Source: a bacterium (GTDB taxonomy: Bacteria; Margulisbacteria; WOR-1; O2-12-FULL-45-9; XYB2-FULL-48-7). Taken from it: a DNA stretch of 64,000 bases. The stretch is taken from NCBI GenBank assembly GCA_043812655.1, contig JBDRLW010000008.1, positions 3,198-67,197 of the forward strand. Reading direction: 5' to 3'. The position numbers and the translations under genes are program-made. Below are positions 1-64,000 of this stretch, piece by piece. A model generated the notes under the pieces. That model worked only from the letters and a program-made list of their open reading frames with translations, had not been told where the DNA came from and did not search any database. How positions within the stretch are numbered: position 1 is the first letter of the stretch; each line of letters begins with the position of its first letter.

Positions 1-4
1 TCCG

Positions 5-205
5 GTGATCGACCAAAAGAAATGCACCAAATGTTTAATCTGTTATAACAGCTGTCCGGTAAAAACGATTCATTATGATAAAAAGAAGAAAATCGTGGAA
101 ATCGATCATAAAGATTGCATTAATTGTTTCTGCTGCCACGAACTTTGCGAGTTTCACGCGATCTGGCTAAAGCGGTCTTGGCTGGCTAAATTACTTAATC
201 TGTAA
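5..205 (+). CDS. 2x[4Fe-4S] ferredoxin domain; probably the C-terminal end of a larger protein cut by the window start (the ORF-track start is GTG)
   Basis: Two CxxCxxCxxxC(P) motifs (CTKCLICYNSCP and CINCFCCHELC). The frame is open to window position 2. Confidence 0.4.
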   Translation: MIDQKKCTKCLICYNSCPVKTIHYDKKKKIVEIDHKDCINCFCCHELCEFHAIWLKRSWLAKLLNL

Positions 206-569
206 CAATAGCTTTGTAAGTCCTAACTTCGATCGGCGGAGTATCTTTTTCCCAGCATCTCATATAACTCAATTTTATTGGCGTTTCCCCTTTCCTAATC
301 GCCTGGAAACACCAGCTCTCTTCGCCGCCGGAACCAAGCAGGCCAGGCCTGGCCGGAATATATTTTATCGAAACCAACCTGACCGCGGAATTTTTTGGAA
401 GGTCGGCCAGATGCCAAATATAACCGGTCGTAGGATTTGACTTTAATTTTAAAGTGAAAGGTTTGCCAATTTTAACTTTAACGGTTTTATTGTCCGCCGC
501 GAAGACTAACGAACTACTAATTATTAGCCCAATTACTAACCAGGAAAGATATTTCCTCGTTCCAACCAT
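195..569 (-). CDS. Chagasin-family (MEROPS I42) cysteine-peptidase inhibitor, secreted
   Basis: N-terminal signal peptide and the chagasin NPTTGYIW motif. Size about 120 aa. Confidence 0.6.
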   Translation of the reverse strand: MVGTRKYLSWLVIGLIISSSLVFAADNKTVKVKIGKPFTLKLKSNPTTGYIWHLADLPKNSAVRLVSIKYIPARPGLLGSGGEESWCFQAIRKGETPIKLSYMRCWEKDTPPIEVRTYKAIVTD

Positions 570-638
570 ATTTGGTTGTTAGTATACCAAAGGGATTCAA
601 GATTTACTAGTGTTTTTCTGTTATAATTTGAAGATAAA

Positions 639-1730
639 ATGGCTATCAGTAATGTTGTTTTAGTTGCCAACAGTCCGGGTGAATTATCCGCCCTGGTCCG
701 TCCGGTAGCGGCTGAATTGGCAAAAAACACTCAAATCATCCTGGTCCTCACCCCCTGCCAATACACCAGCGGCCGGGAAGTTGAATTTGCTAAAACCATT
801 CCCGCGATCAGCCGGATCATCACCGCGGCAGAATATAAAAAGTGGGCATTGCTAAACCAAAAACCGAGCGGGATCGCGTTTTCCGGCCAAGGCGTTGTCC
901 TCTTTTTAGGCGGCGATCTAGCTCACGCCATGGTCGTGGCTAAAAAGTTAAAGTATCCCGCCTATGCTTACCTTAACGAAAGGATCGCTTGGAAAGGTTT
1001 TTACACAAAGTTCTTTGTCGCTGATGAAGATGCTTATAAGAGCTTTGCCAAGCAGGTTACTAAAGAAAAGCTACAGATCGTTGGCAACCTAATGGTCGAT
1101 TCAGTCGCTGATCTAAAAAAATGGGCGCCTGAAACAAATGTCGTCACTTTTATGCCCGGCAGCCGCAAATGGGAAATAGATTATATGACCCCATTCTATA
1201 AAGAAGTCATAATGATATTAAGAAAACAACACCCAGGCCTCCAGTTTCAAATCGTTAGCTCTCCTTTCGTTAAAGCTGATCCGATCGAAGGCGTTAAAAC
1301 CATTGGCTTTAAAGACCTCTATAATTCGGAATTAGTTGTTACCATACCAGGGACAAATACCGCCTTGATCGGTGCCAGGGGGATCCCCATGATCGTTGTT
1401 TTCCCACTCAATAAACCGGAAGTGATCCCAATGGAGGGGCTAGCTGGGTTGATCGGCAGCATCCCCTTCTTAGGCAAAGCCTTTAAAGGCCTGGCCGCTA
1501 ACCTTATAAATAAGAAAACCCGCTTTTTTGCCCTCCCCAACCAAAAGGGAAAAAGTGAAATTATTCCCGAAATAAGAGGAAAGATAACTGCGGCGCAGGT
1601 CGCGGCCAGCATCAGTTCACTCTTGAACAATAAGGAAAAAAGACAAACCATGTCAAATGAATTACTTAAAGCGCTGGGACCAGCCGGGGCCGCAAAAAAT
1701 ATCGTGGAGGCGATAAATGCCGGAATATAA
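639..1730 (+). CDS. lpxB: Lipid-A-disaccharide synthase family (GT19, LpxB-like) glycosyltransferase
   Basis: PGSRKWE (the LpxB PGSR motif) and an LpxB-like N-terminal region (VVLVANSPGELSALV). Translationally coupled to downstream msbA. Confidence 0.55.
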   Translation: MAISNVVLVANSPGELSALVRPVAAELAKNTQIILVLTPCQYTSGREVEFAKTIPAISRIITAAEYKKWALLNQKPSGIAFSGQGVVLFLGGDLAHAMVVAKKLKYPAYAYLNERIAWKGFYTKFFVADEDAYKSFAKQVTKEKLQIVGNLMVDSVADLKKWAPETNVVTFMPGSRKWEIDYMTPFYKEVIMILRKQHPGLQFQIVSSPFVKADPIEGVKTIGFKDLYNSELVVTIPGTNTALIGARGIPMIVVFPLNKPEVIPMEGLAGLIGSIPFLGKAFKGLAANLINKKTRFFALPNQKGKSEIIPEIRGKITAAQVAASISSLLNNKEKRQTMSNELLKALGPAGAAKNIVEAINAGI

Positions 1731-3438
1731 ACGGTTGCTTAAATTATTAAAGCCATATCTGCCGCAAATTTTCGCGGCTTCGCTCTGCACCGCGCTAGTA
1801 GCCGGCTTTACTTTGTCGATCGCTCCGCTGGCCGGCCTAGCCTTTAAGGCTATCGGCGATAAAAGTTTTTCTTCGCTTAATCTCGTTGCGGCGGGAATTA
1901 TCGGCATGTATTTTTTAAAGGGCCTTTTTACTTACGGCCAGGATTACCTCTCTTGTTTTGTCGCTAATCGGGTGATCATTGATCTTAGGGTCAAGCTCTA
2001 TAACCATCTGCAAAAACTATCTATTGATTTTTACAGCAACTGGCCTTCGGGCGAGATCATCTCCCGGATGATGAATGATGTTGCTGTCTTGCAAATAACT
2101 ATTCTGACCGGCTTTACAGCCATCATTCCGCAAACTGTTTTACTGATCGGTTTGATCGTTTATATTTTTGTCCTTAATTGGCGGCTCTCGCTTCTAACGC
2201 TGATCGCCCTCCCCCTCATCGTCCAGGTCATTAGGCTCTTTGCCGGGGAGCTTCGCCATATCAGCGAACACGTCCAACAAAAAACCGCTGATATCACTTC
2301 CCATGTGGCAGAAACCGTCAGCCAGATCAGGACAGTTAAAGCTTTTACCATGGAAAAAGAAGAGATCGGCAAGTTTGAAGGCGAAAATAAAAAAGCCTTT
2401 GGGATCACCATGCGGGCAGCGCAGATCCTCTCGACCCAAAACCCGGTCATCGCCTTCCTGCAAGCCATCGCCGCGGTCGGCATCGTCTGGTATGGCGGGA
2501 TGGAGATCATTAATGGGGCTTTAACCCTGCCCCAACTGATCTCTTTTGCCACTGCTCTTGGCATAATGACCGATCCCGGCAGTGTCTTAAGTAAATCATT
2601 TACGGTGATCGCCCAGGGTATGGCCTCAGCCAAAAGGATCTATGAGATCCTTGATACCCAGCCAACGATCACTGATAAAAAAGACGCTGTAATCCTCCCG
2701 CGGATCTCCGGCCAGGTTGAATTCAAAAACATCTCTTTCGCCTATGAAAAAGAAGCGGTCATCTCCGGGATTAACCTTACGGTCAAACCTGGTGAATCGA
2801 TCGCCCTGGTCGGTCGGACAGGCGCCGGAAAAAGCACGCTCGCTAATTTGGTCCCCCGCTTCTATGATCCGACCAAGGGAGAAGTTATTATTGATGGTTA
2901 TGACATTAAAAACGTCACTATTGGATCCTTGCGGCAACAAATCGCTGTTGTCCCGCAAGATGTTGCCCTCTTCCAAGGGACGATAAAAGAAAATATCGCT
3001 TACGGCAAACCAAGCGCCGGTAATGAAGAGATAGCCGAAGCGGCTAAGCTGGCCAACGCTCATGCTTTTATTTGCTCCCTGCCAAACGGCTATGAGACTG
3101 AAGTCGGCGAACGGGGGAATAAACTTTCCGGCGGCGAAAGGCAAAGGATCGCGATCGCCCGGGCGATCTTGCGCGACCCCAGGATACTAATTCTGGATGA
3201 GGCGACCTCTTCGCTCGATGCTGAAACTGAATCACTGATCAGAGAAGCCCTGGATAAGCTAATGAGAGGACGGACTTCTTTTATCATTGCCCACCGCCTT
3301 TACACCATTGAGAAGGTTGATCGAGTGGTCGTGATCGATAACGGCAAGATCGCGCAGATCGGCTCGCACAGCGAACTTGTGGGCCAAGGCGGCATTTACC
3401 GGTCTCTTTACGAGAAGCAATTACAAAATAAAACATGA
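1717..3438 (+). CDS. msbA: Lipid A / lipid export ABC transporter MsbA (permease-ATPase fusion)
   Basis: Six-TM N-terminal half, Walker A GRTGAGKST, ABC signature LSGGERQR, Walker B ILILDEATS. Adjacent to lpxB-like and lpxL-like genes. Confidence 0.8.
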   Translation: MPEYKRLLKLLKPYLPQIFAASLCTALVAGFTLSIAPLAGLAFKAIGDKSFSSLNLVAAGIIGMYFLKGLFTYGQDYLSCFVANRVIIDLRVKLYNHLQKLSIDFYSNWPSGEIISRMMNDVAVLQITILTGFTAIIPQTVLLIGLIVYIFVLNWRLSLLTLIALPLIVQVIRLFAGELRHISEHVQQKTADITSHVAETVSQIRTVKAFTMEKEEIGKFEGENKKAFGITMRAAQILSTQNPVIAFLQAIAAVGIVWYGGMEIINGALTLPQLISFATALGIMTDPGSVLSKSFTVIAQGMASAKRIYEILDTQPTITDKKDAVILPRISGQVEFKNISFAYEKEAVISGINLTVKPGESIALVGRTGAGKSTLANLVPRFYDPTKGEVIIDGYDIKNVTIGSLRQQIAVVPQDVALFQGTIKENIAYGKPSAGNEEIAEAAKLANAHAFICSLPNGYETEVGERGNKLSGGERQRIAIARAILRDPRILILDEATSSLDAETESLIREALDKLMRGRTSFIIAHRLYTIEKVDRVVVIDNGKIAQIGSHSELVGQGGIYRSLYEKQLQNKT

Positions 3439-4310
3439 TCTTCTTTTTATATTTCCTGCAATTTCTTTTTCGGTTGATTTTCTTACTGCCGCCAAAACTG
3501 GCTATTATTCTCATGAACCTAGCGGGCGAGGCCACTTATCAGATCGCTTGCCGGACCCCGATCAGAAAAACAGTTGCTAATAATTTTTCTTTGGTTTTCC
3601 CCAATATTAAGATAACCAATACAGATGTCTTGGCAAAAAAGACACTTCACAACATCGCCTACTCTATTTTTGAGCTCCTGTGCATGCCATTCTTAACCCC
3701 CTATCATGTTTCCCTCATCAGCCAAATAATTGGCCGGGAAAATATTGAGGCCGGATTAAAACACGGCAAAGGGGTTTTACTGCTCATGATGCATACCGGT
3801 AATTATGAGATCACTCCGGTCATTTTAACTTCGCAGGGATACAAGATTAACTCAATTTTAAAAGCCACCAATGACCCGATGTTCAAATTCCTTAACAAAA
3901 CTCGTGGCCATAAGGGGGCAAAGATAATTAATGTCCTGGAATCAAATATGTACAGCGAAGCCTTAAAAGTTCTAAAGCAAAATGAGATCGTCGGCTTGCT
4001 GATCGATACCGGCGCCCTTGAAGGCAGACATGAAATGCTCCCCTTTCTCGGAAGAAAAGTCCCAGTGGCGACCGGCTGGCTGACTTTAGCCGAAAGGTCT
4101 AAAGCCGCGGTTATTCCCGGCTACTCAAAACGCGAGGGAGAGAAACTTATCTATTATTTCAGCGAACCGCTCCAGGTCTCTCGTGATAACCGGGAAGCAA
4201 CGATCGAAAAAGTCCGCCAATTCTACGAAGAGCTTATCAAAAACAATCCTGAACAATGGGCGATCTTCTTGAATGAATATGAAGTCAAAAGGATGGTGGC
4301 AGGGAAATGA
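3435..4310 (+). CDS. Lipid A biosynthesis late acyltransferase (LpxL/LpxM-like LPLAT family)
   Basis: HTGNYE (HX4D/E acyltransferase motif) and an N-terminal TM helix. ATGA overlap with the msbA stop. Confidence 0.65.
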   Translation: MIFFLYFLQFLFRLIFLLPPKLAIILMNLAGEATYQIACRTPIRKTVANNFSLVFPNIKITNTDVLAKKTLHNIAYSIFELLCMPFLTPYHVSLISQIIGRENIEAGLKHGKGVLLLMMHTGNYEITPVILTSQGYKINSILKATNDPMFKFLNKTRGHKGAKIINVLESNMYSEALKVLKQNEIVGLLIDTGALEGRHEMLPFLGRKVPVATGWLTLAERSKAAVIPGYSKREGEKLIYYFSEPLQVSRDNREATIEKVRQFYEELIKNNPEQWAIFLNEYEVKRMVAGK

Positions 4311-5965
4311 ACCGTAAAAACATCTTAATATTAATCGCTATGGCAGTTTGTTTATACTTTTTCAAACTCGGCAGTTTCTCATTGTACGACGCGGCGGAGA
4401 CGACTTACGGCGAATTCGTTAAAAACATGCTGGGGATGAAAGATTGGCTGACATTCCATTACAACGGACAGATAATCTTTGATAAGCCCCCGCTCTATTA
4501 TTGGTTCGCGGTCATCTTTTCTAAGTTGATCGGGTTCAATGAATGGGCCATGCGCCTCCCTGCTGCTATCTCCGGGCTCCTAACCGTAATCGTCACCTAT
4601 CTCCTCGGAAAAACATTTTACAATAAACAGGTTGGATTCCTTTCCGGCATAATTGTGATGACCGCTTTCCAATTTCTCGTCCAATCGCGGATCGCGGAAT
4701 TAGATGTTGTCCTCACCCTCCTTATGACGTCGGCAATTCTCTGTTTCTACTTGGGTTACACCAGCGGGGAGAAAAAATATTATACGTTAAGCTATGTCCC
4801 TATGGCCCTAGCCGTTTTGATCAAAGGGATCCTTGGCGTTGCCCTCCCCGGCTGCGCGATCTTTCTTTTTCTGTTGATCAAAGGAGAATTAAAGATCCTA
4901 AAAGAGATGCGGATCCTCTCTGGGATCGTAATCATCACCTTGATCGGCCTCCCCTGGTACCTGGCAGAATATCTCATTCATGGTCAAGTTTTTCTTGATT
5001 TTGCCTTGGGTTTTCTTTTCCTTTCCCGGTTCCAAGGCGCGGTTTGCGGCCATACCGGCCCTTGGTATTATTATTTCCTCGCTTTAATTTTAGGTTTTGC
5101 TCCCTGGTCGCAATTCATTCCGTTCGCTTTCTGGCGAGCATATAAAGAAGTTTCTTCTCCCAACTCCCAACTCCGAACTCCAATGCTTCTTTCCCTTTGC
5201 TTTGTTATCCCCGCCTTTATCGTCTTTTCGGTCGCTAAAACCAAGATACCTAACTACATCCTCCCCCTTTATCCTTTTCTGGCCATCATGGTGGGGAAGT
5301 TGTGGGCTGAAGTTTTATCGGAGCCTGAGAATAAATTCTCGGCTCCTCAAGAAAGCAAAACAAGAATTAATTCTCGTTTTGATAAAAATGGAACCGCGAA
5401 TTTATTCGCAGGTTCCTACGGAATAACATTATCCAACATCCTTTTTGCCGTTGTCATCGCCCTAATTTTCATTGGTTGTATCATGATCGCTAATTCCAAT
5501 TATCCAACACAATATATATCCCTACTCCCTAGCCTCTACACCCTAGCGGCTATCTTAGTCCTTGGCGGCGTGATCTCAATTACCGCTTATTTTCTAAAGA
5601 AATATACTCTTTCTTTTGCCGCTATCCCAACAATGGTTTTTATCATCACTTTGATCTTGACTGTCTGGGCCCTGCCCGAAGTTGAAAACTTTAAGGGAGC
5701 TAAAGAACTGGGAAAAGAATTAAATATTGTTATTAAACCAAATCAAATTATCGCCGCTTACAATGTCGGCAATCGCCCGAGTGTTGTTCTTCACAGCCCA
5801 AAGCCAGTTAAGTTCTTGGAGACCGAAAAGGAATTATCCGTTTATATTAATCATAAAAAAGGTTACGTGTTTACATTGGTTGAAGAATATGAAAAAATGA
5901 AGGAAAGATTGCCAGCCAGGACCAAGGTTTTGGCTAAAAAAGGCGACCTTTTAATATTATATTAA
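4307..5965 (+). CDS. GT83/PMT_2 family membrane glycosyltransferase (ArnT-like), paralog 1
   Basis: Polytopic membrane protein with N-terminal YDAAETTYGEFV...DKPPLYYWF, as in ArnT / dolichyl-phosphate-mannose transferases. Carries two in-frame repeat inserts (5159-5188 and 5321-5418). Confidence 0.7.
   Translation: MNRKNILILIAMAVCLYFFKLGSFSLYDAAETTYGEFVKNMLGMKDWLTFHYNGQIIFDKPPLYYWFAVIFSKLIGFNEWAMRLPAAISGLLTVIVTYLLGKTFYNKQVGFLSGIIVMTAFQFLVQSRIAELDVVLTLLMTSAILCFYLGYTSGEKKYYTLSYVPMALAVLIKGILGVALPGCAIFLFLLIKGELKILKEMRILSGIVIITLIGLPWYLAEYLIHGQVFLDFALGFLFLSRFQGAVCGHTGPWYYYFLALILGFAPWSQFIPFAFWRAYKEVSSPNSQLRTPMLLSLCFVIPAFIVFSVAKTKIPNYILPLYPFLAIMVGKLWAEVLSEPENKFSAPQESKTRINSRFDKNGTANLFAGSYGITLSNILFAVVIALIFIGCIMIANSNYPTQYISLLPSLYTLAAILVLGGVISITAYFLKKYTLSFAAIPTMVFIITLILTVWALPEVENFKGAKELGKELNIVIKPNQIIAAYNVGNRPSVVLHSPKPVKFLETEKELSVYINHKKGYVFTLVEEYEKMKERLPARTKVLAKKGDLLILY
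5159..5188. repeat. R3 repeat (tcttctcccaactcc-naactcc-naactcc) in frame in GT83 paralog 1
   Basis: Encodes SSPNSQLRTP. Confidence 0.7.
5321..5418. repeat. R5 double-hairpin repeat in frame in GT83 paralog 1
   Basis: GGAGCCtGAGAATaaaTTCTCGGCTCC...GGAACCGCGAATttaTTCGCAGGTTCC encodes SEPENKFSAPQESKTRINSRFDKNGTANLFAGS. Confidence 0.7.
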
Positions 5966-5966
5966 T

Positions 5967-6683
5967 ATGAATAAATTAGATTTATCAGTTTCTATTCCGA
6001 CCTACAACGAAGCCAAGAACATTGAAACGATGATCATTCGTGTCCATGATGCTTTGCGCGCCCACGGGATAAATGAAGAGATCATTATTGTTGACGACAG
6101 CTCGCCCGATGGGACTGCAGCACTGGCCGAAAAAATGTCCAAAGATTATCCGGTTAGAGTTTATGTTAGGACCAAACGCGAAGGCCCCGGTCCCGCCATT
6201 ATGGATGGGATCAGACTGGCGCAAGCTCCGGTTTCCTGCACCATGGATGGAGACCTAAGCCACCCCCCCGAAGCGCTCCCTGAAATGTATAAGCTGATCA
6301 AATCAGGCCAAGCGCCCCTCGTTATCGGTAGCCGCCATGTTAAGGGAGGCGGCACTTCCAAGTGGATCTGGTATCGCAAATTTTTCTCCTGGGGAGCCCG
6401 GCAATTAGGTCGGCTGCTGACCCCGGTTCACGATTTAACCTCTGGATTTTTCATGTTCGACAAAAAGATCTTGCAAGGAGCAACGATCGATCCTATCGGT
6501 TGCAAAGTTGGACTTGAATTGATGGTCAAAGGGAAACACAAGGGCAAAGTCATCGAATATCCAATTATCTTCTCCGAACGGGCGGCCGGTGAAAGTAAAA
6601 TGGGTTGGCGTGAAACCAAACACTATCTTTACCATCTTGGCTCTCTCCTGCTTTGGAAAACGGCTAACATTTTCAAAAGATGA
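5967..6683 (+). CDS. GT2 polyprenyl-phosphate sugar transferase (ArnC/DPM1-like)
   Basis: GT-A fold, DxD (VDDSSPDG), about 238 aa. Classic partner that makes the lipid-linked donor for GT83 enzymes. Confidence 0.7.
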   Translation: MNKLDLSVSIPTYNEAKNIETMIIRVHDALRAHGINEEIIIVDDSSPDGTAALAEKMSKDYPVRVYVRTKREGPGPAIMDGIRLAQAPVSCTMDGDLSHPPEALPEMYKLIKSGQAPLVIGSRHVKGGGTSKWIWYRKFFSWGARQLGRLLTPVHDLTSGFFMFDKKILQGATIDPIGCKVGLELMVKGKHKGKVIEYPIIFSERAAGESKMGWRETKHYLYHLGSLLLWKTANIFKR

Positions 6684-8689
6684 TCGATCTTTCGGTTATT
6701 ATCGTCAATTATAATGGCGAGAAATATTTAAAGGACTGCCTCTCCTCGATCTATCAAAGTACCAAGAATATTAATTTCGAGATAATCTTTGTTGATAACC
6801 ACTCAGCCGATAATTCTGTCGACATTATTAAAACAAATTTCCCTAAAGTCATTATTATTGAAAACAAGAATAATCACGGGTTTTGCCGAGCTAATAACCA
6901 GGGTCTGAAGATATATCAAGGAAGATATGCCCTACTATTAAATAACGATACGATCGTAAAAGATGGCGCGCTAGACCAGCTGGTGCAGTTTATGGATAAC
7001 AATCCTGGCGCTGGGGCTTGCGGCCCCCTCCTCTCTAATCCCGATGGTTCACCACAACATCAAGGCGGAATATTTAATAAGAAGTTCTGGTTATCCTCTT
7101 CTCCAACTAAAGTCTCTTATGTCATCGGAGCGGCGCTAATGGTTAGGCGGGAAGTGGTTGATAAGGTCGGCGGGATGGACGAGAATTTCTTTTTTTCTAA
7201 TGATGACCTTGATTGGTGTTTGCGGATCAAAAAGGCCAGTCACGACGGGCAAGCCGGTTGGGATATTTATTTTGTTCCCCAGGCAAAAATAATGCATTAT
7301 GGCGGTTTTACGATCAATAAATTCAATCAAAAGTTATTTGTCGAAGGTTTCAGAGGCGGCCTCTATTTCTGCCGCAAACATTACGGCTTTTTAGCCTACC
7401 AATTGTATCGATCATTGCTGATCATAGGGATGATAATCGCTATTCCCCTTACTTTGATACTTTATCCATTTTTAAAACATAAAAAGAAATTAAATGCCTT
7501 TATTGAAATTTTGATGATTACCTTACAGCCCTCACCCCTGTCCCCTCTCCCAAAGGGAGAGGGGTGGAAAAACATTTTGTTAGTGAGCAACGGCCACGCG
7601 GAAGATCTAGCCGCTGCGGCAATTGGGGGAACACTGCAAACAGCAAGTCCAGATCTTTCTATTAGAGCCCTTCCTTTAGTCGGACTAGGGCAAGCCTATG
7701 ATAAAAAAGGAATAATAAATCTTGGCCTAAAGAAAATCTTACCCAGCGGTGGTTTTGCCAAAGAAGGGATATTCCATTTTTTAAATGATCTCCGCTCTGG
7801 CTTTTTTAGCCTCTTTCATCAACAGATCAAGATCCTGAGGCAAGAAGCTAAAAAAACTGATCTAGTCGTCGCTGTCGGAGACGTCTGGGTGGTGGCTTTA
7901 TGCGGCCTATTTGTTAAAAAACCTTTGATCTTCATCGATGGTCCAAAGTCAGTCAAGATCGAAGGTTATTATAAATTAGAACTTTGGCTGCTAAAGAAAT
8001 TCTGCCAAAAAGTTATCGTCCAAGACCCCGAAACAGCTGACTACTTACAGAAAAAAGGGATCCCCGCTTTTTATCTTGGTAGCTGGGTAATGGATTATGT
8101 CCCCGTCACTGGCGATAACCTTGGAATTGATCCGGGCAAAACAGTGATCGGGATTCTTCCGGGAACGCGTGAGGAAGCCTATCCTAACTTAAAATTGATC
8201 CTCGAAGTCTTTGAACTCTTGTCTCAATCTGACAAGAACCTGGTCGGAACGATTGCCTCTGTCTTAAATAAAGATAAAATTAAAATCCCTGGTTGGCAAT
8301 TAGAAGATAATAAACTAACTTCGAATTCTGGCGCTACGGCTTATCTTATCGAAGGCAAATTCGGCGATGTCTGTGTCCGCTCAAAACTTATCATCGGCTT
8401 GGCCGGGATCGCCAACGAACAAGCCGTCGCTTTTGGCAAACCAGTCGTCTGCTTCCCTGGTAGCGGAGCCCAAACGACTCTCCGCCGCTGGCAAGAAATC
8501 CACAAGATAACCAGCGATTCGATGCTGATTGTGCAAGGAAATACTGTAGAAAAAGCGGCCAAGATAATGAGATTATTGAAGGATGAAAAACGATTAGCAG
8601 TGATGGGAAAGATCGGAAAAGAGAGTAAACCAATGTGGGGCGGAGTTGAGAGGATCGCTAACCTGGTCAAAACTACTATCTCAAATTAA
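6680..8689 (+). CDS. Fused GT2 glycosyltransferase (N-terminal) plus GT19 LpxB-like domain (C-terminal); a repeat element lies at the junction
   Basis: N-terminal 250 aa are GT2-like (IIVNYNGEKYL, DNHSAD). C-terminal 380 aa are LpxB-like (LLVSNGHAEDLAAAAIGG, PGTREE). The R1 repeat at 7528-7568 encodes the linker QPSPLSPLPKGEGW. Confidence 0.55.
   Translation: MIDLSVIIVNYNGEKYLKDCLSSIYQSTKNINFEIIFVDNHSADNSVDIIKTNFPKVIIIENKNNHGFCRANNQGLKIYQGRYALLLNNDTIVKDGALDQLVQFMDNNPGAGACGPLLSNPDGSPQHQGGIFNKKFWLSSSPTKVSYVIGAALMVRREVVDKVGGMDENFFFSNDDLDWCLRIKKASHDGQAGWDIYFVPQAKIMHYGGFTINKFNQKLFVEGFRGGLYFCRKHYGFLAYQLYRSLLIIGMIIAIPLTLILYPFLKHKKKLNAFIEILMITLQPSPLSPLPKGEGWKNILLVSNGHAEDLAAAAIGGTLQTASPDLSIRALPLVGLGQAYDKKGIINLGLKKILPSGGFAKEGIFHFLNDLRSGFFSLFHQQIKILRQEAKKTDLVVAVGDVWVVALCGLFVKKPLIFIDGPKSVKIEGYYKLELWLLKKFCQKVIVQDPETADYLQKKGIPAFYLGSWVMDYVPVTGDNLGIDPGKTVIGILPGTREEAYPNLKLILEVFELLSQSDKNLVGTIASVLNKDKIKIPGWQLEDNKLTSNSGATAYLIEGKFGDVCVRSKLIIGLAGIANEQAVAFGKPVVCFPGSGAQTTLRRWQEIHKITSDSMLIVQGNTVEKAAKIMRLLKDEKRLAVMGKIGKESKPMWGGVERIANLVKTTISN
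7528..7568. repeat. R1 G-rich palindromic element copy (gccctcacccc...CCCTCTCCCaaaGGGAGAGGG) inside a CDS, in frame
   Basis: Seen directly. Shares box and hairpin motifs with eight other copies. Confidence 0.8.
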
Positions 8690-9658
8690 GCTTGCATAAA
8701 CCTCATCCACCGTTAAAAGATCCATGCAATTCGGCTTGATCTCACAGCTTTTCTGATAACAGACAGTACAGTCTATCTTTGGCATCAGTTTTTTCCCTAA
8801 GCCATATAACTCGATCTCCGCCGCCGATGTCGGGCCAAAAAAGACCACCATTTTTTTCTTTAAGGCGATCGCAAAATGCATCGCTAAACTATCGCTAGAA
8901 AGGATAGTCGAACATTGGTTGATAACTGAAGCAAAACCGCGAAGTGAATGGACTCCCGCATCAGTCATCCCGGTCGCTTTGGCTATTTCTTGGTTTCGTT
9001 CCCTTTCATCCTGCCCGCCAAGAATTATCGAATTTATCCCTTGCTCTTTTTTCAACCGGTTGACTAAATCGATCGTTTGCTTGGTCCCCCAGCTTTTCTG
9101 CGGCCAGCGCTTCCCTGCCCCAGTATTGATCCCATAAACATTTTTATCTCCAGCTAACCCTAATTTCTCAACGACTTTCTTGCCGTATTCAATTTCTTCT
9201 GCAGTTAAAGAAAAAACATAAGGAGAAACTTTTATCCCTAAAAGATCGGCCATATGTTGCTGATAGGTTTTCTGATTGATTCTTTTTAGCTTATTAGCTT
9301 TTTCTAAACCATATTGAGAGATGATCGACATATCAAACCAGCCCGAAGGAGTGTATGTAACCTTACCATCATCATAATAAGCGCCAATGATCTTTTTGGC
9401 TTTTAGGCTGGAGACAAATTGACAAACCTCCTGGCCGTCTTCGAGCCCAATAATAAGATCATAATCACCTAATTTAGATCGATCCTCCCAAGCACAAGCA
9501 TTATTCAGATGCGAATTGCCAGATAACAATTCTGTCGAGATCGTGGAGGTTAGCCAGTCTATTTGAGCCTCGGGATATTTTTCTTTTAGGCCGGATAAAA
9601 GTGAAGTGGTCCGCAAAACATCACCAATCGCCCCTAATTTAACAATAAGGATTTTCAT
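8681..9658 (-). CDS. ADP-heptose:LPS heptosyltransferase (GT9, WaaC/WaaF-like)
   Basis: MKILIVKLGAIGDVLRTT N-terminus typical of GT9 heptosyltransferases; about 325 aa. Confidence 0.7.
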   Translation of the reverse strand: MKILIVKLGAIGDVLRTTSLLSGLKEKYPEAQIDWLTSTISTELLSGNSHLNNACAWEDRSKLGDYDLIIGLEDGQEVCQFVSSLKAKKIIGAYYDDGKVTYTPSGWFDMSIISQYGLEKANKLKRINQKTYQQHMADLLGIKVSPYVFSLTAEEIEYGKKVVEKLGLAGDKNVYGINTGAGKRWPQKSWGTKQTIDLVNRLKKEQGINSIILGGQDERERNQEIAKATGMTDAGVHSLRGFASVINQCSTILSSDSLAMHFAIALKKKMVVFFGPTSAAEIELYGLGKKLMPKIDCTVCYQKSCEIKPNCMDLLTVDEVYASLI

Positions 9659-9674
9659 ATGTTATAATTTTATC

Positions 9675-11066
9675 ATGTATTTAATTATATTTTTGCTTGC
9701 GATCAACCTTTTCAAGATTAGCATCGCCCGTTATTTCCCGTTGATCGGCGACGAATCATTTTACTGGTTGTGGTCTCGTCATCTGGCTTTAAGCTATGAT
9801 TCCCATCCACCCATGATCAGTTACATCAACTTTATCTTGACTTCACTCTTTGGCCCGAGTGAGCTGGCGATCCGTTTGACCGCCATCATCATAGTATTTT
9901 CTATTTCTCTGTTTATCTACCGAACCGGCAAGGAATTGTTCGATTCCCGTGCGGCGGCGGTGGCCGTTATCGTCTTTAATCTATTACCGACCTTTTGGGC
10001 GGGCGGGATGTTCCTTGTCCCCCAGACCGTCTTTTTCTTCTTTTGGGCATTGAGCTTTTATCTTTTGGTTCTTATTATTAAGCATAAAAACGCCAGCCTC
10101 TGGTCTCTACTTGGGCTCACAGTCGGGCTTGGCCTGCTTAGCGACCATGTTATGGCGTTGTTCGTTATTGGCACACTGATCTTCTTTGGGTTTGTTAGGG
10201 AACAGCGTTTCTGGTTCACTAAAAAAGAACCCTACCTGGCTTCGCTAATAATTTTAATCGTCTATTCTCCGGTTATCATTTGGAATTTCCAGAATAACTT
10301 TGTCCCTTTTCATTTCTGGGGCGGCAGTGTTGCGCCCAAGGTTACCGAGCACCTTTTTAACTTTTTTGGCCTGCAGATGCTGTTATACACTCCACCGATC
10401 TTGGTGATGACCATTTATCAGCTTTTTCGGCTCCGGCCCGGGTTGCCGGCCCGTGACAGCCAAAATTTTCTTCTTGCGATCTTTTCGTCTGTTGTTTTTC
10501 TCCCTTTTCTTATGATCAGCCCGATCGTCAATGTCGGCGGCCATTGGCCTGCCGCTTCATATTTCCCCGCCATTCTGGGCTCGGGGCAGGTAAAAAAAAT
10601 AATACTCGGTTTGACCATCTTCTTTGCTCTGCTGGTCAATATCCTGGGCTTTACTTATTTTCTTTTTCTTTATCCTACCCCGCCGGAATTAAAAGGAAAA
10701 GAATTCACTATTAACCGTTCACTACCAGAGTTCTTAAAGTCAGCTACCCCAAAAAAAGGAAGCACCTTCTATTTTGCCAACAACTTGGGCTTGCTTGGCT
10801 TGGTCTCGTTTCACGGAAAGACCAACGCATACATGGCTTCGGGACGAATGTGGCTAGTTGACCAATGGGAGACGCCCAACATCAAAAAGGGGGATAATGT
10901 GCTCTATTTTGTACTTGATGAAACAACCCTTTACACTAAGTTAAAACCGCTTTTCCGCAAGGTCTGGATCGAACCCCAACCAAGGATTTTCGCTAAAGAC
11001 GCCGATATTCCCACCAAAACCCAGATCTATCATTGTATTGGCTACAAAGGAGGTCTAATCCCTTGA
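9675..11066 (+). CDS. GT83/PMT_2 family membrane glycosyltransferase (ArnT-like), paralog 2
   Basis: ARYFPLIGDESFYWLW...HPPM motif, polytopic. Start moved to the ATG at 9675 to avoid overlap with the convergent GT9 gene. Confidence 0.6.
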   Translation: MYLIIFLLAINLFKISIARYFPLIGDESFYWLWSRHLALSYDSHPPMISYINFILTSLFGPSELAIRLTAIIIVFSISLFIYRTGKELFDSRAAAVAVIVFNLLPTFWAGGMFLVPQTVFFFFWALSFYLLVLIIKHKNASLWSLLGLTVGLGLLSDHVMALFVIGTLIFFGFVREQRFWFTKKEPYLASLIILIVYSPVIIWNFQNNFVPFHFWGGSVAPKVTEHLFNFFGLQMLLYTPPILVMTIYQLFRLRPGLPARDSQNFLLAIFSSVVFLPFLMISPIVNVGGHWPAASYFPAILGSGQVKKIILGLTIFFALLVNILGFTYFLFLYPTPPELKGKEFTINRSLPEFLKSATPKKGSTFYFANNLGLLGLVSFHGKTNAYMASGRMWLVDQWETPNIKKGDNVLYFVLDETTLYTKLKPLFRKVWIEPQPRIFAKDADIPTKTQIYHCIGYKGGLIP

Positions 11067-12044
11067 TCAGAGCACTTGGAATCTTTTTAAGGCTCGTTCT
11101 ATACCGCTGCGGAAATCAATAGTATATTTAAACCCCAGTTGTTTCAGTTTGGCCGGATCACCAGCTCGGGCAAAAACTCCCTCCGGCTTATCCGATGTCC
11201 CACGAACCTCCGGGGTAAAACCGCAGAGATCAGCGACAATTTTGGCAAAATCAATAAAACTCGTGTAAATCCCGGTCGCTAAATTGACGGCGCCGGCATC
11301 ATCTATTTTATCCATTGTCCTTAATATCCCTTCAACGCAATCTTCAATATGGATAAAATCGCGCCTTTGCCTTCCCGTCCCCCACACCGTAATAACCGGG
11401 GCGCCGCGATTGGCCAGGACCCGTTTGCAAATCGCCGGGAATGGGTAAGTATCATCTTGATCCTCCCCATATCCTGAAAAAGGACGATAAACAACAGACT
11501 TTAACCCATGTTTTTCATAAGCTAGCTTCGCCAGATATTCACAAGTCAATTTTGCCCAACCATAAGACATATCGGGCATGCCGATATCAAGGTCAAAGGC
11601 GATCATCTCTTCCTTTAACAGTTTATGATCTTTTTCTCTTTGGTGTTTGATCGGGTAAGCGGCGCTCGAACTGAAACAAAGGCTCTTTTTCGGCTTAGTC
11701 TTTACCGCCCATTGCCAGTATTCGGCATCGATCGACAGGTCATCGGCCACCGCCAGCGGATTATTCTCGATCATCAGCCGCCCCCCCACCATCGCCGCCA
11801 GGTGGAAACAATAGTCAAAATCGGTATCATCTACCCGGTTAAAATAATCCCGGCAATCTTCGTGGTAAAAATGGAAATTCTTGAAGTCTAGGGGGGAATA
11901 TAACGGCCATTTTTTCGGCAAAAGTCCACCAGTCAGCGGAGCAACTTTATCGACACAATGGACTTCATCGCCAAGCTCCAAAAGGCGCTTAACTACATTC
12001 CGGCCGACAAAACCGGCACCGCCGGTGACAAGGATTTTACGCAT
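11067..12044 (-). CDS. NAD-dependent epimerase/dehydratase (extended SDR; nucleotide-sugar modifying)
   Basis: N-terminal Rossmann GGAGFVGRNV, YxxxK region, about 325 aa. Confidence 0.75.
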   Translation of the reverse strand: MRKILVTGGAGFVGRNVVKRLLELGDEVHCVDKVAPLTGGLLPKKWPLYSPLDFKNFHFYHEDCRDYFNRVDDTDFDYCFHLAAMVGGRLMIENNPLAVADDLSIDAEYWQWAVKTKPKKSLCFSSSAAYPIKHQREKDHKLLKEEMIAFDLDIGMPDMSYGWAKLTCEYLAKLAYEKHGLKSVVYRPFSGYGEDQDDTYPFPAICKRVLANRGAPVITVWGTGRQRRDFIHIEDCVEGILRTMDKIDDAGAVNLATGIYTSFIDFAKIVADLCGFTPEVRGTSDKPEGVFARAGDPAKLKQLGFKYTIDFRSGIERALKRFQVL

Positions 12045-12954
12045 GGAAATGCTTCCGGTAAAGGGTAAAAGCTTCTTTTGCAGCGGCAGGGAGGTAATTC
12101 ATGATGGCTTCAGGATCACCGGGAAGCTTGGTTACTATCTCTAAGTTGTTTTCATAGCCAAGATATTCCTTTTTCATATCGACCACTAGATCATGTTCAT
12201 TCCTTTGCTGGTAAACAGAAGCCCGGTTAAACACAACTTTCGCGCCTCTCGCCTGTACATAATAAGCGGCCCAGATATCATCCATCCTGCCGATATGAGG
12301 AAATAAAAAATAATCTTTCAACAGTTCCCCTTTTAGGATGGTGTTTTGCGAGTTAAAAGGCGAAAGCTTATTGGCCGCTAGCGGAAAAGCCGCCGGCGCG
12401 AATTTACATTCCGGCTTATAGATCATCCGGCAAACCGCGTCAATATCAGGATCTCCATCCCAAAAATCGGCCTGCACATCAAAGGCCATTTTCTTTTTTG
12501 ACTTTAAACTATAGTCTCTTTTAGGTACTAATTGTAGCGGATAACCGCGATGCCATAAGCGGTTTTCATTGGTAGCACCGATCGAATCAAAAGCCGGTAA
12601 TTTTGTCTCATAATAATTCACTTCAACTTCTTCTCCAACAATCAGGTTTTTTCCCCAATCAGGATACGGGATGTTGTCATCATCGATCACCGCGACCAGG
12701 TCAGCCTGCAGGTCATAGGCCCATAACAGCCCAAAATTCCGCCGTTGGATACATTTCCAGCCAATCGCGTCAGACAAAGGCTTGTCATATTTTTCTTGTT
12801 CCTCGGGAGAGACATAGATCCCCCGTTTTAATTTATAATCTTTTTGGGTTTTTAGGTCGCCAATAACTACGAGCGTCCAATCAGTCATGGCATCAAATTT
12901 TTCTATCGCTTCGGTCGGGGGATTAATCGTTGTTGTGACAATGACTTTTTTCAT
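12037..12954 (-). CDS. Hypothetical protein, possibly a GT-A fold glycosyltransferase (DDD motif; STELLO/GT75-like?)
   Basis: VIDDDNIPYPDW DxD-like motif. Co-operonic with the GT2 and epimerase genes. No firm family match from sequence alone. Confidence 0.35.
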   Translation of the reverse strand: MKKVIVTTTINPPTEAIEKFDAMTDWTLVVIGDLKTQKDYKLKRGIYVSPEEQEKYDKPLSDAIGWKCIQRRNFGLLWAYDLQADLVAVIDDDNIPYPDWGKNLIVGEEVEVNYYETKLPAFDSIGATNENRLWHRGYPLQLVPKRDYSLKSKKKMAFDVQADFWDGDPDIDAVCRMIYKPECKFAPAAFPLAANKLSPFNSQNTILKGELLKDYFLFPHIGRMDDIWAAYYVQARGAKVVFNRASVYQQRNEHDLVVDMKKEYLGYENNLEIVTKLPGDPEAIMNYLPAAAKEAFTLYRKHFHA

Positions 12955-13694
12955 ATTAGAATCTGCTCCTTCGGATAAAATAGGGTCTTTAATCCGATCC
13001 TAAAATACTCAAAATTTCTCCAGAAAGTATTCTGCGATCCGCCTTCACTCCGCGCTTTCCATTTAGAAGGGACTTCCTTCACCTCAACACCCAATCTAAG
13101 CGGCTTTACTATTGTCTCAAAAAGAAAAGGATGGCGCAATTCTTCCCAGCGGATAGATTTGACCAATAGCGCGGGAAAAAGCCGGTAACCGTAAGTCATA
13201 TCCGTTAACTTTGTCCGGTACAATATTGAAAAAAAACGTTGGAAGATAAAATTAAGCAGATATTTTAACAGGCTGTATGACTGGAATCCTCCCCCCTTTA
13301 TCCAGCGCGAGCCGGTTATTATTATAGTTGAATCCTTTTTTGCGGCTTCAATAAAGTTTTTCACTTCATCCGGAGCGGTTTCCATGTCGCTCGCCATCAT
13401 TATAATGTGGCTTCCAGAAGCAAACTTGAAGGCATCCCTCATAGCGCCGCCCAGGAAAGGGAGGGCCTGTTTAAGCATCTTTAACTTTTCACCATATCGA
13501 CTTTTAAGTTGTTCGCAGACTTTTAAGCTTTCCGGTGTTGTTTTATCACACACTACGACAATAAATTCCAATATATCGCTGGCACAATCAGCAGTGATGA
13601 TCTCAATGGTCTTCTCTAGCGACACGGTCTCGTTGATGACCGGCAGAATAACGGAGACCGATTTGAATGCCTGTTTATTTAATTCTTTCAACAT
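12951..13694 (-). CDS. GT2 glycosyltransferase (polyprenyl-phosphate sugar synthase-like)
   Basis: VSVILPVINE...VVVCDKTTPES GT-A fold N-terminus. Confidence 0.65.
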   Translation of the reverse strand: MLKELNKQAFKSVSVILPVINETVSLEKTIEIITADCASDILEFIVVVCDKTTPESLKVCEQLKSRYGEKLKMLKQALPFLGGAMRDAFKFASGSHIIMMASDMETAPDEVKNFIEAAKKDSTIIITGSRWIKGGGFQSYSLLKYLLNFIFQRFFSILYRTKLTDMTYGYRLFPALLVKSIRWEELRHPFLFETIVKPLRLGVEVKEVPSKWKARSEGGSQNTFWRNFEYFRIGLKTLFYPKEQILI

Positions 13695-13784
13695 TTGTTG
13701 GTTGTTTAGCCTCTATATAATAGCCAAATAAAATCATTTTTATATGATTATAACATATATAATGTTGACATTATTTAGAGGGCT

Positions 13785-15227
13785 TTAGAGGCTGACCGCT
13801 CCCTTAAAACCGGTACAATAATATGGGACCAGGTCATCTAAGTAACTTTCAATAGCATAAAGGTCCAGATCGGGTCTGATAACAACCCTGGCAAACTGTT
13901 TTTTCAACTTTTGTTTTGTCTCTAGATTCGCTGGCCCAAAATAAACGATATTCTCTCCCCTCTTTATATCTGGTCCACCCCACAGGTCAAATTGCTTCTG
14001 GCCAAAGCCATGTTCTTCGACCCTTAAATAATCTTTGACCATAAAAGTCGGTTGATGTGTATAAAATGCCAGTTCGGAGGCCATCCCATGATACGGTGCC
14101 ATTATATATGTATGCGGCGGCAACCTCTGATATTTTTGGACTAAAGAATAATTTTGCTGGTATTGTGCTTGCCGGGGCAAGAGCATTGATGAGCCAAATA
14201 GAATAAGTGAGACAGCTATAATATCAAATACCCAGATGGCAATAACAACTCGCCTGGTCACTTTATAATTACCAGCGATCATTACTGCCACTCCTGATAA
14301 GGCTGCAAATTGATACACTATCACCCAATGGGCCCATACTTTAATGACAAAAGTAAAAGCTAGGAAGATTAAAAGAAGCGGAATAGAAAAAGCAAAATAA
14401 TATTTACTTTTTTGCCACAGCTGTCTTGCATAAATTATAAATCCTAAAAATAAGAAGGGAGTAAAATGAACTAATTGATCTCCGATCAGGTCCAGGATAT
14501 TTTGAGGAATATTCGTCTTGCCTAAACGTCCGGAATGAAAGAGAAAAGAGATAAAATTATGCTGTACGTTCCAAATAATTATCGGTGAAAAAATAACGAT
14601 CGATAATAAAAAAGCCAAATAAGGCTCTTTTTTGAATAACCACCCTCGTTGGTTCTTATCAAAGATCAAAATTAAAAATACCGGCAACAGAAAAAAAACC
14701 ATCGTATATTTTGATAGTACCCCGAAACCAAACGCGAAAGCGAACCAATACCAATCGGTCGGTTTCCCCTCTTTATAGATCTTGGCAAAAAAGTAGAGTG
14801 CAAGAGCCCAAAACATCGCCAACGGATTATCGATCGTTACCGTTAACCAGATGATTATGTAATGTGGGATAAGTAGGAATAATGTCGCCGCGATAATCCC
14901 GACTTTTCTATCAAATAAAGTCTCTCCAGTCTTATAAATAAAATATGTGGCGATTATAGCTAGCGTCAGCCCAGCCAAGCGGAAATTAAACAGGTTATAT
15001 TCCCCAAACAAGCTGATGAATTTATTAAAATAAGCAATAAAGGCGGGATGATCGACATAAGAAATGGACAGGTGTTTATGCCATAACCAATAATAAGCCT
15101 CATCACAAGTGATGGGAAAAAGCTGCATCGCCCAGAGCTTAAAGGAATTGACCGTGATAAATGAAACCACAAAAAAGCGGTTTAGCGGATCATTGAGGAA
15201 GCTCTTTATTCTTTCCATTGCTCCCAT
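13785..15227 (-). CDS. GT83/PMT_2 family membrane glycosyltransferase (ArnT-like), paralog 3
   Basis: CDEAYYWLWHKHLSISYVDHPAF motif, polytopic. Confidence 0.65.
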   Translation of the reverse strand: MGAMERIKSFLNDPLNRFFVVSFITVNSFKLWAMQLFPITCDEAYYWLWHKHLSISYVDHPAFIAYFNKFISLFGEYNLFNFRLAGLTLAIIATYFIYKTGETLFDRKVGIIAATLFLLIPHYIIIWLTVTIDNPLAMFWALALYFFAKIYKEGKPTDWYWFAFAFGFGVLSKYTMVFFLLPVFLILIFDKNQRGWLFKKEPYLAFLLSIVIFSPIIIWNVQHNFISFLFHSGRLGKTNIPQNILDLIGDQLVHFTPFLFLGFIIYARQLWQKSKYYFAFSIPLLLIFLAFTFVIKVWAHWVIVYQFAALSGVAVMIAGNYKVTRRVVIAIWVFDIIAVSLILFGSSMLLPRQAQYQQNYSLVQKYQRLPPHTYIMAPYHGMASELAFYTHQPTFMVKDYLRVEEHGFGQKQFDLWGGPDIKRGENIVYFGPANLETKQKLKKQFARVVIRPDLDLYAIESYLDDLVPYYCTGFKGAVSL

Positions 15228-15283
15228 TATAATTGAAGGCTAAGTCAAAATAAAGTAAGATTATATGAGGTCATTAAGTTCTC

Positions 15284-15345
15284 GAAAACCTGCGAATGAA
15301 ATTCGCGGTTCCATTAAAATAACCGAGAACTTTATTCTCCGGTTA
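15284..15345. repeat. R5 repeat, inverted orientation, intergenic
   Basis: ctgcgaatgaaattcgcggttcc...aaccgagaactttattctccggtt. Confidence 0.65.
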
Positions 15346-15350
15346 CGTAA

Positions 15351-16991
15351 ATGCAAATAAAAAAGAACATATTAATATTTATTCTCTGCGTTTTCATTAC
15401 GATTTCATTCGTCACCCTCCCTCGTAACCCGTTGCAAAACGATGACGCCTCCCTTTACGCTCTGGCGGCAAAAAATGCGGTTGTTCATGGCCAGTGGCTG
15501 GCACAATTTATTTCTCCAGGTGATAGCTCATCATTTCTAGACAAGCCACCACTTGGCATCTGGCTTTTAGCCTGGTTACCAAAAATATTTGGCGTTAGCG
15601 AATTAACGATCCATTTCCCCAATGTCATTTATTATTCATTTCTTCTTCTTATCATATACTTGGCAATTTCATATTTAAGCTCACGAAAGCTAGCGCTCTA
15701 TTCAACTATTATTGCCGCCACTAGTCTTGGGCTTGTCGTCTACTCTCGGGCGCCAAAATTGGATGTTCTGCTAACTTTGTTTGTAATGACCGCTAACCTA
15801 GCCATTTATGCTTATTTAAAGAAAGATAAGCCTGTTTTTTTGTATCTCTTTACTCTCTCTATAATTTGCGGGACTTTGATCAAAAGCGGCTTTGGCCTGA
15901 TTTTCCCGGCCCTAACAATATTATTCTTACTAATTTTTAATCCTTATGCCAGAAAAAAGCTTTTTTCTGCCTTATTGTCTTTGCACTTCATATTAAATAT
16001 TTTACTCTTTTTATTGGTCACGGGAGGCGTTTTATCCTCTCAATCGATCAGCCTAAAAGATCAATGGCTTCCCTATCTTATTAGTATTTCCATTCAGAGC
16101 AAATATAATACAAGTTATTTAGGCTTTGGGTTTTATTATTCGATCATTGGCTTCTTGCTATTAATTCTCTTCCCTTGGTCTCCATTATGGCTGACTTCAC
16201 TTAAAAACCCACTCTCAAGAAAAAGTAATCGTCATACCCCACACTTAAGTGTGGGGTATCAAAAACTATCTCTTTCCTCGTTCTGCAATCTCTGGTTCTG
16301 GTCCAACGTTTTATTTCTATTATTCTTCTACCGCCAAAATGACCTGCGGACTTTTACTGTTTTTTGTCCGCCGCTGGCAATCTTGGCAGGGATACGCTTG
16401 GCTCTTCTCATCGGGAAACCTGCGACTAAACGTCGCGGTTTCCTCGCCCTTTTAGGCTGGAACAGTTTTTTACTCTTTGTTTTTGGCGCATTTACTGTTG
16501 CCTTATTATTTAATCCCCATAATGCGGAGGGATTCAATCTTTCTTCCGCAATCCAGCCTTTATCCCTTTTTGTTCTTTCATTAATAACAATGATGATCTT
16601 TTTCTGGCAACCGACCATTAAAATATTAACCATGACTTTTTTCCTGGTTTGCTTGGCTTATAGCCTTCTCTTCTGGAACAGCCAGGTTTTAGTTAATGCC
16701 TTTAATCCGGACGTTACTTGGCCAAAAACCATTGCTAACTATCAAGCCAAAGGCTATAAGTTCTATATTTACCGCCCACCGGACCGTCAGCTTTTTTATA
16801 GCCCCGATCTCTTTTACGTAGATTTTATGGCCGGCCCAGCCGACCAATATTTTTGGGATCCAATAATGTTAAAGGACGCCTTAAAGCTTAATGAAGCTAT
16901 TGTTCTTAGCGACACCAAGAGCTGGAGAAAATTAAAGATGACCGGAAAAACAATCGCTCAAGATAGCTACTCATGCTTAATTTTGAGATAA
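15351..16991 (+). CDS. GT83/GT39-like membrane glycosyltransferase, paralog 4 (more divergent)
   Basis: DASLYALAAKNAVVHGQWL...DKPPLGIWLLAW, polytopic, 546 aa. Confidence 0.55.
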   Translation: MQIKKNILIFILCVFITISFVTLPRNPLQNDDASLYALAAKNAVVHGQWLAQFISPGDSSSFLDKPPLGIWLLAWLPKIFGVSELTIHFPNVIYYSFLLLIIYLAISYLSSRKLALYSTIIAATSLGLVVYSRAPKLDVLLTLFVMTANLAIYAYLKKDKPVFLYLFTLSIICGTLIKSGFGLIFPALTILFLLIFNPYARKKLFSALLSLHFILNILLFLLVTGGVLSSQSISLKDQWLPYLISISIQSKYNTSYLGFGFYYSIIGFLLLILFPWSPLWLTSLKNPLSRKSNRHTPHLSVGYQKLSLSSFCNLWFWSNVLFLLFFYRQNDLRTFTVFCPPLAILAGIRLALLIGKPATKRRGFLALLGWNSFLLFVFGAFTVALLFNPHNAEGFNLSSAIQPLSLFVLSLITMMIFFWQPTIKILTMTFFLVCLAYSLLFWNSQVLVNAFNPDVTWPKTIANYQAKGYKFYIYRPPDRQLFYSPDLFYVDFMAGPADQYFWDPIMLKDALKLNEAIVLSDTKSWRKLKMTGKTIAQDSYSCLILR

Positions 16992-16998
16992 TATAATT

Positions 16999-18537
16999 AT
17001 GAACATTTGGCTATTGTTAGCAATTACAACTTTGTTACGGCTCTGTCTGGCGTCGCTTTTCCCTATCACCGCCGATGAATCATACTATTGGCTCTGGTCA
17101 AAGCATTTAAGCCTTTCTTATGTCGATCATCCGCCAATGGTGGCGGTCGTTAATTGGCTTTTCACCCACGGGACAGAAAACCTGATCATGCTCCGTCTGG
17201 GGACGGCAATAATTTCATTTTTGGTTAGCCTGCTCATCTATTTCCTAGCGAAAGAAGTTTTCAATGAAAAAGTCGCTTTCTGGTCGGTGGTCCTGTTCCA
17301 AATCCTTCCCCACTTCGTCGTCATCTGGTTGACGCAATTTGTCGAACTCCCGCTCGCTTTATTCTGGACTTTATCATTATTGATTCTGGCAAAAATATTC
17401 AATTTTTCCCATCCATCTTCTCCGAACCCCCAAATCCGAACTCCTAACTTATTATGGCTCGCGCTCGGCCTCACCATCGGCCTGGGTTCCCTTAGCAAAT
17501 ACACCATGTTCCTCTTCTGGCCGTGTCTTGGATTATTCTTTATTCTCTCTCCCGAAAACCGTTTCTGGCTTAAGCGAAAAGAACTTTACCTATGCCTTCT
17601 CCTAAGCCTATGCTTTTTTTCTCCAGTATTGATTTGGAATAACAACCATGCCTGGGCATCGTTTCTCTTCCATGGCAGTAAAGCTAGTGGAGATGCGTGG
17701 GGAACAAATTTTCTCCCCTTTGTTGGCGATCAATTAGTACACTTTACGCCTTTCCTTATTTTTACTCTTTTTGCTGTCGCTAAATCCTTCTTTCCAACTA
17801 ACAAACTAATGGCTCGACAAGCCCTTCGGCAAGCTCAGGGCAACATCGAGCGGAGTCGAGATGCTCGCCATCCCAGCCATCCCGAGCTCCGTCGAGGGAC
17901 AAACCAACAAACCAACCAACTCCCCCTCCTCCTCGCCTCGTTCTCCTTCCCCATCCTCTGCCTTTTCCTTTTCCTAAGCCTTAAGGTCAAGGTCTGGGCC
18001 CACTGGCCGGAGATCGGTTATATTGCGGCCATTCCCTTAACAATTAATTACTTAATTGAAAAGAATAAATCATTAAATAAATTCATTACTTGGATTGCAG
18101 GCTTCACCGGTTTAGTTCTAATTATTCTATTTTGGGTCACGCCAGCCATTCTCTTACATCAGAAAGATTACCTGGCTAATTATCAATTAACCAATTCAAT
18201 CCCCAAAGAGTATAAGCTCTTTGCCAAAACCAATGTCTCTTCGTCTCTCCTTGAGTTTTATACCAAGCGACCGGTTTATATGGCCACCGGTTTTTTAAAA
18301 GAGAACCATCTCTGGGGCGAAAAACAGTATGAACTCTGGGGAATTCCCAATTTAGTTAAAGGGGAAACTGTCATATATTATGGTGATGATACCCCTTTCT
18401 TTCAAGAAAAAGCCAAAACTAATTTCAGAAGCATTACAGAATTACCGGTTAAATTGTATTTAATTGAGGATTATATTACTAATAATTATAAGATGTTTAA
18501 ACTAGAAGGTTATAAAAGATCCGCTTCTCACCCTTAG
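16999..18537 (+). CDS. GT83/PMT_2 family membrane glycosyltransferase (ArnT-like), paralog 5
   Basis: ADESYYWLWSKHLSLSYVDHPPM motif. Carries in-frame repeat inserts R3 (17417-17448) and R4 (17803-17915). Confidence 0.65.
   Translation: MNIWLLLAITTLLRLCLASLFPITADESYYWLWSKHLSLSYVDHPPMVAVVNWLFTHGTENLIMLRLGTAIISFLVSLLIYFLAKEVFNEKVAFWSVVLFQILPHFVVIWLTQFVELPLALFWTLSLLILAKIFNFSHPSSPNPQIRTPNLLWLALGLTIGLGSLSKYTMFLFWPCLGLFFILSPENRFWLKRKELYLCLLLSLCFFSPVLIWNNNHAWASFLFHGSKASGDAWGTNFLPFVGDQLVHFTPFLIFTLFAVAKSFFPTNKLMARQALRQAQGNIERSRDARHPSHPELRRGTNQQTNQLPLLLASFSFPILCLFLFLSLKVKVWAHWPEIGYIAAIPLTINYLIEKNKSLNKFITWIAGFTGLVLIILFWVTPAILLHQKDYLANYQLTNSIPKEYKLFAKTNVSSSLLEFYTKRPVYMATGFLKENHLWGEKQYELWGIPNLVKGETVIYYGDDTPFFQEKAKTNFRSITELPVKLYLIEDYITNNYKMFKLEGYKRSASHP
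17417..17448. repeat. R3 repeat in frame in GT83 paralog 5
   Basis: tcttctccgaacccccaaatccgaactcctaac encodes SSPNPQIRTPN. Confidence 0.7.
17803..17915. repeat. R4 repeat (long form, about 110 bp) in frame in GT83 paralog 5
   Basis: aacaaactaATGGCTCGACAAGC...TCGCCATCCCAGCCATCCCGAGCTCCGTCGAGGGAcaaaccaacaaacc with a 41-bp internal segment absent from the other copy. Confidence 0.75.
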
Positions 18538-18543
18538 CTTTTT

Positions 18544-18672
18544 GCCCTCATCCGCTGGCGCTAAAGACTCCCCCTTCTCCCATAGGGAGAAGGGAACACA
18601 GCAAGACTAGACGTGCAAATTACCCTCTCCCTTTGGGAGAGGGGGAAAGGTTAACGTTGGCTGGGTGAGGGC
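18544..18672. repeat. R1 composite MITE-like element between convergent genes
   Basis: gccctcatccgctggcgc box, two CCYTCTCCC-NNN-GGGAGARGG hairpins, terminal gggtgagggc. Confidence 0.8.
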
Positions 18673-18679
18673 TAAAGGC

Positions 18680-19588
18680 TTAAATATTCCCGGTATAAAC
18701 GTATTTCAATCCGGCTTCCAACCCAATCTCCTTGGCCTTAATAACGGTTTCCCTCGGAGTTGCCGGCCGGTCAAGCATTTTATAAGTGGGGTAAAAAGCC
18801 GAAACGTGCCAAGGAACATCATCGCCAAGATCGTTCTTAATAAAGCTGGCAATTTCCGTTAATTCTTCATTTGAATCATTCAAACCGGGAATAATCAAAG
18901 TCGTCAGCTCGATCCAGATCTTAAGATTCCTCATTAATTTAATCGTGTCTAAAACCGGCTGCAGTCGCCCACCACAATATTTTTTATAGTAATCGTCACT
19001 GAACGACTTCAGATCAATATTCGCCGCGTCAAGATATGGAGCGATCATTTTAGTCGGTTCCGGATTAGAATAGCCATTGGTCACAAAAATATTTTTCAGG
19101 CCCTTCGCGTTAGCAAGTTTAGCGCAATCATAGGCAAATTCAAAAAATATTGTCGGTTCGGTATAAGTATAGGAGATGCTCTGGCAATCGTTATCAATCG
19201 CTGCCTTAACAATTTCTTCCGGCGTTGTCTCTATGCCGCCAATTCCCCCCTCATCCCATCGTCCCCTCGTCTCATCGTCCTTTCGTCCTTTCGTTGCTTT
19301 CGAGATCCCAAAGTTTTGGCAGAAATCACAGCGGAAATTACAACCAACCGTTGCAATTGAATATGACCTTGTTCCCGGCAAAAAATGGTTGAGGGGCTTC
19401 TTCTCGATCGGATCAATAGCGGCTGAAATAACTTTACCGTAAACTAAGCTGTATAAAACACCCTTTTGGTTTTCCCTAACCCCACAAATCCCTCGTTTCC
19501 CATCAGCAATCAAACAATTATGCGGACAAAGTAAACACTGGACCCTGGACTCTGGACCCTGGACCCTATAAAAAAGTGCTTCCCTCAT
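18680..19588 (-). CDS. AmmeMemoRadiSam-system radical SAM enzyme (AmrS-like)
   Basis: VQCLLCPHNC N-terminal Cys cluster plus GCNFRCDFCQN radical SAM motif. Contains two in-frame inserts: R2 at the N-terminus and a 20-aa low-complexity insert. Confidence 0.7.
   Translation of the reverse strand: MREALFYRVQGPESRVQCLLCPHNCLIADGKRGICGVRENQKGVLYSLVYGKVISAAIDPIEKKPLNHFLPGTRSYSIATVGCNFRCDFCQNFGISKATKGRKDDETRGRWDEGGIGGIETTPEEIVKAAIDNDCQSISYTYTEPTIFFEFAYDCAKLANAKGLKNIFVTNGYSNPEPTKMIAPYLDAANIDLKSFSDDYYKKYCGGRLQPVLDTIKLMRNLKIWIELTTLIIPGLNDSNEELTEIASFIKNDLGDDVPWHVSAFYPTYKMLDRPATPRETVIKAKEIGLEAGLKYVYTGNI
19539..19568. repeat. R2 repeat (CTGGACCCTGGAnyCTGGACCCTGG) in frame in the AmrS N-terminus
   Basis: Encodes YRVQGPESRVQ, directly before the conserved CLLCPHNC. 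Confidence 0.7.
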
Positions 19589-20871
19589 TCACAGCCGCAG
19601 TTGCCGCCGCATTCGCACTCGCCGGCAAATTGGTCAAAAACTTTATCAAAAGCGATCGGTGATTGCTCCGCCGTCTTCATGTTTTTGAGAAGACCCAAGC
19701 CCGATTTAAGTTCTTCTTCACCAATGATATAAACATATTCCGCCTTCATTCGATCCGCACTTTTCATCTGTGCTTTGAGTGACTTGCCAAGATAATCAAG
19801 ATCGGCCGATAAACCTAAACTCCGCGCCTTCGTCACCAAATTAAACCCTAACTTCCTTGCTTCGTCTCCAAGGGTAGCAATATATAATTGTAATTTACCT
19901 TCATTTTCCATTTTTAATTTTTCATTTTTCATTATTTCCACGACTCGCTCAAGCCCCACCGCAAACCCGATCGCCGGAACTTTTTTCCCGCCCAGCTCTT
20001 CAACCAGGTTATCGTAGCGTCCCCCACCGCAGACAGCATTTTGCGCTCCCAAACTCTTGGAAACAATTTCAAAGGCCGTTTTGGTGTAATAATCTAAACC
20101 ACGGACCAAGCGCTTGTTTATCATGTGTTTTACTAACAAACTATCCAACAAACTAACTAACCGACTAAAATGCGTCTTACATTCTTCGCATAAATGATCG
20201 ACAGAAGCTGGAGCCTTTTCCAAATATTTCTGGCAATGCGCTTCTTTGCAGTCAAGGATCCTTAACGGATTTAACTCCACCCGCTCCTGACAATCGGCAC
20301 ACATGTCTTTAATATGTTCTTTAAAGTATTTTTGAATCGCGGCGCGATATCCCGGCTGGCAAACGGAACAGCCGACCGAATTAAGATTAACCGATAAGTC
20401 TTTCAGCCCGATCATTGAAAACAAATTAACAGCTAATTGGATCACTTCGGCATCAAGGAGCGGATCGGTCGAACCAAAAACCTCAACTCCCGCCTGGTGG
20501 AATTGCCGCTGGCGTCCGGCTTGCGGCCGTTCATAACGGAACATCGGTCCGATATAATAAAGCTTTGTTAAATTATCGGTTGAGATCAAATTGTTTTCTA
20601 AAGCCGCCCGAACAACCGGAGCTGTCTCTTCTGGACGCAGGGTTAAACTCCTCCCCTTACGGTCAGGGAAAGTGTACATCTCTTTTTTAACAATATCGGT
20701 AGTCGTGCCAATTGAGCGGGTAAATAGGTCGGTTGATTCAAATATAGGGGTGCGGATCTCCTGATAATTGTAAACGCCAAAGAGCGACCGGCAGCTCTCT
20801 TCCACAAACTGCCAAAGGGGCGTTTCGGCGGGAAGAATATCTTTTGTGCCACGGGGTGCTGTATATTTCAT
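19585..20871 (-). CDS. hisS: Histidine--tRNA ligase
   Basis: Class II aaRS motifs and MKYTAPRGTKDILP as in the HisS N-terminus. The long ORF is trimmed to the ATG at 20871 because the upstream 100 aa overlap thiF and are not HisS-like. Confidence 0.85.
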   Translation of the reverse strand: MKYTAPRGTKDILPAETPLWQFVEESCRSLFGVYNYQEIRTPIFESTDLFTRSIGTTTDIVKKEMYTFPDRKGRSLTLRPEETAPVVRAALENNLISTDNLTKLYYIGPMFRYERPQAGRQRQFHQAGVEVFGSTDPLLDAEVIQLAVNLFSMIGLKDLSVNLNSVGCSVCQPGYRAAIQKYFKEHIKDMCADCQERVELNPLRILDCKEAHCQKYLEKAPASVDHLCEECKTHFSRLVSLLDSLLVKHMINKRLVRGLDYYTKTAFEIVSKSLGAQNAVCGGGRYDNLVEELGGKKVPAIGFAVGLERVVEIMKNEKLKMENEGKLQLYIATLGDEARKLGFNLVTKARSLGLSADLDYLGKSLKAQMKSADRMKAEYVYIIGEEELKSGLGLLKNMKTAEQSPIAFDKVFDQFAGECECGGNCGCE

Positions 20872-20917
20872 AAAGAAATTATACCACGAAGGCACAAAGG
20901 CACGAATAATGAAATAG

Positions 20918-21523
20918 TCATTTAAGAATTGATTCGACCGCGATTGAAGCCATGAGCGACGCGCAGGCGGTAACTCTCGGAGCCAGCGGAGGATTATCGC
21001 TCCCCACGCCAGTAACCCCATCCCCAACAATATAAATATTATTTTTAATTTTCCTGGTTTTAATTTCCAGCTGGTTGCCAAACCCCGCCATCCCACTGCC
21101 AAAAACCAACAATGTTCCATCATTCCCAAATTGCTCAAGCAGCCAGGCTTTTGAAGCGGCTTCGTCGAAGGCTTCAAATATTATGTCCCTATCCCTAAAA
21201 TAAGAGCCGATATTTTCTTCGCTAAGACGGACCCTCTCCGCCTTTACCATGATATCGGGATTAATAGTTTTTAATCTTTCAGCCAGAGCTTTAACCTTTG
21301 GCTTTCCAACATCTTCCAGGAAATAATATTGCCTATTTAAGTTTTTCATTACAACAACATCAAAATCGATCATTTCAAAATCCCTAAATCCGCTGCGAAC
21401 AAGACAAACAGCAATATTTGATCCCAGCCCGCCCGCGCCGGCAATACCAATTTTAGTTTTTTGTATCAATGATAATTGTTTCGCGGAATAATAATTTCTT
21501 AATGATCTCTCAAAGTCATTCAT
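20918..21523 (-). CDS. thiF: ThiF/MoeB-type E1-like sulfur-carrier adenylyltransferase
   Basis: GIAGAGGLGSNIAVCL Rossmann motif. Last gene of the thi operon. Confidence 0.7.
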   Translation of the reverse strand: MNDFERSLRNYYSAKQLSLIQKTKIGIAGAGGLGSNIAVCLVRSGFRDFEMIDFDVVVMKNLNRQYYFLEDVGKPKVKALAERLKTINPDIMVKAERVRLSEENIGSYFRDRDIIFEAFDEAASKAWLLEQFGNDGTLLVFGSGMAGFGNQLEIKTRKIKNNIYIVGDGVTGVGSDNPPLAPRVTACASLMASIAVESILK

Positions 21524-22493
21524 TGGGGATGCTCCGCCAATCGGTGACGACCGGGTCATATCCTTTGGCCGCCAGCCAGTTTTTTATTTCTTTAGGTGAG
21601 CGGCGATCGTGAATGGAGAATTGCTTCGGCTCACAGCCATTGATCGCGTATCCTCCCACGCTAGTAGAAGAACCAGCCGATATTTTAGTCACGCCATATT
21701 CAAGTATCTTATTCCTGAATTCGGCATTTTCTCTAGTCGACATATTAATCCCTACTCTAGGGAAACGGAGGCGCGCCGCGATAATAATCTGCAACAGTTC
21801 AAGATCAGAAATATTAAAATAATTATCATTATCAGTGGTGATCATGCGTAGCCTGGGGAACGACAGGGAGAATTCGACACCGGGATATTTTTCCCATAAA
21901 GCCTCCAGATGGGCAAACAACGCCGAAATATCCCGCTGCCAATCGGCTAAACCAAGTAAAACACCCATTGAGATCTGTCTTATTCCAGCTTCAGCAATTC
22001 TCTCCGGGGCCTGATAACGGAATAAATAATTTTTCTTTTCTCCGAAAAGGTGAAGCCGATCATAAACATCTTGATCATAAGTTTCCTGATACAAAGCCAC
22101 CCCATCAACCCCCGCCAGATAAAGTTCACGATATTCTTTAGTTTCCAGCGGATAAACTTCAATGGCTATGCCCTGGAAATATTTCTTGGCGATTAAGGCC
22201 GCTGCCTTGATGTAGGAAACAGGAGAATGTTCTCTGGAGCCGCCGGTTAAAACTAAAACATTCTGGAGACCAGTTTTTTTAAGGGCCTGGCATTCCCTCT
22301 CAATTTCGTCGTGAGAAAGTTTTTTTCTGGTTATGGCCAATTTGGCATTAAAACCGCAATATAAACACTGATTTTCACAATAATTTGAGATGTAGAGGGG
22401 AGCGTATAAGCTAATCGTCCGGCCAAAATGCTGCCGAGTAATTTTCCGCGCCTTCAGCGCCACCGCTTCCAAATCCGCTCTTTTGTCAATCAT
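21516..22493 (-). CDS. thiH: 2-iminoacetate synthase ThiH (radical SAM)
   Basis: [15 protein letters not shown] radical SAM cluster typical of ThiH. Start placed at the MIDKRAD ATG (22493), overlapping thiG by 8 bp. Confidence 0.7.
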
Positions 22494-23259
22494 GGAAAAA
22501 ACCAGACAAGGGCGAAGAAGCCGCCGCGTTCTCACTTGCTTCTCTCCCCCCAGCCAAAAAAGCGAGCCGTCCCGCTTCGATCGCTTGGGCAAAAGCAGCC
22601 GCCATCATGACCGGATCTTTTGCGGTCGCGACCGCAGTATTGACCAGGACGGCATCCACCCCCAGCTCCATCGCCTCGGCCGCCTGCGACGGCCGGCCCA
22701 AGCCGGCGTCCACAATCACGGGGACCTCGTTTATCTCCTCAATTAACACCTCAATCAGCGTTTTCATCTTTAATCCCTGATTTGAGCCGATCAGGGAACC
22801 AAGGGGCATCACTGCGGCCGCTCCCGCTTTTACTAGGTTGCGGGCGGTATAGAGATCGGGGTTCATGTAAGGCAAAACGGTAAACCCTTCGCTGGCCAGG
22901 ATTTCAACCGCTTTTAACGTCTCGGCGTTGTCCGGCAAAAGATATTTGCTGTCATTTACTACTTCAATTTTCACCCAGTCGCCATAACCCGCCTCTCGCC
23001 CTAGCCTGGCAATCCTGACCGCTTCTTTCGCGTTCCTTGCCCCGGAAGTATTGAGCATTAATATTATATTTTTAGGAATATACGACAGGATATTATCCTC
23101 ATTCTGCTCAAGGTCGACCCGCCGGAGGGCAACTGTTACTAACTGGGTACCGGACGCAATGATCGTTTCCTGTAACTCCATTTTGCTTTTAAATTTTCCG
23201 GTGCCGAGCAAAAACCGGCTCTCCAGCTCTTTCCCGGCAATAACCAAATTGTCCGCCAT
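22486..23259 (-). CDS. thiG: Thiazole synthase ThiG
   Basis: About 257 aa, TIM-barrel ThiG-like (GTGKFKS, LNTSG). Confidence 0.85.
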
Positions 23260-23459
23260 TATCCTCCTCCAACAAAAGAGATCAATTCAATAACATCATT
23301 TTCTTTAATGGTCGTATCAGGCCACCGCTCTCGCCTGGCGATCGTTTCATTTAATTCAACCACCACACCGGCCGACTCGGGCCGATATTTTTTTACCAAG
23401 CCGGAAATTGATAAACCCTCTTCTATCTCTTCAACTTTTCCGTTGATAATTACTTTCAT
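23259..23459 (-). CDS. thiS: Sulfur carrier protein ThiS
   Basis: 66 aa ending in GG (ELISFVGGG). Start trimmed to MKVIINGK. Confidence 0.7.
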
Positions 23460-24066
23460 CTCTGTTCCTTTTAATGATTTCCAGCAAGCGGGGGGCGTCA
23501 TCCGCTGCCCGAACAATGCCGATGGTTCGAGCTCCAGCGTTCAACACTTGATCGATGTTATCAAGACAAATACCGCCGATCGCCACGAAGGGGATTTTTA
23601 TCTCTTTGGCCGCCTGGCGAACATATTCTAATCCGACCGGAGGCCTCCCTGGTTTTGTCGGCGTAGCAAAAACGGGGCCGACTGAAATATAATCTGCCCC
23701 TTCTTTCTCCGCCGTTATCCCCTGTTCGATTGAATGGGTCGATTTGCCGATCATTAAATCTGTCCCGACGATCCTTCTGGCTTCAAGGGTCGAAAAATCC
23801 TGGCCAATGTGGACACCGTCCGCCCCCGCCTCAACCGCCAGTTCCGGATGGTCATTAATGATAAATAAGACTTTAAAGTTTTTGGCCTGATCGGCCAGTT
23901 CTTCCGCTTTCCGCCGGATCCCGTTTAAACCTGACAATTTATCACGCAGTTGAATTATCGTTACTCCGTCAGCAATGGCTTTTTTTAAGACGGCTACAGA
24001 ATCGGAAATTATATATAATTTGTTAGCGAAAAGAGTCTCAAAAAGATAGTGTTTAGAGGCGGCCAT
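23431..24066 (-). CDS. thiE: Thiamine-phosphate synthase ThiE
   Basis: 211 aa ThiE-like (IIQLRDK, GADGVHIGQ). First gene after the TPP riboswitch. Confidence 0.85.
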   Translation of the reverse strand: MAASKHYLFETLFANKLYIISDSVAVLKKAIADGVTIIQLRDKLSGLNGIRRKAEELADQAKNFKVLFIINDHPELAVEAGADGVHIGQDFSTLEARRIVGTDLMIGKSTHSIEQGITAEKEGADYISVGPVFATPTKPGRPPVGLEYVRQAAKEIKIPFVAIGGICLDNIDQVLNAGARTIGIVRAADDAPRLLEIIKRNRDESNYQRKS

Positions 24067-24160
24067 TTTTCCCTCCGCAAGAATTACCTTGATCAGGTTA
24101 TTTTGGGTCCCCCGGCTCCCCCGAGGTTCTCAGCCTAAGCTTCCTTTAAGCTCCCCAATG
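24067..24160 (-). promoter_or_regulatory. TPP (THI-box) riboswitch controlling the thiESGHF operon
   Basis: Minus-strand RNA reads ggggagc...gCUGAGAa-[P3 hairpin CCUCGG/CCGGGG]-ACCCaaaauaACCUGAUCaagGUAAUucuuGCGgAGGGAaaaAUG. CUGAGA, ACCUGAUC and GCG..AGGGA are THI-box hallmarks, and the SD GGAGGG is embedded in the aptamer 3' end. Confidence 0.75.
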
Positions 24161-24179
24161 TTTAAATTATAGCACAAAG

Positions 24180-24223
24180 CCACCCCCTCTCCCCCTGGGA
24201 GAGGGGGCCTGGGGGTGAGGGCT
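24180..24223. repeat. R1 element copy upstream of the TPP riboswitch
   Basis: ccctctccccctgggagaggggg hairpin plus a gggggtgagggc box. Confidence 0.75.
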
Positions 24224-24255
24224 GTGATTGCCTCCTTATGTTATAATAAATTGTA

Positions 24256-25629
24256 ATGAAAAAACTTATAATCATATTCTCACTCATTTTTCTTAGCCTG
24301 CCGGCTTTTGCCACGTTTGAATCGGAGGTAATGCAACAATTATGGGACGTCCCAACCAAGGAAGTGAGATCAGAGATCATCAAATCCTACAAAAGAGGTC
24401 CGATCCAAGTAAATGAGATCTACTATTTTAGCCGCTCTTACAAACGCCAGCCGGTTAAGATATTTGGTTACTATTCTTATCCTGTTAATCATAAAGGTAA
24501 ACTCCCAGCCATTCTCCTCTCCCATGGTGGCGGCGGTTCAGCTAGCCTCCCCCGCTGCTTAGCTTGGTCAAAATTAGGTTATGCTGTTTTAGCGATCGAC
24601 TTGCCAGGTAAGGGTGAAAATCGAGGACGGTCACGCTCCACCGGACCAGACATGATAGTAAAGAACCTGCTCAAGACCCAGCCTGATCCTAGCTACAATT
24701 ATCTAATTCACGCGGTGGCTGCGGCCAGAAATGGGATAACTTTTTTAGCGACCAGAAAAGAAGTTGATCCGGACCGGATCGGGATGATCGGCCTTTCCTG
24801 GGGAGGGGTCCTCACCCTATTAACCAATGGCCAAGATAATCGATTAAAAGCCGCGGTCAATGTTTTTGGCGCCGGCCACATTCCCGAAGGCTGCACCTGG
24901 GATGATTGGTTTAAGTCAATGCCAGCGGTTGACAAGAATATTTGGCAGAACAATCTTGACCCGAAGAATTTCCTGGCCACCCAACATGCTCCGATCTATT
25001 TTGTCTCTGGGACCAATGATCATTGTTATTACTTAACTACTTTCCAAAAGAGCTACCAAGAAGTAACTGCCGATAAGAATTATTATTTGGTCCCCAATCT
25101 GCGCCATAAATTCCTGGATTCCCTTAGCGTCCCCGCGCTGGCTTGGTTAAAGTCAAAATTAAAGACCGGAGGAAGTTTCCCCGGGATCACCGTCATGCCG
25201 ATCACCCAAGAAGCGGATAATATCGTGGTTAATGCTAGATCTAACGGCAATAAAGTCACTCTTTACTATTCGGTTGGCGGTCCGTCCGGTTTAACAACTA
25301 ACCGTTGGAAATCGCTTCAGCCAAAAAGGACCGGACTTTATTATTCTTTTACCATCCCGACAAAATTAATTAAGCCGGAGGTCATGTATTACGTCAGCGC
25401 AAATAATAAGGACGGGGCGGCTACCTCTTCACAAGTCCAAACTATTTTCAGTGTTAAATTAAAAGACGGGACCAAAACCTACGCTCAATCATCGCCGATC
25501 AAGAAGCTGTACCAGCACGAACCACCATTCACCTTTGTTAATGGCTATGTTAGCAGCACCATCCGCTTCCTGTTCGCAAAACAGGAACAGGTCTACAAAG
25601 CCTACAATTACGATTCTATTGCGAACTAA
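24256..25629 (+). CDS. Secreted alpha/beta hydrolase (acetyl-xylan-esterase / dienelactone-hydrolase-like) with a C-terminal beta-sandwich domain
   Basis: Signal peptide MKKLIIIFSLIFLSLPAFA, HGGGGSAS oxyanion region, nucleophile elbow GLSWGG. Confidence 0.55.
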   Translation: MKKLIIIFSLIFLSLPAFATFESEVMQQLWDVPTKEVRSEIIKSYKRGPIQVNEIYYFSRSYKRQPVKIFGYYSYPVNHKGKLPAILLSHGGGGSASLPRCLAWSKLGYAVLAIDLPGKGENRGRSRSTGPDMIVKNLLKTQPDPSYNYLIHAVAAARNGITFLATRKEVDPDRIGMIGLSWGGVLTLLTNGQDNRLKAAVNVFGAGHIPEGCTWDDWFKSMPAVDKNIWQNNLDPKNFLATQHAPIYFVSGTNDHCYYLTTFQKSYQEVTADKNYYLVPNLRHKFLDSLSVPALAWLKSKLKTGGSFPGITVMPITQEADNIVVNARSNGNKVTLYYSVGGPSGLTTNRWKSLQPKRTGLYYSFTIPTKLIKPEVMYYVSANNKDGAATSSQVQTIFSVKLKDGTKTYAQSSPIKKLYQHEPPFTFVNGYVSSTIRFLFAKQEQVYKAYNYDSIAN

Positions 25630-26521
25630 ATGGCTCTTTTTTTTTAAAATCCGGCAGATAAGCGTCACTGCTTGACAAGTGCTGGATATATATATTTTGA
25701 AACCCTTTGTCCTGGGCGTGATCGACAACTTTCTCATATTCAGCCGCCGTTAATTTTCGAGCTAACTCGGGAAATTCCTTCGCCCGGTGCTGCGGACTAT
25801 ACTGCGACATCAAGCTCAACCAAATCTCAGTTGAAATACCGGCCAAAAAATCCAAGACCTTAAAGCTATCAGCAATATTATTCGGTAAAACAAGGTGTCT
25901 CACTATCAACGCTCTTCTCCCAACTCCACACTCCCGACTCCTAACTACCTGCCCCCACATCTCCCTCACCCCAACCGTTACCGTCTCAACATAATTCTCT
26001 GCCCCAGAATATTTAAACGCGTTATCATTATCAAAATATTTAATATCCGGGAGGTAAATATCAACCAGGCCGTCAAGCCTTTGCAAAAGCTCCAGCGAAT
26101 CATAACCCCCGGTATTGTAGACGATCGGCAACTCCAACCCTTCTTTTTTGGCTAGCATCAAGGCGTCTATGACCTGTGCGCCATAATGCGTTGGTGAAAC
26201 CAGGTTTATATTTTCCGCTCCCCTGTCAGCCAGATCAAGCATTATTTTAACCAGCTCATTAATCGTCACCTCGCGGCCAAGTCCTTGCTGGCTAACTTGA
26301 TAATTCTGGCAATAAACGCATTTAAGCGAACAACCGGAAAAAAAGACCGTCCCCGACCCTCTTTGGCCAGAAATTTGCGGTTCTTCACCATGATGAAGAC
26401 AATAAGAGGCAACTTTAATCTTATCACCTGCCCCGCACTTTCCCCCAAACTGACTAACAAACTTACCAACTCCCCTCTCTACCCCGCACCGATGGCCGCA
26501 TAAATTGCATTTAGTCACCAT
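25616..26521 (-). CDS. Radical SAM protein, PflX family (pyruvate-formate-lyase-activase homologue)
   Basis: CNLCGHRCGV N-terminal cluster plus CSLKCVYCQN radical SAM motif. Carries an in-frame R3 repeat insert (25913-25945). Confidence 0.6.
   Translation of the reverse strand: MVTKCNLCGHRCGVERGVGKFVSQFGGKCGAGDKIKVASYCLHHGEEPQISGQRGSGTVFFSGCSLKCVYCQNYQVSQQGLGREVTINELVKIMLDLADRGAENINLVSPTHYGAQVIDALMLAKKEGLELPIVYNTGGYDSLELLQRLDGLVDIYLPDIKYFDNDNAFKYSGAENYVETVTVGVREMWGQVVRSRECGVGRRALIVRHLVLPNNIADSFKVLDFLAGISTEIWLSLMSQYSPQHRAKEFPELARKLTAAEYEKVVDHAQDKGFQNIYIQHLSSSDAYLPDFKKKEPFSSQ
25913..25945. repeat. R3 repeat in frame (opposite orientation) in the PflX-like radical SAM gene
   Basis: tcttctcccaactccacactcccgactcctaac, translated on the minus strand as VRSRECGVGRRA. 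Confidence 0.7.
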
Positions 26522-26545
26522 ATATTATTATAGTATAATGGATCC

Positions 26546-27106
26546 ATGGCCAAACCAACTATTATTCTCGCTTCCGCCTCACCCAGAAGAAAAGAATTAT
26601 TAAAACGCTTAGTTGATAATTTCACGGTCATCCCCAGCAGTGTCGATGAAAAACTGATCACTGCCCCTACGCCGGAAGAGCTGGCAGAAAAGACGGCTCT
26701 TGCTAAAGCCAACGATGTCGCCAAAAATGAAAAAGATGCCATTGTGATAGGAGCCGACACAATTGTAATTCTTGGCGATATTATCCTGGGCAAGCCGAAA
26801 GATAATGACGAAGCCTATTTGATGCTTAAAAGTTTATCCGGCACTACCCATAAGGTTGTAACTGGTCTGGCAGTTATTGATACTAAAACCGGCAAAACAC
26901 AAAGCACTTATGTTGTCTCCCAAGTCAAGATGAAAAATGTTTCTGATCAAGCGATCAAAGATTATATTAGCACCGGCAGTCCCTTAGATAAAGCCGGTGG
27001 TTACGGCGTCCAAGAGATCGAAGACGCGTTTATGGCCAAGATCGATGGCGATCTTGATAATGTCGTTGGTTTACCAGTCAAAACTTTAAAGGAGATGCTG
27101 AAATGA
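26546..27106 (+). CDS. maf: Maf-like nucleoside triphosphate pyrophosphatase
   Basis: ILASASPRRKELL N-terminus and Maf-family length (186 aa). Confidence 0.8.
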   Translation: MAKPTIILASASPRRKELLKRLVDNFTVIPSSVDEKLITAPTPEELAEKTALAKANDVAKNEKDAIVIGADTIVILGDIILGKPKDNDEAYLMLKSLSGTTHKVVTGLAVIDTKTGKTQSTYVVSQVKMKNVSDQAIKDYISTGSPLDKAGGYGVQEIEDAFMAKIDGDLDNVVGLPVKTLKEMLK

Positions 27107-27663
27107 AAACCATTTGGAAACCGGGTACGATGATCTATCCTGTCCCTGCCGTTTTGGTCACTTGCGGTGATAGTCCCGAAAATTACAACATCATCACCAT
27201 TGCCTGGACCGGGACGATCTGTTCCGAACCGGCCATGAGTTATATTTCGATCCGCCCTTCCCGCCATTCTTATGAGATCATAAAACGAACTAAAGAATTT
27301 GTTATTAACCTAACAACGGAAAGATTAGCCAAGGCAACCGACTTTTGCGGCGTTAAATCTGGTCGGGATATAGATAAATTTAAACATTTAAAATTAACGC
27401 CGGAGCCAGCGACAAAAGTCAAAGCCCCGTTGATCGCCGAAAGTCCGCTTAACATTGAATGTCAGGTGACAGATCTTATCCCACTCGGCTCGCACGATAT
27501 GTTTATAGCCAAAGTCCTTTGTATTCATGCCGACAAAGATTATCTGGATAAACATGGCGCCTTCATGTTCAGCAAGACCAAACCGATCGCTTACGTCCAC
27601 GGCAAATATTATTCACTCGGAAAAGAGTTGGGCCATTTCGGGTATTCGGCCAGGAAAAAGTAA
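27103..27663 (+). CDS. Flavin reductase-like FMN-binding protein
   Basis: Flavin_Reduct-like domain (YPVPAVLVTCGD...AWTG). ATGA overlap with maf. Confidence 0.6.
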   Translation: MKTIWKPGTMIYPVPAVLVTCGDSPENYNIITIAWTGTICSEPAMSYISIRPSRHSYEIIKRTKEFVINLTTERLAKATDFCGVKSGRDIDKFKHLKLTPEPATKVKAPLIAESPLNIECQVTDLIPLGSHDMFIAKVLCIHADKDYLDKHGAFMFSKTKPIAYVHGKYYSLGKELGHFGYSARKK

Positions 27664-27762
27664 CCTCTCCCCGTCACTCACTTCGTTCGTGCCACCCCTC
27701 TCCATGAAATGGAGAGGGGAATGAATTCTCCGATGAAATCGGAGAAGAAAGGGGTGAGGGTG
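27664..27762. mobile_element. R1 MITE-like element (97 bp) with terminal inverted repeats
   Basis: ctccccgtcactcacttcgttcgtgccaCCCCTCTCCatgaaatGGAGAGGGGaatgaattctccgatgaaatcggagaagaaaGGGGTGAGGG. About 90% identical to the intragenic copy at 47989-48081. Confidence 0.75.
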
Positions 27763-27801
27763 TGCTATAATAAATAAAATTTATTGAAAGGAGATCTAAT
27801 C

Positions 27802-27960
27802 ATGGCAATCATCGAAGAATCAGAATATAAAGGCAAACCGGTTTTAGTTATCAAGCGGGACGAGAATGACAAATACCCGTTTTCGTTCGGGATCAGCAAA
27901 GCAAAATTGATGATCGAAAATCTGGAAGCGATCAAAAAGTTCGTCGAAAAGAACGGCTAA
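27802..27960 (+). CDS. Unannotated small protein (52 aa) flanked on both sides by R1 repeat elements
   Basis: ATG at 27802 preceded by AAGGAGA with 7-nt spacing; encodes MAIIEESEYKGKPVLVIKRDENDKYPFSFGISKAKLMIENLEAIKKFVEKNG. Falls below the 60-aa cutoff of the ORF track. Confidence 0.3.
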   Translation: MAIIEESEYKGKPVLVIKRDENDKYPFSFGISKAKLMIENLEAIKKFVEKNG

Positions 27961-27967
27961 GATTTAG

Positions 27968-28124
27968 ACCCTCACCCGCTAATGCTTAAGACTCCCCCCT
28001 CTCCCATAGGGAGAGGGTAACTCGCTTGTTTTATGTTTTATTTTTATACCCCCTCTACCTCCCTGCCTGCCGGCAGGCAGGTGGGAGAGGGGGTGCTATT
28101 GTTTGGCGTTGACGGGGGTGAGGG
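27968..28124. mobile_element. R1 composite element containing a nested R6 palindrome
   Basis: Runs accctcaccc...cccctctcccatagggagaggg...cctgcctgccggcaggcagg...gggggtgagggc, with TIR-like ends. Confidence 0.75.
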
Positions 28125-28135
28125 CTGTGAGGTTT

Positions 28136-29537
28136 TTACATCACCGGCAGGTTCGAGCTTCCCATTAAATATTCGTCTACCGCTCTGGCGGCTTTACGGC
28201 CTTCGGATATTGCCCAGACTATAAGTGATTGGCCTCGTCTCATATCACCAGCGGCAAATATTCCCTTAATGGAAGTCATATAATTTTGATTAGTTTTGAA
28301 GTTTCCCCGCTGATCAAGCTCGATCTTTAGATCAGCGATCGGTTCGGGATGTAAGAAACCTAAGGCCAGAAAAACCAGGTCGGCTTCTATCGTAAATTCA
28401 GAGTGAGGTATTTCTTTCAAATTCAGATCAACTTTTACACATTGCAATTTCTGGACCCTGGATCCTGGACCCTGGAATTCTTTTGTCGCAATCGACCACT
28501 GCCGTTCACAGCCTTCTTCATGACTGCTGGAAGTCTTAAGGATTAGCGGATACTTTGGCCATGGCTGGTCAACCGGCCGAGTTTCGCTTGGCTGCGGCAA
28601 GAGTTCTATTTGTACCACACAACTGGCCCCTTGGCGCTGAGCGGTTCCTACACAGTCTGAACCTGTATCACCCCCACCGATCACCACCACTTTTTTTCCT
28701 TTAGCATCAATTAATGAGTTCGTTGGTATTTTTTCTCCGGCAATTGTTTTATTGGCTTGGGTCAGATATTCCATCGCAAAGTAAACACCTTTGAGTTCCC
28801 GGCCGGGAGCTTTTAAGTCGCGGGGAATTCTGGATCCTCCGGCAAAGACAATTGCCTCAAATTCTTTTTGGAGCTTAGAAACAGGATAATCATCACCTAT
28901 CTTAATTTTAGTTTTAAAAGTGATCCCCTCTTCTTCCCAGATCTTGGTCCGACGATCGATGACTTTCTTTTCCAGCTTAAAATCAGGGATGCCGTAGCGC
29001 ATGATCCCGCCCAGTTTTTCGTCTTTTTCAAATACTGTAACACTATGGCCCGCTTGATTTAATTGCGCGGCGCAAGACAGTCCAGCTGGGCCAGAGCCAA
29101 CAACCGCTACTTTTTTACCGGTCGTAACTTTAGGCTGTCTGGCCTTGATCTGGCCGTGATCGAACATTTCTTCAACTATCCCCAATTCATTTTCCCTGAT
29201 CGTCACCGGGTCATCGTTGATCCCCAAGACACAAGAAAATTCGCACGGCGCCGGGCAAACTCGGCCGGTGATCTCTGGCAGATTATTGGTCGCGTCAAGG
29301 AGTTCCCAAGCTCTTTCCCACGATTTTACCGACGTCAGGTCATTCCACTCCGGGATATAATTACCAAGAGGACAGCCGCCATGGCAGAATGGGGTCCCGC
29401 AATCCATACAGCGGGTGGCCTGTTCCGCCGTCTCGTCTTCCGACCTAAGTTTAAAAACCCGGTCGAAATCTTTTACCCGCTCGCAAACCGGGCGGTAAGC
29501 GGTTTTGGTCCTTTTTATTTTTATGAACCCCTTTGGA

Positions 29538-29545
<8 letters not shown>
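28136..29545 (-). CDS. gltD: Glutamate synthase (NADPH) small subunit
   Basis: N-terminal Fe-S Cys motifs and GSGPAG FAD/NAD fold. Immediately downstream of gltB. Carries an in-frame R2 repeat insert. Confidence 0.85.
28450..28474. repeat. R2 repeat in frame in gltD
   Basis: ctggaccctggatcctggaccctgg encodes FQGPGSRVQ. Confidence 0.7.
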
Positions 29546-33947
<4,402 letters not shown>

Positions 33948-33983
33948 AGGTGTTGACCCGAAAAACCCTGCCCCATTACTAAA

Positions 33984-35318
33984 CTACAGTATCGGTAAAT
34001 ATTTTTTTATCTCATACTCCGTGACCTGGATCCTGAAATCATTCCATTCTTGCTTCTTAATTGCAATAAATCTTTCAAAGCAATGGTCACCCAAAGCTTC
34101 GCGCACCAACCCGCTTTTTTCGGTCACGGCGATCGCTTCACCCAAACTGGCTGGCAACGATTTCACGCCCCGCTCCGCCCGTTCTTCATCGTTCAAGTGA
34201 TAAAGGTTCAACTCCATCGGCTCCGGCAGTTTATACCCTTCCTCGATCCCTTTCAAGCCGGCTTGTAACATAACGGCGAACTGTAGATATGGATTTCCTG
34301 AAGGATCTGGGCAGCGAAGCTCCATCCTGGTCGCGACTTCTTTGCCTGGCTGATACATCGGTACACGGACCAAAGCTGAACGGTTTCGTCTTGACCAAGC
34401 GATATAAACCGGCGCTTCGAAGCCCGGGACTAAGCGTTTATAAGAATTAACCCAGGGAGCTAAAATGGAAATCATTTCCGGAGCGTGTTTTAAGATCCCG
34501 GCAATATATGATTTACCGACGGAAGACAAATGATATTTATCATTCGCGTCGTAGAACGCGTTAACCTTTCCTTTGAATAACGATTGGTGGCAGTGCATGC
34601 CGGAACCGTTTTGGCCAAAGATCGGCTTGGGCATGAAGGTCGCGTAGACCCCATTCTTAGAGGCGATCTCTTTAACCGTTAACCGGTAAGTCACGGTGTT
34701 ATCGGCCATCTTCAAAGCGTCGGCGTAGCGCATGTCGATCTCGTGTTGGCTGGGAGCAACTTCGTGATGGCTGTATTCAACCGTGATCCCAAGTTTCCTT
34801 AACGCGAAAACCGTATCTCGCCTAAGGTTTGAGGCCATATCGAGCGGCGTTAGATCAAAATAACCACCATTGTCGAGGACTTCTGTTCCTTTGGAATCTT
34901 TAAAGTAAAAGTATTCGAGTTCCGGCCCGATGTAGCAATGGTCAAAACCCATCTTTTTCATTTTATCCAGGGCTCTTTTTAAAACGTAGCGGGGATCGCC
35001 TTCATATGGTTTATGCTTACCGGCTGAAGGCTGTAAAATGTCGCAGATCATCCTGGCTACCGGTTTATCTTCCGGCCGCCACGGCAAGATAGCGAAAGTC
35101 TCAGGATCCGGCATCGCGATCATGTCCGACTCTTCGATCGCCTGGAAACCGGTGATCGAGGAACCGTCAAACCCCATTCCCTGGGTTAGCGCCCCTTCAA
35201 GTTCATCTGGGCCAACGGCAAAACTCTTGAGTATCCCGTTAAGATCAGTGAACCAGAACCTAATAAACTCGACCCCATTATCCTTAACCTGTTTTAAGAC
35301 ATCTTCCTTCGTAGTCAT
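33984..35318 (-). CDS. glnA: Glutamine synthetase type I
   Basis: 444 aa, GS catalytic motifs (NGSGMHCHQS). Sigma54 promoter upstream. Confidence 0.9.
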   Translation of the reverse strand: MTTKEDVLKQVKDNGVEFIRFWFTDLNGILKSFAVGPDELEGALTQGMGFDGSSITGFQAIEESDMIAMPDPETFAILPWRPEDKPVARMICDILQPSAGKHKPYEGDPRYVLKRALDKMKKMGFDHCYIGPELEYFYFKDSKGTEVLDNGGYFDLTPLDMASNLRRDTVFALRKLGITVEYSHHEVAPSQHEIDMRYADALKMADNTVTYRLTVKEIASKNGVYATFMPKPIFGQNGSGMHCHQSLFKGKVNAFYDANDKYHLSSVGKSYIAGILKHAPEMISILAPWVNSYKRLVPGFEAPVYIAWSRRNRSALVRVPMYQPGKEVATRMELRCPDPSGNPYLQFAVMLQAGLKGIEEGYKLPEPMELNLYHLNDEERAERGVKSLPASLGEAIAVTEKSGLVREALGDHCFERFIAIKKQEWNDFRIQVTEYEIKKYLPIL

Positions 35319-35355
35319 AGGTCAACACCCCCATAATTTAAATCCAATAGAGTAA

Positions 35356-35373
35356 AAGCAAATCAATTGCCGC
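35356..35373 (-). promoter_or_regulatory. Sigma54 (-24/-12) promoter for glnA(-gltBD)
   Basis: Minus-strand cGGCAAttgatTTGCTt has GG-N10-GC spacing and matches TGGCAC-N5-TTGCW, about 40 nt upstream of the glnA ATG. Confidence 0.55.
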
Positions 35374-35466
35374 TCTTAAACCCGGTCATTTTACGACAAT
35401 TATGTAGAATATTTGGGGTGTTTTTACGTTTTTGTATGGATATATTTAGGGTTACGTTCGGAACCT

Positions 35467-35552
35467 GAGAATAAAATTCTCGGTTCCTCAAAAAATGGAA
35501 CCGCGACTTTCAGCCTTGCCTGCCGGCAGGCAGGTCGCAGGTTCATACCAAA
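35467..35552. repeat. R5 repeat with an R6 palindrome nested in its second hairpin loop
   Basis: cggaacctgagaataaaattctcggttcc...ggaaccgcga[ctttcagccttgcctgccggcaggcagg]tcgcaggttc. Confidence 0.7.
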
Positions 35553-35554
35553 TC

Positions 35555-37648
35555 TTACAATATTGTTAAAAGTTCCTGGTATTTTGCCATCGGCCAAAAT
35601 CCGTCCGCTACCAGAGTTTCAGCTTTATCAATGCTCTCGCGCAGATCGGCCAAAGCATTAGCCCCATTTTTGGCATACAATTTGGCTTTTTTCTCCAAGT
35701 TCTCTTCCTGTTCGCAAACAACGATCGCTTTCTCCAGCCCCTTGATCGCCTCTTTTACATCAGCATACAGGTACGAGGCTACTTTCAAATCGGCGGCCAT
35801 GGCGCTGTTTTTGGATGTCGCCTTAACGGCTTCGCCTAACGCCGCGATCTGGGCTAAAACCGCGGGCAGGACCAGCGTTTTGGCAATGTTCAAACCGGCT
35901 TTTAGTTCAACATCTTTGATCTTAATGTACGCATCCAGCTTGATCTCCACTTTTGAATGGAGCTCCCTCTTGGAAAGAACGCCATATTTTTCAAAAAGCT
36001 CAACACTCTCTTTCTCCAGCATTAAATCCAGAGAGTCTGGAGTGTTCTTGGCGTTAGGCAGTCCCCGTTTAGCCGCTTCCTTGTGCCACTCTTCAGAATA
36101 ATTGTTCCCTTCAAAACGCACCTTCTTGGTTTCTTTCAGGATATCCTTCATGACCAGGATCGCTTTTTCCTCAATGTTCTTCCCTTTTTTCGCTGACAGC
36201 CGGCTGGCTATTTCATCATAGCCGTAAGCCACGATCAGATTAAGGGTGGTCGCGGCTTCCGCGCAGTTCTGGGATGAACCGACAGCGCGGAATTCGAACT
36301 TATTGCCGGTAAAAGCGAGTGGCGATGTCCGATTTCTGTCAGATGTATCCTTGGCCACTTTAGGCAGGTTCTGGACATCTAAATTGATGTGGGAAAGGCT
36401 CTTTTCGCTCACTTCGTTGCCAACCCCTTCGATCTCATCCATCAATCTGGCTAAATATTCACCGAGATAAACGGACATGATAGCAGGAGGAGCTTCGTTC
36501 GCACCAAGCCGGTGGTCGTTCCCCGCATCAGCAACTGCCGCCCGCAGGAGGCCGCCGAATTTATTGACTCCAAGAAGGATCGCGCCTAAGGTGAGCAGGA
36601 AATTAATGTTTTTGATCGGCGAATCGGACGGTTCAAGATAATTCGTCCCGCTTTCATCTCCGAGTGACCAATTAAAGTGTTTACCAGAACCATTGACCCC
36701 AGCAAAAGGTTTTTCATATAGTACGGCAACCATCCCATGCTTTTCGGCCACCCGGCGGATGATCTCCATCAGCTGTAAGTTGTGGTCGATAGCCAGGTTG
36801 ACCTCCTCATAAAGCGGAGCGACCTCGAACTGGTTGGGAGAAACTTCATTATGCCTGGTCTTCGAAGGAATACCGTGCCGATAAAGCTCGGCATCAAAAT
36901 CTTCCATGAACATCATTACTTTGTCTTTGATCGAACCAAAATAATGGTCTTCGAGCTGTTGGCCTTTGGCCGGAGCCGCGCCAAAAAGCGTCCGGCCGGT
37001 AATGCGCAGGTCAGGCCGCGTATCAAAAAGTTCTTTGGAAACCAGGAAATATTCCTGCTCGGGCCCACCGTAAACCTTCATTTTTTTAACTGTGTTACCC
37101 AATAGTTTTTGCAGTTTTGTTGCCGATCCGGTCAAGGCCTTCATGGAACGAAGAAGAGGGGTTTTCATGTCCAGGACTTCGCCGGTCCAGGAAAGGTAAA
37201 CGGTCGGGATAACTAGGGTCTTAGTATCCCCTGCTTCCAGTAAAAATGCCGGGCTGGTCGGGTCCCACGCGGTATAACCTCTGGCTTCAAAGGTAGAGCG
37301 GATCCCGCCAGAAGGGAAGCTGGAGGCATCCGGTTCCGACTGGATCAGTTGTTTCGCGCTGAAACGCTCGACCATCTCCCCATCTTTGCCGTAGCTAAGG
37401 AAAGCATCATGCTTTTCAGCCGTACCGCCGCGTTGGGGTTGGAACCAGTGGGTAAAATGGGTGGCTCCATTCTCCATTGCCCATTCTTTCATCGCGTGGG
37501 CAACATCACGGGCGATCATTTCATCGAGGGGTTCGCCACCATCTAAAGTGGCAACTAATTTACTATAAACTTCTTTGCTTAATTTATCTTTCATCACCTT
37601 GCGGCTGAAAGTCAGTTCTCCGAATATTTGGCTAGCTGGTTTTGTCAT
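35555..37648 (-). CDS. glnN: Glutamine synthetase type III (GlnN)
   Basis: About 700 aa GSIII architecture. Start trimmed to MTKPASQIF, which has an AGGAGA SD. Confidence 0.8.
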   Translation of the reverse strand: MTKPASQIFGELTFSRKVMKDKLSKEVYSKLVATLDGGEPLDEMIARDVAHAMKEWAMENGATHFTHWFQPQRGGTAEKHDAFLSYGKDGEMVERFSAKQLIQSEPDASSFPSGGIRSTFEARGYTAWDPTSPAFLLEAGDTKTLVIPTVYLSWTGEVLDMKTPLLRSMKALTGSATKLQKLLGNTVKKMKVYGGPEQEYFLVSKELFDTRPDLRITGRTLFGAAPAKGQQLEDHYFGSIKDKVMMFMEDFDAELYRHGIPSKTRHNEVSPNQFEVAPLYEEVNLAIDHNLQLMEIIRRVAEKHGMVAVLYEKPFAGVNGSGKHFNWSLGDESGTNYLEPSDSPIKNINFLLTLGAILLGVNKFGGLLRAAVADAGNDHRLGANEAPPAIMSVYLGEYLARLMDEIEGVGNEVSEKSLSHINLDVQNLPKVAKDTSDRNRTSPLAFTGNKFEFRAVGSSQNCAEAATTLNLIVAYGYDEIASRLSAKKGKNIEEKAILVMKDILKETKKVRFEGNNYSEEWHKEAAKRGLPNAKNTPDSLDLMLEKESVELFEKYGVLSKRELHSKVEIKLDAYIKIKDVELKAGLNIAKTLVLPAVLAQIAALGEAVKATSKNSAMAADLKVASYLYADVKEAIKGLEKAIVVCEQEENLEKKAKLYAKNGANALADLRESIDKAETLVADGFWPMAKYQELLTIL

Positions 37649-37696
37649 GTGATATTTCTCCTTTTCACAGCATTTTAACATTATGCTTCAATAGAA

Positions 37697-37713
37697 AGCA
37701 ATTTCATTGCCAG
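37697..37713 (-). promoter_or_regulatory. Sigma54 (-24/-12) promoter for glnN
   Basis: Minus-strand cTGGCAAtgaaaTTGCTt is a near-consensus TGGCAC-N5-TTGCW element, about 50 nt upstream of the start. Confidence 0.6.
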
Positions 37714-37773
37714 TTGAAGCCCGCACAAACTCAAACAATTTTGTAATAAATGCCTGTGGATAATACAAAATTG

Positions 37774-40207
<2,434 letters not shown>

Positions 40208-40221
<14 letters not shown>

Positions 40222-41704
40222 TAATAGTATCCTTATAGCTGGCGATCAGTTTAGCTAAACGCTCTTCCGCTTCTTTGGAAAACTCTTTGAGCCCGGCCAT
40301 CAGCTCGGGATCGCTCCGCCGCACAAAACTGGTCACCCCTTTCTCAAACTCCTTGACTTGAGTCAGCGGGATATTATCCATATAGCCGGTGATCGCGGCA
40401 TAAATAATAATGATCTCATCTTCAACCGGCAGAGGCTCGTTCTTCTCTTGCTTTAAAGTCTCTGCCATCAGGGCGCCGCGTTTTAACTGCCGCTTTGTCT
40501 CCTCGTCAACTTCGGTCGCGAAAAGCGAAAACGACTGCTTTTCCCGGTATTGGGCCAGATCCAGGCGAAGCCGCCCAGCGATCTTCCTGATCGCCGGAAC
40601 TTGGGCTTTGCCGCCAACCCGGGAAACAGAAATGCCGACGTTAACGGCCGGACGGATGCCGGCATTAAAAAGGTCGGTTTCGAGGAAGATCTGCCCGTCG
40701 GTAATAGAAATGACATTGGTCGGGATATATGAGGTGACATCCCCTAATTGGGTTTCAATGATCGGCAAAGCGGTCATTGAGCCCCCGCCTAACTCAGCTT
40801 TCAGTTTAGCCGCCCGCTCAAGCAACCTGGCATGGAGATAAAAGACATCCCCAGGATAAGCTTCTCTCCCCGGTGGCCGACGGAGTAAAAGAGAGATCAT
40901 CCGGTAAGCCTTGGCGTGTTTAGTTAAATCATCATAAATGATCAAAACATCTTTGCCGTTAAACATAAATTCTTCAGCGATCGCGCAACCGGCAAAAGGA
41001 GCGACATATTGAAGGGAAGCCGGATCAGAGGCGGAGGCGGAAACCACGACCGTATAATCCATCGCGCCGTGTTCTTTTAAGGTTTCGATCATCTGGACAA
41101 TATTCGACTCTTTTTGCCCAATAGCAACGTAAATACAAACAACATTTTGGTCTTTCTGGTTAATGATCGTATCGACCACGATGACCGATTTCCCCGTTGA
41201 GCGGTCGCCGATGATCAGCTCTCTCTGCCCGCGGCCAATAGGGATCAGGGTGTCGATCAATTTACAGCCGGTCTGGAGCGGTTGGCAAACAGGGGTCCGG
41301 TCAACCACCCCCGGAGCAATTTTTTCAACCGGGCGGAATTTATCGGTCTTGATCTCTCCCAAGCCATCGACCGGTTTTCCCAACGCATCAACTACTCGGC
41401 CGATCAACGCATCTCCAACCGGGACCTGCATCACTTGGCCGGTCGATTTAGCCGTATCCCCTTCTCTTACCGCGGTATGGGGCCCTAGTAAAACAGCCTG
41501 GATGTTCTCCTTTTCAAGGTTAAAAACCATCCCCAAATAATTATTCCGGAATTCAACCATCTCCCCAGCCATCGCCGAAGAGAGGCCTTTGATCTTAATG
41601 ATCCCGTCGAGCGATTCAATGACGGTGCCAACTTCCCCGACCCGAGCCGTCGGGGTAAAAGCTTCGATATGTTTTTTTATGATCGAGGAAATATCTTCAG
41701 ACAA
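40208..41704 (-). CDS. atpA: F-type ATP synthase alpha subunit
   Basis: Walker A GDRSTGKS, 498 aa. Confidence 0.9.
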
Positions 41705-42194
41705 TGAGCGCCTCCTTTATGGCTTCAATTTCGCCTTGCAATGTAGAATCATAATAGCGGCCGTCTTCCCATTTTAATTTTAAGCCGCCAATGATCTTGG
41801 GATCGACTTTGAAGCGATATCTTATTTTGTCGGGCTTTATAGCTTTAAAAACATTTTCGTTCAGCAGCGGGACGGCCGACGTTACTTCCAGGTATTCGGT
41901 GGCTGTTTTCTTGGAAACAACTTCCGAATATTTATTGGCCAGCCAAGAGAGCCTTTCCAGCAATTCCTCCCGCAACAGCAAATTAAAAAGGTCGCGAAAA
42001 ACCCGCGAAGCGGCAGGGAAAAGATCGGCAAGAACGGTCCGCTTATTTTTCTCCGATACGCCATTGTCAACAAAAAAATACTTAAGATCAAGATCGCTGT
42101 TAAGGGCGTAGGAAAAACGGTAAAGCTCGCGCTCCAGCTGGAGCGCGTCTTTTCCCGCTAGATCATATAATTTTTCGACATCGATCTCTTTCAT
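41697..42194 (-). CDS. atpH: F-type ATP synthase delta subunit (OSCP)
   Basis: Operon position and size (165 aa). Confidence 0.7.
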
Positions 42195-42673
42195 GGTTTA
42201 ACCTGGGCGATACTCTCCTCTATTAAACGGCGGTTATCTTCGGGCGTTATTACCCGGCGCAAAACTTTTCCGGTCGCCATGGCCACCAACTCCACGACTT
42301 CCTGCTTGGCGGAAGCAACGATCTTGTCTTTTTCCCGTTCCAGCTCAAGCCGCGCTTTTTCCATTATTTTATCGGCTTCCCGGCTGGCTGCGGTAATGAT
42401 CCCTTCCTTGGTCTGGCGGCCTTCTTCTTTTGCCCTCTCTACCATCTGGTCAGCGCTTTGGTGGGCTTGCGCATATTTTTTCTTTTGGTCTTCTAGCAAT
42501 TCGGCTGTTTTCTTTTGGTTAGCTTCGGCCAAAGCGATCGAATCGGCGATCATTTTTTCCCTCATCGCCAAAAAATTCAGGAGGGGTGGCAATGCTACTT
42601 TATAAAGCAAGGCCACCAACATCCCAAAAGAGACCGTTGTCCAAAATATCAATCCAGTTTCAATTTCGAGCAT
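42191..42673 (-). CDS. atpF: F-type ATP synthase b subunit
   Basis: Single N-terminal TM helix plus a long charged helix. Confidence 0.75.
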   Translation of the reverse strand: MLEIETGLIFWTTVSFGMLVALLYKVALPPLLNFLAMREKMIADSIALAEANQKKTAELLEDQKKKYAQAHQSADQMVERAKEEGRQTKEGIITAASREADKIMEKARLELEREKDKIVASAKQEVVELVAMATGKVLRRVITPEDNRRLIEESIAQVKP

Positions 42674-42679
42674 TGTTCC

Positions 42680-42937
<258 letters not shown>

Positions 42938-43669
42938 TTAATGGTTTTCTTCCAACGCGGTCGCGATATAAAGCGATGACAAATAAGCAAAAATAAACGC
43001 CTGGATGAACGCGACAAAAACTTCAAATATTGAGAAAATAAAATCACCAAGCAAAGGCAAAGGAATGACCAAATAGCTTTTAAAAATAAAGATCAAAGAC
43101 AAAAGGATCATCATTAAAGCATGGCCAGCAAACATATTGGCAAACAAGCGGAGCGCCAGGGAAAAAGGCTTGGCTAATTGGCTAAGAAACTCGATCGGAA
43201 CCATTAAGACTTGGACAAAGAACGGAATATCACAAGGGACAAGTGATCTGGCGTAACTGACCAGGCCGCGCTTTTTAATGCCGCTTAAATGGACAACAAG
43301 GAAGACGATGACCGCCAGCGTTCCCGTCACATTAATATTGGCGGTCACGCCGGAAAATATTGGGATCAACCCGGCCAGGTTGCAAAACAGGACAAAGAAA
43401 AAAAGAGCGATAATGAAAGGGAGCCACTTATCTTTTTCTGTCCCTAATTGTTCTCCCATTTCATTCCGCAGAAATATGACCATCGTTTCAGCCAGGTTTT
43501 GGGCGGTCCCCGGAACAAGTTTTAGCGAGCAGGTAGCTAAAAAAAAGAAGAATAAAACTGATATTCCCGCTACCCATAGAGTTATTACTCCATTAGTGAT
43601 CGAAATATCCACGCCAAACAATGAAAGAGGTATTATTGTGCGTTGATAAAGATTTTCAAGTACGTTCAT
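42938..43669 (-). CDS. atpB: F-type ATP synthase a subunit
   Basis: Polytopic protein with the conserved Arg region (LALRLFANMFAGH). Confidence 0.85.
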   Translation of the reverse strand: MNVLENLYQRTIIPLSLFGVDISITNGVITLWVAGISVLFFFFLATCSLKLVPGTAQNLAETMVIFLRNEMGEQLGTEKDKWLPFIIALFFFVLFCNLAGLIPIFSGVTANINVTGTLAVIVFLVVHLSGIKKRGLVSYARSLVPCDIPFFVQVLMVPIEFLSQLAKPFSLALRLFANMFAGHALMMILLSLIFIFKSYLVIPLPLLGDFIFSIFEVFVAFIQAFIFAYLSSLYIATALEENH

Positions 43670-43841
43670 TTTTACCTTCTGTCATTTTATACGCATTCCA
43701 AAAACCGGCCGCCGCACCAAGGATAACACCAATAATCAATCCCCAAGGGACATTGATCTTGTAACCGATAAAAGCGCCCAGAAAAACCGCCGCCGCGATC
43801 TCAAACCCTAAACCAGCGGACCCAATCCAAGCATTATTCAT
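43656..43841 (-). CDS. Small ATP-synthase-associated membrane protein (AtpI/AtpZ-like)
   Basis: 61-aa two-TM protein immediately upstream of atpB. Confidence 0.35.
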   Translation of the reverse strand: MNNAWIGSAGLGFEIAAAVFLGAFIGYKINVPWGLIIGVILGAAAGFWNAYKMTEGKNERT

Positions 43842-43873
43842 CTTCTGATATTTTAGCAGTAATTAATTTTTTA

Positions 43874-44212
43874 TTAAAGCGCCTTTTCGCCCCGCTCCCC
43901 AGTCCTGACCCTGACAACATCCAAAACAGGGGAGATAAATATCTTGCCATCGCCAACTTTGCCGGTGGAACAGGTTTTCTGGATAACCTCTATGATCGTG
44001 TCAACCTTGGCATCGGCCACTACTAGTTCAACTTTTATTTTGGGGATAAATTCGACGCGATAATCACCAACCCGCCACTCAAGCGTGATCCCTTTTTGCG
44101 CCCCTCGCCCTTTAACTTCTGTCACCGTCATTGAGGAAAGATTTTGAGCATCAAGCGCTTCCCTTAGCTCTTCAAGCTTTTCACTTCTGATGATCACTTC
44201 AACTTTTTTCAT
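43874..44212 (-). CDS. glnK: P-II nitrogen regulatory protein (GlnK type, downstream of amt)
   Basis: 112 aa with a PII fold and T-loop (RGAQKG). Confidence 0.85.
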   Translation of the reverse strand: MKKVEVIIRSEKLEELREALDAQNLSSMTVTEVKGRGAQKGITLEWRVGDYRVEFIPKIKVELVVADAKVDTIIEVIQKTCSTGKVGDGKIFISPVLDVVRVRTGERGEKAL

Positions 44213-44249
44213 TTTTTTTTACCTCCTTTATGCTGAGCTTGTCGAAGCA

Positions 44250-45470
44250 TTATGCCACCTCCGCGTGCTGGGAAATATCAAGCCCGACCAACTCTTCGTT
44301 CTCGGTCACTCTAAGACCGATCATTAAATCGACAAGCTTCGCTAAGATAAGGGCCGCCACAAAAGCAAAAAGCGCTGTAATGCTCGCGGCTTGGAATTGG
44401 ATCCACAATTGCCCTGGGTTGCCAAACAATAATCCGTCGGCTCCGGCGGGATTGACAGCTTTACTGGCAAAGATACCGGTCGCGATCGCGCCCCAAAATC
44501 CTCCAATCCCATGGCAGGCAAAGGCATCAAGCGACTCATCGATCCTAATTTTCATCCGTAGAATGATCATATAGTACGAGATGATCGCCGCGATCGCCCC
44601 GATCGCGATCGAAGAAAGCGGATCAACAAACCCTGCGGCAGGCGTAATGGCCACTAGTCCTACTACCGCTCCGGTCGCCACCCCCAAAACGCTTGGCCGA
44701 CGGTGGATCCAACTCAATACCATCCAGGTCAGGGCCGCCGCGGCCGCCGCTGTATTAGTGACTGCAACTGCCGAAGCAGCTAAACCGTTAGCCGCTAAAG
44801 ATGACCCGCCGTTAAAACCAAACCAGCCAAACCAAAGGAGAACAGCGCCAATGACAACCAGCGGAATATTAGAAGGCTCCATGTTGTCTTTGCCATAGCC
44901 GCGCCGTTTGCCGATGACCAACGCGATCGCCAGCGCGGTAAAACCAGCGGTGATATGGACAACCGTTCCCCCGGCAAAATCAAGCGCTCCCATCATCCGA
45001 AGCCAACCGCCAACACCCCAGATCCAATGGGCCACTGGATCATAAACTATTGTCGTCCAAAGAAGAGAGAATATAAGAAAAGCCGAAAATTTAGCCCTCT
45101 CCACGAACGCGCTGACAAAAAGCGTCGGCGTGACGATCGCGAAAGCCGCCTGGAAGATCATAAAGACCAAAGCCGGGATCGTCGCCGCATAATCAACATT
45201 CGGCGCTTGACCAACGCCTAGTAATCCTAACCACTGGCCCCCGCCGATCAAACCTTTAAGTGTGGGAGCAAAAGCTAAAGAATAGCCAATCAAAACCCAC
45301 TGGATACTAACTACAAACAGGAGCGCAAAACACATCATGATAGTGGAAAGAATATTTTTTTTCCTCACCATCCCGCCGTAAAAGAACCCGACCGCCGGCG
45401 TCATCAAGATCACTAGCGCCGCCGAAATTAAAACCCAAGCCGTATCTCCGCTGTTTATCATTTCTATCAT
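44250..45470 (-). CDS. amt: Ammonium transporter Amt
   Basis: 11-TM Amt/MEP family protein ([10 protein letters not shown]). Confidence 0.9.
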
Positions 45471-45476
45471 CCTCCT

Positions 45477-46205
45477 TTATAAATTAATATCCAACTGCGT
45501 GGTTAGCGTTGGTTTCGCCCCATTGTTATATTTGCCATAAGCACAGAGAACAGAGGTATTCGCTGAAAATGCGTATGAAAAACCGGCAAACAAGGCACCA
45601 AGTGACGAGTCGCCTCCAGCATAATCAACCGAAGCCCATATTTTATCGGTCAGCATTTTATCCCAAGTTAAAATAACACCCGCTCCGTCAGAGCCTAAAG
45701 TAGTTTTATTTCCCGCAAAGTAGCCAGCCGATATTCGGCCAAAGCTAAAGGTTTTTGCCCCAACACCATAAAGAATATTTTGGTCGGTCGCCCCTTTAAG
45801 CAAACCAAAGCCATACCCACCAACCGCTAAAGCCGGGAAAATATCGCTTTCAGCAATCCCATATTTAGCATTAAAAACCAAAGAACTTCCGGCCACTCCC
45901 TGGGGCAGAAAGGCATCAGCTCCAATTTCAACTCCCGAAATTACACCATAAGTTAAACCCAGGTCGGTCGGAAATTGCTGGCCGCCAGAACCCTTATCTT
46001 CAACTGAAAAATAATCATCAATCCCCAGATGCCATGTCCCCTTCGCCTGGATATCGGTCGACGGATTCCAGATCTGGGTCGACGGCGTCGCCAGCGCAGC
46101 CCCTCCCACTAACAAACTAACCAACAAACAAATGGCTCGACAAGCTCGCCATCCCAGCCATCCCGAGCTCCGTCGAGGGACTAACAGACTTTTCATGATT
46201 TTCAT
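45477..46205 (-). CDS. Putative outer-membrane porin co-transcribed with amt-glnK
   Basis: Signal peptide then alternating amphipathic beta-strands. Start trimmed to the ATG at 46205 (AAGGAGGG SD). An R4 repeat copy is translated within the signal-peptide region. Confidence 0.4.
   Translation of the reverse strand: MKIMKSLLVPRRSSGWLGWRACRAICLLVSLLVGGAALATPSTQIWNPSTDIQAKGTWHLGIDDYFSVEDKGSGGQQFPTDLGLTYGVISGVEIGADAFLPQGVAGSSLVFNAKYGIAESDIFPALAVGGYGFGLLKGATDQNILYGVGAKTFSFGRISAGYFAGNKTTLGSDGAGVILTWDKMLTDKIWASVDYAGGDSSLGALFAGFSYAFSANTSVLCAYGKYNNGAKPTLTTQLDINL
46108..46185. repeat. R4 repeat (short form) in the porin gene signal-peptide region, translated from the opposite strand
   Basis: ctaacaaactaaccaacaaacaaATGGCTCGACAAGCTCGCCATCCCAGCCATCCCGAGCTCCGTCGAGGGActaaca. 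Same plus-strand orientation as the 17.8-kb copy, but the host gene is on the minus strand. Confidence 0.75.
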
Positions 46206-46230
46206 TGTTTCCCTCCTTGCCCAATAAAAG

Positions 46231-46247
46231 AGCAAACTTTCTGCCAG
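46231..46247 (-). promoter_or_regulatory. Sigma54 (-24/-12) promoter for porin-amt-glnK
   Basis: Minus-strand cTGGCAGaaagtTTGCTc is near-perfect consensus. It overlaps the ORF-track start of the porin, which argues for the downstream ATG. Confidence 0.65.
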
Positions 46248-46313
46248 GAGAGAAATAGGGGGTTAAACTATAATGAGAAACAATTTTGTAGCGATATTAG
46301 ATGGAGTTATACG

Positions 46314-47039
46314 TTATTGTAGGCCGAATATTTCGGGCAGGGTCCGTTTGTGTTCGCTAGCAGCTTGACGTTTTCTTATTAGTTCGATCTTATCTTTGGC
46401 AATCCCTTTGTCATTACCGGAAAGGAACTGGTCGAGTTCATCGTAAGTGATCCCCATCTCACTTTCATCTGTCTGCCCTGCCCAAAGACCGGCGCTCGGC
46501 GCTTTATCAATAATTTCTTTTGTGACGCCTAATTCTTGAGCCAAAGCCCTCACGTCTTTCTTTAAAAGATTCCCTAACGGCAAAAGGTCAACTCCCCCAT
46601 CGCCATATTTCGTAAAATAGCCCATTTCCAGTTCCGACCTGTTCCCCGTCCCGATCACTAAATAATTTAGTTGGCTGGCAAAATAATAAAGGGTCGTCAT
46701 CCGCAGTCTTGGTTTAATGTTGGCGATACTTAGGTCTTTCTGACCGCTATATGGCTTGCCTTCAAAGACACCAAACAATGAGTCAAATGAAGTAGACAGG
46801 TCAATCTCTTTGATTTTCAGATCAATTCGTTGCGCAAATTCTTTGGCATGATCAATATCGACCGCTAAACTGTGGCAAGGAAGAATTAACGCTAAAGTAT
46901 TTTGAGGAAAAACTTTTTTGCAAAGGAGCGCCACCACCGCAGAGTCAATTCCGCCGGAAAGTCCTAAAATACAACCTTTGGCTCCGGCTGCCTCAACCTT
47001 TTGTTTGATCCAATTAGAAATTTTTTCTGATCTATTCAT
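46314..47039 (-). CDS. nadE: NH3-dependent NAD+ synthetase
   Basis: GLSGGIDSAVV PP-loop, 241 aa. Confidence 0.85.
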   Translation of the reverse strand: MNRSEKISNWIKQKVEAAGAKGCILGLSGGIDSAVVALLCKKVFPQNTLALILPCHSLAVDIDHAKEFAQRIDLKIKEIDLSTSFDSLFGVFEGKPYSGQKDLSIANIKPRLRMTTLYYFASQLNYLVIGTGNRSELEMGYFTKYGDGGVDLLPLGNLLKKDVRALAQELGVTKEIIDKAPSAGLWAGQTDESEMGITYDELDQFLSGNDKGIAKDKIELIRKRQAASEHKRTLPEIFGLQ

Positions 47040-48451
47040 TGTAGTAAATTATGGATCGCCTTGGCCGCCCGTTTGCCGTCGCCCATGGCGGAGATAACGG
47101 TCGCGGCGCCGCGGACAATGTCGCCTCCGGCGTAAACCGCGGGGATCGAGGTCGCACCCTCCGGAGTAATGACCACGCCTCCCCACTTTTCGGTTTTGAG
47201 ATTTGGGGTACGCATCGGGACAAGCGGATTAGGAGAATTACCGATCGCCACGATCACTGTGCCAATTTGCAGTTTGAAGTTTGAGTTTGGAATCTCGACC
47301 GGCCTCCGTCGGCCGCTAGCATCGGGTTCGCCTAATTCCATCCGCAAACATTCCGCTTCAGCCACCCACCCATCACTATTAGGCAAATACTTGACCGGCA
47401 AAGTTAAATTCTTAAAAATTATCCCCTCTTCTTCCGCCCGTTTTACCTCTTCGATCCTGGCCGGCATCTCTGCCTGGGTCCGCCTATATATAATGTAAAC
47501 TTCTTTGGCCCCCAAGCGAAGAGATACCCTGGCCGCGTCCATCGCCACGTTGCCGCCGCCAACAACCGCGACTTTTTCACCGACTTTGACCGGCGTTAAA
47601 TATTCGGGGAACTTATAGGCCTTCATCATGTTGACCCGAAAAAGATATTCATTAGCGGAGTAAACCCCCTGGAGATTCTCGCCGGGAATATTCATGAATT
47701 TTGGCAAGCCGGCACCCGAGCCGATAAACACTGCTTGATAATTTTTTAACAATTCTTCGATCGTTAAGACATTACCGATCAGCATGTCAGTTTCAACTTT
47801 AACCCCAAGTGTTTTAACATATTCAACTTCAAGATTCACGATCTCTTTGGGCAAACGGAATTGCGGGATCCCGTATGTCAAAACGCCGCCCGTTACGTGA
47901 AGCGATTCAAAGATCGTCACTTGATACCCTAACCTAGCTAGATCGCCAGCGCACGTTAACCCCGCCGGCCCCGACCCGATTACTGCAACCCTCACCCCGT
48001 CACTCACTTCGTTCGTGCCACCCCTCTCCACTTTGTGGAGAGGGGAATGAATTCCGACGAAGTCGGAAGAAAGGGGTGAGGCCTTGTCCGCCACAAACCT
48101 CTCTAGGCTCCCGATCGCGATCGGCTCGCCCTTAACGCCCAACACACACTTTGCCTCGCATTGTTCTTCTTGGGGACAAACTCTACCGCAAACAGCGGGG
48201 AGAGCATTGGTCTCTTTAATTTTTTTCGCCGCTCCGGCAAAATCTCCTTGGGCCGCTAATTTTAGAAATCCGGGAATATCGACTTCGACTGGACAGCCGC
48301 TAACGCAAAGCGGTTTCTTGCATTGGATGCATCTTTTAGCTTCAGCGATCGCTTGTTCTACGGTAAAGCCTTGCGGCACTTCCTCAAAATCACGGATCCG
48401 CTCCGCTACCCCCCGCTCCGCCATATGTTGTCTTTTTGGTTTTTCAATCAT
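47036..48451 (-). CDS. GltD-like NADPH oxidoreductase beta subunit (NfnB/SudA-type)
   Basis: N-terminal Fe-S Cys motifs and two Rossmann GxGxxG folds. Paired with an NfnA/PyrK-like gene. Contains a 93-bp in-frame R1 insert. Confidence 0.7.
   Translation of the reverse strand: MIEKPKRQHMAERGVAERIRDFEEVPQGFTVEQAIAEAKRCIQCKKPLCVSGCPVEVDIPGFLKLAAQGDFAGAAKKIKETNALPAVCGRVCPQEEQCEAKCVLGVKGEPIAIGSLERFVADKASPLSSDFVGIHSPLHKVERGGTNEVSDGVRVAVIGSGPAGLTCAGDLARLGYQVTIFESLHVTGGVLTYGIPQFRLPKEIVNLEVEYVKTLGVKVETDMLIGNVLTIEELLKNYQAVFIGSGAGLPKFMNIPGENLQGVYSANEYLFRVNMMKAYKFPEYLTPVKVGEKVAVVGGGNVAMDAARVSLRLGAKEVYIIYRRTQAEMPARIEEVKRAEEEGIIFKNLTLPVKYLPNSDGWVAEAECLRMELGEPDASGRRRPVEIPNSNFKLQIGTVIVAIGNSPNPLVPMRTPNLKTEKWGGVVITPEGATSIPAVYAGGDIVRGAATVISAMGDGKRAAKAIHNLLQ
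47989..48081. mobile_element. R1 MITE-like element (93 bp) inserted in frame within the nfnB/gltD-like CDS
   Basis: CCTCACCCC...GGGGTGAGG terminal inverted repeats. Encodes an extra KASPLSSDFVGIHSPLHKVERGGTNEVSDGV just before the conserved VAVIGSGPAG. Confidence 0.8.
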
Positions 48452-48465
48452 TTTACTTTTTTATA

Positions 48466-48591
48466 CCCTCACCCAGTACCGCTGAACCTTTCCCCCTCTC
48501 CCAAAGGGAGAGGGTAATTCCCTTTTCCTCTCCGCGTTTTACCTTCTCCCTCTGGGAGAAGGGGGCGTCTTTTGCGCCAGCGGATGAGGGC
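48466..48591. repeat. R1 composite element in the nfnA-nfnB intergenic space
   Basis: accctcaccc box, ccctctcccaaagggagaggg and ccttctccctctgggagaaggggg hairpins, gcgccagcggatgagggc box (reverse complement of the box at 18544). Confidence 0.8.
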
Positions 48592-48593
48592 TA

Positions 48594-49427
48594 TTATAAT
48601 CCCAACAGCTTGCACACATGGTCCGAGGCTCTCTTTTCCACATCCTTAAACCCGCGCAGCCTGGCTGTTAACTCATTAAAATCAACTTCGTGCCCGTCAA
48701 ACTCCGGCCCGTCAACACAGGCAAATTTTATCTTGCCGCCGACGGTAACCCGGCATACCCCGCACATCCCGGTCGCGTCAAGCATTAAAGGGTTAAGTGA
48801 AACGACAGTCTTGATCCCAAAAGGTTTGGTCACATCACAACAAACTTTCATCATCGGCACCGGCCCAACGGCCACCACTTCGTCAATCTTTTTGCCGGAA
48901 GCTATCAAGTCTTTTAGCACATCAGAAACGAATCCCTTGCGCCCGTATGACCCATCGTCCGTTGTAACCAACAACTTCGCACTAATGACTGACAGCTCGT
49001 TTTCATAAATCAAGAGAGCTTTATTCCTCGCCCCGATAATTGTAATGACTTCAGTCCCGGCATTTTTCAACGCTTTGACTAAAGGATATATTTCAGCGAT
49101 CCCAACCCCGCCGCCGATCACCACCACGCAACCATTTTCAACTATATGCGAAGGGGTGCCGAGCGGACCTAAAAGATGTGCGAGCTCATCCCCAGCTTTT
49201 AAGGAATTCAACACCTGGGTCGTCCCCCCAACGATCTGGAAAATAATCGTAATGGTCCCAGCCGTTAAATCGCTGTCGGCGATCGTTAATGGGATCCGTT
49301 CGGCTGTCTCCGTTGGGACAACAATGACAAACTGCCCCGCCTTTGCCGACTTGGCAATATGAGGCGCTTCGATCGTTACCCGGGAAATTGTTTCGTTGAT
49401 CTTTTCCTTTTTTACTATTTTAGCCAT
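48594..49427 (-). CDS. NfnA/SudB/PyrK-like FAD/NAD(P)-binding [2Fe-2S] electron-transfer subunit
   Basis: Ferredoxin-NADP-reductase-like fold with C-terminal Cys residues (CGVCRV...C). Start trimmed to MAKIVKKE at 49427. Confidence 0.65.
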   Translation of the reverse strand: MAKIVKKEKINETISRVTIEAPHIAKSAKAGQFVIVVPTETAERIPLTIADSDLTAGTITIIFQIVGGTTQVLNSLKAGDELAHLLGPLGTPSHIVENGCVVVIGGGVGIAEIYPLVKALKNAGTEVITIIGARNKALLIYENELSVISAKLLVTTDDGSYGRKGFVSDVLKDLIASGKKIDEVVAVGPVPMMKVCCDVTKPFGIKTVVSLNPLMLDATGMCGVCRVTVGGKIKFACVDGPEFDGHEVDFNELTARLRGFKDVEKRASDHVCKLLGL

Positions 49428-49452
49428 TTGTTTAGATTTGATTATAACAGAA

Positions 49453-50364
49453 TCAATATCTTGGGACAAACATCCGCCTTTGTCTGGCGGCATCTTGGAA
49501 ATTGATCCTTTTATCTTCACCTTTACTCGATAATATTTCCGTTTGAAAAGAGATGGAAAACACATTATTGATCGCACCTGTAATATTGTCTCTAAAATAG
49601 GCGGCGTAATCAAAGTTATACCCTCCTAACTCAACTCCTACTCCATAAGTCCTCAGATTTTGATCAAACCCCGCCCTTAGCGCCAAGATCTTCATAGGCT
49701 GCCACTCGATCCCAGAATAACTAATTGGCGTTTGGTCTTTAATGGTCGGAAAACTGTCTTGGGCAAAATATAACTTTAAATCCTGTCCAGCCAACTCTTT
49801 TAGAGAATTTTTCTGGCCTAAAAGGTTGACCACTGCTCCATTTTTCCAAACAGCCGGGTGGCCAGTCATTTCGATCGATTTTTGAATGGCTGTACCAAAT
49901 GTTAACCACCGGTTTAATTTAAAAATTAGTCCTAAGTCCAGCTCTTTGCCAACCCCCCCCCCATGATCCTTGTAACTGATCCCTGCCATAAATCTCTTAA
50001 GTTCAACGCTATAAGCTAAAATCGCGGCCTTATTATCGTAGTTGCCCGACTGGCCCGAAGCAGTAAGGCCCGCACTAAAAATCCCGTAATCTGTCGGGTA
50101 AGCTGTCGCAATGGTCAGATAACGATAATCATTAGGCAGATCTCCATATAATAAACAGCTTTGCCATTTAGTGATCGCTGCTATTCCAGCCGGATTGGAA
50201 TAAAGCGCGCCAACATCGTCAACTTGTCCCACAAAAGCTTTCCCCAACCCCAAGGCTCTGGCACTTAAAGGAAAAGTAGCGGGATCGGGGACTTTAGTTT
50301 GCGCCAATGAAATTACAGAAGTAAAAATAAATAATGTTAAGACAACAAAAAAGCTTTTTTTCAT
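49453..50364 (-). CDS. Outer-membrane beta-barrel protein (FadL/PorV-like N-terminal motif)
   Basis: Signal peptide; GLGKAFVGQVDDVGALYSNPAGIA resembles the FadL/PorV family N-terminus. Confidence 0.4.
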   Translation of the reverse strand: MKKSFFVVLTLFIFTSVISLAQTKVPDPATFPLSARALGLGKAFVGQVDDVGALYSNPAGIAAITKWQSCLLYGDLPNDYRYLTIATAYPTDYGIFSAGLTASGQSGNYDNKAAILAYSVELKRFMAGISYKDHGGGVGKELDLGLIFKLNRWLTFGTAIQKSIEMTGHPAVWKNGAVVNLLGQKNSLKELAGQDLKLYFAQDSFPTIKDQTPISYSGIEWQPMKILALRAGFDQNLRTYGVGVELGGYNFDYAAYFRDNITGAINNVFSISFQTEILSSKGEDKRINFQDAARQRRMFVPRY

Positions 50365-50368
50365 CCGG

Positions 50369-51889
50369 TTAGTTTACTTTAATTTTATATTTTCCGATCT
50401 TATAACCCAACATCCTTTCGGTGATCCCCAGCGCTTTAGCCGCTTTACGCTGGCTTTTATATTTCCCAAGCGCTTTTTCGATCCGCTGTTTTTCGATCGC
50501 TTCAACGATCTGCGGGAGCGTCGCCCCTTCCGGCTGGATGTCTTCTTCTTTTTTGATCGAAATAGTGGCCGGCAAATATCGCGGCGTGATCACATCTTCA
50601 TCGCAGATCACGACCGCTCGCTCAATGATATTTTCCAGTTCCCGGACATTCCCGGGAAAATCGTATTTCACCAAAATATCTAGGGCCGCGCGGTTGAGCC
50701 CTTTTATTTTTTTCTTATTCTCCTTATTATATTTATGGACGAAATGGTCGGAGAGCAAGGGAACATCTTCGCTCCGTTCACGTAAAGGCGGTAGTATGAC
50801 GGGAAAAACATTGATCCGGTAATAAAGATCTTCCCGGAATTTGCCTTGTTTTACCATTTCGGTCAAGTTGCGGTGGGTCGCGCAAATTACCCGGACATTG
50901 ATCTTGATCGTTTCGTTGCCACCGAGACGCTCAAATTCTTTTTCCTGCAAGATCCGCAACAGTTTGACCTGGGTCGCTAAGGTCAAGTCGCCAATCTCAT
51001 CAAGGAAAAGCGTCCCTTCATTAGCCAATTCAAACCGCCCCTTCCGCCGCTCGGTCGCGCCGGTAAATGCCCCTTTTTCATAGCCAAAAAGTTCCGCTTC
51101 GAGCAAATTCTCCGGCAGCGCGGCGCAAGCGACTTTAATGAATGGTTTATCGGTCCGGCCGCTCGAGTAATGGATCGCCGACGCGACTAATTCTTTCCCG
51201 GTCCCCGATTCGCCAAGGAGCAGGACCGTCGCCTGGCTGTCAGCCACTTGCATCGCTGAAACCAACATCGTTTCCATGATCCGCGAACTGTACACTATAT
51301 TTCCAAACTGATATTTCCCTTTTAATTCCCGACGGAGTTTGATATTCTCCGAAACGACCGCCTGCTTATCAAGCAGCGCTAATTCCCTTACCCGCACCGC
51401 CTGCCCCACCATCGCCGCAATGATCGTTAAAAGCTTAATGTCTTCTTCGTAAGAAATATTCCCTTTAAAAAGATGGTCAACTGAAAGGGCGCCAATAGTT
51501 TTATTTCCCGCTTTGATCGGCACACAAAGGAAGGCAAATTTTCTCTCCTGCAAATTCCGCCGCGCCTGGGTCCGGTTCAAAAAAAGTGGGTCAGCTTCAA
51601 TATTTGGAATAACCATCGGTTCACCCGTCGCTACCACCCGGCCGGTGATCCCTTCGCCGATCTTATAGCGGCCCCGCTCTTTTTCTTCTTTTGTTAGCCC
51701 GTGCGCAACTTCGATCCGCAGTTCGTTAGTTCCAGGCGTGGTTAAAGTGATCGTCCCCCGCTCCATTTCCAGCGAATCGGCCAAAACCTTTAGGATCGAA
51801 TCAAGTGTTTCGGGCAGGTCAAGCGAAGTCGACAGCGCGGTACTAATATCAACTAAAACCTTAACTTTAATATCTCTGGTCGGACTCAT
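50369..51889 (-). CDS. GAF-domain sigma54-dependent transcriptional activator (NifA/NtrC family) with C-terminal Fis-type HTH
   Basis: N-terminal GAF domain, Walker A GESGTGKE, GAFTGA sigma54-contact motif, C-terminal HTH. Confidence 0.85.
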   Translation of the reverse strand: MSPTRDIKVKVLVDISTALSTSLDLPETLDSILKVLADSLEMERGTITLTTPGTNELRIEVAHGLTKEEKERGRYKIGEGITGRVVATGEPMVIPNIEADPLFLNRTQARRNLQERKFAFLCVPIKAGNKTIGALSVDHLFKGNISYEEDIKLLTIIAAMVGQAVRVRELALLDKQAVVSENIKLRRELKGKYQFGNIVYSSRIMETMLVSAMQVADSQATVLLLGESGTGKELVASAIHYSSGRTDKPFIKVACAALPENLLEAELFGYEKGAFTGATERRKGRFELANEGTLFLDEIGDLTLATQVKLLRILQEKEFERLGGNETIKINVRVICATHRNLTEMVKQGKFREDLYYRINVFPVILPPLRERSEDVPLLSDHFVHKYNKENKKKIKGLNRAALDILVKYDFPGNVRELENIIERAVVICDEDVITPRYLPATISIKKEEDIQPEGATLPQIVEAIEKQRIEKALGKYKSQRKAAKALGITERMLGYKIGKYKIKVN

Positions 51890-51912
51890 ACAATATTGTA
51901 TCCTTATACATT

Positions 51913-51941
51913 ATTGTAGCAAACAACACGCCGGGTAGCAA
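51913..51941 (-). promoter_or_regulatory. Sigma70-type promoter (TTGCTA-17-TACAAT) of the sigma54-activator operon; copy A of a duplicated promoter
   Basis: Minus strand reads TTGCTAcccggcgtgttgtttgcTACAAT. Its 17-bp spacer is nearly identical to the copy at 56082-56110. Confidence 0.5.
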
Positions 51942-51970
51942 TGTTTTGAAGGCTAGATTCTATTTTTTAA

Positions 51971-52417
51971 TTAAAGCCCATTATCCTTCCTAATCCTCTG
52001 GATATATTTGCGTTCAACAAGTTTGCTAGCCAACACTTTTTGGATAATATTTTTCAGCCGATCGGCCGATAAATTACCCAGGACATGAAGTTGATGAAGG
52101 TTATAATTATTTTGCAATTCTATAATATCTAATTCGAAAACACGATTTGGCTGGATATAGGTCTCCCTTTCAAACGCTCCTTCCTGGCCGGCCGCGATAC
52201 AAACATCATCGCCGCGATAATGGCGGTTATGGTCGTCAATCGGCGTTGTGGTTGCTATTGTTGCCAGAACTGTTCGCAAATCAGCCGCCGTCAAAATTAT
52301 CAAACGCTTAAAGTGGCTTTCGCCGTCTGGAAAATAAACCAGGGTTCGAATGACGCAACCAGGAGCCAGCCACTCCAGCAATGCCTTGTCAGTAACTTTT
52401 TTAGGCAGGTCAAGCAT
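51971..52417 (-). CDS. Hypothetical protein; candidate toxin partner of the Panacea-domain protein
   Basis: 148 aa, overlaps the upstream Panacea gene by 8 bp. No recognisable family from sequence. Confidence 0.3.
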   Translation of the reverse strand: MLDLPKKVTDKALLEWLAPGCVIRTLVYFPDGESHFKRLIILTAADLRTVLATIATTTPIDDHNRHYRGDDVCIAAGQEGAFERETYIQPNRVFELDIIELQNNYNLHQLHVLGNLSADRLKNIIQKVLASKLVERKYIQRIRKDNGL

Positions 52418-52967
52418 TTTTGGAGAAAAGGTGGGTCAGGGCTTTATTGTTGTCGCTGTCTTCTTTCAATATTTCAACCAAAGCCTTTTTCCTCTCTGCC
52501 GGTAATTCATCAATCATGTCATACGCTGATATTTCTCCATGTTCGCTGGCGTTTTGCCAGGAGTTTTCTTTGTGGCTGATATCAACCAAGCGGCTGGATG
52601 TATAACGGCCATACTCGTTAATGACTCTTTGGATAATTATTGTTTCTGATTCGGACAGCTCTTTTAAATCCGGCTTATTTTTGCATTTAATCGTCCGGTT
52701 TTTATCGCTGCCAATAATAAGATACCGCCGCAAATACGCCTCTTCTTCTTTAAACAGGTTGCCTCTTTCGTTAATAATATCCAAAACCTGGGAAGGGATC
52801 GGGCCAAGCGGCAATTTAAAATAGATATCGCCAGTAACAAATCTGCCATATTCGATTAAATGCAGTTTATCGATGTAATACAATAATTTACAGGCCTTTA
52901 ATTTATCAATTGGCCCAAGCTCATCAGCCAAACAGCCTAAAACCGCTACCACTTTTCTTATGTTCAT
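52410..52967 (-). CDS. Panacea-domain (DUF4065, SocA-like) protein; probable antitoxin
   Basis: KLLYYIDKLHLIEYGRFVTGDIYFKLPLGPIP matches the Panacea core (KLqKLLY...GPV). Confidence 0.55.
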   Translation of the reverse strand: MNIRKVVAVLGCLADELGPIDKLKACKLLYYIDKLHLIEYGRFVTGDIYFKLPLGPIPSQVLDIINERGNLFKEEEAYLRRYLIIGSDKNRTIKCKNKPDLKELSESETIIIQRVINEYGRYTSSRLVDISHKENSWQNASEHGEISAYDMIDELPAERKKALVEILKEDSDNNKALTHLFSKNA

Positions 52968-52979
52968 TGCCGCTCCCTC

Positions 52980-55900
52980 CTATTTTTTATTGTCATTATA
53001 GACCTTCATCCCTTCCTTCACCACCCCAACATTATCAATCTCCCCCATAATCCTATCCGTTTCAGTCAACGCCACAATAATCTTCTGATAATGCTCAATA
53101 TCGCTATTGGTTAATGTCCTTCCCTTGCGGTCTTTGAGCCATTTTTGCGCCGGCTGGTAGCCGCCAATATAGAAATGCCAGGCAACTTCCGGCACTTTGC
53201 CAAAATATTGGTCTTTATTAATAAAGACTTTGCCGTCTTTATAAGCTATCTTCTCAGTTGCATTGGTTCCAGCGACTGGATACGTCGTTATAAAGTTATT
53301 TACTTTGGGCGATTCAAGGAGGTGCAATGAGCGCAATTCTGTTCCAAGTTCGGCCAGAGCTTTAAATGTTTTAGCATCGTTAGGATACGGCACACGAGGA
53401 AAATCACTCTTCAAAAACTCTTTAAACTTTGTTCGATAAGCTGGCGAGTGTAAAACTGCGTAAATATAGTCAAGAATGTTTTCTGGGGAAACAGCACCTA
53501 TACTTTTTTCTATTTCATCAAGAACTTCCTTTTTAAAGTTTGGAGATTTACTTCCATCTTCTTTAAAAATATAAAGTGGAAAAACCTGTTCGCCTCCACG
53601 ATAAAAGCAATTAAGATCAACAATGCTATCTATAACAAAAGCAACATTCCATTCCATCGAACCGACAGCTTGTCCTTGACGCCCTACAGCAAGGCCTAAA
53701 TTATGCCCTTTTAGAAAATTAGTCATCAATTTAATTCTTGGCCGCCAAATCAATTTGCTATCAAAATATGTATATTGCCGGTCAAATGGCCGGTAGATAA
53801 TTGGAACAAGCTTGTCTTGTTCAAAAATAATATCCTTTTTGTTCCCTGCTATCCATTTAGAATAATTTTTCCCAAGGTCATATTGCTCATTCATTGTGCT
53901 TTCGGAAATATTTTCGGATAGATAGTTTTCAATTCGTCTACTTAATATATCCCTATCCATATTAATAATAAAACCATCACCTAAAGTAAACACACCGGTT
54001 GTGCTTTCCACAAAAAAATCATTCAAATTAAACCCTTGTTGATATTCCACTTCAAGCTTTCCCGACCCTTCCGAGGCAAAAACAAGATTTGGCTGGCGCG
54101 ATTCCAATTGTACCCATTCAGCTTTTCCCACTGAAAGATCATTAAGAAGTTTAAATTTATTTTCGCGATCACCCCAAATATCAAGTCGATATATTTTTGC
54201 GAGATCGCCTTTCTTTTTCTTCCCAGTTTTTACCGCCAACATAATTGCCACTCCCTGTTGTATGGCAAAGACATTTTCATCTTTACTCCCGTCTGGCGCA
54301 ACTTCTTTTTTCTTAGCGTTCCCGTGAAGATCAATAACATAAATAGAATCAAATGTATCCATAAGATGCCAGCGCATCCCACGAAAGGTCGGGTTATCCA
54401 AGTATCCATGATTGGTAATAAAACCAACAACACCCTCCCCGTTCTTCGCGATCATATCTTCAGCAAAGGCAATAAACTTTACATAATCATCATTAAGCCA
54501 ATGTTTCCGCTCTTGGAGTTTTTGCTTGCCTCCAGGCTCAACTTTATACTTAGCAACCAGGCTATTGGCATAATCTGTTTCATTTGAAGAAACACCAGAA
54601 TACGGCGGATTGCCGATCACTACCATGATCGGCATCTCGTTTTTGATCTTGCTTGCTTCCTTAGCTTCTTCGGCAATACTTTCGGCCAATCCAAAAGAAA
54701 ACATGGTTTGCTGGGCTTCGCCAGCTTCCAAAGAATTGGTCAGATAGATTCCCAACCGCCGATGAAATTTCCAAAAGCCGGTCTTCTTAAAAGCCAGGCT
54801 TAATTTCAAATGCGCGATCGTGTACGGAGTCATCATCAGTTCAAACCCGTGCAGTCGAGGTAAAAGGTCATTGTGGACATAAGCCGGCCAGCGCCCATCC
54901 TGCCCCTGCTTTTTAAGCCTGCCATAAATAAGATTGATCGCCGCGCTGATAAAGGTCCCTGTTCCCACCGCCGGATCAAGGATTTGCACCCGGTGCTTGT
55001 TGTTTGGCAGTTTTGAAGTGTCGGCTAAGCCGCCAGCTAAGCCAAACTCATTTTTCAGGATATGATCAACCGATCGGACGATAAAATTAACCACCGGCAA
55101 AGGAGTATAATATGCCCCCATCCTCTTGCGCAGTTCAGGATCGTATTCCCTTAGAAAATCCTCATAAAAATGGATAACAGGATCAGCATCCCTTAAATAA
55201 TCCTCAAGCAACTGTTTTATATTGGAATGCAGGAAAACAACACAAAGTTCATCAACAATATAGCTCAATCGCTTGTCAAAACTTGGTCCGGCAATGTGGT
55301 CAAAAAAATGCCGCAAAAATGGGTTTGAGGCTGGCACCAGGTCGCGCGCCTCCTGGCGGGAAAAAGTATCAGACGTTTCATCATAATAGCGGGCCACAAA
55401 CAGGCCATAGACTAGCGTTTGGGCGTACATGTCGGCAAATGATTCAAACGTCAGGTCATGGACCAGCATTTTCTTGATCGCTTCATACACCCTAACCAGC
55501 TCGCCATTTTTTTCCGACTCGAGCGTCAAATAATGCAGGATATTATCCCTGATCCTCTGCGCCTTGCCACCCATTATTTTAGCCAGGTGTTCGCCTGATT
55601 TTATCGGCTCTTTATGCGACTGGGCAAAATCCAGCAGTGTTTTCGCTGCGTGTTCGTAATTTTCCGGCAGTAGCGTGATCACGCGATCCTTTAGATCATA
55701 GGTCGCTATTTTTATGGATTCATTATAACGCTTGCCATTTCGATAAAAACGAAATTCCAAGTAATCGGTCAAAACCAGGTTAGCATAACCAAAATATCTG
55801 GCCATTTGCTCCGATTTTTCCACTTTATCCAAAGAGACGCCAATATCTTTTGTTTCTATATAAAGAATCGGCACTTCATTATATAAAATAAAATCCGGCC

Positions 55901-56069
55901 GGTTTCCCTCATTAGCCTTTGGGTCATTATCAATCCTTTTAACCTTAATAGATTCAAAAATCCCCTTCAGTAATATTTCAAAATCAGCGCGGTATCCCAT
56001 TTCGCTGGTTTCTTCATGCGAAAACTTTTCCGAGACTGATTTAAGGTATTTAGCTACTATTTCTTTCAT
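52980..56069 (-). CDS. MmeI-family Type IIL restriction-modification enzyme (single-chain PD-ExK nuclease + gamma-class N6-adenine MTase + TRD)
   Basis: N-terminal RPDFILYNEVPILYIETKD (D...ExK arranged as in MmeI), MTase motif I DPAVGTGTF, motif IV NPPY. 1029 aa. ATGA overlap with the upstream gene. Confidence 0.7.
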   Translation of the reverse strand: MKEIVAKYLKSVSEKFSHEETSEMGYRADFEILLKGIFESIKVKRIDNDPKANEGNRPDFILYNEVPILYIETKDIGVSLDKVEKSEQMARYFGYANLVLTDYLEFRFYRNGKRYNESIKIATYDLKDRVITLLPENYEHAAKTLLDFAQSHKEPIKSGEHLAKIMGGKAQRIRDNILHYLTLESEKNGELVRVYEAIKKMLVHDLTFESFADMYAQTLVYGLFVARYYDETSDTFSRQEARDLVPASNPFLRHFFDHIAGPSFDKRLSYIVDELCVVFLHSNIKQLLEDYLRDADPVIHFYEDFLREYDPELRKRMGAYYTPLPVVNFIVRSVDHILKNEFGLAGGLADTSKLPNNKHRVQILDPAVGTGTFISAAINLIYGRLKKQGQDGRWPAYVHNDLLPRLHGFELMMTPYTIAHLKLSLAFKKTGFWKFHRRLGIYLTNSLEAGEAQQTMFSFGLAESIAEEAKEASKIKNEMPIMVVIGNPPYSGVSSNETDYANSLVAKYKVEPGGKQKLQERKHWLNDDYVKFIAFAEDMIAKNGEGVVGFITNHGYLDNPTFRGMRWHLMDTFDSIYVIDLHGNAKKKEVAPDGSKDENVFAIQQGVAIMLAVKTGKKKKGDLAKIYRLDIWGDRENKFKLLNDLSVGKAEWVQLESRQPNLVFASEGSGKLEVEYQQGFNLNDFFVESTTGVFTLGDGFIINMDRDILSRRIENYLSENISESTMNEQYDLGKNYSKWIAGNKKDIIFEQDKLVPIIYRPFDRQYTYFDSKLIWRPRIKLMTNFLKGHNLGLAVGRQGQAVGSMEWNVAFVIDSIVDLNCFYRGGEQVFPLYIFKEDGSKSPNFKKEVLDEIEKSIGAVSPENILDYIYAVLHSPAYRTKFKEFLKSDFPRVPYPNDAKTFKALAELGTELRSLHLLESPKVNNFITTYPVAGTNATEKIAYKDGKVFINKDQYFGKVPEVAWHFYIGGYQPAQKWLKDRKGRTLTNSDIEHYQKIIVALTETDRIMGEIDNVGVVKEGMKVYNDNKK

Positions 56070-58570
56070 TTATCATTTAGACTATAGCAAACAACGCGCT
56101 GGGTGGCAATGTCGGAAAGCAGGATCAGCGGTTGTTTAGAAAAATCAAAGATCCGGACGACTCGGCGCAAGGCTTTGTCATCATGAAGTTCTTCTTTAGC
56201 CAAAGAAGGGTTCAGTTTAAAACCGTTAAACAGGGCCAGATAGAATATTTGGGCTTCGACCAGGTCAAGAAAAAAGTGCGAGCCAAAAGAGAGTTCCGGC
56301 ATAAAACCACTTTCGGGCTCCGCCACTTCAACCAGAGCGGCAAAATTATTGATCTCGGCAAAACTGACCGGGACACCCAGTGTCGCGTCCTTTGTCCCCC
56401 AGCGGCCGGGACCAATCAGCATTGTCGGATGTTTTTTTCTGTCTTTAATTTCCCTGTTAAGCCGGCCGATCAATCTAGCTACGGTAAATTTTTTATTATA
56501 CAAAAGCTTGGCATATTCCCTAGTATCGATATAAATAACCTTGTTAATTGGCTGGGAGACATTCCCCCCCATAAAATTACCTGTCGTTTCAATCAATGAG
56601 TTTTCCGGCTTGATCTTCCCCGGCATTTTTACCGGGAGGTTTGGCCCCTTCGCCTGGAGCGGTCGGCATTGCAGAACATTGACCTGCAGTTTTCCTGCTC
56701 GATTATAATTAGCGGTAAACTCAACATCGACCGGATATTCATAGACCGCTTCCAGCCGCGCCAGCATCTGCTGAAGGCTAACGGCGAATTCTGTTTTGGA
56801 CAAAAGCTGGTCAAAAGTCAAAAACAGGAAATCTTGCTTACTTCTCTGCGCGATCAATTCCAAGTTAATGGCTGGCTCTTCGGTTAAAAGTTGTGACAGC
56901 GGCAATGAAATTAATTCGTTTTTTTCTATATCGAGCAGGTCAACTTCGTGCTGGGAAAACTTAAGTTTGTCTTCCACCCCGGCATACGGCTGTAAAAGCG
57001 GTTTATCAAGCGCTACAACTCGGGGATAGTCCCCTTCAACCCGGTTGACCGCCCTGGTCCCCAAACCAAAAACCAGACGAAGCATCCCCGCTTTTGGGTC
57101 CATTTCTTGATTCCAAACAAAAGTATTGTAAGAAACCCCTACCCCGGCTAAAAATGGAAAAAAATATTTTTGATACTGCGTCCCAGAAACGCGCTGGACC
57201 AAAAGAGCCATCTGCTCGTCTTGCAGGCCCAAACCCCTCTGCTGCCGATAGGTTAGCGCATCTTCATTCATCGTGCTGGCAAAGACTTCCCTGACCGTCC
57301 GTTCATAATTGACGTAGCGCTCATCCAGGCTACCCTGATTAACGCAAAAAATACTCTCATACTTCCCGGCAAAGGCGTTGCCAAACCCGTCTTCCAATAA
57401 ACTGGAAGAACGGATAATGATCGGCGACTGGCCATAATATTCCAGGAGTTGGTTGAATTGTTCCCTGATCTCATCAGGAAAATTTCCCGTTAGAAGTTTT
57501 TCTTTTAAGTCGGCCGCTTTGGCAAAAAAGCCCTCGGTTGTTTTTTGCTCCAGCCAGAGGTCCCACCAGCCATTTTGGACAATGTAAGAATAAAAAACAT
57601 CGGAACCGATATAAAAAGAATCATGCGCTTCCAGTTTTTCTTCCCAATTGGCCAGGATCTTACGCGCCAGGAGCATCCCCACCGCTTTTCCCCCGATATA
57701 GCCGGTGCCGATCATCCGGTTTTTGATCGCGATCAAATCTTCCAAGGCAAAATATTTTTTGACCAAAGAGAGCATCCGCTCTTCCCGTCCGACCATGATC
57801 CGTAATAACTGGTCAACCATTTTATTTTTTTCTTCCTCGGCCGCTTCAGTCTTGGTCAGCTCCTCCGCCTTAATAAATAGCCTGTCCCAATAATCAAGGT
57901 TCCGCTCGGCCGTTTCCGCCCCCTTGGCCGACATATAAGCTAAAAGCCGGGCTGCGTCGACACTGCTGGTCAGCGGCAAATATTTTTCCCCTTCCGCGAT
58001 ATGGGGCAAGAACATCGTCGGCGAATAGCGGTTCCAGACTTTTAAGGGATGAAGATAATACTTCCCTTCAAAGCTATAAACATCAAGTAAAAGCTGGGTC
58101 GTTTCCCTGATCCGGGCAATGGTTTTATAAGAATGATTATTCCGTAAAATGGCAAAATAAGCCAAAGTATTTAATTTAAAAAGATAGGGGCAAGTGACCA
58201 TGAAAAAGTTCCCGATCATGAGGTCTGTCGCCCAGGCAAAAAGCAGATCGGATAAACAATCAAAAAGATAAAAAGCCCCATCCCCTTCCAGTGTGATGAT
58301 CTCGTGAACCTCTTTGGAAAAGGATTCAAACCCGACCGTCGCGTCAAGATCATAAGTCTTTACGTCTTTTATTAGCGGCGGATGGCTGGCAAAGCGGATA
58401 TAAATGATCTTGCGCCCGTCTTTTTTAGCTTGTTCAATATAAGGCCTTACAAAATAGAGATAATCCTCAATACGGTCAACCTGCCAAACAACATTATCCC
58501 CCTTCCTTAAACCCTGAAGGATGTTGTCAAGCCCATTCACTCCGGAACTGACAAAATTTATCGTCTTCAT
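56066..58570 (-). CDS. Large protein with a degenerate KaiC/RecA-like N-terminal domain and a PEP-utilising-enzyme ATP-grasp (PPDK_N-type) nucleotide-binding domain; no phospho-His swivel domain
   Basis: IIRSSSLLEDGFGNAFAGKYES matches the PpsA/PPDK N-domain (VAVRSSATAEDLPxASFAGQ). GGKAVGMLLARKIL and a C-terminal VDVEFT...LQCRP fit the ATP-grasp. The N-terminal SSGVNGLDNILQGL resembles a KaiC/RadA fold but has no P-loop. Confidence 0.5.
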   Translation of the reverse strand: MKTINFVSSGVNGLDNILQGLRKGDNVVWQVDRIEDYLYFVRPYIEQAKKDGRKIIYIRFASHPPLIKDVKTYDLDATVGFESFSKEVHEIITLEGDGAFYLFDCLSDLLFAWATDLMIGNFFMVTCPYLFKLNTLAYFAILRNNHSYKTIARIRETTQLLLDVYSFEGKYYLHPLKVWNRYSPTMFLPHIAEGEKYLPLTSSVDAARLLAYMSAKGAETAERNLDYWDRLFIKAEELTKTEAAEEEKNKMVDQLLRIMVGREERMLSLVKKYFALEDLIAIKNRMIGTGYIGGKAVGMLLARKILANWEEKLEAHDSFYIGSDVFYSYIVQNGWWDLWLEQKTTEGFFAKAADLKEKLLTGNFPDEIREQFNQLLEYYGQSPIIIRSSSLLEDGFGNAFAGKYESIFCVNQGSLDERYVNYERTVREVFASTMNEDALTYRQQRGLGLQDEQMALLVQRVSGTQYQKYFFPFLAGVGVSYNTFVWNQEMDPKAGMLRLVFGLGTRAVNRVEGDYPRVVALDKPLLQPYAGVEDKLKFSQHEVDLLDIEKNELISLPLSQLLTEEPAINLELIAQRSKQDFLFLTFDQLLSKTEFAVSLQQMLARLEAVYEYPVDVEFTANYNRAGKLQVNVLQCRPLQAKGPNLPVKMPGKIKPENSLIETTGNFMGGNVSQPINKVIYIDTREYAKLLYNKKFTVARLIGRLNREIKDRKKHPTMLIGPGRWGTKDATLGVPVSFAEINNFAALVEVAEPESGFMPELSFGSHFFLDLVEAQIFYLALFNGFKLNPSLAKEELHDDKALRRVVRIFDFSKQPLILLSDIATQRVVCYSLNDK
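56082..56110 (-). promoter_or_regulatory. Internal sigma70-type promoter (TTGCCA-17-TATAGT) for the Type IIL gene; copy B of the duplicated promoter
   Basis: Minus strand reads TTGCCAcccagcgcgttgtttgcTATAGT. It lies inside the 3' end of the 837-aa gene, 13 nt upstream of the RM enzyme ATG. Confidence 0.5.
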
Positions 58571-59547
58571 AAATCCCAAAAACTGATTAATTTATCATAA
58601 TCAATGATCGAAACCAAGGCTTTGCTTTCTGTCACTATGCCAGATTCTTCGGCGGCGGCGACCGGATTAAGCCCTCCTGGAATTACTATCCCCACCCGTT
58701 CGAGGCCAACCGGTACGCCAAGGATCGTTTGGCCGGCTTTGCCGATCATAATCGCTTTGCCTAAGCCGGCCGATTCTGCCCGGCGCAAGATCGCCTCGGC
58801 TTCATCGCGCGAAGCCGCCGGGATCTCCCTTAAGCTGGCCAATATTTTCCCCTTGCCAAGGCAGGCGGCACTGACGCTGGTCATCCGGCTCTTTAAAAAT
58901 ATTTCGTGCGGATCAAGCGTTGAACCGGTGTAATTGATAATATCGGTAAAACGGAGCGGCCGTTCATCTTCGATCTGCAGGATCCCGCCAAATCTTGATT
59001 CGATCGGAATGGAATGCTTGGTCAATATCCCATTTAGGTTGATACTGCAGAGCGTGCCAAAGGCCACTTGCCCGGGCGGAACAATTATCCCGCCAATTTT
59101 TTCGCCTTCAGGTACGACCACCACGAGTTCACCGGTCGCAAAGCCGCTTTTGAAAACTTGAGCCATAACTCCCAAGGCCTTTTTAAAGTCTTTTTTCTGG
59201 AAAAAAGAGAGATTTAAGATCACTCCGCCCGATTTATTTTCAAGGTCAAAATCCATTTTATACGCCATCGTCTCAATACGTGAGCTCATAAAGCCAACTT
59301 TATCAAAAACCAGCGCGTCCCCTAACTCTTCCAGCCCTTTACTGGTGATCATCCGCCCCTCCTTCCAAATTACTTTGGTTAAACCACGCTCGTTCATCAC
59401 TTTTAAATGATAGCGGACCGCCCTCTCCGAAAGTTCAATCCCATGATCTTTCAATTTTTTGGCTATGTCAGCCGAACCGATCGGCTCGCTCTTCTGTGAA
59501 ATTATCCGCAAGATCGCGTTGATCTTCCTGTCTAAGTCCGTCGTCAT
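58567..59547 (-). CDS. NrpR-like regulator (N-terminal winged HTH + DUF128 nitrogen-regulatory domain)
   Basis: IISQKSEPIGSADIAKKL...RAVRYHLKVMNERGL wHTH followed by one roughly 230-aa domain. Divergent from gdhA. Start trimmed to the ATG at 59547. Confidence 0.45.
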   Translation of the reverse strand: MTTDLDRKINAILRIISQKSEPIGSADIAKKLKDHGIELSERAVRYHLKVMNERGLTKVIWKEGRMITSKGLEELGDALVFDKVGFMSSRIETMAYKMDFDLENKSGGVILNLSFFQKKDFKKALGVMAQVFKSGFATGELVVVVPEGEKIGGIIVPPGQVAFGTLCSINLNGILTKHSIPIESRFGGILQIEDERPLRFTDIINYTGSTLDPHEIFLKSRMTSVSAACLGKGKILASLREIPAASRDEAEAILRRAESAGLGKAIMIGKAGQTILGVPVGLERVGIVIPGGLNPVAAAEESGIVTESKALVSIIDYDKLISFWDL

Positions 59548-59569
59548 AACGAGAATATTATAACATGGA

Positions 59570-59599
59570 TTGACATACGGCAATAGGTTGCCGTATAAT
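59570..59599 (+). promoter_or_regulatory. Consensus sigma70 promoter of gdhA with a perfect 9-bp inverted-repeat operator in the spacer
   Basis: TTGACA-18 nt-TATAAT. The spacer and -10 contain ATACGGCAAtaggTTGCCGTAT (59575-59596). AAGGAGG SD precedes the gdhA ATG. Confidence 0.6.
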
Positions 59600-59643
59600 A
59601 ATGGCCAGCAAAAGAAAGGAGGAGAAGTTTGTTGGTTCGATAG

Positions 59644-61008
<1,365 letters not shown>

Positions 61009-61046
61009 TTGGTTAGTCAGTTAGTCTGATAGTTTGTTAGAAAAAA

Positions 61047-61079
61047 GCCCTCCGATGTTTGTCGGGGGGCTTTTTGTTT
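61047..61079. terminator. Bidirectional rho-independent terminator between gdhA and the convergent OMP gene
   Basis: aaaaaaGCCCTCCGAtgtttgTCGGGGGGCtttttgttt: a 9-bp GC-rich stem with A-run and T-run flanks. Confidence 0.65.
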
Positions 61080-61097
61080 GTGGTGTGAAGCGATTTT

Positions 61098-61736
61098 TTA
61101 GAAGAACGCCATCCTGGCTCCAGCGGCTAGGATAAAGCCATCGAGCGGCAATGAATTACCGCTGCTATCCTTAATGCTGGTCCGCAAATAATTGATCTGG
61201 GCAAAAGCTCCGGTATCTGGGCCAAGGCCAAATTCGATCCCTGTCCCGATCTGGGCGCCAAATCCGGCAAAACTTGAAGGGGAATTAAGTTTAACTTCGC
61301 TGGATTTATTGGCTGTATAGTAGTTGGCTTCGGCATCCAAATAAAGATTGGCGATACCATGGGCGCTGGAATCCCCCCAACTAAGAACATACATTCTAGC
61401 TCCATAGCCAAACCTTAAAATTGAATAAGTCGCGTTAAGCGTGGTCCCCTGGTCATTATTAAATGACGATAGGCCAAATCTAGGTCCAGTATCTAAGTTC
61501 TGGTTTAATCTAGCGTCGAACTCAAGCCCAAGATCATACGCTGTAGTTTTTGTCGCCAAAACATCCCTGTTGGGAGAGATCATACTTAACCTTACCCCCA
61601 ATCTATAGGACTTTTTCTGAGACATCGCCAATAGATCTTTCGTTGAAACCGTGCTTGTCCCTTCGATCGCGTAAGCCGGAACTATCGCCGCTAAACTTAA
61701 AACAAAAACCGCCAACAAAGTAAGGACCTTTTTCAT
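61098..61736 (-). CDS. Small outer-membrane beta-barrel protein (OmpW/OmpA-like), tandem paralog 1
   Basis: Signal peptide and C-terminal ...ARMAFF aromatic terminus. About 50% identical to the neighbouring paralog. Confidence 0.5.
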   Translation of the reverse strand: MKKVLTLLAVFVLSLAAIVPAYAIEGTSTVSTKDLLAMSQKKSYRLGVRLSMISPNRDVLATKTTAYDLGLEFDARLNQNLDTGPRFGLSSFNNDQGTTLNATYSILRFGYGARMYVLSWGDSSAHGIANLYLDAEANYYTANKSSEVKLNSPSSFAGFGAQIGTGIEFGLGPDTGAFAQINYLRTSIKDSSGNSLPLDGFILAAGARMAFF

Positions 61737-61802
61737 AACTACTCCTCCTTAAATGGAATGTTGGGATTATTATACTAAAGTACCATTCGTCTAGCAAGCG
61801 TT

Positions 61803-62456
61803 TTAGAAAAAGGCCATCCTGCTGCCAACCGTCAAAACTAAGCCGTCAAGAGGCAAAGTATGACTGCTTATGTCGTTTATGCTGGTGCGCAAATAATCGA
61901 TCTGGGCAAAAGCTCCGGTATTCGGCCCGAAAGTAAACTCAAGCCCCACCCCCGCTTGAACCCCAAGCCCGGCAAAACTGGCAGGGGAAATAGCCAGCGC
62001 GGTTGAGTCTTTGATCTTATTAGCGGCAAAATAATTAACTTCCCCGGCAAAATAGAGGTTAGCAAACCCATGAAGACTGGAATGGTCGCTCCAGTTAATA
62101 GCATAAAGCTTGGCGCCATAACCAAACCTGATGATCTGATATGAAGCATTTAGCGTTGTTCCCTGGTCATTGACACAAGAGGCAATACCAAACCGCGGGC
62201 CGGTATCAAGATTTTCATTGAACTTAAAATCAAATGCAAGCCCAATGTCATAAGCAGGGATCTTGGTCGCCAATATATCGCTAGCCGGAGAGATCATGCT
62301 GACTTTAACCCCTAATCCAAGATTTTTTCTTTGGGCTAATGTTAATAATTCTTTTGTTGAAACTGTAGTTGTCCCTTCAAGCGCATAAACAGGGACAAGA
62401 CTTATTCCTCCTAAAATAAAAATAGTAAGGGAACACAACCAAAAATACTTTCTCAT
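61803..62456 (-). CDS. Small outer-membrane beta-barrel protein, tandem paralog 2
   Basis: Signal peptide and C-terminal ...SRMAFF. Paralogous to 61098-61736. Confidence 0.5.
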   Translation of the reverse strand: MRKYFWLCSLTIFILGGISLVPVYALEGTTTVSTKELLTLAQRKNLGLGVKVSMISPASDILATKIPAYDIGLAFDFKFNENLDTGPRFGIASCVNDQGTTLNASYQIIRFGYGAKLYAINWSDHSSLHGFANLYFAGEVNYFAANKIKDSTALAISPASFAGLGVQAGVGLEFTFGPNTGAFAQIDYLRTSINDISSHTLPLDGLVLTVGSRMAFF

Positions 62457-62465
62457 AACATCTCT

Positions 62466-63659
62466 CTATTCGTAGCGCAAGGCGATAACTGGATCGAGTT
62501 TGGCCGCCCGCACAGCCGGATAAACCCCAAAGAAGATCCCAACTACTGCCGACACCGTCACCGCGAGTATTACCGCCCACCAAGCGATCACCAGCGTTCC
62601 CTTGATCGCGAACATGATCAGAAAAGCGCCGGTAAGGCCAAAGATTATCCCTAAAAAACCGCCGATCAAACTGATCATCATCGATTCGACTAAAAATTGC
62701 AAAATAATGTCTTTTGATTTCGCGCCGATCGCTTTGCGGACCCCGATCTCCCTCACCCGTTCATTGACCGCCACTAGCATGATATTCATAATGCCGATCC
62801 CGCCGACCAAAAGCGAGATCGCCGCGATCCCGGTCACAAAAGCCGTTAACGCCCCTAATATATTATTAACAATATTAAGTATCCCCTGTTGGGTCAGCGT
62901 TCTAAAGTCATCATTCCCCAATCGCCTGGCAACCACTGTCGTTAATTTGGCTTTCACTTCATCGATCTTATCGATATCTTTAGGGAAAATATTAAAACGG
63001 AGGATCTTATCATTACCGAACATATTGGTCGACGTTGTCACCGGTACGAGCAGCCGTTTGTCCATATCCATTGGCCCAAAACTTCCCCTCGCTTCTGTAA
63101 CACCAATTATCAAGTATTGTGTTCCCCTTAGCTTAATCCTTTCCCCCACCGCATTACTTTCGCCAAAAAACGCTTGGGCGATCTTTGGGCCGATGACCGT
63201 CACTTTCCGGCGCGACTCAACTTCGGTCACGGTAAAAAAACGGCCAGAAGTCAGTTTTCCTCCCATCAGATCAAGAAAGTTAGCGGTCGCGCCGATCACT
63301 ACCGGCGATTTAACGGCTTTTTTTCCATAATACAGGTCGCCGGTGCCGGGATTTAACGCGACGATATCCCTTATTTCCGGCACCCTACTCTTAAAATAAG
63401 CGATATCAGCGTAAGTGAATTTTGGGTTGGGCGGCGAACTGGCGTCTTTGCCGGCCGCTAAAACAAAAGAATCATAGCCCGCCCCCATATTTTTGATCTG
63501 GTCGGTCACATAAGTTTTTGCCCCTTCGCCGATCGTCACCAGGGTAATGACCGAAAAGATCCCAATGATCACTCCCAGCATCGTCAGGAAGCTCCGCACT
63601 TTGTTGGCCAGCAGAGAACGAACCGCTTGCTTCATGCTTTCCCAAATGAAAAAGATCAT
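62466..63659 (-). CDS. ABC transporter permease, FtsX/MacB family
   Basis: N-terminal TM helix, large periplasmic MacB-like domain, C-terminal 3-TM FtsX domain. Confidence 0.75.
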   Translation of the reverse strand: MIFFIWESMKQAVRSLLANKVRSFLTMLGVIIGIFSVITLVTIGEGAKTYVTDQIKNMGAGYDSFVLAAGKDASSPPNPKFTYADIAYFKSRVPEIRDIVALNPGTGDLYYGKKAVKSPVVIGATANFLDLMGGKLTSGRFFTVTEVESRRKVTVIGPKIAQAFFGESNAVGERIKLRGTQYLIIGVTEARGSFGPMDMDKRLLVPVTTSTNMFGNDKILRFNIFPKDIDKIDEVKAKLTTVVARRLGNDDFRTLTQQGILNIVNNILGALTAFVTGIAAISLLVGGIGIMNIMLVAVNERVREIGVRKAIGAKSKDIILQFLVESMMISLIGGFLGIIFGLTGAFLIMFAIKGTLVIAWWAVILAVTVSAVVGIFFGVYPAVRAAKLDPVIALRYE

Positions 63660-63670
63660 AAAATAATAAT

Positions 63671-63726
63671 GCCCTCACCCCGTCCGCCTACGGCGGACTG
63701 CCCCTCTCCCATAGGGAGAGGGGCGG
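63671..63726. repeat. R1 element copy
   Basis: gccctcaccccgtccgcctacggcggactgcccctctcccatagggagaggggcgg. Confidence 0.75.
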
Positions 63727-63728
63727 TT

Positions 63729-63992
63729 TTACATTGCCACCGGTAAAGGACTAATAGCCTCCTTAATTTTTTCTAAAACAATATTACTATTGTCTTCAAT
63801 TTCCTGATTAGTAATCCTGATAAAATAAACGGACTTTGCTTCTATCTCCTGTTGCCTGACTTCGTCATATTCACGATGCATCCTATTTTCATGGATACTC
63901 CCATCGATCTCAATTGCCAATCTTTTCTCTGGACAATAAAAATCAACCACAAAGCCTTCGATTACATGCTGTCTACGAAACTTTAAACCCAT
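63729..63992 (-). CDS. DUF559 / Vsr-like endonuclease-domain protein (N-terminus probably beyond the window end)
   Basis: VVDFYCPEKRLAIEIDGSIH...IRITNQEI matches the DUF559 core (DFyc...l.iE.DG..H). Confidence 0.5.
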   Translation of the reverse strand: MGLKFRRQHVIEGFVVDFYCPEKRLAIEIDGSIHENRMHREYDEVRQQEIEAKSVYFIRITNQEIEDNSNIVLEKIKEAISPLPVAM

Positions 63993-64000
63993 AAAACTCC

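Follow-up and report, generated by a model that had tools for sequence, protein, structure and literature searches.

The closest described precedent for an organism with several GT-C paralogs of the ArnT type is the Rgt system of Rhizobium and Mesorhizobium (RgtA, RgtB, RgtC, RgtD and RgtF, plus the GT2 enzyme RgtE), in which the paralogs work in the periplasm, each glycosylating its own site on lipid A or core and drawing on a bactoprenyl-phosphate-sugar donor that a GT2 makes (PMC4402001, PMC9393093, PMC7663294). In Rhizobium, Kdo receives GalA from RgtA and RgtB (PMC4402001); positions 4' and 1 of lipid A are glycosylated by RgtD and RgtF, and a single donor maker, the bactoprenyl-phosphate GalA transferase RgtE, stands alongside several GT-C enzymes (PMC9393093, PMC7663294). 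Two other systems are pertinent: the ArnT/ArnC (GT83/GT2) aminoarabinose system and the Gtr-type or "three-component" systems (GtrA/B/C; PPPRS + MATE + GT136, Kelly et al. 2024). In the latter, a lipid-linked monosaccharide donor is synthesized in the cytoplasm and then consumed by a GT-C enzyme on the outside, and the sugar is diversified by auxiliary epimerases (PMC11127046).

The locus studied here lies in a 64-kb stretch of DNA (64,000 nucleotides, "the window") from the metagenome-assembled genome of an uncultured, Margulisbacteria/Saganbacteria-like bacterium related to cyanobacteria. The lineage is diderm, since OmpM outer-membrane tethers are known in it (10.1101/2021.05.31.446380). 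The genes are as follows.

639..1730, plus strand: LpxB-like (marginal) soluble protein, opens the plus-strand operon; Pfam LpxB 24.6 bits (cut-off 22.6)
1717..3438, plus strand: MsbA-like ABC exporter, candidate lipid A/core flippase; ABC_membrane and ABC_tran
3435..4310, plus strand: LpxL/HtrB-like late acyltransferase; Pfam Lip_A_acyltrans 118 bits
4307..5965, plus strand: PMT_A, ArnT-like GT-C; PMT_2 87 bits
5967..6683, plus strand: GT2_1, small soluble GT2 of the polyprenyl-phosphate sugar synthase type (ArnC/GtrB/PpgS-like); Glycos_transf_2 115 bits
6680..8689, plus strand: fusion of a Leloir-type GT2 (aa 1-230), a TM linker and an LpxB-related GT-B domain (aa 300-665)
8681..9658, minus strand: GT9 heptosyltransferase-family enzyme; Glyco_transf_9 52.7 bits
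9675..11066, plus strand: PMT_B, GT-C of the B/C/E family; PMT_2 108 bits
11067..12044, minus strand: SDR nucleotide-sugar epimerase/reductase, closes the minus-strand operon; Pfam Epimerase 118 bits
12037..12954, minus strand: GT75-like NDP-pyranose mutase homologue, 305 aa, annotated "hypothetical"; MtdL structures 7XPR/7YUA, E=1e-15
12951..13694, minus strand: GT2_3, small GT2 of the cassette, candidate polyprenyl-phosphate sugar synthase; Glycos_transf_2 52 bits
13785..15227, minus strand: PMT_C, GT-C of the B/C/E family, heads the minus-strand operon; PMT_2 113 bits
15351..16991, plus strand: PMT_D, ArnT-fold GT-C, lineage-restricted; PMT_2 56 bits
16999..18537, plus strand: PMT_E, GT-C of the B/C/E family; PMT_2 81.6 bits

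Five GT-C transferases belong to three old families

The presence of five GT-C paralogs in the cluster, as originally predicted, was borne out: five ORFs exceed the Pfam PMT_2 gathering cut-off, with E values from 7e-15 to 2e-32. They form three old families, namely A, D and B/C/E. PMT_A, whose start overlaps the lpxL stop, is the sole paralog with clear sequence similarity to ArnT (C. metallidurans ArnT 5EZM, E=1e-40, residues 6-331), but reaches only 143.8 bits on the ArnT equivalog model NF009784 (cut-off 567) and has Ala30 at the position of ArnT Asp55, Asp28 and Glu31 being close by. Profiles of B/C/E and D show no sequence-detectable similarity to any solved GT-C; their likeness to ArnT is at the level of fold, at 13-14% identity (C and D modelled). 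The AlphaFold models of PMT_C (pLDDT 92.4) and PMT_D (pLDDT 90.8, with a low-confidence segment at 292-302) both have ArnT 5F15 as top fold in the PDB (E=6e-8, TM 0.65 and E=1.6e-12, TM 0.72, respectively). Grouping with protein O-mannosyltransferases or arabinofuranosyltransferases, named beforehand as contrary evidence, is not borne out: among solved folds PMT_C and PMT_D come nearest to ArnT, rather than to PMT or Aft/Emb enzymes, and PMT_A matches ArnT by sequence. PMT_B aligns with C and E over its full length at 28-31% identity. Its ORF as listed starts at GTG 9606; ATG 9675, which matches the orthologue alignment, is probably the true start.

Three related metagenomic contigs (L003, L005 and L006) each carry 1:1 orthologues of all five paralogs, at 51-67% identity as against 28-32% between paralogs (PMT_A, 56-62%; PMT_B, 51-63%, a WOR-1 genome, L007, included; PMT_C, 56-67%; PMT_E, 56-63%). 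Orthologues of B, D and E occur additionally in L007, where they likewise adjoin GT9 genes. The msbA-lpxL-PMT_A-GT2-GT2 core is found again with all five GT-C genes in the three contigs, the msbA-like gene adjoining lpxL/PMT_A there too. An acidic first-loop motif and a D/E-(K/H)-P-P motif are invariant or nearly so inside families. Unlike the Rgt enzymes, families D and B/C/E are largely lineage-restricted: about 84 of the 88 PMT_D matches are strong (at least 266 bits), and those with names are all from Margulis-, Sagan- or Riflemargulisbacteria, the four weak ones (46-53 bits) coming from other lineages. A complement of five, which had been considered unusual, is typical of the lineage and has a precedent in RgtA-D/F of Rhizobium.

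Lipid A-type neighbors

The neighbors expected from the original prediction (msbA, lpxL-like and GT9 genes) are all present, msbA and lpxL just outside the segment it had delimited. On the plus strand, the lpxB-like ORF (which overlaps msbA by 14 nt), msbA, lpxL, PMT_A, GT2_1 and the fusion gene are linked in an operon with overlapping start and stop codons, PMT_A and GT2_1 being part of this overlapping or near-abutting string. All the LPS markers fall below their equivalog cut-offs: 511 vs 602 bits for the exporter, whose top NCBIfam model is MsbA_lipidA; 91 vs 298 for LpxL; 65-73 vs 135-185 for GT9 on the heptosyltransferase I/II/III models. The LpxL-like and GT9 orthologues are 45-53% (L003/L005/L006) and 62-67% (L003/L005/L006/L007) identical, respectively. 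Of two LpxB-like genes proposed earlier, the fusion stands insofar as its C-domain passes TIGR03492 (228.5 vs 219.2 bits), and ORF 639-1730, which has no TM segments, is marginal; both are remote similarities, far under the LpxB equivalog cut-off (ORF 639-1730, 26 bits, and the fusion, 22.7 bits, vs 190), and no solved structure, not even LpxB, is matched at E<=1 by ORF 639-1730 or by the fusion C-domain. Genes for lpxA/C/D/H/K, waaA, lpxE/F and Lpt functions are absent from the 64-kb window. Two points set the present system apart from Rgt: no LpxE/LpxF-type phosphatase is encoded in the window, and all its genes lie in one locus beside msbA/lpxL.

Candidate donor synthases and a putative sugar-nucleotide cassette

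Two of the three polyprenyl-phosphate GT2s postulated for the cluster (5967-6683 and 12951-13694) can be retained. Their best matches are exclusively polyprenyl- or dolichyl-phosphate sugar synthases, all under cut-off: PgfS, AglJ, ArnC, Dol-P-hexose transferase and PpgS for GT2_1, and AglJ, PgfS, ArnC and Dol-P-hexose transferase for GT2_3. The third is the Leloir-type GT2 fused to the LpxB-related domain; its N-terminus matches Leloir glycan GT2s best, and in L005 the fusion is two separate genes. GT2_1 is paired with PMT_A and 72-77% identical in relatives; it does not have the C-terminal TM helices of ArnC. The notion that each transferase has its own donor is not supported because there are two candidate synthases for five transferases, L003 and L005 keep all five although the second synthase cassette is absent from them, and in Rgt, too, transferases outnumber donor synthases. 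Unlike in Gtr and three-component systems, no small dedicated flippase for lipid-linked donors (GtrA, ArnE/F, SMR or MATE) is found in the cluster, and the donor synthases are GT2 enzymes instead of PRPP-dependent PPPRS. Unlike in the aminoarabinose system, homologues of ArnA/B/D/E/F are absent from the cluster.

A GT75-like mutase homologue and an SDR epimerase (11067-12954) had been overlooked. In the minus-strand operon PMT_C comes first, 90 nt upstream of GT2_3, GT75-like and SDR genes joined by overlapping start/stop codons. The GT75-like protein, for which a Pfam search gave no family at E<=10, has 7147 homologues and aligns to the GT75 mutase MtdL (the family includes Hyg20 and plant UAM/RGP), although with 305 aa against about 375 it is the smaller protein. 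Of the MtdL residues, the DDD motif, the Arg159 equivalent, Ser-Gln, Arg257, Asp260, Arg289 and His292 are all retained (PMC9937993). Its catalytic positions are invariant except at Gln249, a Gln that is itself invariant and stands where MtdL has the Mn ligand His287, and at Ile69, the Asp87 position. The SDR protein has GDP-L-fucose synthase as a weak top NCBIfam match (97 vs 500 bits), and its PDB relatives include GDP-mannose 3,5-epimerase, GDP-fucose synthase and UXS. In L006, L009 and L010, GT2_3 is 57-73% and the SDR 73-86% identical. Unlike the auxiliary enzymes of three-component systems, these two would act at the NDP-sugar level. The GT2/GT75-like/SDR cassette recurs at 57-77% identity across distant phyla, always within surface-glycan loci and unannotated wherever found; the GT75-like protein, unlike MtdL and Hyg20, lies in envelope-glycan loci of many phyla and not in antibiotic clusters. 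In other phyla these are O-antigen-type loci with Wzx, Wzy_C, GT4 and GT9.

Repeat-derived insertions

Insertions of repeats into several paralogs were confirmed for PMT_A, PMT_D and PMT_E. Six occur across four cluster genes, all in frame, every ORF being intact.

5153-5181 and 5315-5422: repeat insertions in PMT_A, window-specific
7542-7563: 22-nt palindrome in the TM linker of the GT2 fusion
16234-16259: perfect 26-nt palindrome in PMT_D, encodes a disordered loop
17416-17444 and 17779-17925: repeat-derived insertions in PMT_E
18573..18644, no strand assigned: two copies of the palindromic repeat CCCTCTCCC-NNN-GGGAGAGGG, just 3' of PMT_E

Five of the six are missing from orthologues (both PMT_E insertions from all of them); the PMT_D palindrome is older, since the L003 orthologue shares this region (TPHLSVGY). 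For each of the six, the window contains further copies or palindromic structure at other places: PMT_E shares an exact 38-nt copy with 46144-46181, and CCCTCTCCC-NNN-GGGAGAGGG occurs 8 times against 0.02 expected.

Alternative interpretations

The insertions had been taken as a sign of relaxed or diversifying selection, in which case the paralogs could be redundant copies eroding through mobile repeats. This is largely refuted and retains very little probability. The in-frame insertions themselves, and the mostly intergenic location of the remaining repeat copies in the window, would agree with it. No paralog ORF is broken, however; the insertions sit between conserved blocks, and in PMT_D, the one insertion-bearing paralog that was modelled, the inserted stretch coincides with the sole low-confidence loop of an otherwise confident structure. 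The 1:1 orthology, far above the identity between paralogs, the conserved motifs and the ArnT fold of C and D argue against relaxed selection.

As to the acceptor, proteins and polysaccharides, too, are glycosylated by GT-C enzymes from this Pfam family. Some or all of the five might be protein O-glycosyltransferases, like actinobacterial and eukaryotic PMTs, modifying secreted, S-layer or pilin proteins: A, C and E exceed the cut-off of Pfam PMT (PF02366; 64, 35 and 31 bits), NCBI names such proteins "glycosyltransferase family 39", and second place in the fold search with PMT_C goes to oligosaccharyltransferases. We consider this improbable, as PMT_2 outscores PMT every time, Pfam scans found a MIR domain in none of the five, solved PMTs trail ArnT in the fold searches (PMT_C: Pmt4 1.7e-4 and Pmt1/2 about 2e-3 vs 6e-8; PMT_D: 2.4e-3 vs 1.6e-12), and the neighbors are lipid A/LPS-type rather than secreted-protein genes. 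A more serious, if still unlikely, alternative is that most or all of the enzymes add side chains to an O-antigen or other surface polysaccharide after polymerization, in the Gtr or three-component manner, and not to lipid A or inner core, the adjacency to msbA/lpxL reflecting a general clustering of envelope-glycan genes. Three-component systems (donor synthase, flippase and GT-C) are a common periplasmic modification route (PMC11127046), the company kept by the cassette in other phyla fits this scheme, and the clusters of L003, L005 and L006 contain GT4 and additional GT2 genes. Against it, Pfam scans found no Wzx, Wzy, Wzz or ABC O-antigen exporter in the window's cluster, PMT_A and GT2_1 are embedded in the msbA/lpxL gene string, and PMT_A clearly resembles ArnT.

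A model for the locus

We infer a conserved locus for an envelope glycolipid, probably the lipid A/core of LPS, that undergoes Rgt-like glycosylation in the periplasm. Multiple periplasmic glycosylations, as originally predicted, are the natural reading of GT-C enzymes of the polyprenyl-phosphate-sugar type set among LPS-like genes. In the cytoplasm, the LpxL-like, GT9, GT2/LpxB-related fusion and marginal LpxB-like proteins would build and acylate a lipid-anchored glycan, which the MsbA-like exporter would turn over to the periplasmic face. The two small soluble GT2s, of ArnC/GtrB/PpgS type, would put sugars on polyprenyl phosphate, and the five ArnT-fold enzymes of families A, D and B/C/E would pass these, in the periplasm, to acceptors at different positions. 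PMT_A and GT2_1, inside the msbA-lpxL operon, would be the ArnT/ArnC-like pair with the best claim to act on lipid A itself. The GT2_3, GT75-like and SDR set of the PMT_C operon is probably the source of an unusual sugar, possibly a furanose. In Synechococcus, of the sister phylum, lipid A is phosphate-free and GalA-bearing (PMC4515613). The locus would represent a form, conserved and typical of the lineage, of an established route for attaching sugars to an outer-membrane lipid, and not a decaying gene family.

Gene content and arrangement of the cluster

Five genes of the window match the Pfam family PMT_2 (PF13231), scoring 87.2 (PMT_A), 108.5 (PMT_B), 113.2 (PMT_C), 56.1 (PMT_D) and 81.6 bits (PMT_E) against a gathering cut-off of 26.1 bits (E-values from 7e-15 to 2e-32). 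As predicted originally, these GT-C genes are all present alongside MsbA-like, LpxL-like and GT9 genes, each recognized by Pfam or NCBIfam matches. The gene content of the cluster is real and far beyond chance.

Genes of the cluster
639-1730, plus strand, ORF with remote LpxB similarity
1717-3438, plus strand, MsbA-like ABC exporter
3435-4310, plus strand, LpxL-like acyltransferase
4307-5965, plus strand, PMT_A (PMT_2)
5967-6683, plus strand, GT2_1, candidate polyprenyl-phosphate sugar synthase
6680-8689, plus strand, fusion of N-terminal GT2, TM linker and LpxB-related domain
8681-9658, GT9
9606-11066, PMT_B (PMT_2); ATG at 9675 is the probable true start
11067-12044, minus strand, SDR epimerase/reductase
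12037-12954, minus strand, GT75-like protein, 305 aa
12951-13694, minus strand, GT2_3, candidate polyprenyl-phosphate sugar synthase
13785-15227, minus strand, PMT_C (PMT_2)
15351-16991, plus strand, PMT_D (PMT_2)
16999-18537, plus strand, PMT_E (PMT_2)

Along the plus-strand string from ORF 639-1730 through msbA, lpxL, PMT_A and GT2_1 to the fusion gene, neighbours overlap by 4-14 nt or stand 1 nt apart. PMT_C opens a minus-strand string, in which 90 nt separate it from GT2_3; the GT75-like and SDR genes come next, and these last three genes overlap one another. PMT_D and PMT_E are consecutive on the plus strand. The SDR gene and the 305-aa ORF, which occupy the space between PMT_B and GT2_3, had been overlooked in the original prediction.

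Two of the initial gene calls needed correction. The two "LpxB-like" genes retain a remote similarity: ORF 639-1730 lies barely above the Pfam LpxB cut-off (24.6 versus 22.6 bits), and the C-terminal domain of the fusion passes TIGR03492 ("lipid-A-disaccharide synthase-related", function unknown) with 228.5 versus 219.2 bits. Both fall far below the LpxB equivalog TIGR00215 (26 and 22.7 bits, respectively; cut-off 190.25), and no solved structure, LpxB included, matches either at E<=1. In contig L005, a related metagenomic contig, the counterpart of the fusion is split (15871-17815; 288 aa and 361 aa), its LpxB-related part being just 33% identical. Among the three GT2 domains of the cluster, GT2_1 and GT2_3 do resemble polyprenyl-phosphate sugar synthases, with PgfS, AglJ, ArnC, Dol-P-hexose transferase and PpgS as their top NCBIfam matches (29-60 bits against cut-offs of 325-529). 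The third is the GT2 domain of the fusion, whose best matches are a rhamnosyltransferase, MftF and EPS-type Leloir GT2s; the notion of three donor synthases was thus abandoned. The LPS marker genes of the cluster all score below their equivalog cut-offs, and no early Lpx genes were found within the 64-kb window.

Three old families of transferases with an ArnT-like fold

PMT_B, PMT_C and PMT_E align from end to end with pairwise identities of 28-32%. PMT_A and PMT_D share about 28% identity over the N-terminal 190 residues only, and no BLAST alignment connects A or D with the B/C/E group. Judged by these comparisons, the five paralogs are three old families and not recent copies. Orthologue neighbourhoods were taken from four contigs, namely the metagenomic contigs L003, L005 and L006 and the WOR-1 genome L007 (GCA_001771575.1). 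L003, L005 and L006 each have the msbA-lpxL-PMT_A-GT2-GT2 core as well as five genes matching PMT_2, and best-hit analysis assigned to every paralog of the window its own orthologue at 51-67% identity, well above the identity between paralogs. In L007, orthologues of PMT_B, PMT_D and PMT_E adjoin three GT9 genes and a radical-SAM-hisS-thiS/H/G block. A radical SAM gene (18680-19588, minus strand, an AmmeMemoRadiSam-system enzyme; TIGR04337, 341 bits) followed by hisS borders the GT-C cluster in the window as well as in L003, L006 and L007, joined by thiS/H/G in the window and L007; the recurrence of this flank indicates that the chromosomal position of the cluster is conserved. A search for the PMT_D family gave 88 matches, with a drop in score from 266 to 53 bits. 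The family is essentially lineage-restricted, and families D and B/C/E taken together are largely so.

Each PMT protein has approximately 9-14 hydrophobic segments, and the first extracytoplasmic loop carries an acidic motif: YDAAE in PMT_A, GDES in PMT_B, CDEA in PMT_C, NDDA in PMT_D and ADES in PMT_E. Within B/C/E, D42-E43 is invariant in one alignment (A1); in another (A3) E43 is invariant and D42 is kept in at least 90% of the sequences. Y46 and H60-P61 are invariant, W49 is invariant or nearly so and D59 is nearly invariant. Family D keeps D31-D32, D64-K65 and R133-P135-K136 without exception, and PMT_A combines YDAAE with FDKPP. These motifs correspond to the acidic pair of the first loop and to the E84-K85 "EKPP" site of ArnT.

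Placement within the GT-C class was a matter of ranking by fold and profile. PMT_A aligns with Cupriavidus metallidurans ArnT (5EZM) over residues 6-331 at E=1e-40; it scores 143.8 bits against the ArnT equivalog NF009784 (cut-off 567 bits), which PMT_B to PMT_E do not match. Searched against PDB sequences, the B/C/E and D profiles gave no real match, only one expression-tag sequence. The AlphaFold models of PMT_C (pLDDT 92.4, pTM 0.90) and PMT_D (pLDDT 90.8, pTM 0.91) are of high confidence, and both include a C-terminal alpha/beta domain. For PMT_C the best Foldseek match is ArnT (5F15; E=6e-8, TM 0.65), followed by oligosaccharyltransferases and ALG9 (about 1e-5), Pmt4 (1.7e-4), Pmt1/2 (about 2e-3), AftD (2.5e-3) and Emb proteins (at least 4e-2). 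For PMT_D the same ArnT structure stands apart (E=1.6e-12, TM 0.72), the next match being at 1.5e-4 and EmbB at 3.9e-4. From their 28-32% identity to PMT_C, we infer an ArnT-like fold for PMT_B and PMT_E as well. The hallmarks of protein O-mannosyltransferases (GT39) were not found: PMT_2 outscores PF02366 wherever the latter matches at all, there is no MIR domain, and in the fold searches ArnT comes far ahead of Pmt4 and Pmt1/2. Nor are Emb or Aft proteins the closest fold for PMT_C or PMT_D. The grouping with protein O-mannosyltransferases or arabinofuranosyltransferases, singled out beforehand as the outcome that would change the interpretation, does not occur at the fold level, since ArnT comes first for both modelled proteins.

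Repeat-derived insertions

Alignment with orthologues confirmed that several paralogs have received repeat insertions. All are in frame, and five are present in the window but not in the orthologues. PMT_A carries insertions of 6 and 26 aa, PMT_E insertions of 11 and 38 aa, and the linker of the fusion gene also has one; the palindrome-encoded loop of PMT_D is found in its L003 orthologue too. The inserted DNA is repeat-derived.

Repeats associated with the insertions
5153-5181, in PMT_A, 90% identical to 17416-17444 in PMT_E
5315-5422, in PMT_A, three small hairpins; pieces at 15287-15315 and 35458-35506
16234-16259, in PMT_D, perfect 26-nt palindrome
17863-17900, in PMT_E, identical to 46144-46181 (38-nt exact core), both with AACAAAC-rich flanks
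7543, 18573, 18623, 24185, 27997, 48494, 48542 and 63702, copies of CCCTCTCCC-NNN-GGGAGAGGG

A MITE-like element with an internal inverted repeat occupies 17779-17925, in frame in PMT_E, and recurs at 46100-46200. The latter copy is located at the 5' end of ORF 45477-46235, whose true start is probably downstream of it. The palindrome family CCCTCTCCC-NNN-GGGAGAGGG has eight copies in the window versus 0.02 expected by chance; all are intergenic save one, which sits in frame in the fusion linker (7542-7563). Other copies of the insertion repeats in the window are mostly intergenic as well.

The insertions are concentrated in the membrane-protein genes of the cluster. In the PMT_D model, pLDDT falls below 50 at the insertion and nowhere else. 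The insertions had been read as a sign of relaxed or diversifying selection, a view at odds with the one-to-one orthologues at 51-67% identity, the conserved motifs and the location of the inserts in tolerant loops. Decay of the paralogs was likewise rejected, given an orthologue for each and the conservation seen in the alignments. The insertions occupy tolerant loops of otherwise conserved genes; a repeat-rich genome that tolerates insertions describes them better than relaxed selection does.

Host lineage and genomic setting

Exact-sequence queries with the proteins of the window gave no match; their closest relatives come from uncultured sister lineages of Cyanobacteria. Organism-named relatives of the PMT paralogs come nearly all from Margulisbacteria, Saganbacteria (WOR-1) or Riflemargulisbacteria, and a scan of genome contigs found genes 64-65% identical to the fusion only in candidate division WOR-1/Saganbacteria MAGs. 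This fusion-seeded scan returned two short WOR-1/Saganbacteria contigs, and gene context was taken from the metagenome contigs of the orthologues. The cyanobacterial HIP1 octamer GCGATCGC is ninefold enriched over the whole window (11 copies versus 1.2 expected; for example at 3151, 8865, 32920 and 44482), although Margulisbacteria and Saganbacteria are non-photosynthetic sisters of Cyanobacteria. A true cyanobacterium was rejected as the host despite HIP1, in view of the closest named homologues.

Apart from the cluster, the window is devoted to housekeeping functions (thiamine genes, hisS, GOGAT, two glutamine synthetases, F-ATPase, Amt and GDH), with a G+C content of 42-50% across most of its length.

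Other features of the window
195-569, minus strand, chagasin-family peptidase inhibitor I42 (79 bits), directly upstream of the plus-strand operon
29538-33947, GOGAT
33984-35318, GS I
35555-37681, GS III
44250-45470, Amt
52980-56069, minus strand, Type ISP restriction-modification enzyme (Type_ISP_C, 287 bits, and N6_Mtase)
58567-59583, minus strand, NrpR-family regulator (PF01995, 273 bits)
59680-61008, GDH

The NrpR-family gene sits among nitrogen-assimilation genes in this bacterial window; NrpR is known chiefly from Euryarchaeota, where it represses nitrogen genes. The Type ISP gene may have been acquired horizontally. It falls in the G+C minimum of the window's second half (0.40 at 52-54 kb).

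A GT2/GT75-like/SDR cassette shared across phyla

The 305-aa protein matches no Pfam family at E<=10, RGP, the Pfam model for plant GT75 proteins, included. It aligns at E=1e-15 with MtdL, a GT75 NDP-pyranose mutase whose entries are the solved GT75 structures matched (PMC9937993). In 16 sequences from at least six phyla, D91-D93, R136, S202/Q203, R223 and D226 are invariant, at the positions of the DDD motif, Arg159, Ser228/Gln229, Arg257 and Asp260 of MtdL; the equivalents of Arg289 and His292 are likewise invariant. The roles assigned to MtdL residues include those of the autoglycosylated Arg159, the Mn-coordinating His287 and the catalytically required Asp87 (PMC9937993). The His287 position is an invariant Gln249 in the 16 sequences, and that of Asp87 is Ile69 in a less certain part of the alignment. 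The protein has 7147 relatives. Identity remains at 71-76% in copies from Kiritimatiellaeota, Bacteroidia, Omnitrophica, Pirellulales and a Chroococcidiopsidaceae cyanobacterium, with 72-73% for those of Bacteroidia, Omnitrophica and cyanobacterial MAGs. All copies that bear a name are annotated "hypothetical protein", none with a Pfam domain.

Its partners are conserved along with it (GT2 57-64%, SDR 73-77% identity across phyla), so that cassette genes 57-77% identical occur in Margulisbacteria, Kiritimatiellaeota, Pirellulales and unassigned contigs, and the order GT2/GT75-like/SDR recurs on five contigs.

Further copies of the cassette
L006, 5743-8352
L009, 7225-9894
L010, 7205-9891
L011, 7243-9897
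L012, 7203-9897

In a sixth contig, L013, from a distant genome, another GT2 stands upstream, and the GT75-like/SDR pair is followed by a GT10 gene (9899-11017). GT10 being a fucosyltransferase family, and the SDR showing weak similarity to GDP-fucose synthase and GDP-mannose-3,5-epimerase, there is a hint of a GDP-linked L-sugar substrate. All of these lie within loci for surface glycans that include Wzx, Wzy_C, GT4 or GT9 genes. An unannotated polytopic protein adjoins most cassettes, with an N-terminal acidic pair in two of them ("GDD" and "IDEAD"), and in the Pirellulales contig L010 the cassette comes after a gene for an LPG_synthase_TM protein. Comparison by local HMMs gave no connection between PMT_2 and the polytopic neighbours from other phyla; from topology and the N-terminal acidic motif, our guess is that they might be GT-C proteins.

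We propose that the cassette may provide polyprenyl phosphate charged with an unusual sugar, possibly a furanose, to be transferred outside the cytoplasm; the altered metal site calls for caution. Tentatively, the parts could be read jointly as follows: the SDR would make an NDP-sugar, a metal-dependent GT75-type ring contraction would convert it to a furanose, the small GT2 would load it on polyprenyl phosphate, and an extracytoplasmic GT-C-type enzyme would transfer it to LPS or another surface glycan. PMT_C would be the transferring enzyme in the window, and the unannotated polytopic proteins would take its place elsewhere. Such a pathway, if true, would give lipid-linked furanose donors a second origin, based on NDP-sugars and separate from the PRPP route of mycobacteria and of the Citrobacter three-component systems. 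No description of such a cassette was found in the papers searched. The cassette is a more novel thread than the GT-C system.

Acceptor and donors of the GT-C system

An ArnT-/ArnC-like pair tightly coupled to msbA and lpxL, a GT9 that is conserved and a lineage that is diderm together point to lipid A or core as the most likely acceptor, a conclusion that we infer with somewhat better than even confidence. The lineage studied here is diderm with OmpM tethers (10.1101/2021.05.31.446380). Synechococcus lipid A lacks phosphate and contains galacturonic acid (PMC4515613). Substitution of that kind is the work of ArnT-like enzymes in rhizobia. The Pfam family of PMT_A to PMT_E also has enzymes acting on proteins and polysaccharides. 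Side-chain glycosylation of O-antigen or another polysaccharide, as in PMC11127046, we consider unlikely, and glycosylation of proteins more improbable still.

A close parallel is the Rhizobium Rgt system. As described in PMC4402001, PMC9393093 and PMC7663294, the donor is produced by RgtE, a bactoprenyl-phosphate GalA transferase, whereupon RgtA and RgtB act on Kdo, RgtD on the lipid A 4' position and RgtF on the 1 position. The likeness is one of architecture only (gene content and synteny): several GT-C paralogs and a GT2 lipid-donor synthase lie with LPS genes. Unlike in the ArnT system, the Ara4N pathway genes ArnA, ArnB, ArnD and ArnE/F were not found among the scanned ORFs of the 64-kb window. 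Three-component systems carry a dedicated flippase (GtrA, SMR or MATE), whereas the cluster contains no candidate of the GtrA/ArnE-F/SMR/MATE type, having neither unassigned space nor a small polytopic ORF. The original prediction of periplasmic glycosylation by ArnT-type enzymes was right in kind and, apart from its view of selection, went wrong in giving each enzyme its own donor. There are two candidate donor synthases for five transferases, and L003 and L005 keep all five transferases without GT2_3 and its partners, so that one donor each is unsupported. The system is a conserved, lineage-typical relative of known ArnT/Rgt-type LPS glycosylation.

Significance

To our knowledge, nothing is known experimentally of the outer-membrane lipid of Margulisbacteria and Saganbacteria, and the locus provides a concrete, testable parts list for it. 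An ArnT/ArnC-like pair joined to msbA-lpxL, together with four more ArnT-fold transferases, predicts a heavily sugar-substituted lipid A or core, possibly phosphate-poor as reported for Synechococcus. The largely lineage-restricted families D and B/C/E would add to the acceptors known for enzymes with the ArnT fold. The GT75-like protein and its two partners are among the more conserved unannotated cassettes of bacterial surface-glycan loci, and their sugar, once assigned, would annotate thousands of genomes.

Follow-up and report, generated by a model that had tools for sequence, protein, structure and literature searches.

Two unrelated classes of short repeats in coding DNA of a Saganbacteria/WOR-1 genome, and a DUF559 nuclease unit as candidate parent of one of them

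How can short repeats lie inside protein-coding genes without closing the reading frame? The question was raised by a 64,000-nucleotide stretch (hereafter the window) of a Saganbacteria/WOR-1 (Margulisiibacteriota) metagenome-assembled genome (MAG), in which an initial annotation had described at least ten in-frame insertions resembling Rickettsia palindromic elements (RPEs). The short repeats of this MAG belong to two unrelated classes, both reaching coding DNA: nested-palindromic, MITE-like dispersed elements (families D and E, plus family C) and period-7 tandem arrays, i.e. heptanucleotide arrays (families A, B and others). We consider it likely that the MITE-like elements of families D and E derive from a DUF559 unit and that the period-7 arrays arose separately.

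Repeat classes and their host genes

All copies named by the initial annotation lay within ORFs with family support, i.e. PMT_2/ArnT-like GT83 paralogs, AmrS (TIGR04337), GltD (TIGR01317), an NfnB/GltA-type protein (TIGR01316), a radical SAM protein and a GT2-TIGR03492 fusion; identical proteins are called in the NCBI annotation of the source contig (P0001, P0121, P0241). The best homologs of the HisRS, NfnB, porin-like and GT2 proteins belonged to Saganbacteria, WOR-1 or Margulisbacteria. The reading frame was open across each copy and both orientations relative to the host genes occurred, as had been claimed. Judging from this frame conservation, the inserts are probably translated as part of their host proteins.

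Families D and E are bounded by the ends CCTCACCCC and GGGGTGAGG and carry an invariant central hairpin (CCCCTCTCC-loop-GGAGAGGGG); they measure 40-165 nt and contain one or two variable stem-loops, perfectly paired in every case. Family C is another small element, embedded in octamer repeats, of which only two copies were seen. Their copies in the window are as follows (net gains relative to orthologs; a dot marks features without strand):

47990-48081 (+): palindromic element of family D (92 nt), lying antisense in the NfnB-type gene (47036-48451, -), where it encodes aa 124-154 (ASPLSSDFVGIHSPLHKVERGGTNEVSDGVR) and fills the linker between the Fer4_20 and FAD domains; net +7 to +12 aa although the element spans 31 aa.
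27664-27759 (+): family D element, 96 nt, intergenic, beginning right behind the stop codon of a flavin reductase-like gene (27103-27663).
7529-7568 (+): family E single unit (end CCCTCACCCC and hairpin CCTCTCCCAAAGGGAGAGG) within the GT2-TIGR03492 gene (6680-8689, +), aa 284-296, replacing the interdomain linker; net +3 aa although the element spans 13 aa.
18544-18676 (.): family E doublet, intergenic, between the convergent genes GT83 no. 5 and AmrS; two inverted units giving one long hairpin (-84 kcal/mol).
24173-24224 (.): family E single unit (hairpin and GGGGGTGAGGGC end), intergenic.
27966-28130 (.): composite family E element bounded by GACCCTCACCC and GGGGGTGAGGGC, intergenic, downstream of gltD, with two internal hairpins, one being CCTGCCTGCCGGCAGGCAGG (28061-28087).
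48464-48590 (.): family E doublet between the nfnA-like (48594-49613, -) and nfnB-like (47036-48451, -) genes, 85% identical to the reverse complement of 18544-18652.
17796-17920 (+): family C element (core flanked by ACTAACAA and AACCAACA short tandem repeats) in GT83 paralog no. 5 (16999-18537, +), aa 266-308, placed between two hydrophobic segments; net +38 aa (site 2 of this gene).
46108-46185 (+): short-form family C element lying antisense in the porin-like gene (45477-46235, -); signal peptide 17-19 aa longer, upstream of an ALA|TPSTQ cleavage-type motif.

The family C core was identical at 38/38 positions (17863-17900 versus 46144-46181, E=6e-14), the two family D copies shared 87.5% identity over 96 nt (27664-27759 versus 47990-48081, E=2.5e-16) and the family E hairpin matched at 22/22 positions between copies. 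Only 2 of the 11 D/E hairpin units of the window lay within genes, most D/E copies being found where a gene ends, where two genes converge or between cistrons.

The arrays of the second class and related tandem repeats are:

5153-5181 (+): family A array of the heptamer type, built of (C/G)AACTCC units, in GT83 paralog no. 1 (4307-5965, +), aa 283-292; net +6 aa.
17416-17444 (+): family A array in GT83 paralog no. 5, aa 140-149; net +7 to +11 aa (site 1).
25913-25946 (+): family A array running antisense to the PflX-like radical SAM gene (25616-26521, -) and covering aa 192-203; net +10 aa, with a different insert at the same position in ortholog L003.
19538-19567 (+): family B array of 4.3 CTGGACC units, placed antisense in AmrS (18680-19588, -) at aa 8-17; net +1 aa, with a decayed copy in ortholog L008.
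28451-28476 (+): heptamer array of family B, placed antisense in gltD (28136-29545, -) at aa 357-365; net length unchanged (0 aa).
19247-19294 (+): 8/16-nt tandem repeat in AmrS, additional to the ten sites, aa 99-114, directly behind the CxxxCxxC motif; net +11 aa.
19902-19936 (+): AAAAATG-type heptamer array that makes up the linker joining the catalytic domain of HisRS to its anticodon-binding domain; length equal to that of orthologs, which have other heptamer units there.

The family A pattern (TCTTCTCC[C/G]AAC..CCGAACTCC) matched at 5153, 17416 and 25913 and that of family B (CTGGACC x4) at 19538 and 28451; neither was matched in 100 dinucleotide-preserving shuffles for each family. The ten sites are real, exceed chance and lie in supported ORFs with an open frame, but not all of them are insertions: net gains over orthologs ranged from 0 to +38 aa instead of the proposed 8-35 aa, two of the ten sites gaining 0-1 residues. 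Alignment with orthologs gave C, D and E elements without counterpart in most of them, whereas GltD and the AmrS N-terminus aligned position for position. The inserts occupied interdomain linkers, loops and one signal peptide, the old linker often being replaced and not extended; the NfnB structure model (mean pLDDT 57) was too low in confidence for three-dimensional placement of its insert.

Period 7 was specifically enriched among tandem arrays, with 71 arrays versus 12, 6 and 0 at periods 6, 8 and 9, and 1 after shuffling; about 60% of the heptamer arrays lay inside long ORFs. In the HisRS linker, a period-7 signal of at least 0.6 was found in 11 of 22 orthologs versus 0.18% of random windows, a length of 36-42 nt being kept while the heptamer unit varied by species; in the HisRS of L005 and L015, small hairpins were inserted within the arrays. 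Another HisRS segment (20132-20168) that looked like a repeat copy was rejected as an insertion, as each of its residues had an aligned counterpart in orthologs. Families A and B consist of tandem repeats formed in situ, in linkers whose length is conserved, and are not mobile insertions; because these heptamer arrays in constant-length linkers add 0-1 residues (AmrS N-terminus, GltD), an RPE-like origin was rejected for them. Such arrays would arise and turn over in place within linkers, being stop-free in all six frames, and would alter sequence much more than length.

Could all inserts then be ancestral, fast-evolving low-complexity linkers, merely alike or homogenised in place? The position-for-position alignment of GltD, the AmrS N-terminus and HisRS 20132-20168, the constant HisRS linker with its species-specific units, and the several palindromic inserts that change length far less than their own size all speak for it. 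As a general explanation it is nevertheless unlikely: chance was ruled out by shuffling, the elements are missing from most orthologs, and the same element occurs in more than 10 unrelated genes. For families C, D and E it is refuted by near-identical intergenic copies and by presence or absence between otherwise identical alleles.

Length filter and allelic polymorphism of the palindromic elements

A metagenome census of family D, based on exact pattern matches to its right half and pooled over several organisms, retrieved 56 copies (50 distinct), 25/50 of them in frame inside ORFs, a 50% intragenic share that is therefore not a genome-wide rate. Eighteen copies were mid-gene, in NfnB (several), RsmH, LeuRS, PriA, LplA-like (two), MiaB-like (three), TsaD, PabB-like and HemW-like genes, with Pfam domains on both sides of the element or spanning it; the other seven lay in signal peptides or N-termini. 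End-to-end length was 2 modulo 3 (3n+2) in 18/18 mid-gene and 6/7 N-terminal copies, versus a 9/9/7 spread among intergenic ones; this rule implies a constant extra 1 or 4 nt. Selection against stop-containing or frame-breaking copies, as initially suggested, holds for length only. Stop-freeness is largely intrinsic, with about 2.5 of 6 frames open per intergenic D copy, 3.2 of 6 per intragenic copy and 6 of 6 in heptamer arrays; it is length modulo 3 that bears the actual mark of selection.

As the contig comes from a metagenome assembly and repeats are classic misassembly sites, the pattern could be an artefact of assembly chimeras, mis-called ORFs or pseudogenes. We regard this as hardly credible, given that independent assemblies from many samples have the same element in the same genes, that the host proteins keep their full length and have intact domains to either side of the element, and that the 18/18 length class cannot come from random misjoins.

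Two NfnB alleles of one population, P0006 (with the element) and P0009 (without), were identical outside the linker, their DNA differing solely within about 143 nt, a patch in which the flanks also carry substitutions. In the NfnB phylogeny, element-bearing genes were scattered among element-free ones and carried different subfamilies in both orientations, the right junction being identical; the search for a target-site duplication gave none that could be delimited. Several frames and both orientations were used by D/E-type elements. Stem-loop 3 covaried strictly, its 32 distinct versions all forming perfect 6-9-bp stems (shuffled mean, 0.6 bp); they contained no G-T pairs, which argues for a constraint at the DNA rather than the RNA level.

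We propose that copies of the palindromic elements, mostly intergenic, would survive within a gene only when their length keeps the frame, the host frame is stop-free and the site tolerates extra residues, i.e. in interdomain linkers, loops between membrane helices or the charged N-terminal part of signal peptides. The translated element would contribute 13-40 aa with a high content of Pro, Ser, Gly and Arg, often replacing the old linker, and the inserts may be neutral surface loops.

The DUF559 unit as a candidate parent

Locus L122 contains a 484-nt unit in the order end, stem-loop, hairpin, DUF559, hairpin, stem-loop, end, whose ends, once joined (91 nt), align over their full length with family D copies. 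The other Saganbacteria-type DUF559 genes in our data also adjoin hairpin/end units, including the one at the window edge:

63672-63725 (.): family E unit composed of end, stem-loop GTCCGCCTACGGCGGAC and hairpin; it is the terminal module that adjoins the DUF559 gene on its downstream side.
63753-64000 (-): DUF559 (PF04480) endonuclease gene, C-terminal 82 codons, running past the right edge of the window; it adjoins an FtsX/MacB-like permease gene, the same position as the DUF559 gene of L114.

From these sequence matches, the hairpin repeats look like reduced versions of a very small element whose only product is a DUF559 nuclease. Families D and E would be internal-deletion derivatives of this unit of about 0.5 kb, whose sole gene encodes a Vsr/EDxHD homing-endonuclease-like nuclease. 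About a dozen DUF559 loci were inspected. In Deinococcus, a 56-nt inverted repeat (98%), the only strong one in 49 kb, delimits a unit exactly between paaD and paaZ; Azospirillum has hairpin-end bracketing with the same CCCCTCACCCC + CCCCTCTCCC motif, and bracketing also occurs in Sphingomonas, Pseudanabaena and PCC 7002. Among these loci, that of E. coli had repeats on one side only and that of Synechocystis B12 was without flanking repeats. DUF559 matches PDB 3hrl and the homing endonuclease I-Bth0305I (PDB 3r3p, E=1.7e-6), and has been grouped with Vsr and I-Bth0305I (PMC3424549). The nuclease may mobilise D/E elements, a correlational link, possibly by break and repair (homing-like copying) with occasional new insertions.

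Two other accounts of the hairpins bear on this role. REP/REPIN-type hairpins could be moved by a RAYT (Y1/IS200-IS605-like) or DDE transposase elsewhere, DUF559 being an unrelated neighbour; the occurrence as single units or as inverted doublets that fold together as a long hairpin recalls REP/REPIN, and perfect DNA-level palindromes with no obvious target duplication fit single-strand HUH transposition. We find this improbable: neither Y1_Tnp nor any other transposase domain occurs among the roughly 50 genes of the window, the DUF559 ORF is enclosed in a unit with the same ends, the joined ends of this unit equal D copies, and such bracketing is found again in four other phyla against a repeat-poor background.

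The elements could also be host-selected structures (bidirectional terminators, mRNA stabilisers or protein-binding cruciforms) with accidental intragenic copies, DUF559 acting as a host repair nuclease on hairpins and not as a mobility enzyme. This is doubtful, even if window copies mostly occupy gene ends and the gaps between convergent genes or cistrons, stems are conserved via compensatory change, and Vsr, the best-known DUF559 relative, is a repair enzyme (PMC3384342). A terminator role accounts neither for mid-gene copies in essential genes nor for the length filter or the dispersal to many sites; DUF559 units sit inside operons (paaD/paaZ, pntAA/pntAB) in the manner of selfish DNA, and the stem-loops without any G-T pairs argue for a constraint on the DNA rather than the RNA.

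Comparison with known systems

RPEs are small palindromic elements, about half of whose copies lie in frame in unrelated housekeeping genes (PMC10969869). Family D is likewise about half in frame and would be translated as an extra peptide at permissive places. The RPE-like reading suits the palindromic D/E elements (unrelated housekeeping genes, both orientations, length filter, linkers and signal peptides), but not families A and B. RPE hosts are obligate intracellular parasites, whereas the present elements occur in environmental sediment and groundwater bacteria; the host lineage is unrelated, and no sequence relation to the Rickettsia repeats is expected. The elements differ further in size (72-110 nt versus about 100-150 nt for RPEs), in being read in several frames and both orientations, and in having a candidate parent with a nuclease gene; we know of no autonomous partner described for RPEs.

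The initial view that such in-frame copies are rare outside Rickettsia was overstated, since ERIC, Coxiella QMITE1 and Anabaena MITEs are also described as forming in-frame fusions (PMC10969869). These and other enterobacterial small mobile sequences are non-autonomous, have terminal inverted repeats and sometimes form in-frame ORF fusions (PMC10969869, PMC2229807, PMC5896051). The present elements likewise enter host ORFs in frame; however, their intragenic share is much higher, one linker is repeatedly taken by different subfamilies, internal stem-loops strictly covary, and the candidate parent carries a DUF559 nuclease instead of a transposase.

With REP/REPIN and their RAYT they share short hairpins, single or as inverted doublets, abundant intergenically, and a repeat-flanked putative mobility gene. 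This gene encodes a Vsr-like nuclease of the PD-(D/E)xK superfamily (DUF559), not a Y1 HUH transposase, and REPs are essentially extragenic whereas the present elements enter coding sequence.

Cyanobacterial heptanucleotide repeats (STRR) with embedded small dispersed repeats were reportedly described by Elhai et al. in Genome Res in 2008. Here too, period-7 arrays are specifically enriched and small hairpins lie inside arrays (HisRS of L005 and L015), and the host phylum is a sibling of Cyanobacteria. Heptamer repeats of Nostoc and Xanthomonas have been reported to be over-represented in non-coding DNA and under-represented in ORFs (PMC4692102), in contrast to the arrays described here.

Compared with the EDxHD/Vsr-like homing endonuclease I-Bth0305I, the DUF559 proteins are free-standing (about 105-130 aa), lie outside introns and inteins, have no counterpart of its N-terminal DNA-binding region and are bounded by inverted hairpin ends. 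They resemble it in the match to its structure, and the short patch with flanking substitutions that separates P0006 from P0009 resembles a co-conversion tract.

Repeat families of the window and their host genes

Long ORFs cover about 93-95% of the window. The closest relatives of its proteins come from MAGs labelled Saganbacteria, candidate division WOR-1 or Margulisbacteria, with identities to the best relatives of up to 70% for HisRS (protein database) and of 60-80% for the NfnB, porin-like and GT2-TIGR03492 proteins; three window ORFs have 100% identical NCBI proteins on record, all from one MAG contig (the porin-like one being ABIH50_01625). No transposase domain was recovered among the window genes by a Pfam/NCBIfam-type domain search. 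The gene content includes:

LPS-type glycosyltransferase cluster with five GT83/PMT_2 paralogs (4307-18537)
thiamine biosynthesis genes
AmrS, HisRS and a radical SAM protein
glutamate synthase large and small subunits, and two glutamine synthetases
F-type ATP synthase operon; Amt/PII
NfnAB-like pair, NadE, type ISP restriction enzyme, NrpR and GDH

The five paralogous (ArnT-like) membrane glycosyltransferases share their single cluster with GT2, GT9, lipid A acyltransferase and ABC exporter genes, and repeat inserts were found in two of the five. Two further regions deserve mention. A 192-nt stretch (61096-61287 and 61801-61992, 72% identity) is common to the adjoining genes 61098-61736 and 61803-62456, the second of which has an OMP beta-barrel domain, and points to small outer-membrane protein genes having been duplicated in tandem. 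At 52410-56069, where G+C is lower (about 0.40), a type ISP restriction-modification enzyme gene adjoins a SocA/Panacea-domain antitoxin-like gene; this region may be a defence islet.

The initial annotation had located at least ten copies of four repeat families inside genes, with the frame kept open whichever strand is translated, and had taken them all for insertions of one RPE-like kind. The repeats, here called families A to E, do sit where it placed them, and chance is excluded by shuffling or by match E-values: families A and B gave three matches each, vs none in 100 shuffles, core matches within the window reached E=6e-14 (family C) and E=2.5e-16 (family D), and the family E hairpin matched at 22/22 positions. 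Each copy inside a gene leaves the host frame open, in an ORF whose identity is backed by Pfam or NCBIfam; some copies run with their host gene and others against it. The copies proved neither all insertions nor all of one kind. Alignment with orthologs (25 related genome loci, the protein database and PDB chains) showed that some inserts lengthen their host, but net gains ranged from 0 to +38 aa.

Net length change of host proteins relative to orthologs
GT83 no. 1: +6 aa
GT83 no. 5, site 1: +7 to +11 aa
GT83 no. 5, site 2 (family C): +38 aa
PflX-like protein: +10 aa
porin-like signal peptide (family C): +17 to +19 aa
AmrS, internal 8/16-nt repeat: +11 aa
NfnB (31-aa D element): +7 to +12 aa
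GT2-TIGR03492 (13-aa E unit): +3 aa
AmrS, N-terminal heptamer array: +1 aa
GltD, heptamer array: 0 aa

According to Pfam domain boundaries and PDB-chain alignments, insert sites fall at interdomain linkers or signal peptides; an AlphaFold model of NfnB (28-sequence alignment, mean pLDDT 57) was too poor to place the insert in three dimensions. Three readings were discarded. The 'ACTAACAA' look-alike in HisRS (20132-20168) encodes residues homologous to those of orthologs and is no insertion, the CCCTCACCCC motif of the PflX-like gene (25963) encodes residues that align with orthologs and does not mark an element end, and the gene fusion in GT2-TIGR03492 cannot be ascribed to its element since about 28 element-free Saganbacteria-type orthologs keep it.

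The arrays of families A ((C/G)AACTCC) and B (CTGGACC) are short, have a period of 7 and show no stop in any of the six frames. When tandem arrays were counted over Saganbacteria and Margulisbacteria loci, period 7 was uniquely enriched, with 71 arrays vs 12, 6 and 0 for periods 6, 8 and 9, and one after shuffling; about 38 of 62 (about 60%) lie in ORFs running at least 80 codons on both sides. The linker between the catalytic and anticodon-binding domains of HisRS (window 19902-19936) is 36-42 nt long in loci L001-L024 and gives a strong period-7 signal in 11 of 22 orthologs, vs 0.18% of random windows. Its heptamer unit varies between orthologs at constant length, which points to homogenisation without length change. 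The AmrS array is found in a decayed form in one ortholog. Rather than RPE-like insertions, the arrays are best read as tandem repeats turning over in place, akin to cyanobacterial heptamer repeats. A small hairpin, CCTGCCTGCCGGCAGGCAGG, which is intergenic in the window (28061-28087 and 35514-35540), was seen inserted within the HisRS heptamer array of two related loci (L005 and L015), recalling the small dispersed repeats embedded in Nostoc heptamer arrays.

Palindromic elements in genes

The remaining families are palindromic. In a family E unit, a spacer separates an end, GCCCTCACCC, from the hairpin CCCTCTCCC-nnn-GGGAGAGGG; family D shares the ends and the central hairpin of E and has two more stem-loops. 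Their copies in the window are:

7529-7568, 24173-24224 and 63672-63725, family E single units
18544-18676, 48464-48590 and 27966-28130, family E inverted doublets, each folding into one long hairpin
27664-27759 and 47990-48081, family D elements

These nested inverted repeats fold at -48 to -87 kcal/mol, and no matching family was detected by an Rfam gathering scan of the window. Nine of the 11 D/E hairpins of the window are in intergenic DNA, i.e. roughly 5% of its length, and two are in genes.

Further D copies were sought on metagenome contigs with an exact pattern for the right half of the element. This census yielded 56 copies on 55 contigs, corresponding, once the copies of the window and of loci L081 and L082 were included, to 50 distinct ones. 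Neither their ends (CCTCACCCC/GGGGTGAGG) nor their central hairpin vary in the 50 copies, which are 72-110 nt long and, as MITEs are, small, numerous, ORF-less and bounded by terminal inverted repeats. The flanks, AA(T/A) on the left and (A/T)(T/G)(T/G) on the right, prolong the palindrome, and no direct repeat could be defined there as a target-site duplication in the 50 distinct copies. Stem-loop 3 exists in 32 sequence versions, every one forming a perfect stem of 6-9 bp (average of 0.6 bp for shuffled versions). Compensatory pairs are of many types but never G-T, and this exclusion of G-T pairs points to a constraint on DNA rather than RNA.

Half of the distinct D copies (25/50) lie inside ORFs, with hosts confirmed by Pfam, and 18 of them occupy a mid-gene position in a recognisable gene. 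Mid-gene hosts are NfnB-type genes (the window and loci L081, L082, L084, L090, L100, L117, L123 and L136), genes for RsmH, LeuRS, PriA, TsaD, PabB-like, HemW-like and two LplA/B-like proteins, and MiaB-like genes with three copies, two of them within one gene. According to Pfam, these copies stand between domains or break one domain by about 30 residues. Locus L118 has two in-frame elements in one MiaB/RimO-like gene (490-584 and 784-872), one separating the UPF0004 domain from the radical SAM domain and the other within the latter. Seven other D copies follow the start codon by a few codons and precede a hydrophobic signal-peptide or lipoprotein segment; they end in ...KKGVR, i.e. the positive charges needed by such a region. 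The family C copy of the window porin-like protein is placed in the same way. Predicted junction peptides of the inserts are, for example, ...FVADKASPLSSDFVGIHSPLHK and VERGGTNEVSDGVR.

The length of the genic copies is strongly constrained. If length is taken from CCTCACC to GGTGAGG, the 3n+2 class holds every one of the 18 mid-gene copies and six of the seven N-terminal ones, whereas the 25 remaining copies (intergenic or other) are split 9/9/7 among the three length classes. Hence only frame-neutral copies persist in genes, and this in turn argues that the inserts are translated; the rule also means that the inserted DNA must carry a constant 1 or 4 additional bases. The initial annotation had proposed selection against both frame-breaking and stop-containing copies. 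Exclusion of frame-breaking copies is borne out by this length class, but freedom from stops is mostly intrinsic, as 2.5 of six frames are open per intergenic D copy and 3.2 per intragenic copy. One sense frame of D is closed by the TGA of AATGAAT and of the end motif.

Some linkers have received elements repeatedly. That of NfnB contains no repeat in many orthologs or in the structures from Thermotoga and Pyrococcus. In other orthologs it is occupied by D elements belonging to at least four subfamilies; most of these are sense-oriented, those of the window and L100 being antisense. They share one right-hand junction, where GGGGTGAGG immediately precedes the (V/I)AV(V/I)GSG motif. A single ancient insertion could be considered for this site, but it fits poorly with the different subfamilies, the two orientations and a distance tree in which element-bearing genes are scattered amid element-free ones. 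The LplA-like, MiaB-like and GT2-TIGR03492 linkers also contain different units in different orthologs.

A natural allele pair was found within one sediment project. The NfnB proteins P0006 (L117, with a D element) and P0009 (L138/L139, without) are identical save for the linker. Over about 1.4 kb, their DNA differs at a single patch of about 143 nt, where an ordinary linker stands against the D element. The patch comprises the element, about 35 nt upstream (five substitutions) and about 15 nt downstream (5-6 substitutions). The pair shows that, in nature, a linker that has the element and one that lacks it can replace each other; its patch is the trace that would be expected of recombination with a diverged allele and, for this single pair, would also fit co-conversion of the homing type.

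The D/E element system may also be the source of family C, as a module that became detached. The reverse complement of the family C core (GTCCCTCGACGGAGCTCGGGA...), compared using the copies at 17796-17920 and 46108-46185, is similar to stem-loop 1 in one subfamily of D (GTCCCTCGACTCGC...CTCGGGAC). No copy of families A, B or C was present in any related locus searched.

DUF559 genes and a candidate parent element

Autonomous elements were sought by pairing CCTCACCC and GGGTGAGG motifs 0.4-3.5 kb apart, which returned clutter; the candidate parent was found instead starting from a DUF559 gene. Four such genes are present in the roughly 0.8 Mb of Saganbacteria-type DNA gathered, and all four abut hairpin/end units. 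In the window:

63753-64000, minus strand, 3' part of a DUF559 gene at the window edge, followed by the end/hairpin unit 63672-63725

The 484-nt unit of locus L122 (1045-1528) is organised as end, stem-loop, hairpin, DUF559 ORF, hairpin, stem-loop and end. Its joined ends make 91 nt that align with D copies over their whole length, and the unit is a longer coding relative with the same ends, of the kind expected for MITEs. At L114 (1987-3480), two FtsX-like permease genes flank a DUF559 gene that has at least nine end/hairpin units around it and an ORF reading through two of these units (tail ...PSPSGRGRLG...PGEG...); gene order at the right edge of the window is as at this locus.

DUF559 (PF04480) is the family of E. 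coli YcjD. The window fragment and the genes of L114, L122 and L133 score 74-113 bits against PF04480 (cut-off 20.6); in PDB, the proteins match 3hrl and, in its catalytic domain, the I-Bth0305I homing endonuclease (3r3p, E=1.7e-6). In the literature, DUF559 is grouped with Vsr and I-Bth0305I (PMC3424549, PMC3384342), and our search found no paper tying it to repeats.

Bracketing by repeats extends to other phyla. A DUF559 gene of Deinococcus psychrotolerans stands exactly between paaD and paaZ, enclosed by a 56-nt, 98% inverted repeat that is the sole strong one within 49 kb. An Azospirillum gene (motif CCCCTCACCCCAACCCCTCTCCC...GGGGAGAGGGG) and a Sphingomonas gene wedged between pntAA and pntAB are bracketed likewise, as are those of Deinococcus NW-56, Pseudanabaena, PCC 7002 and Neisseria, some being on cyanobacterial plasmids. 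Flanking repeats were seen on one side only in E. coli, and none were found at the Synechocystis B12 locus. The units measure about 0.45-0.56 kb (e.g. L122 1045-1528 and L150 23329-23823) and often lie inside operons.

From these arrangements, we infer that the DUF559 nuclease may move D/E elements. A broader reading, to which we give slightly less than an even chance, is that DUF559 proteins are the nucleases of unrecognised cross-phylum selfish units of about 0.45-0.6 kb, with hairpin modules, ORF-less derivatives and spread by homing. Inverted modules of the type 'end plus C-tract/G-tract hairpin' would delimit each unit, and the widespread CCCTCTCC...GGAGAGGG hairpin repeats would represent its derivatives without the ORF. 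In Saganbacteria, such derivatives would have turned into frame-neutral passengers of essential genes, spreading from allele to allele by break-and-repair copying (homing), again and again into the same linkers.

Comparison with known repeat systems

The proposed RPE-like nature is functionally borne out for families C, D and E, which behave like RPEs and other intragenic MITEs (PMC10969869). Family D, like RPEs, is a dispersed palindromic repeat with a large share of copies in unrelated genes and the frame kept. We do not claim membership of Rickettsia RPE-1 to RPE-10, the host being a Saganbacteria-type MAG. Special here are the high intragenic share, the length class, the re-used linkers, the signal-peptide insertion and the DUF559-bearing candidate parent, which set the palindromic elements apart from RPEs and other intragenic MITEs. 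In REP/REPIN-RAYT systems, repeats flank a Y1 (IS200/IS605-like) transposase gene, whereas the flanked gene here is DUF559 and no Y1 domain was found in any window gene. A homing endonuclease gene would cut the empty allele site-specifically and co-convert its flanks, a behaviour with which the one natural allele pair, through its patch of about 143 nt, is compatible. The heptamer arrays share enriched 7-nt tandem units with cyanobacterial STRR; those repeats are reported as mainly non-coding (PMC4692102), whereas the present arrays are mostly within ORFs. Such period-7 arrays in coding linkers raise the question of the process behind 7-nt periodicity, here and among the cyanobacterial siblings of this lineage.

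The repeats inflate and diversify predicted metagenome proteins (strings like 'PSPS.MERG...GVR'), which bears on annotation and homology searches, and they reveal positions tolerating 10-40 extra residues, i.e. linkers of NfnB, LeuRS, PriA and MiaB-like proteins and the N-terminal part of signal peptides. The large DUF559 family is given a testable function, and very common hairpin repeats a candidate parent. Finally, mobile palindromes of the Rickettsia type, probably translated within essential enzymes, are extended to free-living, uncultured relatives of Cyanobacteria, with clean population-genetic signatures in the form of a length filter and a natural presence/absence allele pair.

Follow-up and report, generated by a model that had tools for sequence, protein, structure and literature searches.

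In the 64-kb stretch of DNA analysed here (the window), one copy of a palindromic repeat, designated R1, lies in frame between the two glycosyltransferase modules of a 669-aa open reading frame. We consider it fairly probable that R1 is a REP-like element which settled in an unstructured tether of an already fused protein, where it is translated and tolerated. On this view, R1 would be a family of REP-like, non-autonomous palindromic repeats in a Saganbacteria/Margulisiibacteriota genome, and a short-spacer copy would have landed in the ~12-residue unstructured tether that joins the last membrane helix of the GT2 module to the first β-strand of the TIGR03492 GT-B module, replacing most of this tether. 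The net length change would have preserved the reading frame, and the repeat would be read through as a Pro/Ser/Gly-rich peptide, QPSPLSPLPKGEGW, working as a tolerated linker whose length changed little (16 residues in the window vs 12-13 in repeat-free fusions). Judged from comparison with related loci, the GT2-TIGR03492 fusion is most likely older than the repeat, and the junction copy is probably neutral.

Architecture of ORF 6680..8689 and the repeat in its tether

The ORF is composed of the following elements.

6680..8689, plus strand: 669-aa ORF, comprising GT2 module, membrane helices, R1-encoded tether and TIGR03492 GT-B module
6689..7324, plus strand: GT2 (GT-A) catalytic domain, aa 4-215 (Pfam PF00535, E 8.4e-28; PF13641; PF13632)
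7328..7525, plus strand: helical/transmembrane region, aa 217-282, with the hydrophobic stretch LLIIGMIIAIPLTLILYPFL and helices in the AlphaFold model
7525..7567, plus strand: R1 copy in its short-spacer form, in frame in the ORF, encoding LQPSPLSPLPKGEGW
7577..8674, plus strand: TIGR03492 "lipid-A-disaccharide synthase-related" GT-B domain, aa 300-665 (NCBIfam; Foldseek)

A GT2 module followed by membrane helices and an LpxB-like GT-B half had been proposed in a sequence-only reading of this DNA, and Pfam, NCBIfam and AlphaFold bore out this architecture. The Pfam GT2 matches span aa 5-215, with PF00535 reaching 97.8 bits over aa 5-163 (gathering score 23.3). On TIGR03492, the name under which homologues of the ORF are deposited in the databases (lipid-A-disaccharide synthase-related protein), the whole ORF scored 228.5 bits and the C-terminal half by itself 231.3 bits, both above the curated cut-off of 219.2. 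The same reading had assigned this half to family GT19, which did not hold. The C-terminal half stayed far below the cut-off of the lpxB model TIGR00215 (22.7-24.1 vs 190.25 bits), and its match to Pfam LpxB PF02684 (20.8-22.5 bits, cut-off 22.6) was confined to aa 437-590. Foldseek matches of the domain were GT-B enzymes including LpxB, which ranked 23rd by fold with UDP-GlcNAc 2-epimerases ahead of it. Since the C-terminal half exceeds the cut-off of TIGR03492 and falls below those of the LpxB models, it is LpxB-related with a GT-B fold, and membership in GT19 is not demonstrable. A literature search for TIGR03492 returned nothing.

In the AlphaFold model, long helices (aa 217-260 and 269-282) are followed by a coil at aa 283-297, in which pLDDT drops below 50 at residues 289-293, and by a strand at aa 298-303, which begins the confidently modelled GT-B domain. 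The helical/transmembrane region is kept in relatives irrespective of whether the two modules are fused or split. R1 was confirmed to lie exactly in the connector between the modules: its peptide LQPSPLSPLPKGEGW makes up aa 282-296, between the membrane helices of the GT2 module and the GT-B module, and is modelled as coil within the pLDDT dip that separates helix 269-282 from strand 298-303. The copy consists of ACAG, a box CCCTCACCCC (7529-7538), TGT and the palindrome CCCCTCTCCC-AAA-GGGAGAGGGG, which forms a perfect stem of 10 bp (7542-7564). It is a singleton rather than half of a doublet, and the AAAGGAG/"KGE" motif of the ancestral linker is absent from the tether of the window. Five of its six frames are free of stop codons and the frame is kept, so the copy would simply be translated; the ORF is predicted to yield a single polypeptide with an R1-encoded tether. 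The RNA around this copy folds with -29.7 kcal/mol, and the junction by itself has a z-score of -4.9 vs ~0 for the repeat-free junctions of relatives.

Fused and split forms among relatives

To place the junction in context, we compared Saganbacteria/Margulisiibacteriota loci for which upstream DNA was present (n=28). In all 28 the GT2 and TIGR03492 modules are adjacent. Nine distinct loci carry them as two separate neighbouring genes, as the sequence-only reading had predicted, the stop codon of the first overlapping the start of the second or shortly preceding it. That reading had further proposed that the repeat fused the genes, and had named single-chain fusions in relatives lacking the repeat as the observation that would speak against it. 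Such fusions were looked for and found at 12 distinct loci, with ordinary linkers, e.g. LSGEIIPKYPTSKKT-ILLVSNG. Thus, the repeat is unnecessary for fusion, and a repeat at a domain boundary alone is no explanation of one; what survives of the proposal is a possible role in this lineage, for which the state at the relevant node is ambiguous. Small frame-changing indels are the sole difference between fused and split forms, and both forms recur across the clade; by this comparison, fusion is a common state of the gene pair in the lineage.

In split relatives the downstream protein starts 2-6 codons ahead of ILLVSNG, preceded by an AAAGGAG motif. This start lies downstream of the place that R1 takes in the window, which also bears on a possible internal start at "MITLQ" just upstream of the repeat. 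The latter was rejected: split relatives do not begin there, the Met belongs to a conserved helix, ILMI(A/T)L, and a Shine-Dalgarno-like sequence is missing upstream.

The more distant relatives that we found (≤43% identity) had no adjacent GT2, with L036 and L044 recovered as partial genes only. As the neighbouring GT2 is missing there, the split form is likely the ancestral state deep in the gene family. Nearer to the window the picture is less distinct. Neighbour-joining trees of the C-domain and of GT2 plus C-domain, and a four-protein concatenation with bootstrap and Fitch parsimony, were star-like and had deep nodes without support, the grouping of the window with L002 reaching a bootstrap of 50%. 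Fitch reconstruction at the window's node gave ambiguous 90, split 83 and fused 27 times in 200 bootstraps, and a second tally gave split 168, ambiguous 107 and fused 25. Because of the star-like tree, the state of the window just before arrival of R1 is ambiguous. The closest relative in the searched databases has 70% identity, which places an empty-site allele out of reach. The situation resembles fusion and fission by frameshifting indels in that fused and split loci are only a few bases apart at an overlapping stop/start, but differs in that a mobile repeat overwrote the informative bases of the window, and the indel route is therefore untraceable at this locus.

Mobile DNA at the junction and the order of events

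Mobile DNA was present at the GT2/TIGR03492 junction in three lineages only, i.e. the window, L001 and L002, and in each of them the element takes the place of the ancestral "KGE.." linker. L001 carries R1 in frame and is fused, with the repeat in opposite orientation to that of the window. In L002, the nearest relative, the pair is split and the very same junction is filled by a gene for an IS200-type transposase, with R2 rather than R1 palindromes on its flanks. The encoded 126-aa Y1 protein exceeds the cut-off of the IS200/IS605 model NF033573 (74.3 vs 55 bits) and matches Pfam Y1_Tnp (PF01797, E 5e-21), but it also scores on the RAYT model NF047646, below its cut-off (48.5 vs 80 bits), so that its class is tentative. 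Both R1-bearing junctions are fused, and R1 occurred in none of the split junctions. When the window was left out, two of four mobile-element events fell into the junction, which represents 1.1% of the 151 kb considered, where 0.044 would be expected.

A single ancestral R1 insertion common to the window and L001 was rejected, as the two copies run in opposite directions and L001 falls together with L018, L020, L029 and L026 (99-100%) to the exclusion of the window. A conserved target hairpin, for instance one hiding the Shine-Dalgarno sequence, was likewise rejected: the 21 clean junctions had fold z-scores around 0 (range -2.2 to +1.3), vs -4.9 and -6.9 for the two R1 junctions.

It is possible, though we hold this only tentatively, that R1 itself created the fusion in this lineage, by overwriting the Shine-Dalgarno-start-stop cassette of two coupled genes and joining their frames by chance. 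In the ancestor, the stop codon of GT2 would have overlapped with the start codon of TIGR03492 and AAAGGAG would have lain inside the GT2 3' end; the same event would have taken place independently in L001. Indeed, R1 occupies the exact segment that holds Shine-Dalgarno, start and stop in split relatives, and an R1 copy in a split junction would persist only by fusing the frames. The split state, likely ancestral at depth, was also assigned to the window's node more often than the fused state in both Fitch tallies (83 vs 27 and 168 vs 25), and seven stand-alone genes form the sister clade of L001 (91%). However, the next outgroup of L001 (L018, L020 and L029) is fused, leaving parsimony tied there, and the 12 clean fusions show that the repeat is not required. 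In the best four-protein tree the window and L002 adjoin a clade of nine taxa, all of which are fused. Following L002 (0.37), the smallest four-protein distances to the window were those of the fused loci L004, L006, L003, L005 and L028 (0.40-0.43), and the indel signature in the variable region of the window is common to fused loci only. A fusion made by R1 would moreover cost one extra independent fusion. Settlement of R1 in the tether of a protein that was already fused remains the reading we favour.

A gain of function by R1 at this site appears very unlikely to us. One form of this idea assumes that the GGGAGAGGGG arm serves as internal Shine-Dalgarno sequence, from which an in-frame TTG (7577) or GTG (7583) starts an additional, separate TIGR03492 protein. 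It is in line with the start used by split relatives, 2-6 codons before ILLVSNG and served by AAAGGAG, and the window does have a purine-rich AAAGGGAGAGGGG 12-14 nt upstream of the in-frame TTG/GTG; yet this spacing exceeds the usual Shine-Dalgarno distance, the motif is buried in the hairpin stem and no ATG is present. In the other form, the 10-bp GC hairpin pauses ribosomes past the membrane helices and thereby aids membrane insertion. In favour of a function, the hairpin is strong and such elements are enriched at the junction. Against either form, R1 occurs at nine other sites without such context, and a promoter/terminator scan of positions 6000-9000 detected no promoter-like or terminator-like site at R1 and no terminator-like site elsewhere in this range. 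The opposite orientation of the L001 element also means that a common sequence-specific role is not evident. Even less credible is a false joining of two ORFs through an assembly or sequencing error at the GC-rich palindrome. Palindromic repeats are classic places of assembly collapse and the source is, judged by its relatives, probably a metagenome-assembled genome, but an independent assembly (L001) likewise has R1 in frame at this junction, both flanks align codon by codon to orthologues, repeat-free fused orthologues are common and linker length is conserved.

The unusual point is that one 35-nt junction was hit by three different element events in three lineages. It is conceivable, if rather doubtful, that palindromic elements preferentially insert at the coupled GT2/TIGR03492 junction and drive fusion and fission there. 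On this supposition R1 would have joined the two genes on two independent occasions, once in the window and once, with opposite orientation, in L001, and the IS200-type element with its R2 hairpins would have separated the pair, or held it apart, in L002. Were this true, REP-like repeats would directly change domain architecture, beyond being passengers; and if targeting rather than tolerance is at work, the junction would offer a natural system for studying the remodelling of gene boundaries by repeats.

The R1 family and its likeness to known elements

When up to three mismatches were allowed, the palindrome core matched eight additional sites of the window, vs none in 100 shuffled sequences. 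With a looser pattern, ten R1-type copies were found in the 64 kb (chance expectation 0), eight of which are intergenic. Besides the junction copy, the following R1 copies and R2 elements were located.

5320..5416, plus strand: R2 palindrome doublet (5320-5346 and 5390-5416), in frame in PMT_2 gene 4307..5965
18539..18603, plus strand: R1 with long spacer, left half of an inverted doublet, intergenic
18615..18682, minus strand: R1, right half of this inverted doublet, intergenic
24183..24225, minus strand: R1 in the short-spacer form of ORF 6680..8689, also starting with ACAGCCCTCACCCC, intergenic
27664..27728, minus strand: variant R1b, CCCTCTCC-N7-GGAGAGGG, intergenic
27963..28027, plus strand: R1, intergenic
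47986..48084, plus strand: full R1b hairpin CCCTCACCCC...GGGGTGAGG, in frame in gene 47036..48451 (minus strand)
48460..48524, plus strand: R1, left half of a doublet, intergenic
48536..48591, minus strand: R1, right half of this doublet, intergenic
63671..63724, plus strand: R1, intergenic

Two inverted doublets (18539-18603/18615-18682 and 48460-48524/48536-48591) are thus among the copies. When aligned, R1 copies start with (A/G)CCCTCACCC and end with GGGAGAGGG(G/T). Copy number and the opposite orientation in L001 suggest that R1 is mobile. A tblastn search of the window with the L002 protein revealed no RAYT or Y1 transposase, an Rfam scan of the whole window gave no family at its gathering score, and a literature search on Saganbacteria repeats found nothing.

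In total, seven repeat copies of three families are in frame in five genes of the window. R1b in the NfnB/GltD-like gene 47036..48451 (minus strand) lies in the linker immediately preceding VAVIGSGPAG, and the R2 doublet constitutes a 26-aa insertion in the PMT_2 protein relative to the L003 orthologue; its 27-mer family is the one that flanks the transposase gene of L002. A short repeat, D6, is in frame in ORFs 16999..18537 and 25616..26521. All in-frame copies with a judgeable position reside in inter-domain linkers or loops, and orthologues of ORF 6680..8689 and of genes 47036..48451 (minus strand) and 4307..5965 are intact on both sides of the repeat.

REP and REPIN elements are mobilised by RAYT (TnpA-REP) transposases. 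R1 resembles them as a short (20-40 nt), GC-rich, imperfect palindrome present in many copies, mostly extragenic (8 of 10) and often arranged in inverted doublets, of which the window has two. It differs by an additional conserved box, CCCTCACCC, at variable distance from the palindrome, and by the lack of a cognate RAYT in the 64-kb window. The GTAG and CGTC tags mark the two large REP superfamilies (PMC3733652), and neither was found at either end of the aligned R1 copies. Intragenic REPs in flexible linkers or loops are considered neutral (PMC3733652). With respect to IS200/IS605 elements, the likeness lies in the Y1 transposase with R2 hairpins at the L002 junction and in the R2 copies of the window, which lack a transposase and recall palindrome-bearing miniature derivatives; R1 itself, in contrast, has been linked to no transposase.

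Palindromic repeats colonising genes in frame are best known in Rickettsia and occur sporadically among REPs. The same colonisation is now seen in a Saganbacteria-like genome, and for annotators it follows that peptides like PSPLSPLPKGEG in such genomes derive from translation of repeats and do not represent features of a domain. As in the case of RPEs, which lie in frame within Rickettsia ORFs (PMC10969869), the repeats (R1 in two ORFs, R2 in one) are translated within otherwise normal proteins at fold-compatible positions, and several unrelated genes are hit within 64 kb (GT2-TIGR03492, PMT_2, NfnB-like and the two D6 ORFs). RPEs are, however, ~100-150 nt long, belong to an obligate intracellular alphaproteobacterium and add a new surface module (PMC10969869, PMC3733652), whereas the elements of the window are shorter (~40-100 nt), their host represents a Saganbacteria-like uncultivated lineage, and R1 substitutes for a linker of similar length. 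R1 therefore works like an RPE, but its length of ~40 nt and its host lineage make membership in one of the Rickettsia RPE families implausible. Two distant TIGR03492 homologues, L037 and L041, also contain in-frame R1-like copies, in their inter-Rossmann linker.

A palindromic repeat in the linker of a two-domain glycosyltransferase

ORF 6680..8689 encodes a GT2 module and a GT-B module in one chain, with a copy of the short palindromic repeat R1 between them:

6680..8689, plus strand: ORF of 669 aa
aa 5-215 of this ORF: GT2 domain (PF00535, E 8e-28)
aa 217-282: two long helices including the hydrophobic stretch LLIIGMIIAIPLTLILYPFL (AlphaFold model)
7525-7564, plus strand: R1 copy, ACAG-CCCTCACCCC-TGT-CCCCTCTCCC-AAA-GGGAGAGGGG
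aa 300-665: TIGR03492 domain, "lipid-A-disaccharide synthase-related protein" (NCBIfam)

The sequence-only reading had placed R1 at the junction of a GT2 and a GT19 (LpxB-like) half. The position of the repeat was confirmed: it is translated in frame as LQPSPLSPLPKGEGW (aa 282-296), between both modules. "LpxB-like" holds at the level of the GT-B fold, as the C-terminal half yields a confident predicted model whose PDB matches are GT-B enzymes, UDP-GlcNAc 2-epimerases ranking first, PglA next and LpxB 23rd. Assignment to GT19 is not supported, since this half stays far under the lpxB cut-off (22.7 vs 190 bits) and under that of Pfam LpxB (20.8-22.5 vs 22.6), and instead scores 228.5 bits with TIGR03492, above the curated cut-off of 219.2. 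We infer that both enzymes are made as a single chain anchored in the membrane. A role in the synthesis of envelope glycoconjugates is probable, because the neighboring genes encode PMT_2/ArnT-like GT-C enzymes, a DPM1-like GT2 and a GT9 heptosyltransferase.

In the AlphaFold model, the R1 peptide forms a coil (pLDDT <50 at residues 289-293) between a helix (269-282) and a strand (298-303, ILLVSN). The copy has a GC content of 68% vs 42.5% for the gene and is stop-free in five of the six frames. The repeat may persist because it lacks stops, leaves the reading frame intact and is translated into a flexible peptide rich in Pro, Ser and Gly. The DNA is predicted to fold into a hairpin of -22 to -30 kcal/mol, and no promoter-like or terminator-like site was found at this copy. 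Candidates for an acquired function, namely initiation at TTG 7577 or GTG 7583 from a Shine-Dalgarno sequence within the repeat, or ribosome pausing at the hairpin, are unlikely and find no positive support. This R1 copy belongs to a known type of feature, REP/RPE-like repeats that are read in frame as part of a linker: it is a repeated palindrome in predicted coil, at a junction that in relatives tolerates very different sequences.

Fused and split genes in orthologous loci

A search with the C-terminal half gave homologues of 56-70% identity from Saganbacteria (WOR-1) and Margulisiibacteriota, and none above 70%. In all, 45 loci (handles with the prefix L), more distant ones included, were gathered. 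A GT2 orthologue (57-68% identity) lies immediately 5' of the TIGR03492 gene in 28 of 28 close loci with upstream sequence, most commonly in the order PMT_2 - GT2a - GT2b - TIGR03492. No adjacent GT2 was found in more distant loci (<=43% identity), two of which were found with a partial gene only.

Base-by-base reading of the junctions separated fused loci, split loci and loci with mobile DNA. Repeat-free fusions occur in 12 distinct loci (L003, L004/L012, L005, L006, L014, L016, L018, L019, L020, L024, L028, L029) and have ordinary linkers, e.g. LSGEIIPKYPTSKKT-ILLVSNG. Such single-chain orthologues are what the sequence-only reading had named as evidence that would refute it. Two separate genes are present in nine distinct loci (L007, L013, L008/L015, L009/L027, L010/L022, L011/L025, L017, L023, L026). 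In all of these except L011/L025, the GT2 stop codon overlaps the downstream ATG/GTG or comes shortly after it, with AAAGGAG ("KGE" codons) ~10-20 nt upstream. Overlapping stop and start codons preceded by AAAGGAG represent the classic layout for translational coupling. Fused and split junctions differ by a few bases only.

Of note, the Shine-Dalgarno-like AAAGGAG serving the downstream TIGR03492 gene lies within "KGE/KGA" codons at the GT2 3' end (L007-L010, L013, L017, L023, L026). Among fused loci, L014 and L029 still contain it, now simply as codons, and L006 retains GGAG only. Its retention in some fused loci shows that small indels have repeatedly joined and separated the two genes.

Mobile DNA at the junction and the order of events

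Mobile DNA occupies the GT2/TIGR03492 junction in three loci, i.e. the window, L001 and L002. The window carries R1 with its box 5'. In L001 (P0019), which is likewise fused, R1 is oriented the other way round (CCCCTCTCCC-TAT-GGGAGAGGGG-AATAAAA-GGGGTGAGGGC, translated SPLPMGEGNKRGEG). In L002 (P0001), the nearest relative (C-domain 70% identical; smallest four-protein distance, 0.37), the gene pair is interrupted by a transposase gene:

L002 1993-2517: gene for a 126-aa Y1 transposase, bordered by two R2 hairpins at either end

The enzyme matches Pfam Y1_Tnp (E 5e-21) and the NCBIfam IS200/IS605 model (74.3 bits, cut-off 55), whereas its score with the RAYT model, 48.5 bits, stays under the cut-off of 80. 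R2 (GGAACCGCGAATTTATTCGCAGGTTC-like), which flanks the gene on both sides, is a palindrome family other than R1; its right-hand copy directly adjoins LLVSNG. In L002, the GT2 stop codon (TGA) is also provided by R2, and the TIGR03492 gene may have gained a new ATG from it (MEPRIYSQV-LLVSNG).

What makes this gene-pair junction of real interest is that three different mobile-element events hit it in three lineages and that the element each time replaced the ancestral linker rather than being added to it. Among 23 distinct close loci (151 kb; window omitted to counter ascertainment bias, L002 IS counted as one event), four repeat/IS events were detected. Two fall within the junction +-20 nt, i.e. 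1.1% of the sequence, where 0.044 are expected (Poisson P ~1e-3). Either such elements preferentially target the junction, or it is unusually permissive for them. Clean junctions were searched for a conserved hairpin that could act as target, and none was found.

The AAAGGAG/"KGE" motif is missing from the window and L001 junctions. R1 overwrote exactly the informative bases, and therefore the order of fusion and insertion rests on phylogeny, which is star-like. The best four-protein NJ tree (1,471 columns) pairs the window with L002 (50% bootstrap), and this pair adjoins a nine-taxon, all-fused clade with support <40%. The fusion in the window is probably older than R1. Fusion by the repeat within the window's lineage is a live, less likely alternative. 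Fitch reconstructions gave split more often than fused: the window's node was split in 168, ambiguous in 107 and fused in 25 of 300 bootstrap replicates with two proteins, and split in 83, ambiguous in 90 and fused in 27 of 200 with four proteins. These counts arise because the long window branch joins near the tree centre, where split lineages dominate. However, L002 is followed in the distance ranking by fused loci (L004, L006, L003, L005, L028), and the window's indel signature KIKIPG----WQLED---NKLTS in a variable region is common only to the fused L003, L018, L019 and L020. For L001, parsimony is tied also, because its sister group (91%) consists of seven stand-alone genes and the next outgroup is the fused L018/L020 group.

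The proposal that repeat insertion had fused two genes receives partial support at best. Whichever order holds, R1 is not the general cause of the GT2-TIGR03492 architecture.

The R1 family and other in-frame repeats

The 23-nt R1 palindrome recurs at eight further window sites with <=3 mismatches (0 in 100 shuffles). A looser pattern yields ten copies, eight intergenic and two within genes. The unit consists of a box, (A/G)CCCTCACCC, a 3-25-nt spacer and a GC-rich 9-10-bp palindrome. Two copies, in the ORF and at 24183-24225, form a short-spacer subtype and both start with ACAGCCCTCACCCC. Rfam holds no family matching R1. Doublets and copies in relatives are as follows:

18539-18682: inverted R1 doublet
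48460-48591: inverted R1 doublet
L012 1218-1260: R1-like copy between GT2a and GT2b genes, 10 nt upstream of the GT2b start
L029 1250-1360: R1-like full hairpin with both CCCTCACCC/GGGTGAGGG arms
L037 410-510: R1-like full hairpin with both CCCTCACCC/GGGTGAGGG arms

The copies in the related contigs L012, L029 and L037 indicate that the family is common to this bacterial group. R1 would be, or have been, a mobile, non-autonomous element of the REP/REPIN-like type, presumably driven by a Y1 transposase (IS200/RAYT-type) whose gene lies elsewhere; an enzyme of this kind is present with R2 hairpins in the L002 junction.

Further repeats are located in frame within genes:

5320-5346 and 5390-5416: R2 doublet (GGAACCGCGAATTTATTCGCAGGTTCC) in the PMT_2/ArnT-like glycosyltransferase gene 4307..5965
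47986-48084: full hairpin of the variant R1b (CCCTCACCCC...palindrome...GGGGTGAGG) in the NfnB/GltD-like gene 47036..48451, minus strand
5153-5181, 17416-17444 and 25913-25941: 29-nt repeat D6 (TCTTCTCCCAACTCCCAACTCCGAACTCC) in three ORFs, copies 86-90% identical
L037 3475-3520 (=L038 941-986): R1-like palindrome in a TIGR03492 homologue
L041 1820-1875: R1-like palindrome in a TIGR03492 homologue

The R2 doublet explains 26 aa that the PMT_2 protein has in excess of its L003 orthologue, and its family is shared by the PMT_2 gene and the flanks of the L002 transposase gene. R1b lies directly before VAVIGSGPAG, in the connector that joins the Fe-S domain of the oxidoreductase (E 4e-158 to T. maritima NfnB, 4YLF_B) to its FAD-binding Rossmann domain; T. 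maritima NfnB has a shorter connector here, of unrelated sequence. D6 is translated as SSPNSQLRTP in PMT_2, coinciding with a 6-aa insertion relative to L003, as SSPNPQIRTP in ORF 16999..18537 and, from the other strand, as RSRECGVGRR in ORF 25616..26521. The R1-like sequences of the distant homologues L037/L038 and L041 (29-32% identity), CCCTCGCCCTCTGGGAGAGGG-N7-GGGTGAGGG and a longer variant, lie in the inter-Rossmann linker, ahead of GFLPGTR, where they substitute for a similarly long segment.

All in-frame copies whose position could be judged are in linkers or loops, in agreement with descriptions of Rickettsia palindromic elements and of intragenic REPs. Three immediately precede the first strand of a Rossmann-like domain, and linker length is roughly kept for several.

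Other repetitive DNA in the window includes a repeat of ~80-110 nt (AACTAACAAACTAATGGCTCGACAAGCTCGCCATCCCAGCCATCCCGAGCTCCGTCGAGGGAC...) at 17796-17904 and 46108-46185 (93-94% identical) and AC-rich ACTAACAAACTA-type tracts at 20128-20168, 59626-59652 and 61006-61045. The adjacent minus-strand ORFs 61098..61736 and 61803..62456 (~215 aa each) are probably tandem paralogues, because they share a 192-nt stretch (D1) at 72% identity.

Follow-up and report, generated by a model that had tools for sequence, protein, structure and literature searches.

A short repeat, R4, carried in frame within unrelated genes of an uncultured Margulisbacteria lineage

Rickettsia palindromic elements (RPEs) and other MITEs are known to make in-frame fusions (PMC10969869, PMC5896051). 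The RPEs, which were described by Ogata et al. (2000, 2002, summarised in PMC10969869), are about 100-150 bp long, and each of their families is read in one frame and gives a conserved peptide. The classical MITEs (Correia/NEMIS, ERIC, BOX and the Coxiella QMITE; PMC10969869, PMC5896051) are small non-autonomous repeats that sometimes overlap or fuse with open reading frames. REP and REPIN elements are mobilised by RAYT transposases (PMC3116915, PMC3337134), while elements of the IS200/IS605 type, including small derivatives that carry palindromes (PMC6006769), have hairpins near their ends, lack terminal inverted repeats and target-site duplications, and insert 3' of a fixed target of 4-5 nt. 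In this work, we compared these systems with a repeat, which we call R4, that was found in a 64-kb stretch of DNA (hereafter the window) from a metagenome-assembled genome (MAG) of the Margulisbacteria. The reading that we favour, with a probability of roughly 0.6, is that R4 is a REP/MITE-like dispersed repeat that is tolerated at permissive sites and that resembles the RPEs.

There are two copies of R4 in the window. The long core occupies positions 17809-17899 (+, 91 nt), where the GC content is 64% compared to 46% for the window, and the short core occupies positions 46132-46180 (+, 49 nt); BLAST detected no further R4 core in the 64 kb. An earlier interpretation that was made from the letters of the DNA (the sequence-only reading) had recognised both copies, but its bounds, 17803-17915 and 46108-46185, had to be corrected to those of the cores. 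The two cores lie on the same strand and have 38 identical bases in common (BLAST). For the 35-mer TCGCCATCCCAGCCATCCCGAGCTCCGTCGAGGGA there are two exact matches, one in each core (17865-17899 and 46146-46180, both +), where shuffling expects none, and ATGGCTCGACAAGC is found exactly at 17809 and 46132. The repeat and its long and short forms, which had been proposed previously, are therefore real, although the additional internal segment of the long copy measures 42 nt (17823-17864, +) rather than the 41 bp that had been reported. This segment contains CCTTCGGCAAGCTCAGGGC and has imperfect direct 9-mers at its two boundaries (TCGACAAGC and TCGAGATGC), between which an in-frame deletion of 42 nt may have produced the short form from the long one. 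The units that can be removed in frame are 93 nt (long) and 51 nt (short).

The short core folds into a 12-bp interrupted hairpin (ssDNA, -10.5 kcal/mol, z = -2.4), which is the stable hairpin from a short imperfect palindrome that is expected of the REP/REPIN elements. The long form folded no better than its shuffles (z = -0.2), and an unusual RNA or DNA stability was not supported for it. Like the REP/REPIN elements, R4 is a short, GC-rich, imperfect palindrome that is dispersed and has no coding capacity of its own. However, a genome contains tens to hundreds of REPs, which lie outside genes, whereas the known copies of R4 are only three, all of them genic and two of them within 64 kb; moreover, the arms of R4 are degenerate and stand in reverse order, and no RAYT was found in the window. 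R4 also differs from the classical MITEs, as it is far shorter than most of them, no target-site duplication was shown for it, and the inverted match at the ends of its core (CTCGAC / GTCGAG) spans 6-7 bp only, compared to the terminal inverted repeats of at least about 10 bp by which MITEs are recognised. In both window copies, the translations of the open reading frames run through R4 with no stop codon, as was noted previously. This is unremarkable in itself because 9% of the dinucleotide shuffles of the long core and 13% of those of the short core had as few stops or fewer, and stop avoidance as a coding adaptation was not significant (P = 0.09 and 0.13, respectively).

The host of the long copy is a gene for a GT39/PMT_2 (ArnT-like) glycosyltransferase (16999-18537, +), the fifth such paralog in the window, in which R4 is read in sense as MARQALRQAQGNIERSRDARHPSHPELRRG at about residues 271-301. 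The protein has 512 aa compared to 464-475 aa in its homologues, and in an alignment of 44 GT39 homologues the R4-encoded residues were an insertion relative to all 43 others. In the AF2 model, the insert is located in a short inter-helix loop between H238-264 and H307-326 and is the least confident part of the structure (pLDDT 56-78 vs 90.5 overall). According to our own reading of the sequences, removing the 93 nt leaves TNKPNQQTNQ, which resembles the TNKPTDQQTK of a relative (L002). A match of CTTCGACAAG in the same relative was discarded as ordinary coding sequence for LYLVEDYI. Among 1.84 billion representatives that were searched with HMMER, no protein carried the peptide of the GT39 frame, the sole match being a spurious repetitive protein.

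The short copy lies in a gene for a porin-like outer-membrane barrel (45477-46205, -, 242 aa), the first in a porin-amt-glnB cluster. The protein was modelled with 12 strands (AF2, pLDDT 84.6), and its Foldseek matches were outer-membrane channels and porins. Since both copies of R4 are on the plus strand while their hosts are a plus-strand GT39 gene and a minus-strand porin gene, the claim that the repeat is read in opposite orientations in two unrelated genes holds. Here, R4 is read antisense as (V)PRRSSGWLGWRACRAI in codons 9-25. As had also been suggested, the insert LVPRRSSGWLGWRACRAIC falls between the initiator Met and the hydrophobic core, namely between MKIMKS and LLVSLLVGGAALA, and, as it precedes the conserved mature end ATPSTQIWNPSTDIQ, it lies within the signal peptide. 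Among the 119 porin-family homologues that have the mature-end motif, the repeat residues are inserted with respect to any other member; the segment before the mature end is 39 aa here compared to a median of 22 in the 118 others, and those homologues with longer segments that were inspected had miscalled starts. Without the 51 nt, the signal peptide would, by our reading, have 22 aa, equal to the family median. The porin loci of the closest relatives (L001, L224, L225 and L226) have neither R4 nor the tract that is described below.

The signal peptide has a net charge of +6, followed by a hydrophobic core of 13-15 residues and an ALA cleavage motif. By simple measures of charge and hydropathy, it appears to stay Sec-like with the insert, and export of the porin probably still works. 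The insert would have entered the former hydrophobic core near its beginning, after a few residues, and would now lengthen the positively charged N-terminal region. A Sec signal peptide is removed after export, which makes it a permissive place, with the extra residues being discarded. A twin-arginine (Tat) motif in the insert was also considered and was rejected, as PRRSSGW, in our own reading, misfits S/T-R-R-x-F-L-K.

The sequence-only reading had named a porin start downstream of the repeat as the case that would speak against it, with the true start being, for example, a TTG or GTG at 46127-46107 and R4 belonging to an untranslated 5'-UTR. In-frame TTG and GTG codons do exist within CLLVSLLVGG, and tracts of the R4 type are also known from the 5' and 3' untranslated regions of gdhA. 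However, a Shine-Dalgarno sequence, AAGGAGG (46212-46218, -), stands 6 nt upstream of the ATG at 46205-46203, and directly upstream of this ribosome-binding site there is a sigma-54-type promoter-like site, TGGCAGAAAGTTTGCT (46231-46246, -), which reads TGGCAG-N5-TTGCT with 1 mismatch to the query TGGCAC-N5-TTGCT and corresponds to a -24/-12 site. These two signals argue that R4 is coding in the porin gene rather than part of the 5'-UTR. None of the downstream candidate starts has a ribosome-binding site, and a protein that began there would be devoid of a charged N-terminal region, while the inspected homologues begin with MK/MR-type sequences. The upstream ATG is also the start in the NCBI annotation, with which MKIMKSLLVPRR would be translated. 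We therefore consider a downstream start improbable, and R4 is most probably translated in its host genes.

A third copy, in the long form, was found in RsmE (P0241, MFH1386070.1), where it is read as TNGSTGPSTSSGQHRAESRCSPSQPSRALSRDK. This copy, which is known from its peptide, was the only one found when 5.8 billion proteins were searched with peptides from six frames; that search missed both of the known host proteins, which makes its sensitivity doubtful and the lack of other matches weak evidence. The RsmE copy apparently comes from the same MAG as the window, as its accession series matches that of the window's proteins; the assembly, which has the locus tags ABIH50_, includes MFH1386350.1 and MFH1386322.1 along with MFH1386070.1. 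The insert directly precedes LLIGPEGG and separates the two segments of the protein that can be aligned with solved structures of RsmE; it is read in a third frame. The three copies of R4 are thus read in three frames with no common peptide, and so the conservation of R4 is at the DNA level. One DNA repeat can therefore surface as three unrelated peptides.

Two other explanations have to be weighed against these observations. The first is that selection maintains the peptides encoded by R4 as protein modules that give their hosts an additional function. The frame used does suit each host, the GT39 and signal-peptide inserts being basic and the RsmE insert being rich in Ser/Pro, but the three frames leave no peptide in common, the search with the GT39-frame query retrieved nothing similar, the GT39 insert is modelled with low confidence, and the signal peptide is absent from the mature porin, all of which make such modules very improbable. 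The second is that the insertions are artefacts of assembly or binning. The source is a MAG, and assemblers can be misled by repeats; this explanation nevertheless strikes us as hardly credible for three loci that are all in frame at permissive sites, with unbroken orthologue homology on both sides, and for a repeat that has a related element in an independent Saganbacteria MAG.

The 'caaaccaacaaac' motifs that the sequence-only reading had described as flanks do exist, but they are not part of R4, since they belong to a separate (AACN)n repeat that is also found without the core. The tract 12-mer ACTAACAAACTA occurs 4 times compared to 0.012 expected. The long copy is preceded by ACTAACAAACTA (17797-17808, +) and followed by CAAACCAACAAACCAACCAACT (17900-17921, +). 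The short copy is preceded by ACTAACAAACTAACCAACAAACAA (46108-46131, +), the complement of which encodes CLLVSLLV, the hydrophobic core of the porin signal peptide, and is followed by a tract remnant, CTAACAGAC (46181-46189, +), the complement of which encodes SLL(V) right after MKIMK. The flanking tracts are direct and not inverted. Core-less tracts are present at four further places in the window, and the GT39 loops of the relatives L002 and L003 have the tract with the core absent. One tract copy, in hisS, is ordinary coding sequence with no insertion, an observation left unexplained if the tracts are seen purely as a 'landing pad'.

The core is preceded by ..ACAAAC(T/A)A in the window, in the long and the short copy alike, and by ..CCAACTA in RsmE, the latter as deduced from the peptide. 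The reconstruction of the GT39 gene against L002 fits a unit of 93 nt with 0-1 nt duplicated, with the repetitive (AACN)n flanks masking short duplications; at none of the copies was a target-site duplication demonstrable, as it would be indistinguishable from the tract. In this respect the pattern of R4 is compatible with the IS200/IS605-type elements, as it also is in its lack of long terminal inverted repeats, in its hairpins and in its location beside a specific sequence, always just 3' of tract units of the C(A/T/C)AAC type, although this likeness is drawn from three sites that are all in repetitive sequence. Unlike these elements, R4 has no TnpA (Y1/HUH) in its window, and the window's open reading frames, about 47 in number, yielded no domain of a transposase, RAYT or TnpA. 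We infer present or past mobility of R4, targeting of the tracts and deletion from the long to the short form; neither a target-site duplication nor long terminal inverted repeats could be shown, and the same holds for an empty site in a close relative.

The same data bear on a passive route, in which the core is non-autonomous and not driven by a transposase and has spread when (AACN)n tracts recombined ectopically or underwent gene conversion with one another. The same-strand tracts on both sides of both window copies would provide the homology, the core-less tracts in the window and in the orthologous GT39 loops are in keeping with it, and so is the lack of both a target-site duplication and a transposase in the window. 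On the other hand, the tract homology that flanks R4 is just 9-24 nt long and imperfect, the RsmE copy apparently has little tract on its right side, judged from the peptide, and a related element in Saganbacteria has no tract flanks. We regard this route as a possible but unlikely alternative to the tolerated, REP/MITE-like mobile repeat that we favour.

That related element is intergenic in a Candidatus Saganbacteria MAG (L223) and is 84-86% identical to R4 over 56-62 nt. Exact 22-mers of the R4 3' module (the CCATCCCAGCCATCC loop) gave no match in 185,579 GTDB species genomes and none in IMG/VR, and six matches in JGI metagenomes were rejected as chance, being 57-67% GC coding DNA that encodes RHPSHPE; R4 thus cannot be traced outside its MAG by exact words. 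In the window, no Rfam 15 model was matched at the gathering threshold, with only a chance match (E = 9.7) around R4, and no mention of the R4 peptides or DNA words was found in the literature searched.

A wider relationship was found through the long form, in which CCTTCGGCAAGCTCAGGGC matches 18 of 19 positions (1 mismatch) of a 19-nt word that is present in many phyla. The canonical widespread element reads ccGTTCGnnCTGAGCyTGTCGAAGnn ... CCTTCGACAAGCTCAGGGCGAACgg, and its two inverted arms, CTGAGCTTGTCGAAG ... CTTCGACAAGCTCAG, around a spacer correspond to the REPIN layout; we counted as canonical those members with a left CTGAGCyTGTCGAAG, a right CTTCGACAAGCTCAG, a spacer of 10-40 nt and outer GTTCG/CGAAC. 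The long form of R4 additionally has degenerate copies of the word (TCGACAAGC, TCGAGATGC and, in the reverse sense, CGAGCTCCGTCGAG), but it has no outer GTTCG/CGAAC ends, its arm order is reversed, and it has one copy of the right arm, with 1 mismatch. R4 is therefore related in sequence to the widespread CTGAGCTTGTCGAAG repeat and is not a canonical member of it. In addition, one arm of the widespread repeat stands alone in the window at 44230-44250, where its match is exact. No Rfam match was obtained for canonical elements at 18 loci, and neither Rfam nor the literature that could be searched supplied a name for the CTGAGCTTGTCGAAG / CTTCGACAAGCTCAG family.

It could be proposed that R4 and the Saganbacteria element are local offshoots of this word-repeat family, which would spread without target-site duplication, possibly by an HUH/Y1-type mechanism, with R4 targeting C-N-AAC tract units. 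R4 would then persist inside coding sequences because its units of 51 and 93 nt and their difference of 42 are divisible by three. As there is a TGA stop in the long form when it is read in the frame of the porin, the short copy in that gene would be a rescue deletion. We consider this proposal doubtful. The shared 19-nt word and the confinement to tracts may offer leads to the way in which very short repeats disperse.

The explanation that we prefer remains a tolerated dispersed repeat. R4 would be a short, non-coding, GC-rich, hairpin-forming repeat of one Margulisbacteria/Saganbacteria lineage that lodged inside (AACN)n tracts within genes, the tract being there first and the core coming later. 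Every surviving genic copy is in frame, free of stops in the frame used and at a permissive site, and the translated R4 would be a neutral or mildly costly filler rather than a functional peptide. It is most likely tolerated selfish DNA, the product of a kind of event that is uncommon but already known. Similar to the RPEs, R4 is a short palindromic repeat that lies in frame within unrelated housekeeping genes, and its in-frame insertions are at permissive places, i.e., the GT39 inter-helix loop, the early part of a Sec signal peptide and a variable stretch of RsmE, where it would be translated as an extra peptide. It differs from them in its unit lengths (51 and 93 nt), in its (AACN)n tracts, in its phylum and in its three frames and varied orientations, which depart from the single frame and conserved peptide of each RPE family; this distinction was drawn from published descriptions of the RPEs. 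R4 is a clean non-Rickettsia example of a small repeat that persists in essential or conserved genes at permissive places. It is also relevant for annotation, as proteins of uncultured lineages may hold repeat-derived segments that resemble lineage-specific inserts. The gltD-like gene at 47036-48451 contains a repeat of another family, likewise read in frame, and the genome therefore tolerates such inserts.

R4, a short GC-rich repeat, is best read as a REP/MITE-like element. Its two copies in the window share a 35-mer, TCGCCATCCCAGCCATCCCGAGCTCCGTCGAGGGA, which was matched exactly at 17865-17899 and 46146-46180, both on the plus strand, and did not occur in 100 shuffles, while ATGGCTCGACAAGC was exact at 17809 and 46132. 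When both copies were compared with the window by a sensitive BLAST, they shared 38 identical bases and no further copies of the core were found. The long core (17809-17899, plus strand, 91 nt) and the short core (46132-46180, plus strand, 49 nt) correspond to the two forms that were proposed in the sequence-only reading; the surplus of the long form (17823-17864), however, is 42 nt and not 41. The GC content of the cores was 64-65% compared with 46% for the window. As had also been claimed, both host ORFs remain open through the repeat, but because 9% of the shuffled long cores and 13% of the shuffled short cores were equally stop-poor, this is unremarkable in itself.

The long copy is located in the fifth PMT_2/GT39 (ArnT-like) paralog of the window (16999-18537, plus strand), an ORF of 512 aa compared with 464-480 aa in most homologues. 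In an alignment of 44 sequences, PTNKLMARQALRQAQGNIERSRDARHPSHPELRRGTNQQTNQ stands in place of a loop of approximately ten residues (YSLKKDEGTK) between two hydrophobic helices. In the AF2 model (pLDDT 90.5 overall), the confidence dropped to 56-78 only at residues ~265-305, between helices H238-264 and H307-326. The window's proteins are deposited at NCBI as those of a MAG, with ABIH50_ locus tags and a contig of 122 kb, and their nearest relatives are Candidatus Margulisbacteria/Saganbacteria, alias WOR-1. The other four paralogs (4307-5965, 9606-11066, 13785-15227 on the minus strand and 15351-16991) belong, together with this one, to a lipid A/glycosylation gene cluster.

The short copy is found in an ORF (45477-46205, minus strand) that had no Pfam match and was modelled as a 12-strand beta-barrel (pLDDT 84.6), with the COG4313 channel, FapF, a KdgM-type porin and OmpF as the closest structural matches. 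This porin-like gene is the first of a porin-amt-glnB cluster that is kept in relatives. Its homologues have a signal peptide of ~20-23 residues followed by a near-invariant ATPSTQIWNPSTDIQ; the median pre-mature length was 22 among 118 other homologues, and the over-long ones that were inspected have a miscalled start, with a normal MK... signal peptide further inside. Here, the segment has 39 residues, MKIMKS-LVPRRSSGWLGWRACRAIC-LLVSLLVGGAALA, which places the insert between the initiator Met and the hydrophobic core, just as was originally described. The net charge ahead of the core rises from +2 to +6 with the insert. Neither the core nor the ALA cleavage motif is disrupted, and export is probably retained.

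A start downstream of the repeat, which would leave R4 untranslated, was also considered. None of the in-frame TTG/GTG codons downstream of R4 is preceded by a ribosome-binding site, and starting there would yield a signal peptide without a charged N-terminus. ATG 46205, on the other hand, has a Shine-Dalgarno-like AAGGAGG 6 nt upstream (46218-46212, minus strand) and, directly upstream, a putative sigma-54-type -24/-12 site, TGGCAGAAAGTTTGCT (46246-46231, minus strand, one mismatch). Taken together, these features argue that R4 is most likely translated in the porin-like gene. TGGCA-N6-TTGCT-like sites directly precede porin-amt-glnB (46231-46246), the GSIII gene (37697-37712) and glnA (35357-35372), all on the minus strand, and because an NtrC-type activator (50369-51889) and NrpR (58567-59583) are encoded in the same window, the porin looks nitrogen-regulated. 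The sigma-54-type site was counted as supportive only, since the overall number of such sites is at the chance level.

A six-frame peptide search revealed a third copy in the RsmE protein P0241 (MFH1386070.1, 271 aa), which is encoded on a 45-kb contig and presumably comes from the same MAG because its accession belongs to the same series as those of the window's proteins. Its insert, TNGSTGPSTSSGQHRAESRCSPSQPSRALSRDK, corresponds to the long form read in the +2 frame, from which it differs at 3 of 33 residues, and is located just upstream of LLIGPEGG, between two stretches that can be aligned to solved RsmE structures. The opposite orientations that were originally proposed, i.e., sense in GT39 and antisense in the porin-like gene, were confirmed, and the observation and interpretation as a whole were upheld with small corrections only. 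Since one copy is read in sense frame 0, another in sense frame 2 and the remaining one antisense, the conserved entity is the DNA and not the peptide; the GT39-frame peptide was absent from 1.84 billion representative proteins. In the porin frame, the long form would contain a TGA stop (…SMLP*ACRR), which the 42-nt deletion takes out. This hints at a rescue event, but only as a coincidence of one in six at best.

The 'caaacc' flanks are present at both copies, but they belong to (AACN)n tracts, a repeat that is separate from the core. ACTAACAAACTA occurs four times compared with 0.012 expected, and tracts without a core are found at 26437-26474 and in the 5' (59626-59652) and 3' (61006-61045) untranslated regions of gdhA. 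Another tract, inside hisS (20128-20167), encodes SRLVSLLDSLLV and is identical to the porin flank at 23 of 25 positions; the encoded segment and S. aureus HisRS (1qe0) are colinear, no residues being inserted, and ordinary coding sequence here matches a dispersed tract. The R4 core probably landed in an older tract, because the GT39 loops of two relatives have a tract with no core: L002 carries ACCAACAAACCAACAGACCAACAAACTAA (TNKPTDQQT) and L003 a similar one. When reconstructed without 93 nt, GT39 reads TNKPNQQTNQ, near the L002 version, and the porin gene without 51 nt gives MKIMKSLLGLLVSLLVGGAALA, whose 22 residues equal the family median. The unit lengths, 93 and 51 nt, are divisible by three, and so are the 42 nt by which they differ. 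Read from its A/C strand, as in the GT39 loop, the tract encodes polar T/N/K/Q residues, and from its G/T strand, as in the signal-peptide core, L/V/S/C residues, which fits the location of each orientation.

R4 may have spread by transposition into tract units or by recombination between tracts. The flanks are direct, not inverted, with no demonstrable target-site duplication, and no transposase, RAYT or TnpA domains were found in ~47 ORFs of the window. The short core forms a 12-bp interrupted hairpin (z = -2.4), and the long form folds no better than shuffles. In its behaviour, R4 resembles the Rickettsia palindromic elements (PMC10969869), but it stands outside that family because its copies are read in different frames, are shorter and are seated in tracts.

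Neither 185,579 species genomes nor IMG/VR contained exact 22-mers of the R4 3' module, and the JGI metagenomes yielded nothing beyond chance coding matches. The long-specific segment contains CCTTCGGCAAGCTCAGGGC, one mismatch from the 19-mer CCTTCGACAAGCTCAGGGC, which was found in 94 IMG/VR stretches (L010-L103) and at least 120 GTDB genome loci (L104-L223), with an estimated ~4 expected by chance. Among the matches listed, these genome loci span ~18-20 phyla, as counted from record titles, and 36-72% GC. The 19-mer is mostly the right arm of ccGTTCGnnCTGAGCyTGTCGAAGnn…CCTTCGACAAGCTCAGGGCGAACgg, a two-arm palindromic element that sometimes forms tandem arrays (e.g., loci L177 and L139) and has no name in Rfam or the searchable literature, where R4 and the widespread-word sequences also matched no family and no report. 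An exact solo arm, ATGCTGAGCTTGTCGAAGCAT, is present in the 37-nt amt-glnB spacer (44230-44250), overlapping the amt stop codon and immediately preceding the glnB ribosome-binding site. Among the matches listed, only that in L223, a Candidatus Saganbacteria MAG, extended further along R4, with 84-86% identity over 56-62 nt (~79% outside the 19-mer) and a common left end, TAAT|SSCTCGACA. The L223 element (5786-5851, minus strand) is flanked by a GT4 glycosyltransferase gene, for which it provides the last codons and TAG stop, and is just upstream of an outer-membrane protein gene on its other side.

The window also contains other repeats. One of ~100 nt (47975-48075 and 27664-27760) has a 9-bp terminal inverted repeat, CCTCACCCC/GGGGTGAGG, and inner palindromes; its first copy is in frame within a gltD-like gene (47036-48451, minus strand), where it encodes ...ASPLSSDFVGIHSPLHKVERGGTNEVSDGVRV... 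at a position that separates the Fer4_20 domain from the Rossmann domain. The other copy is intergenic, and a gltD-like paralog (28136-29545) has no such insert. The GCCCTCACCC...CCCCTCTCCCAWAGGGAGAGGGG family has ~8 copies near gene ends or in intergenic regions, often as inverted pairs (7525-7576, 18544-18599, 18618-18682, 24183-24225, 27958-28030, 48460-48524, 48536-48591 and 63671-63735), and L003 has similar GGGAGAGGG modules. The GC content of the window is lowest (40%) where a Type ISP restriction-modification enzyme of 1029 aa (52410-56069, minus strand) is encoded next to a gene with a SocA/Panacea antitoxin domain. Finally, a 192-nt direct repeat (61096-61287 and 61801-61992, 72% identity) represents two adjacent paralogous genes for small outer-membrane barrels (61098-61736 and 61803-62456).
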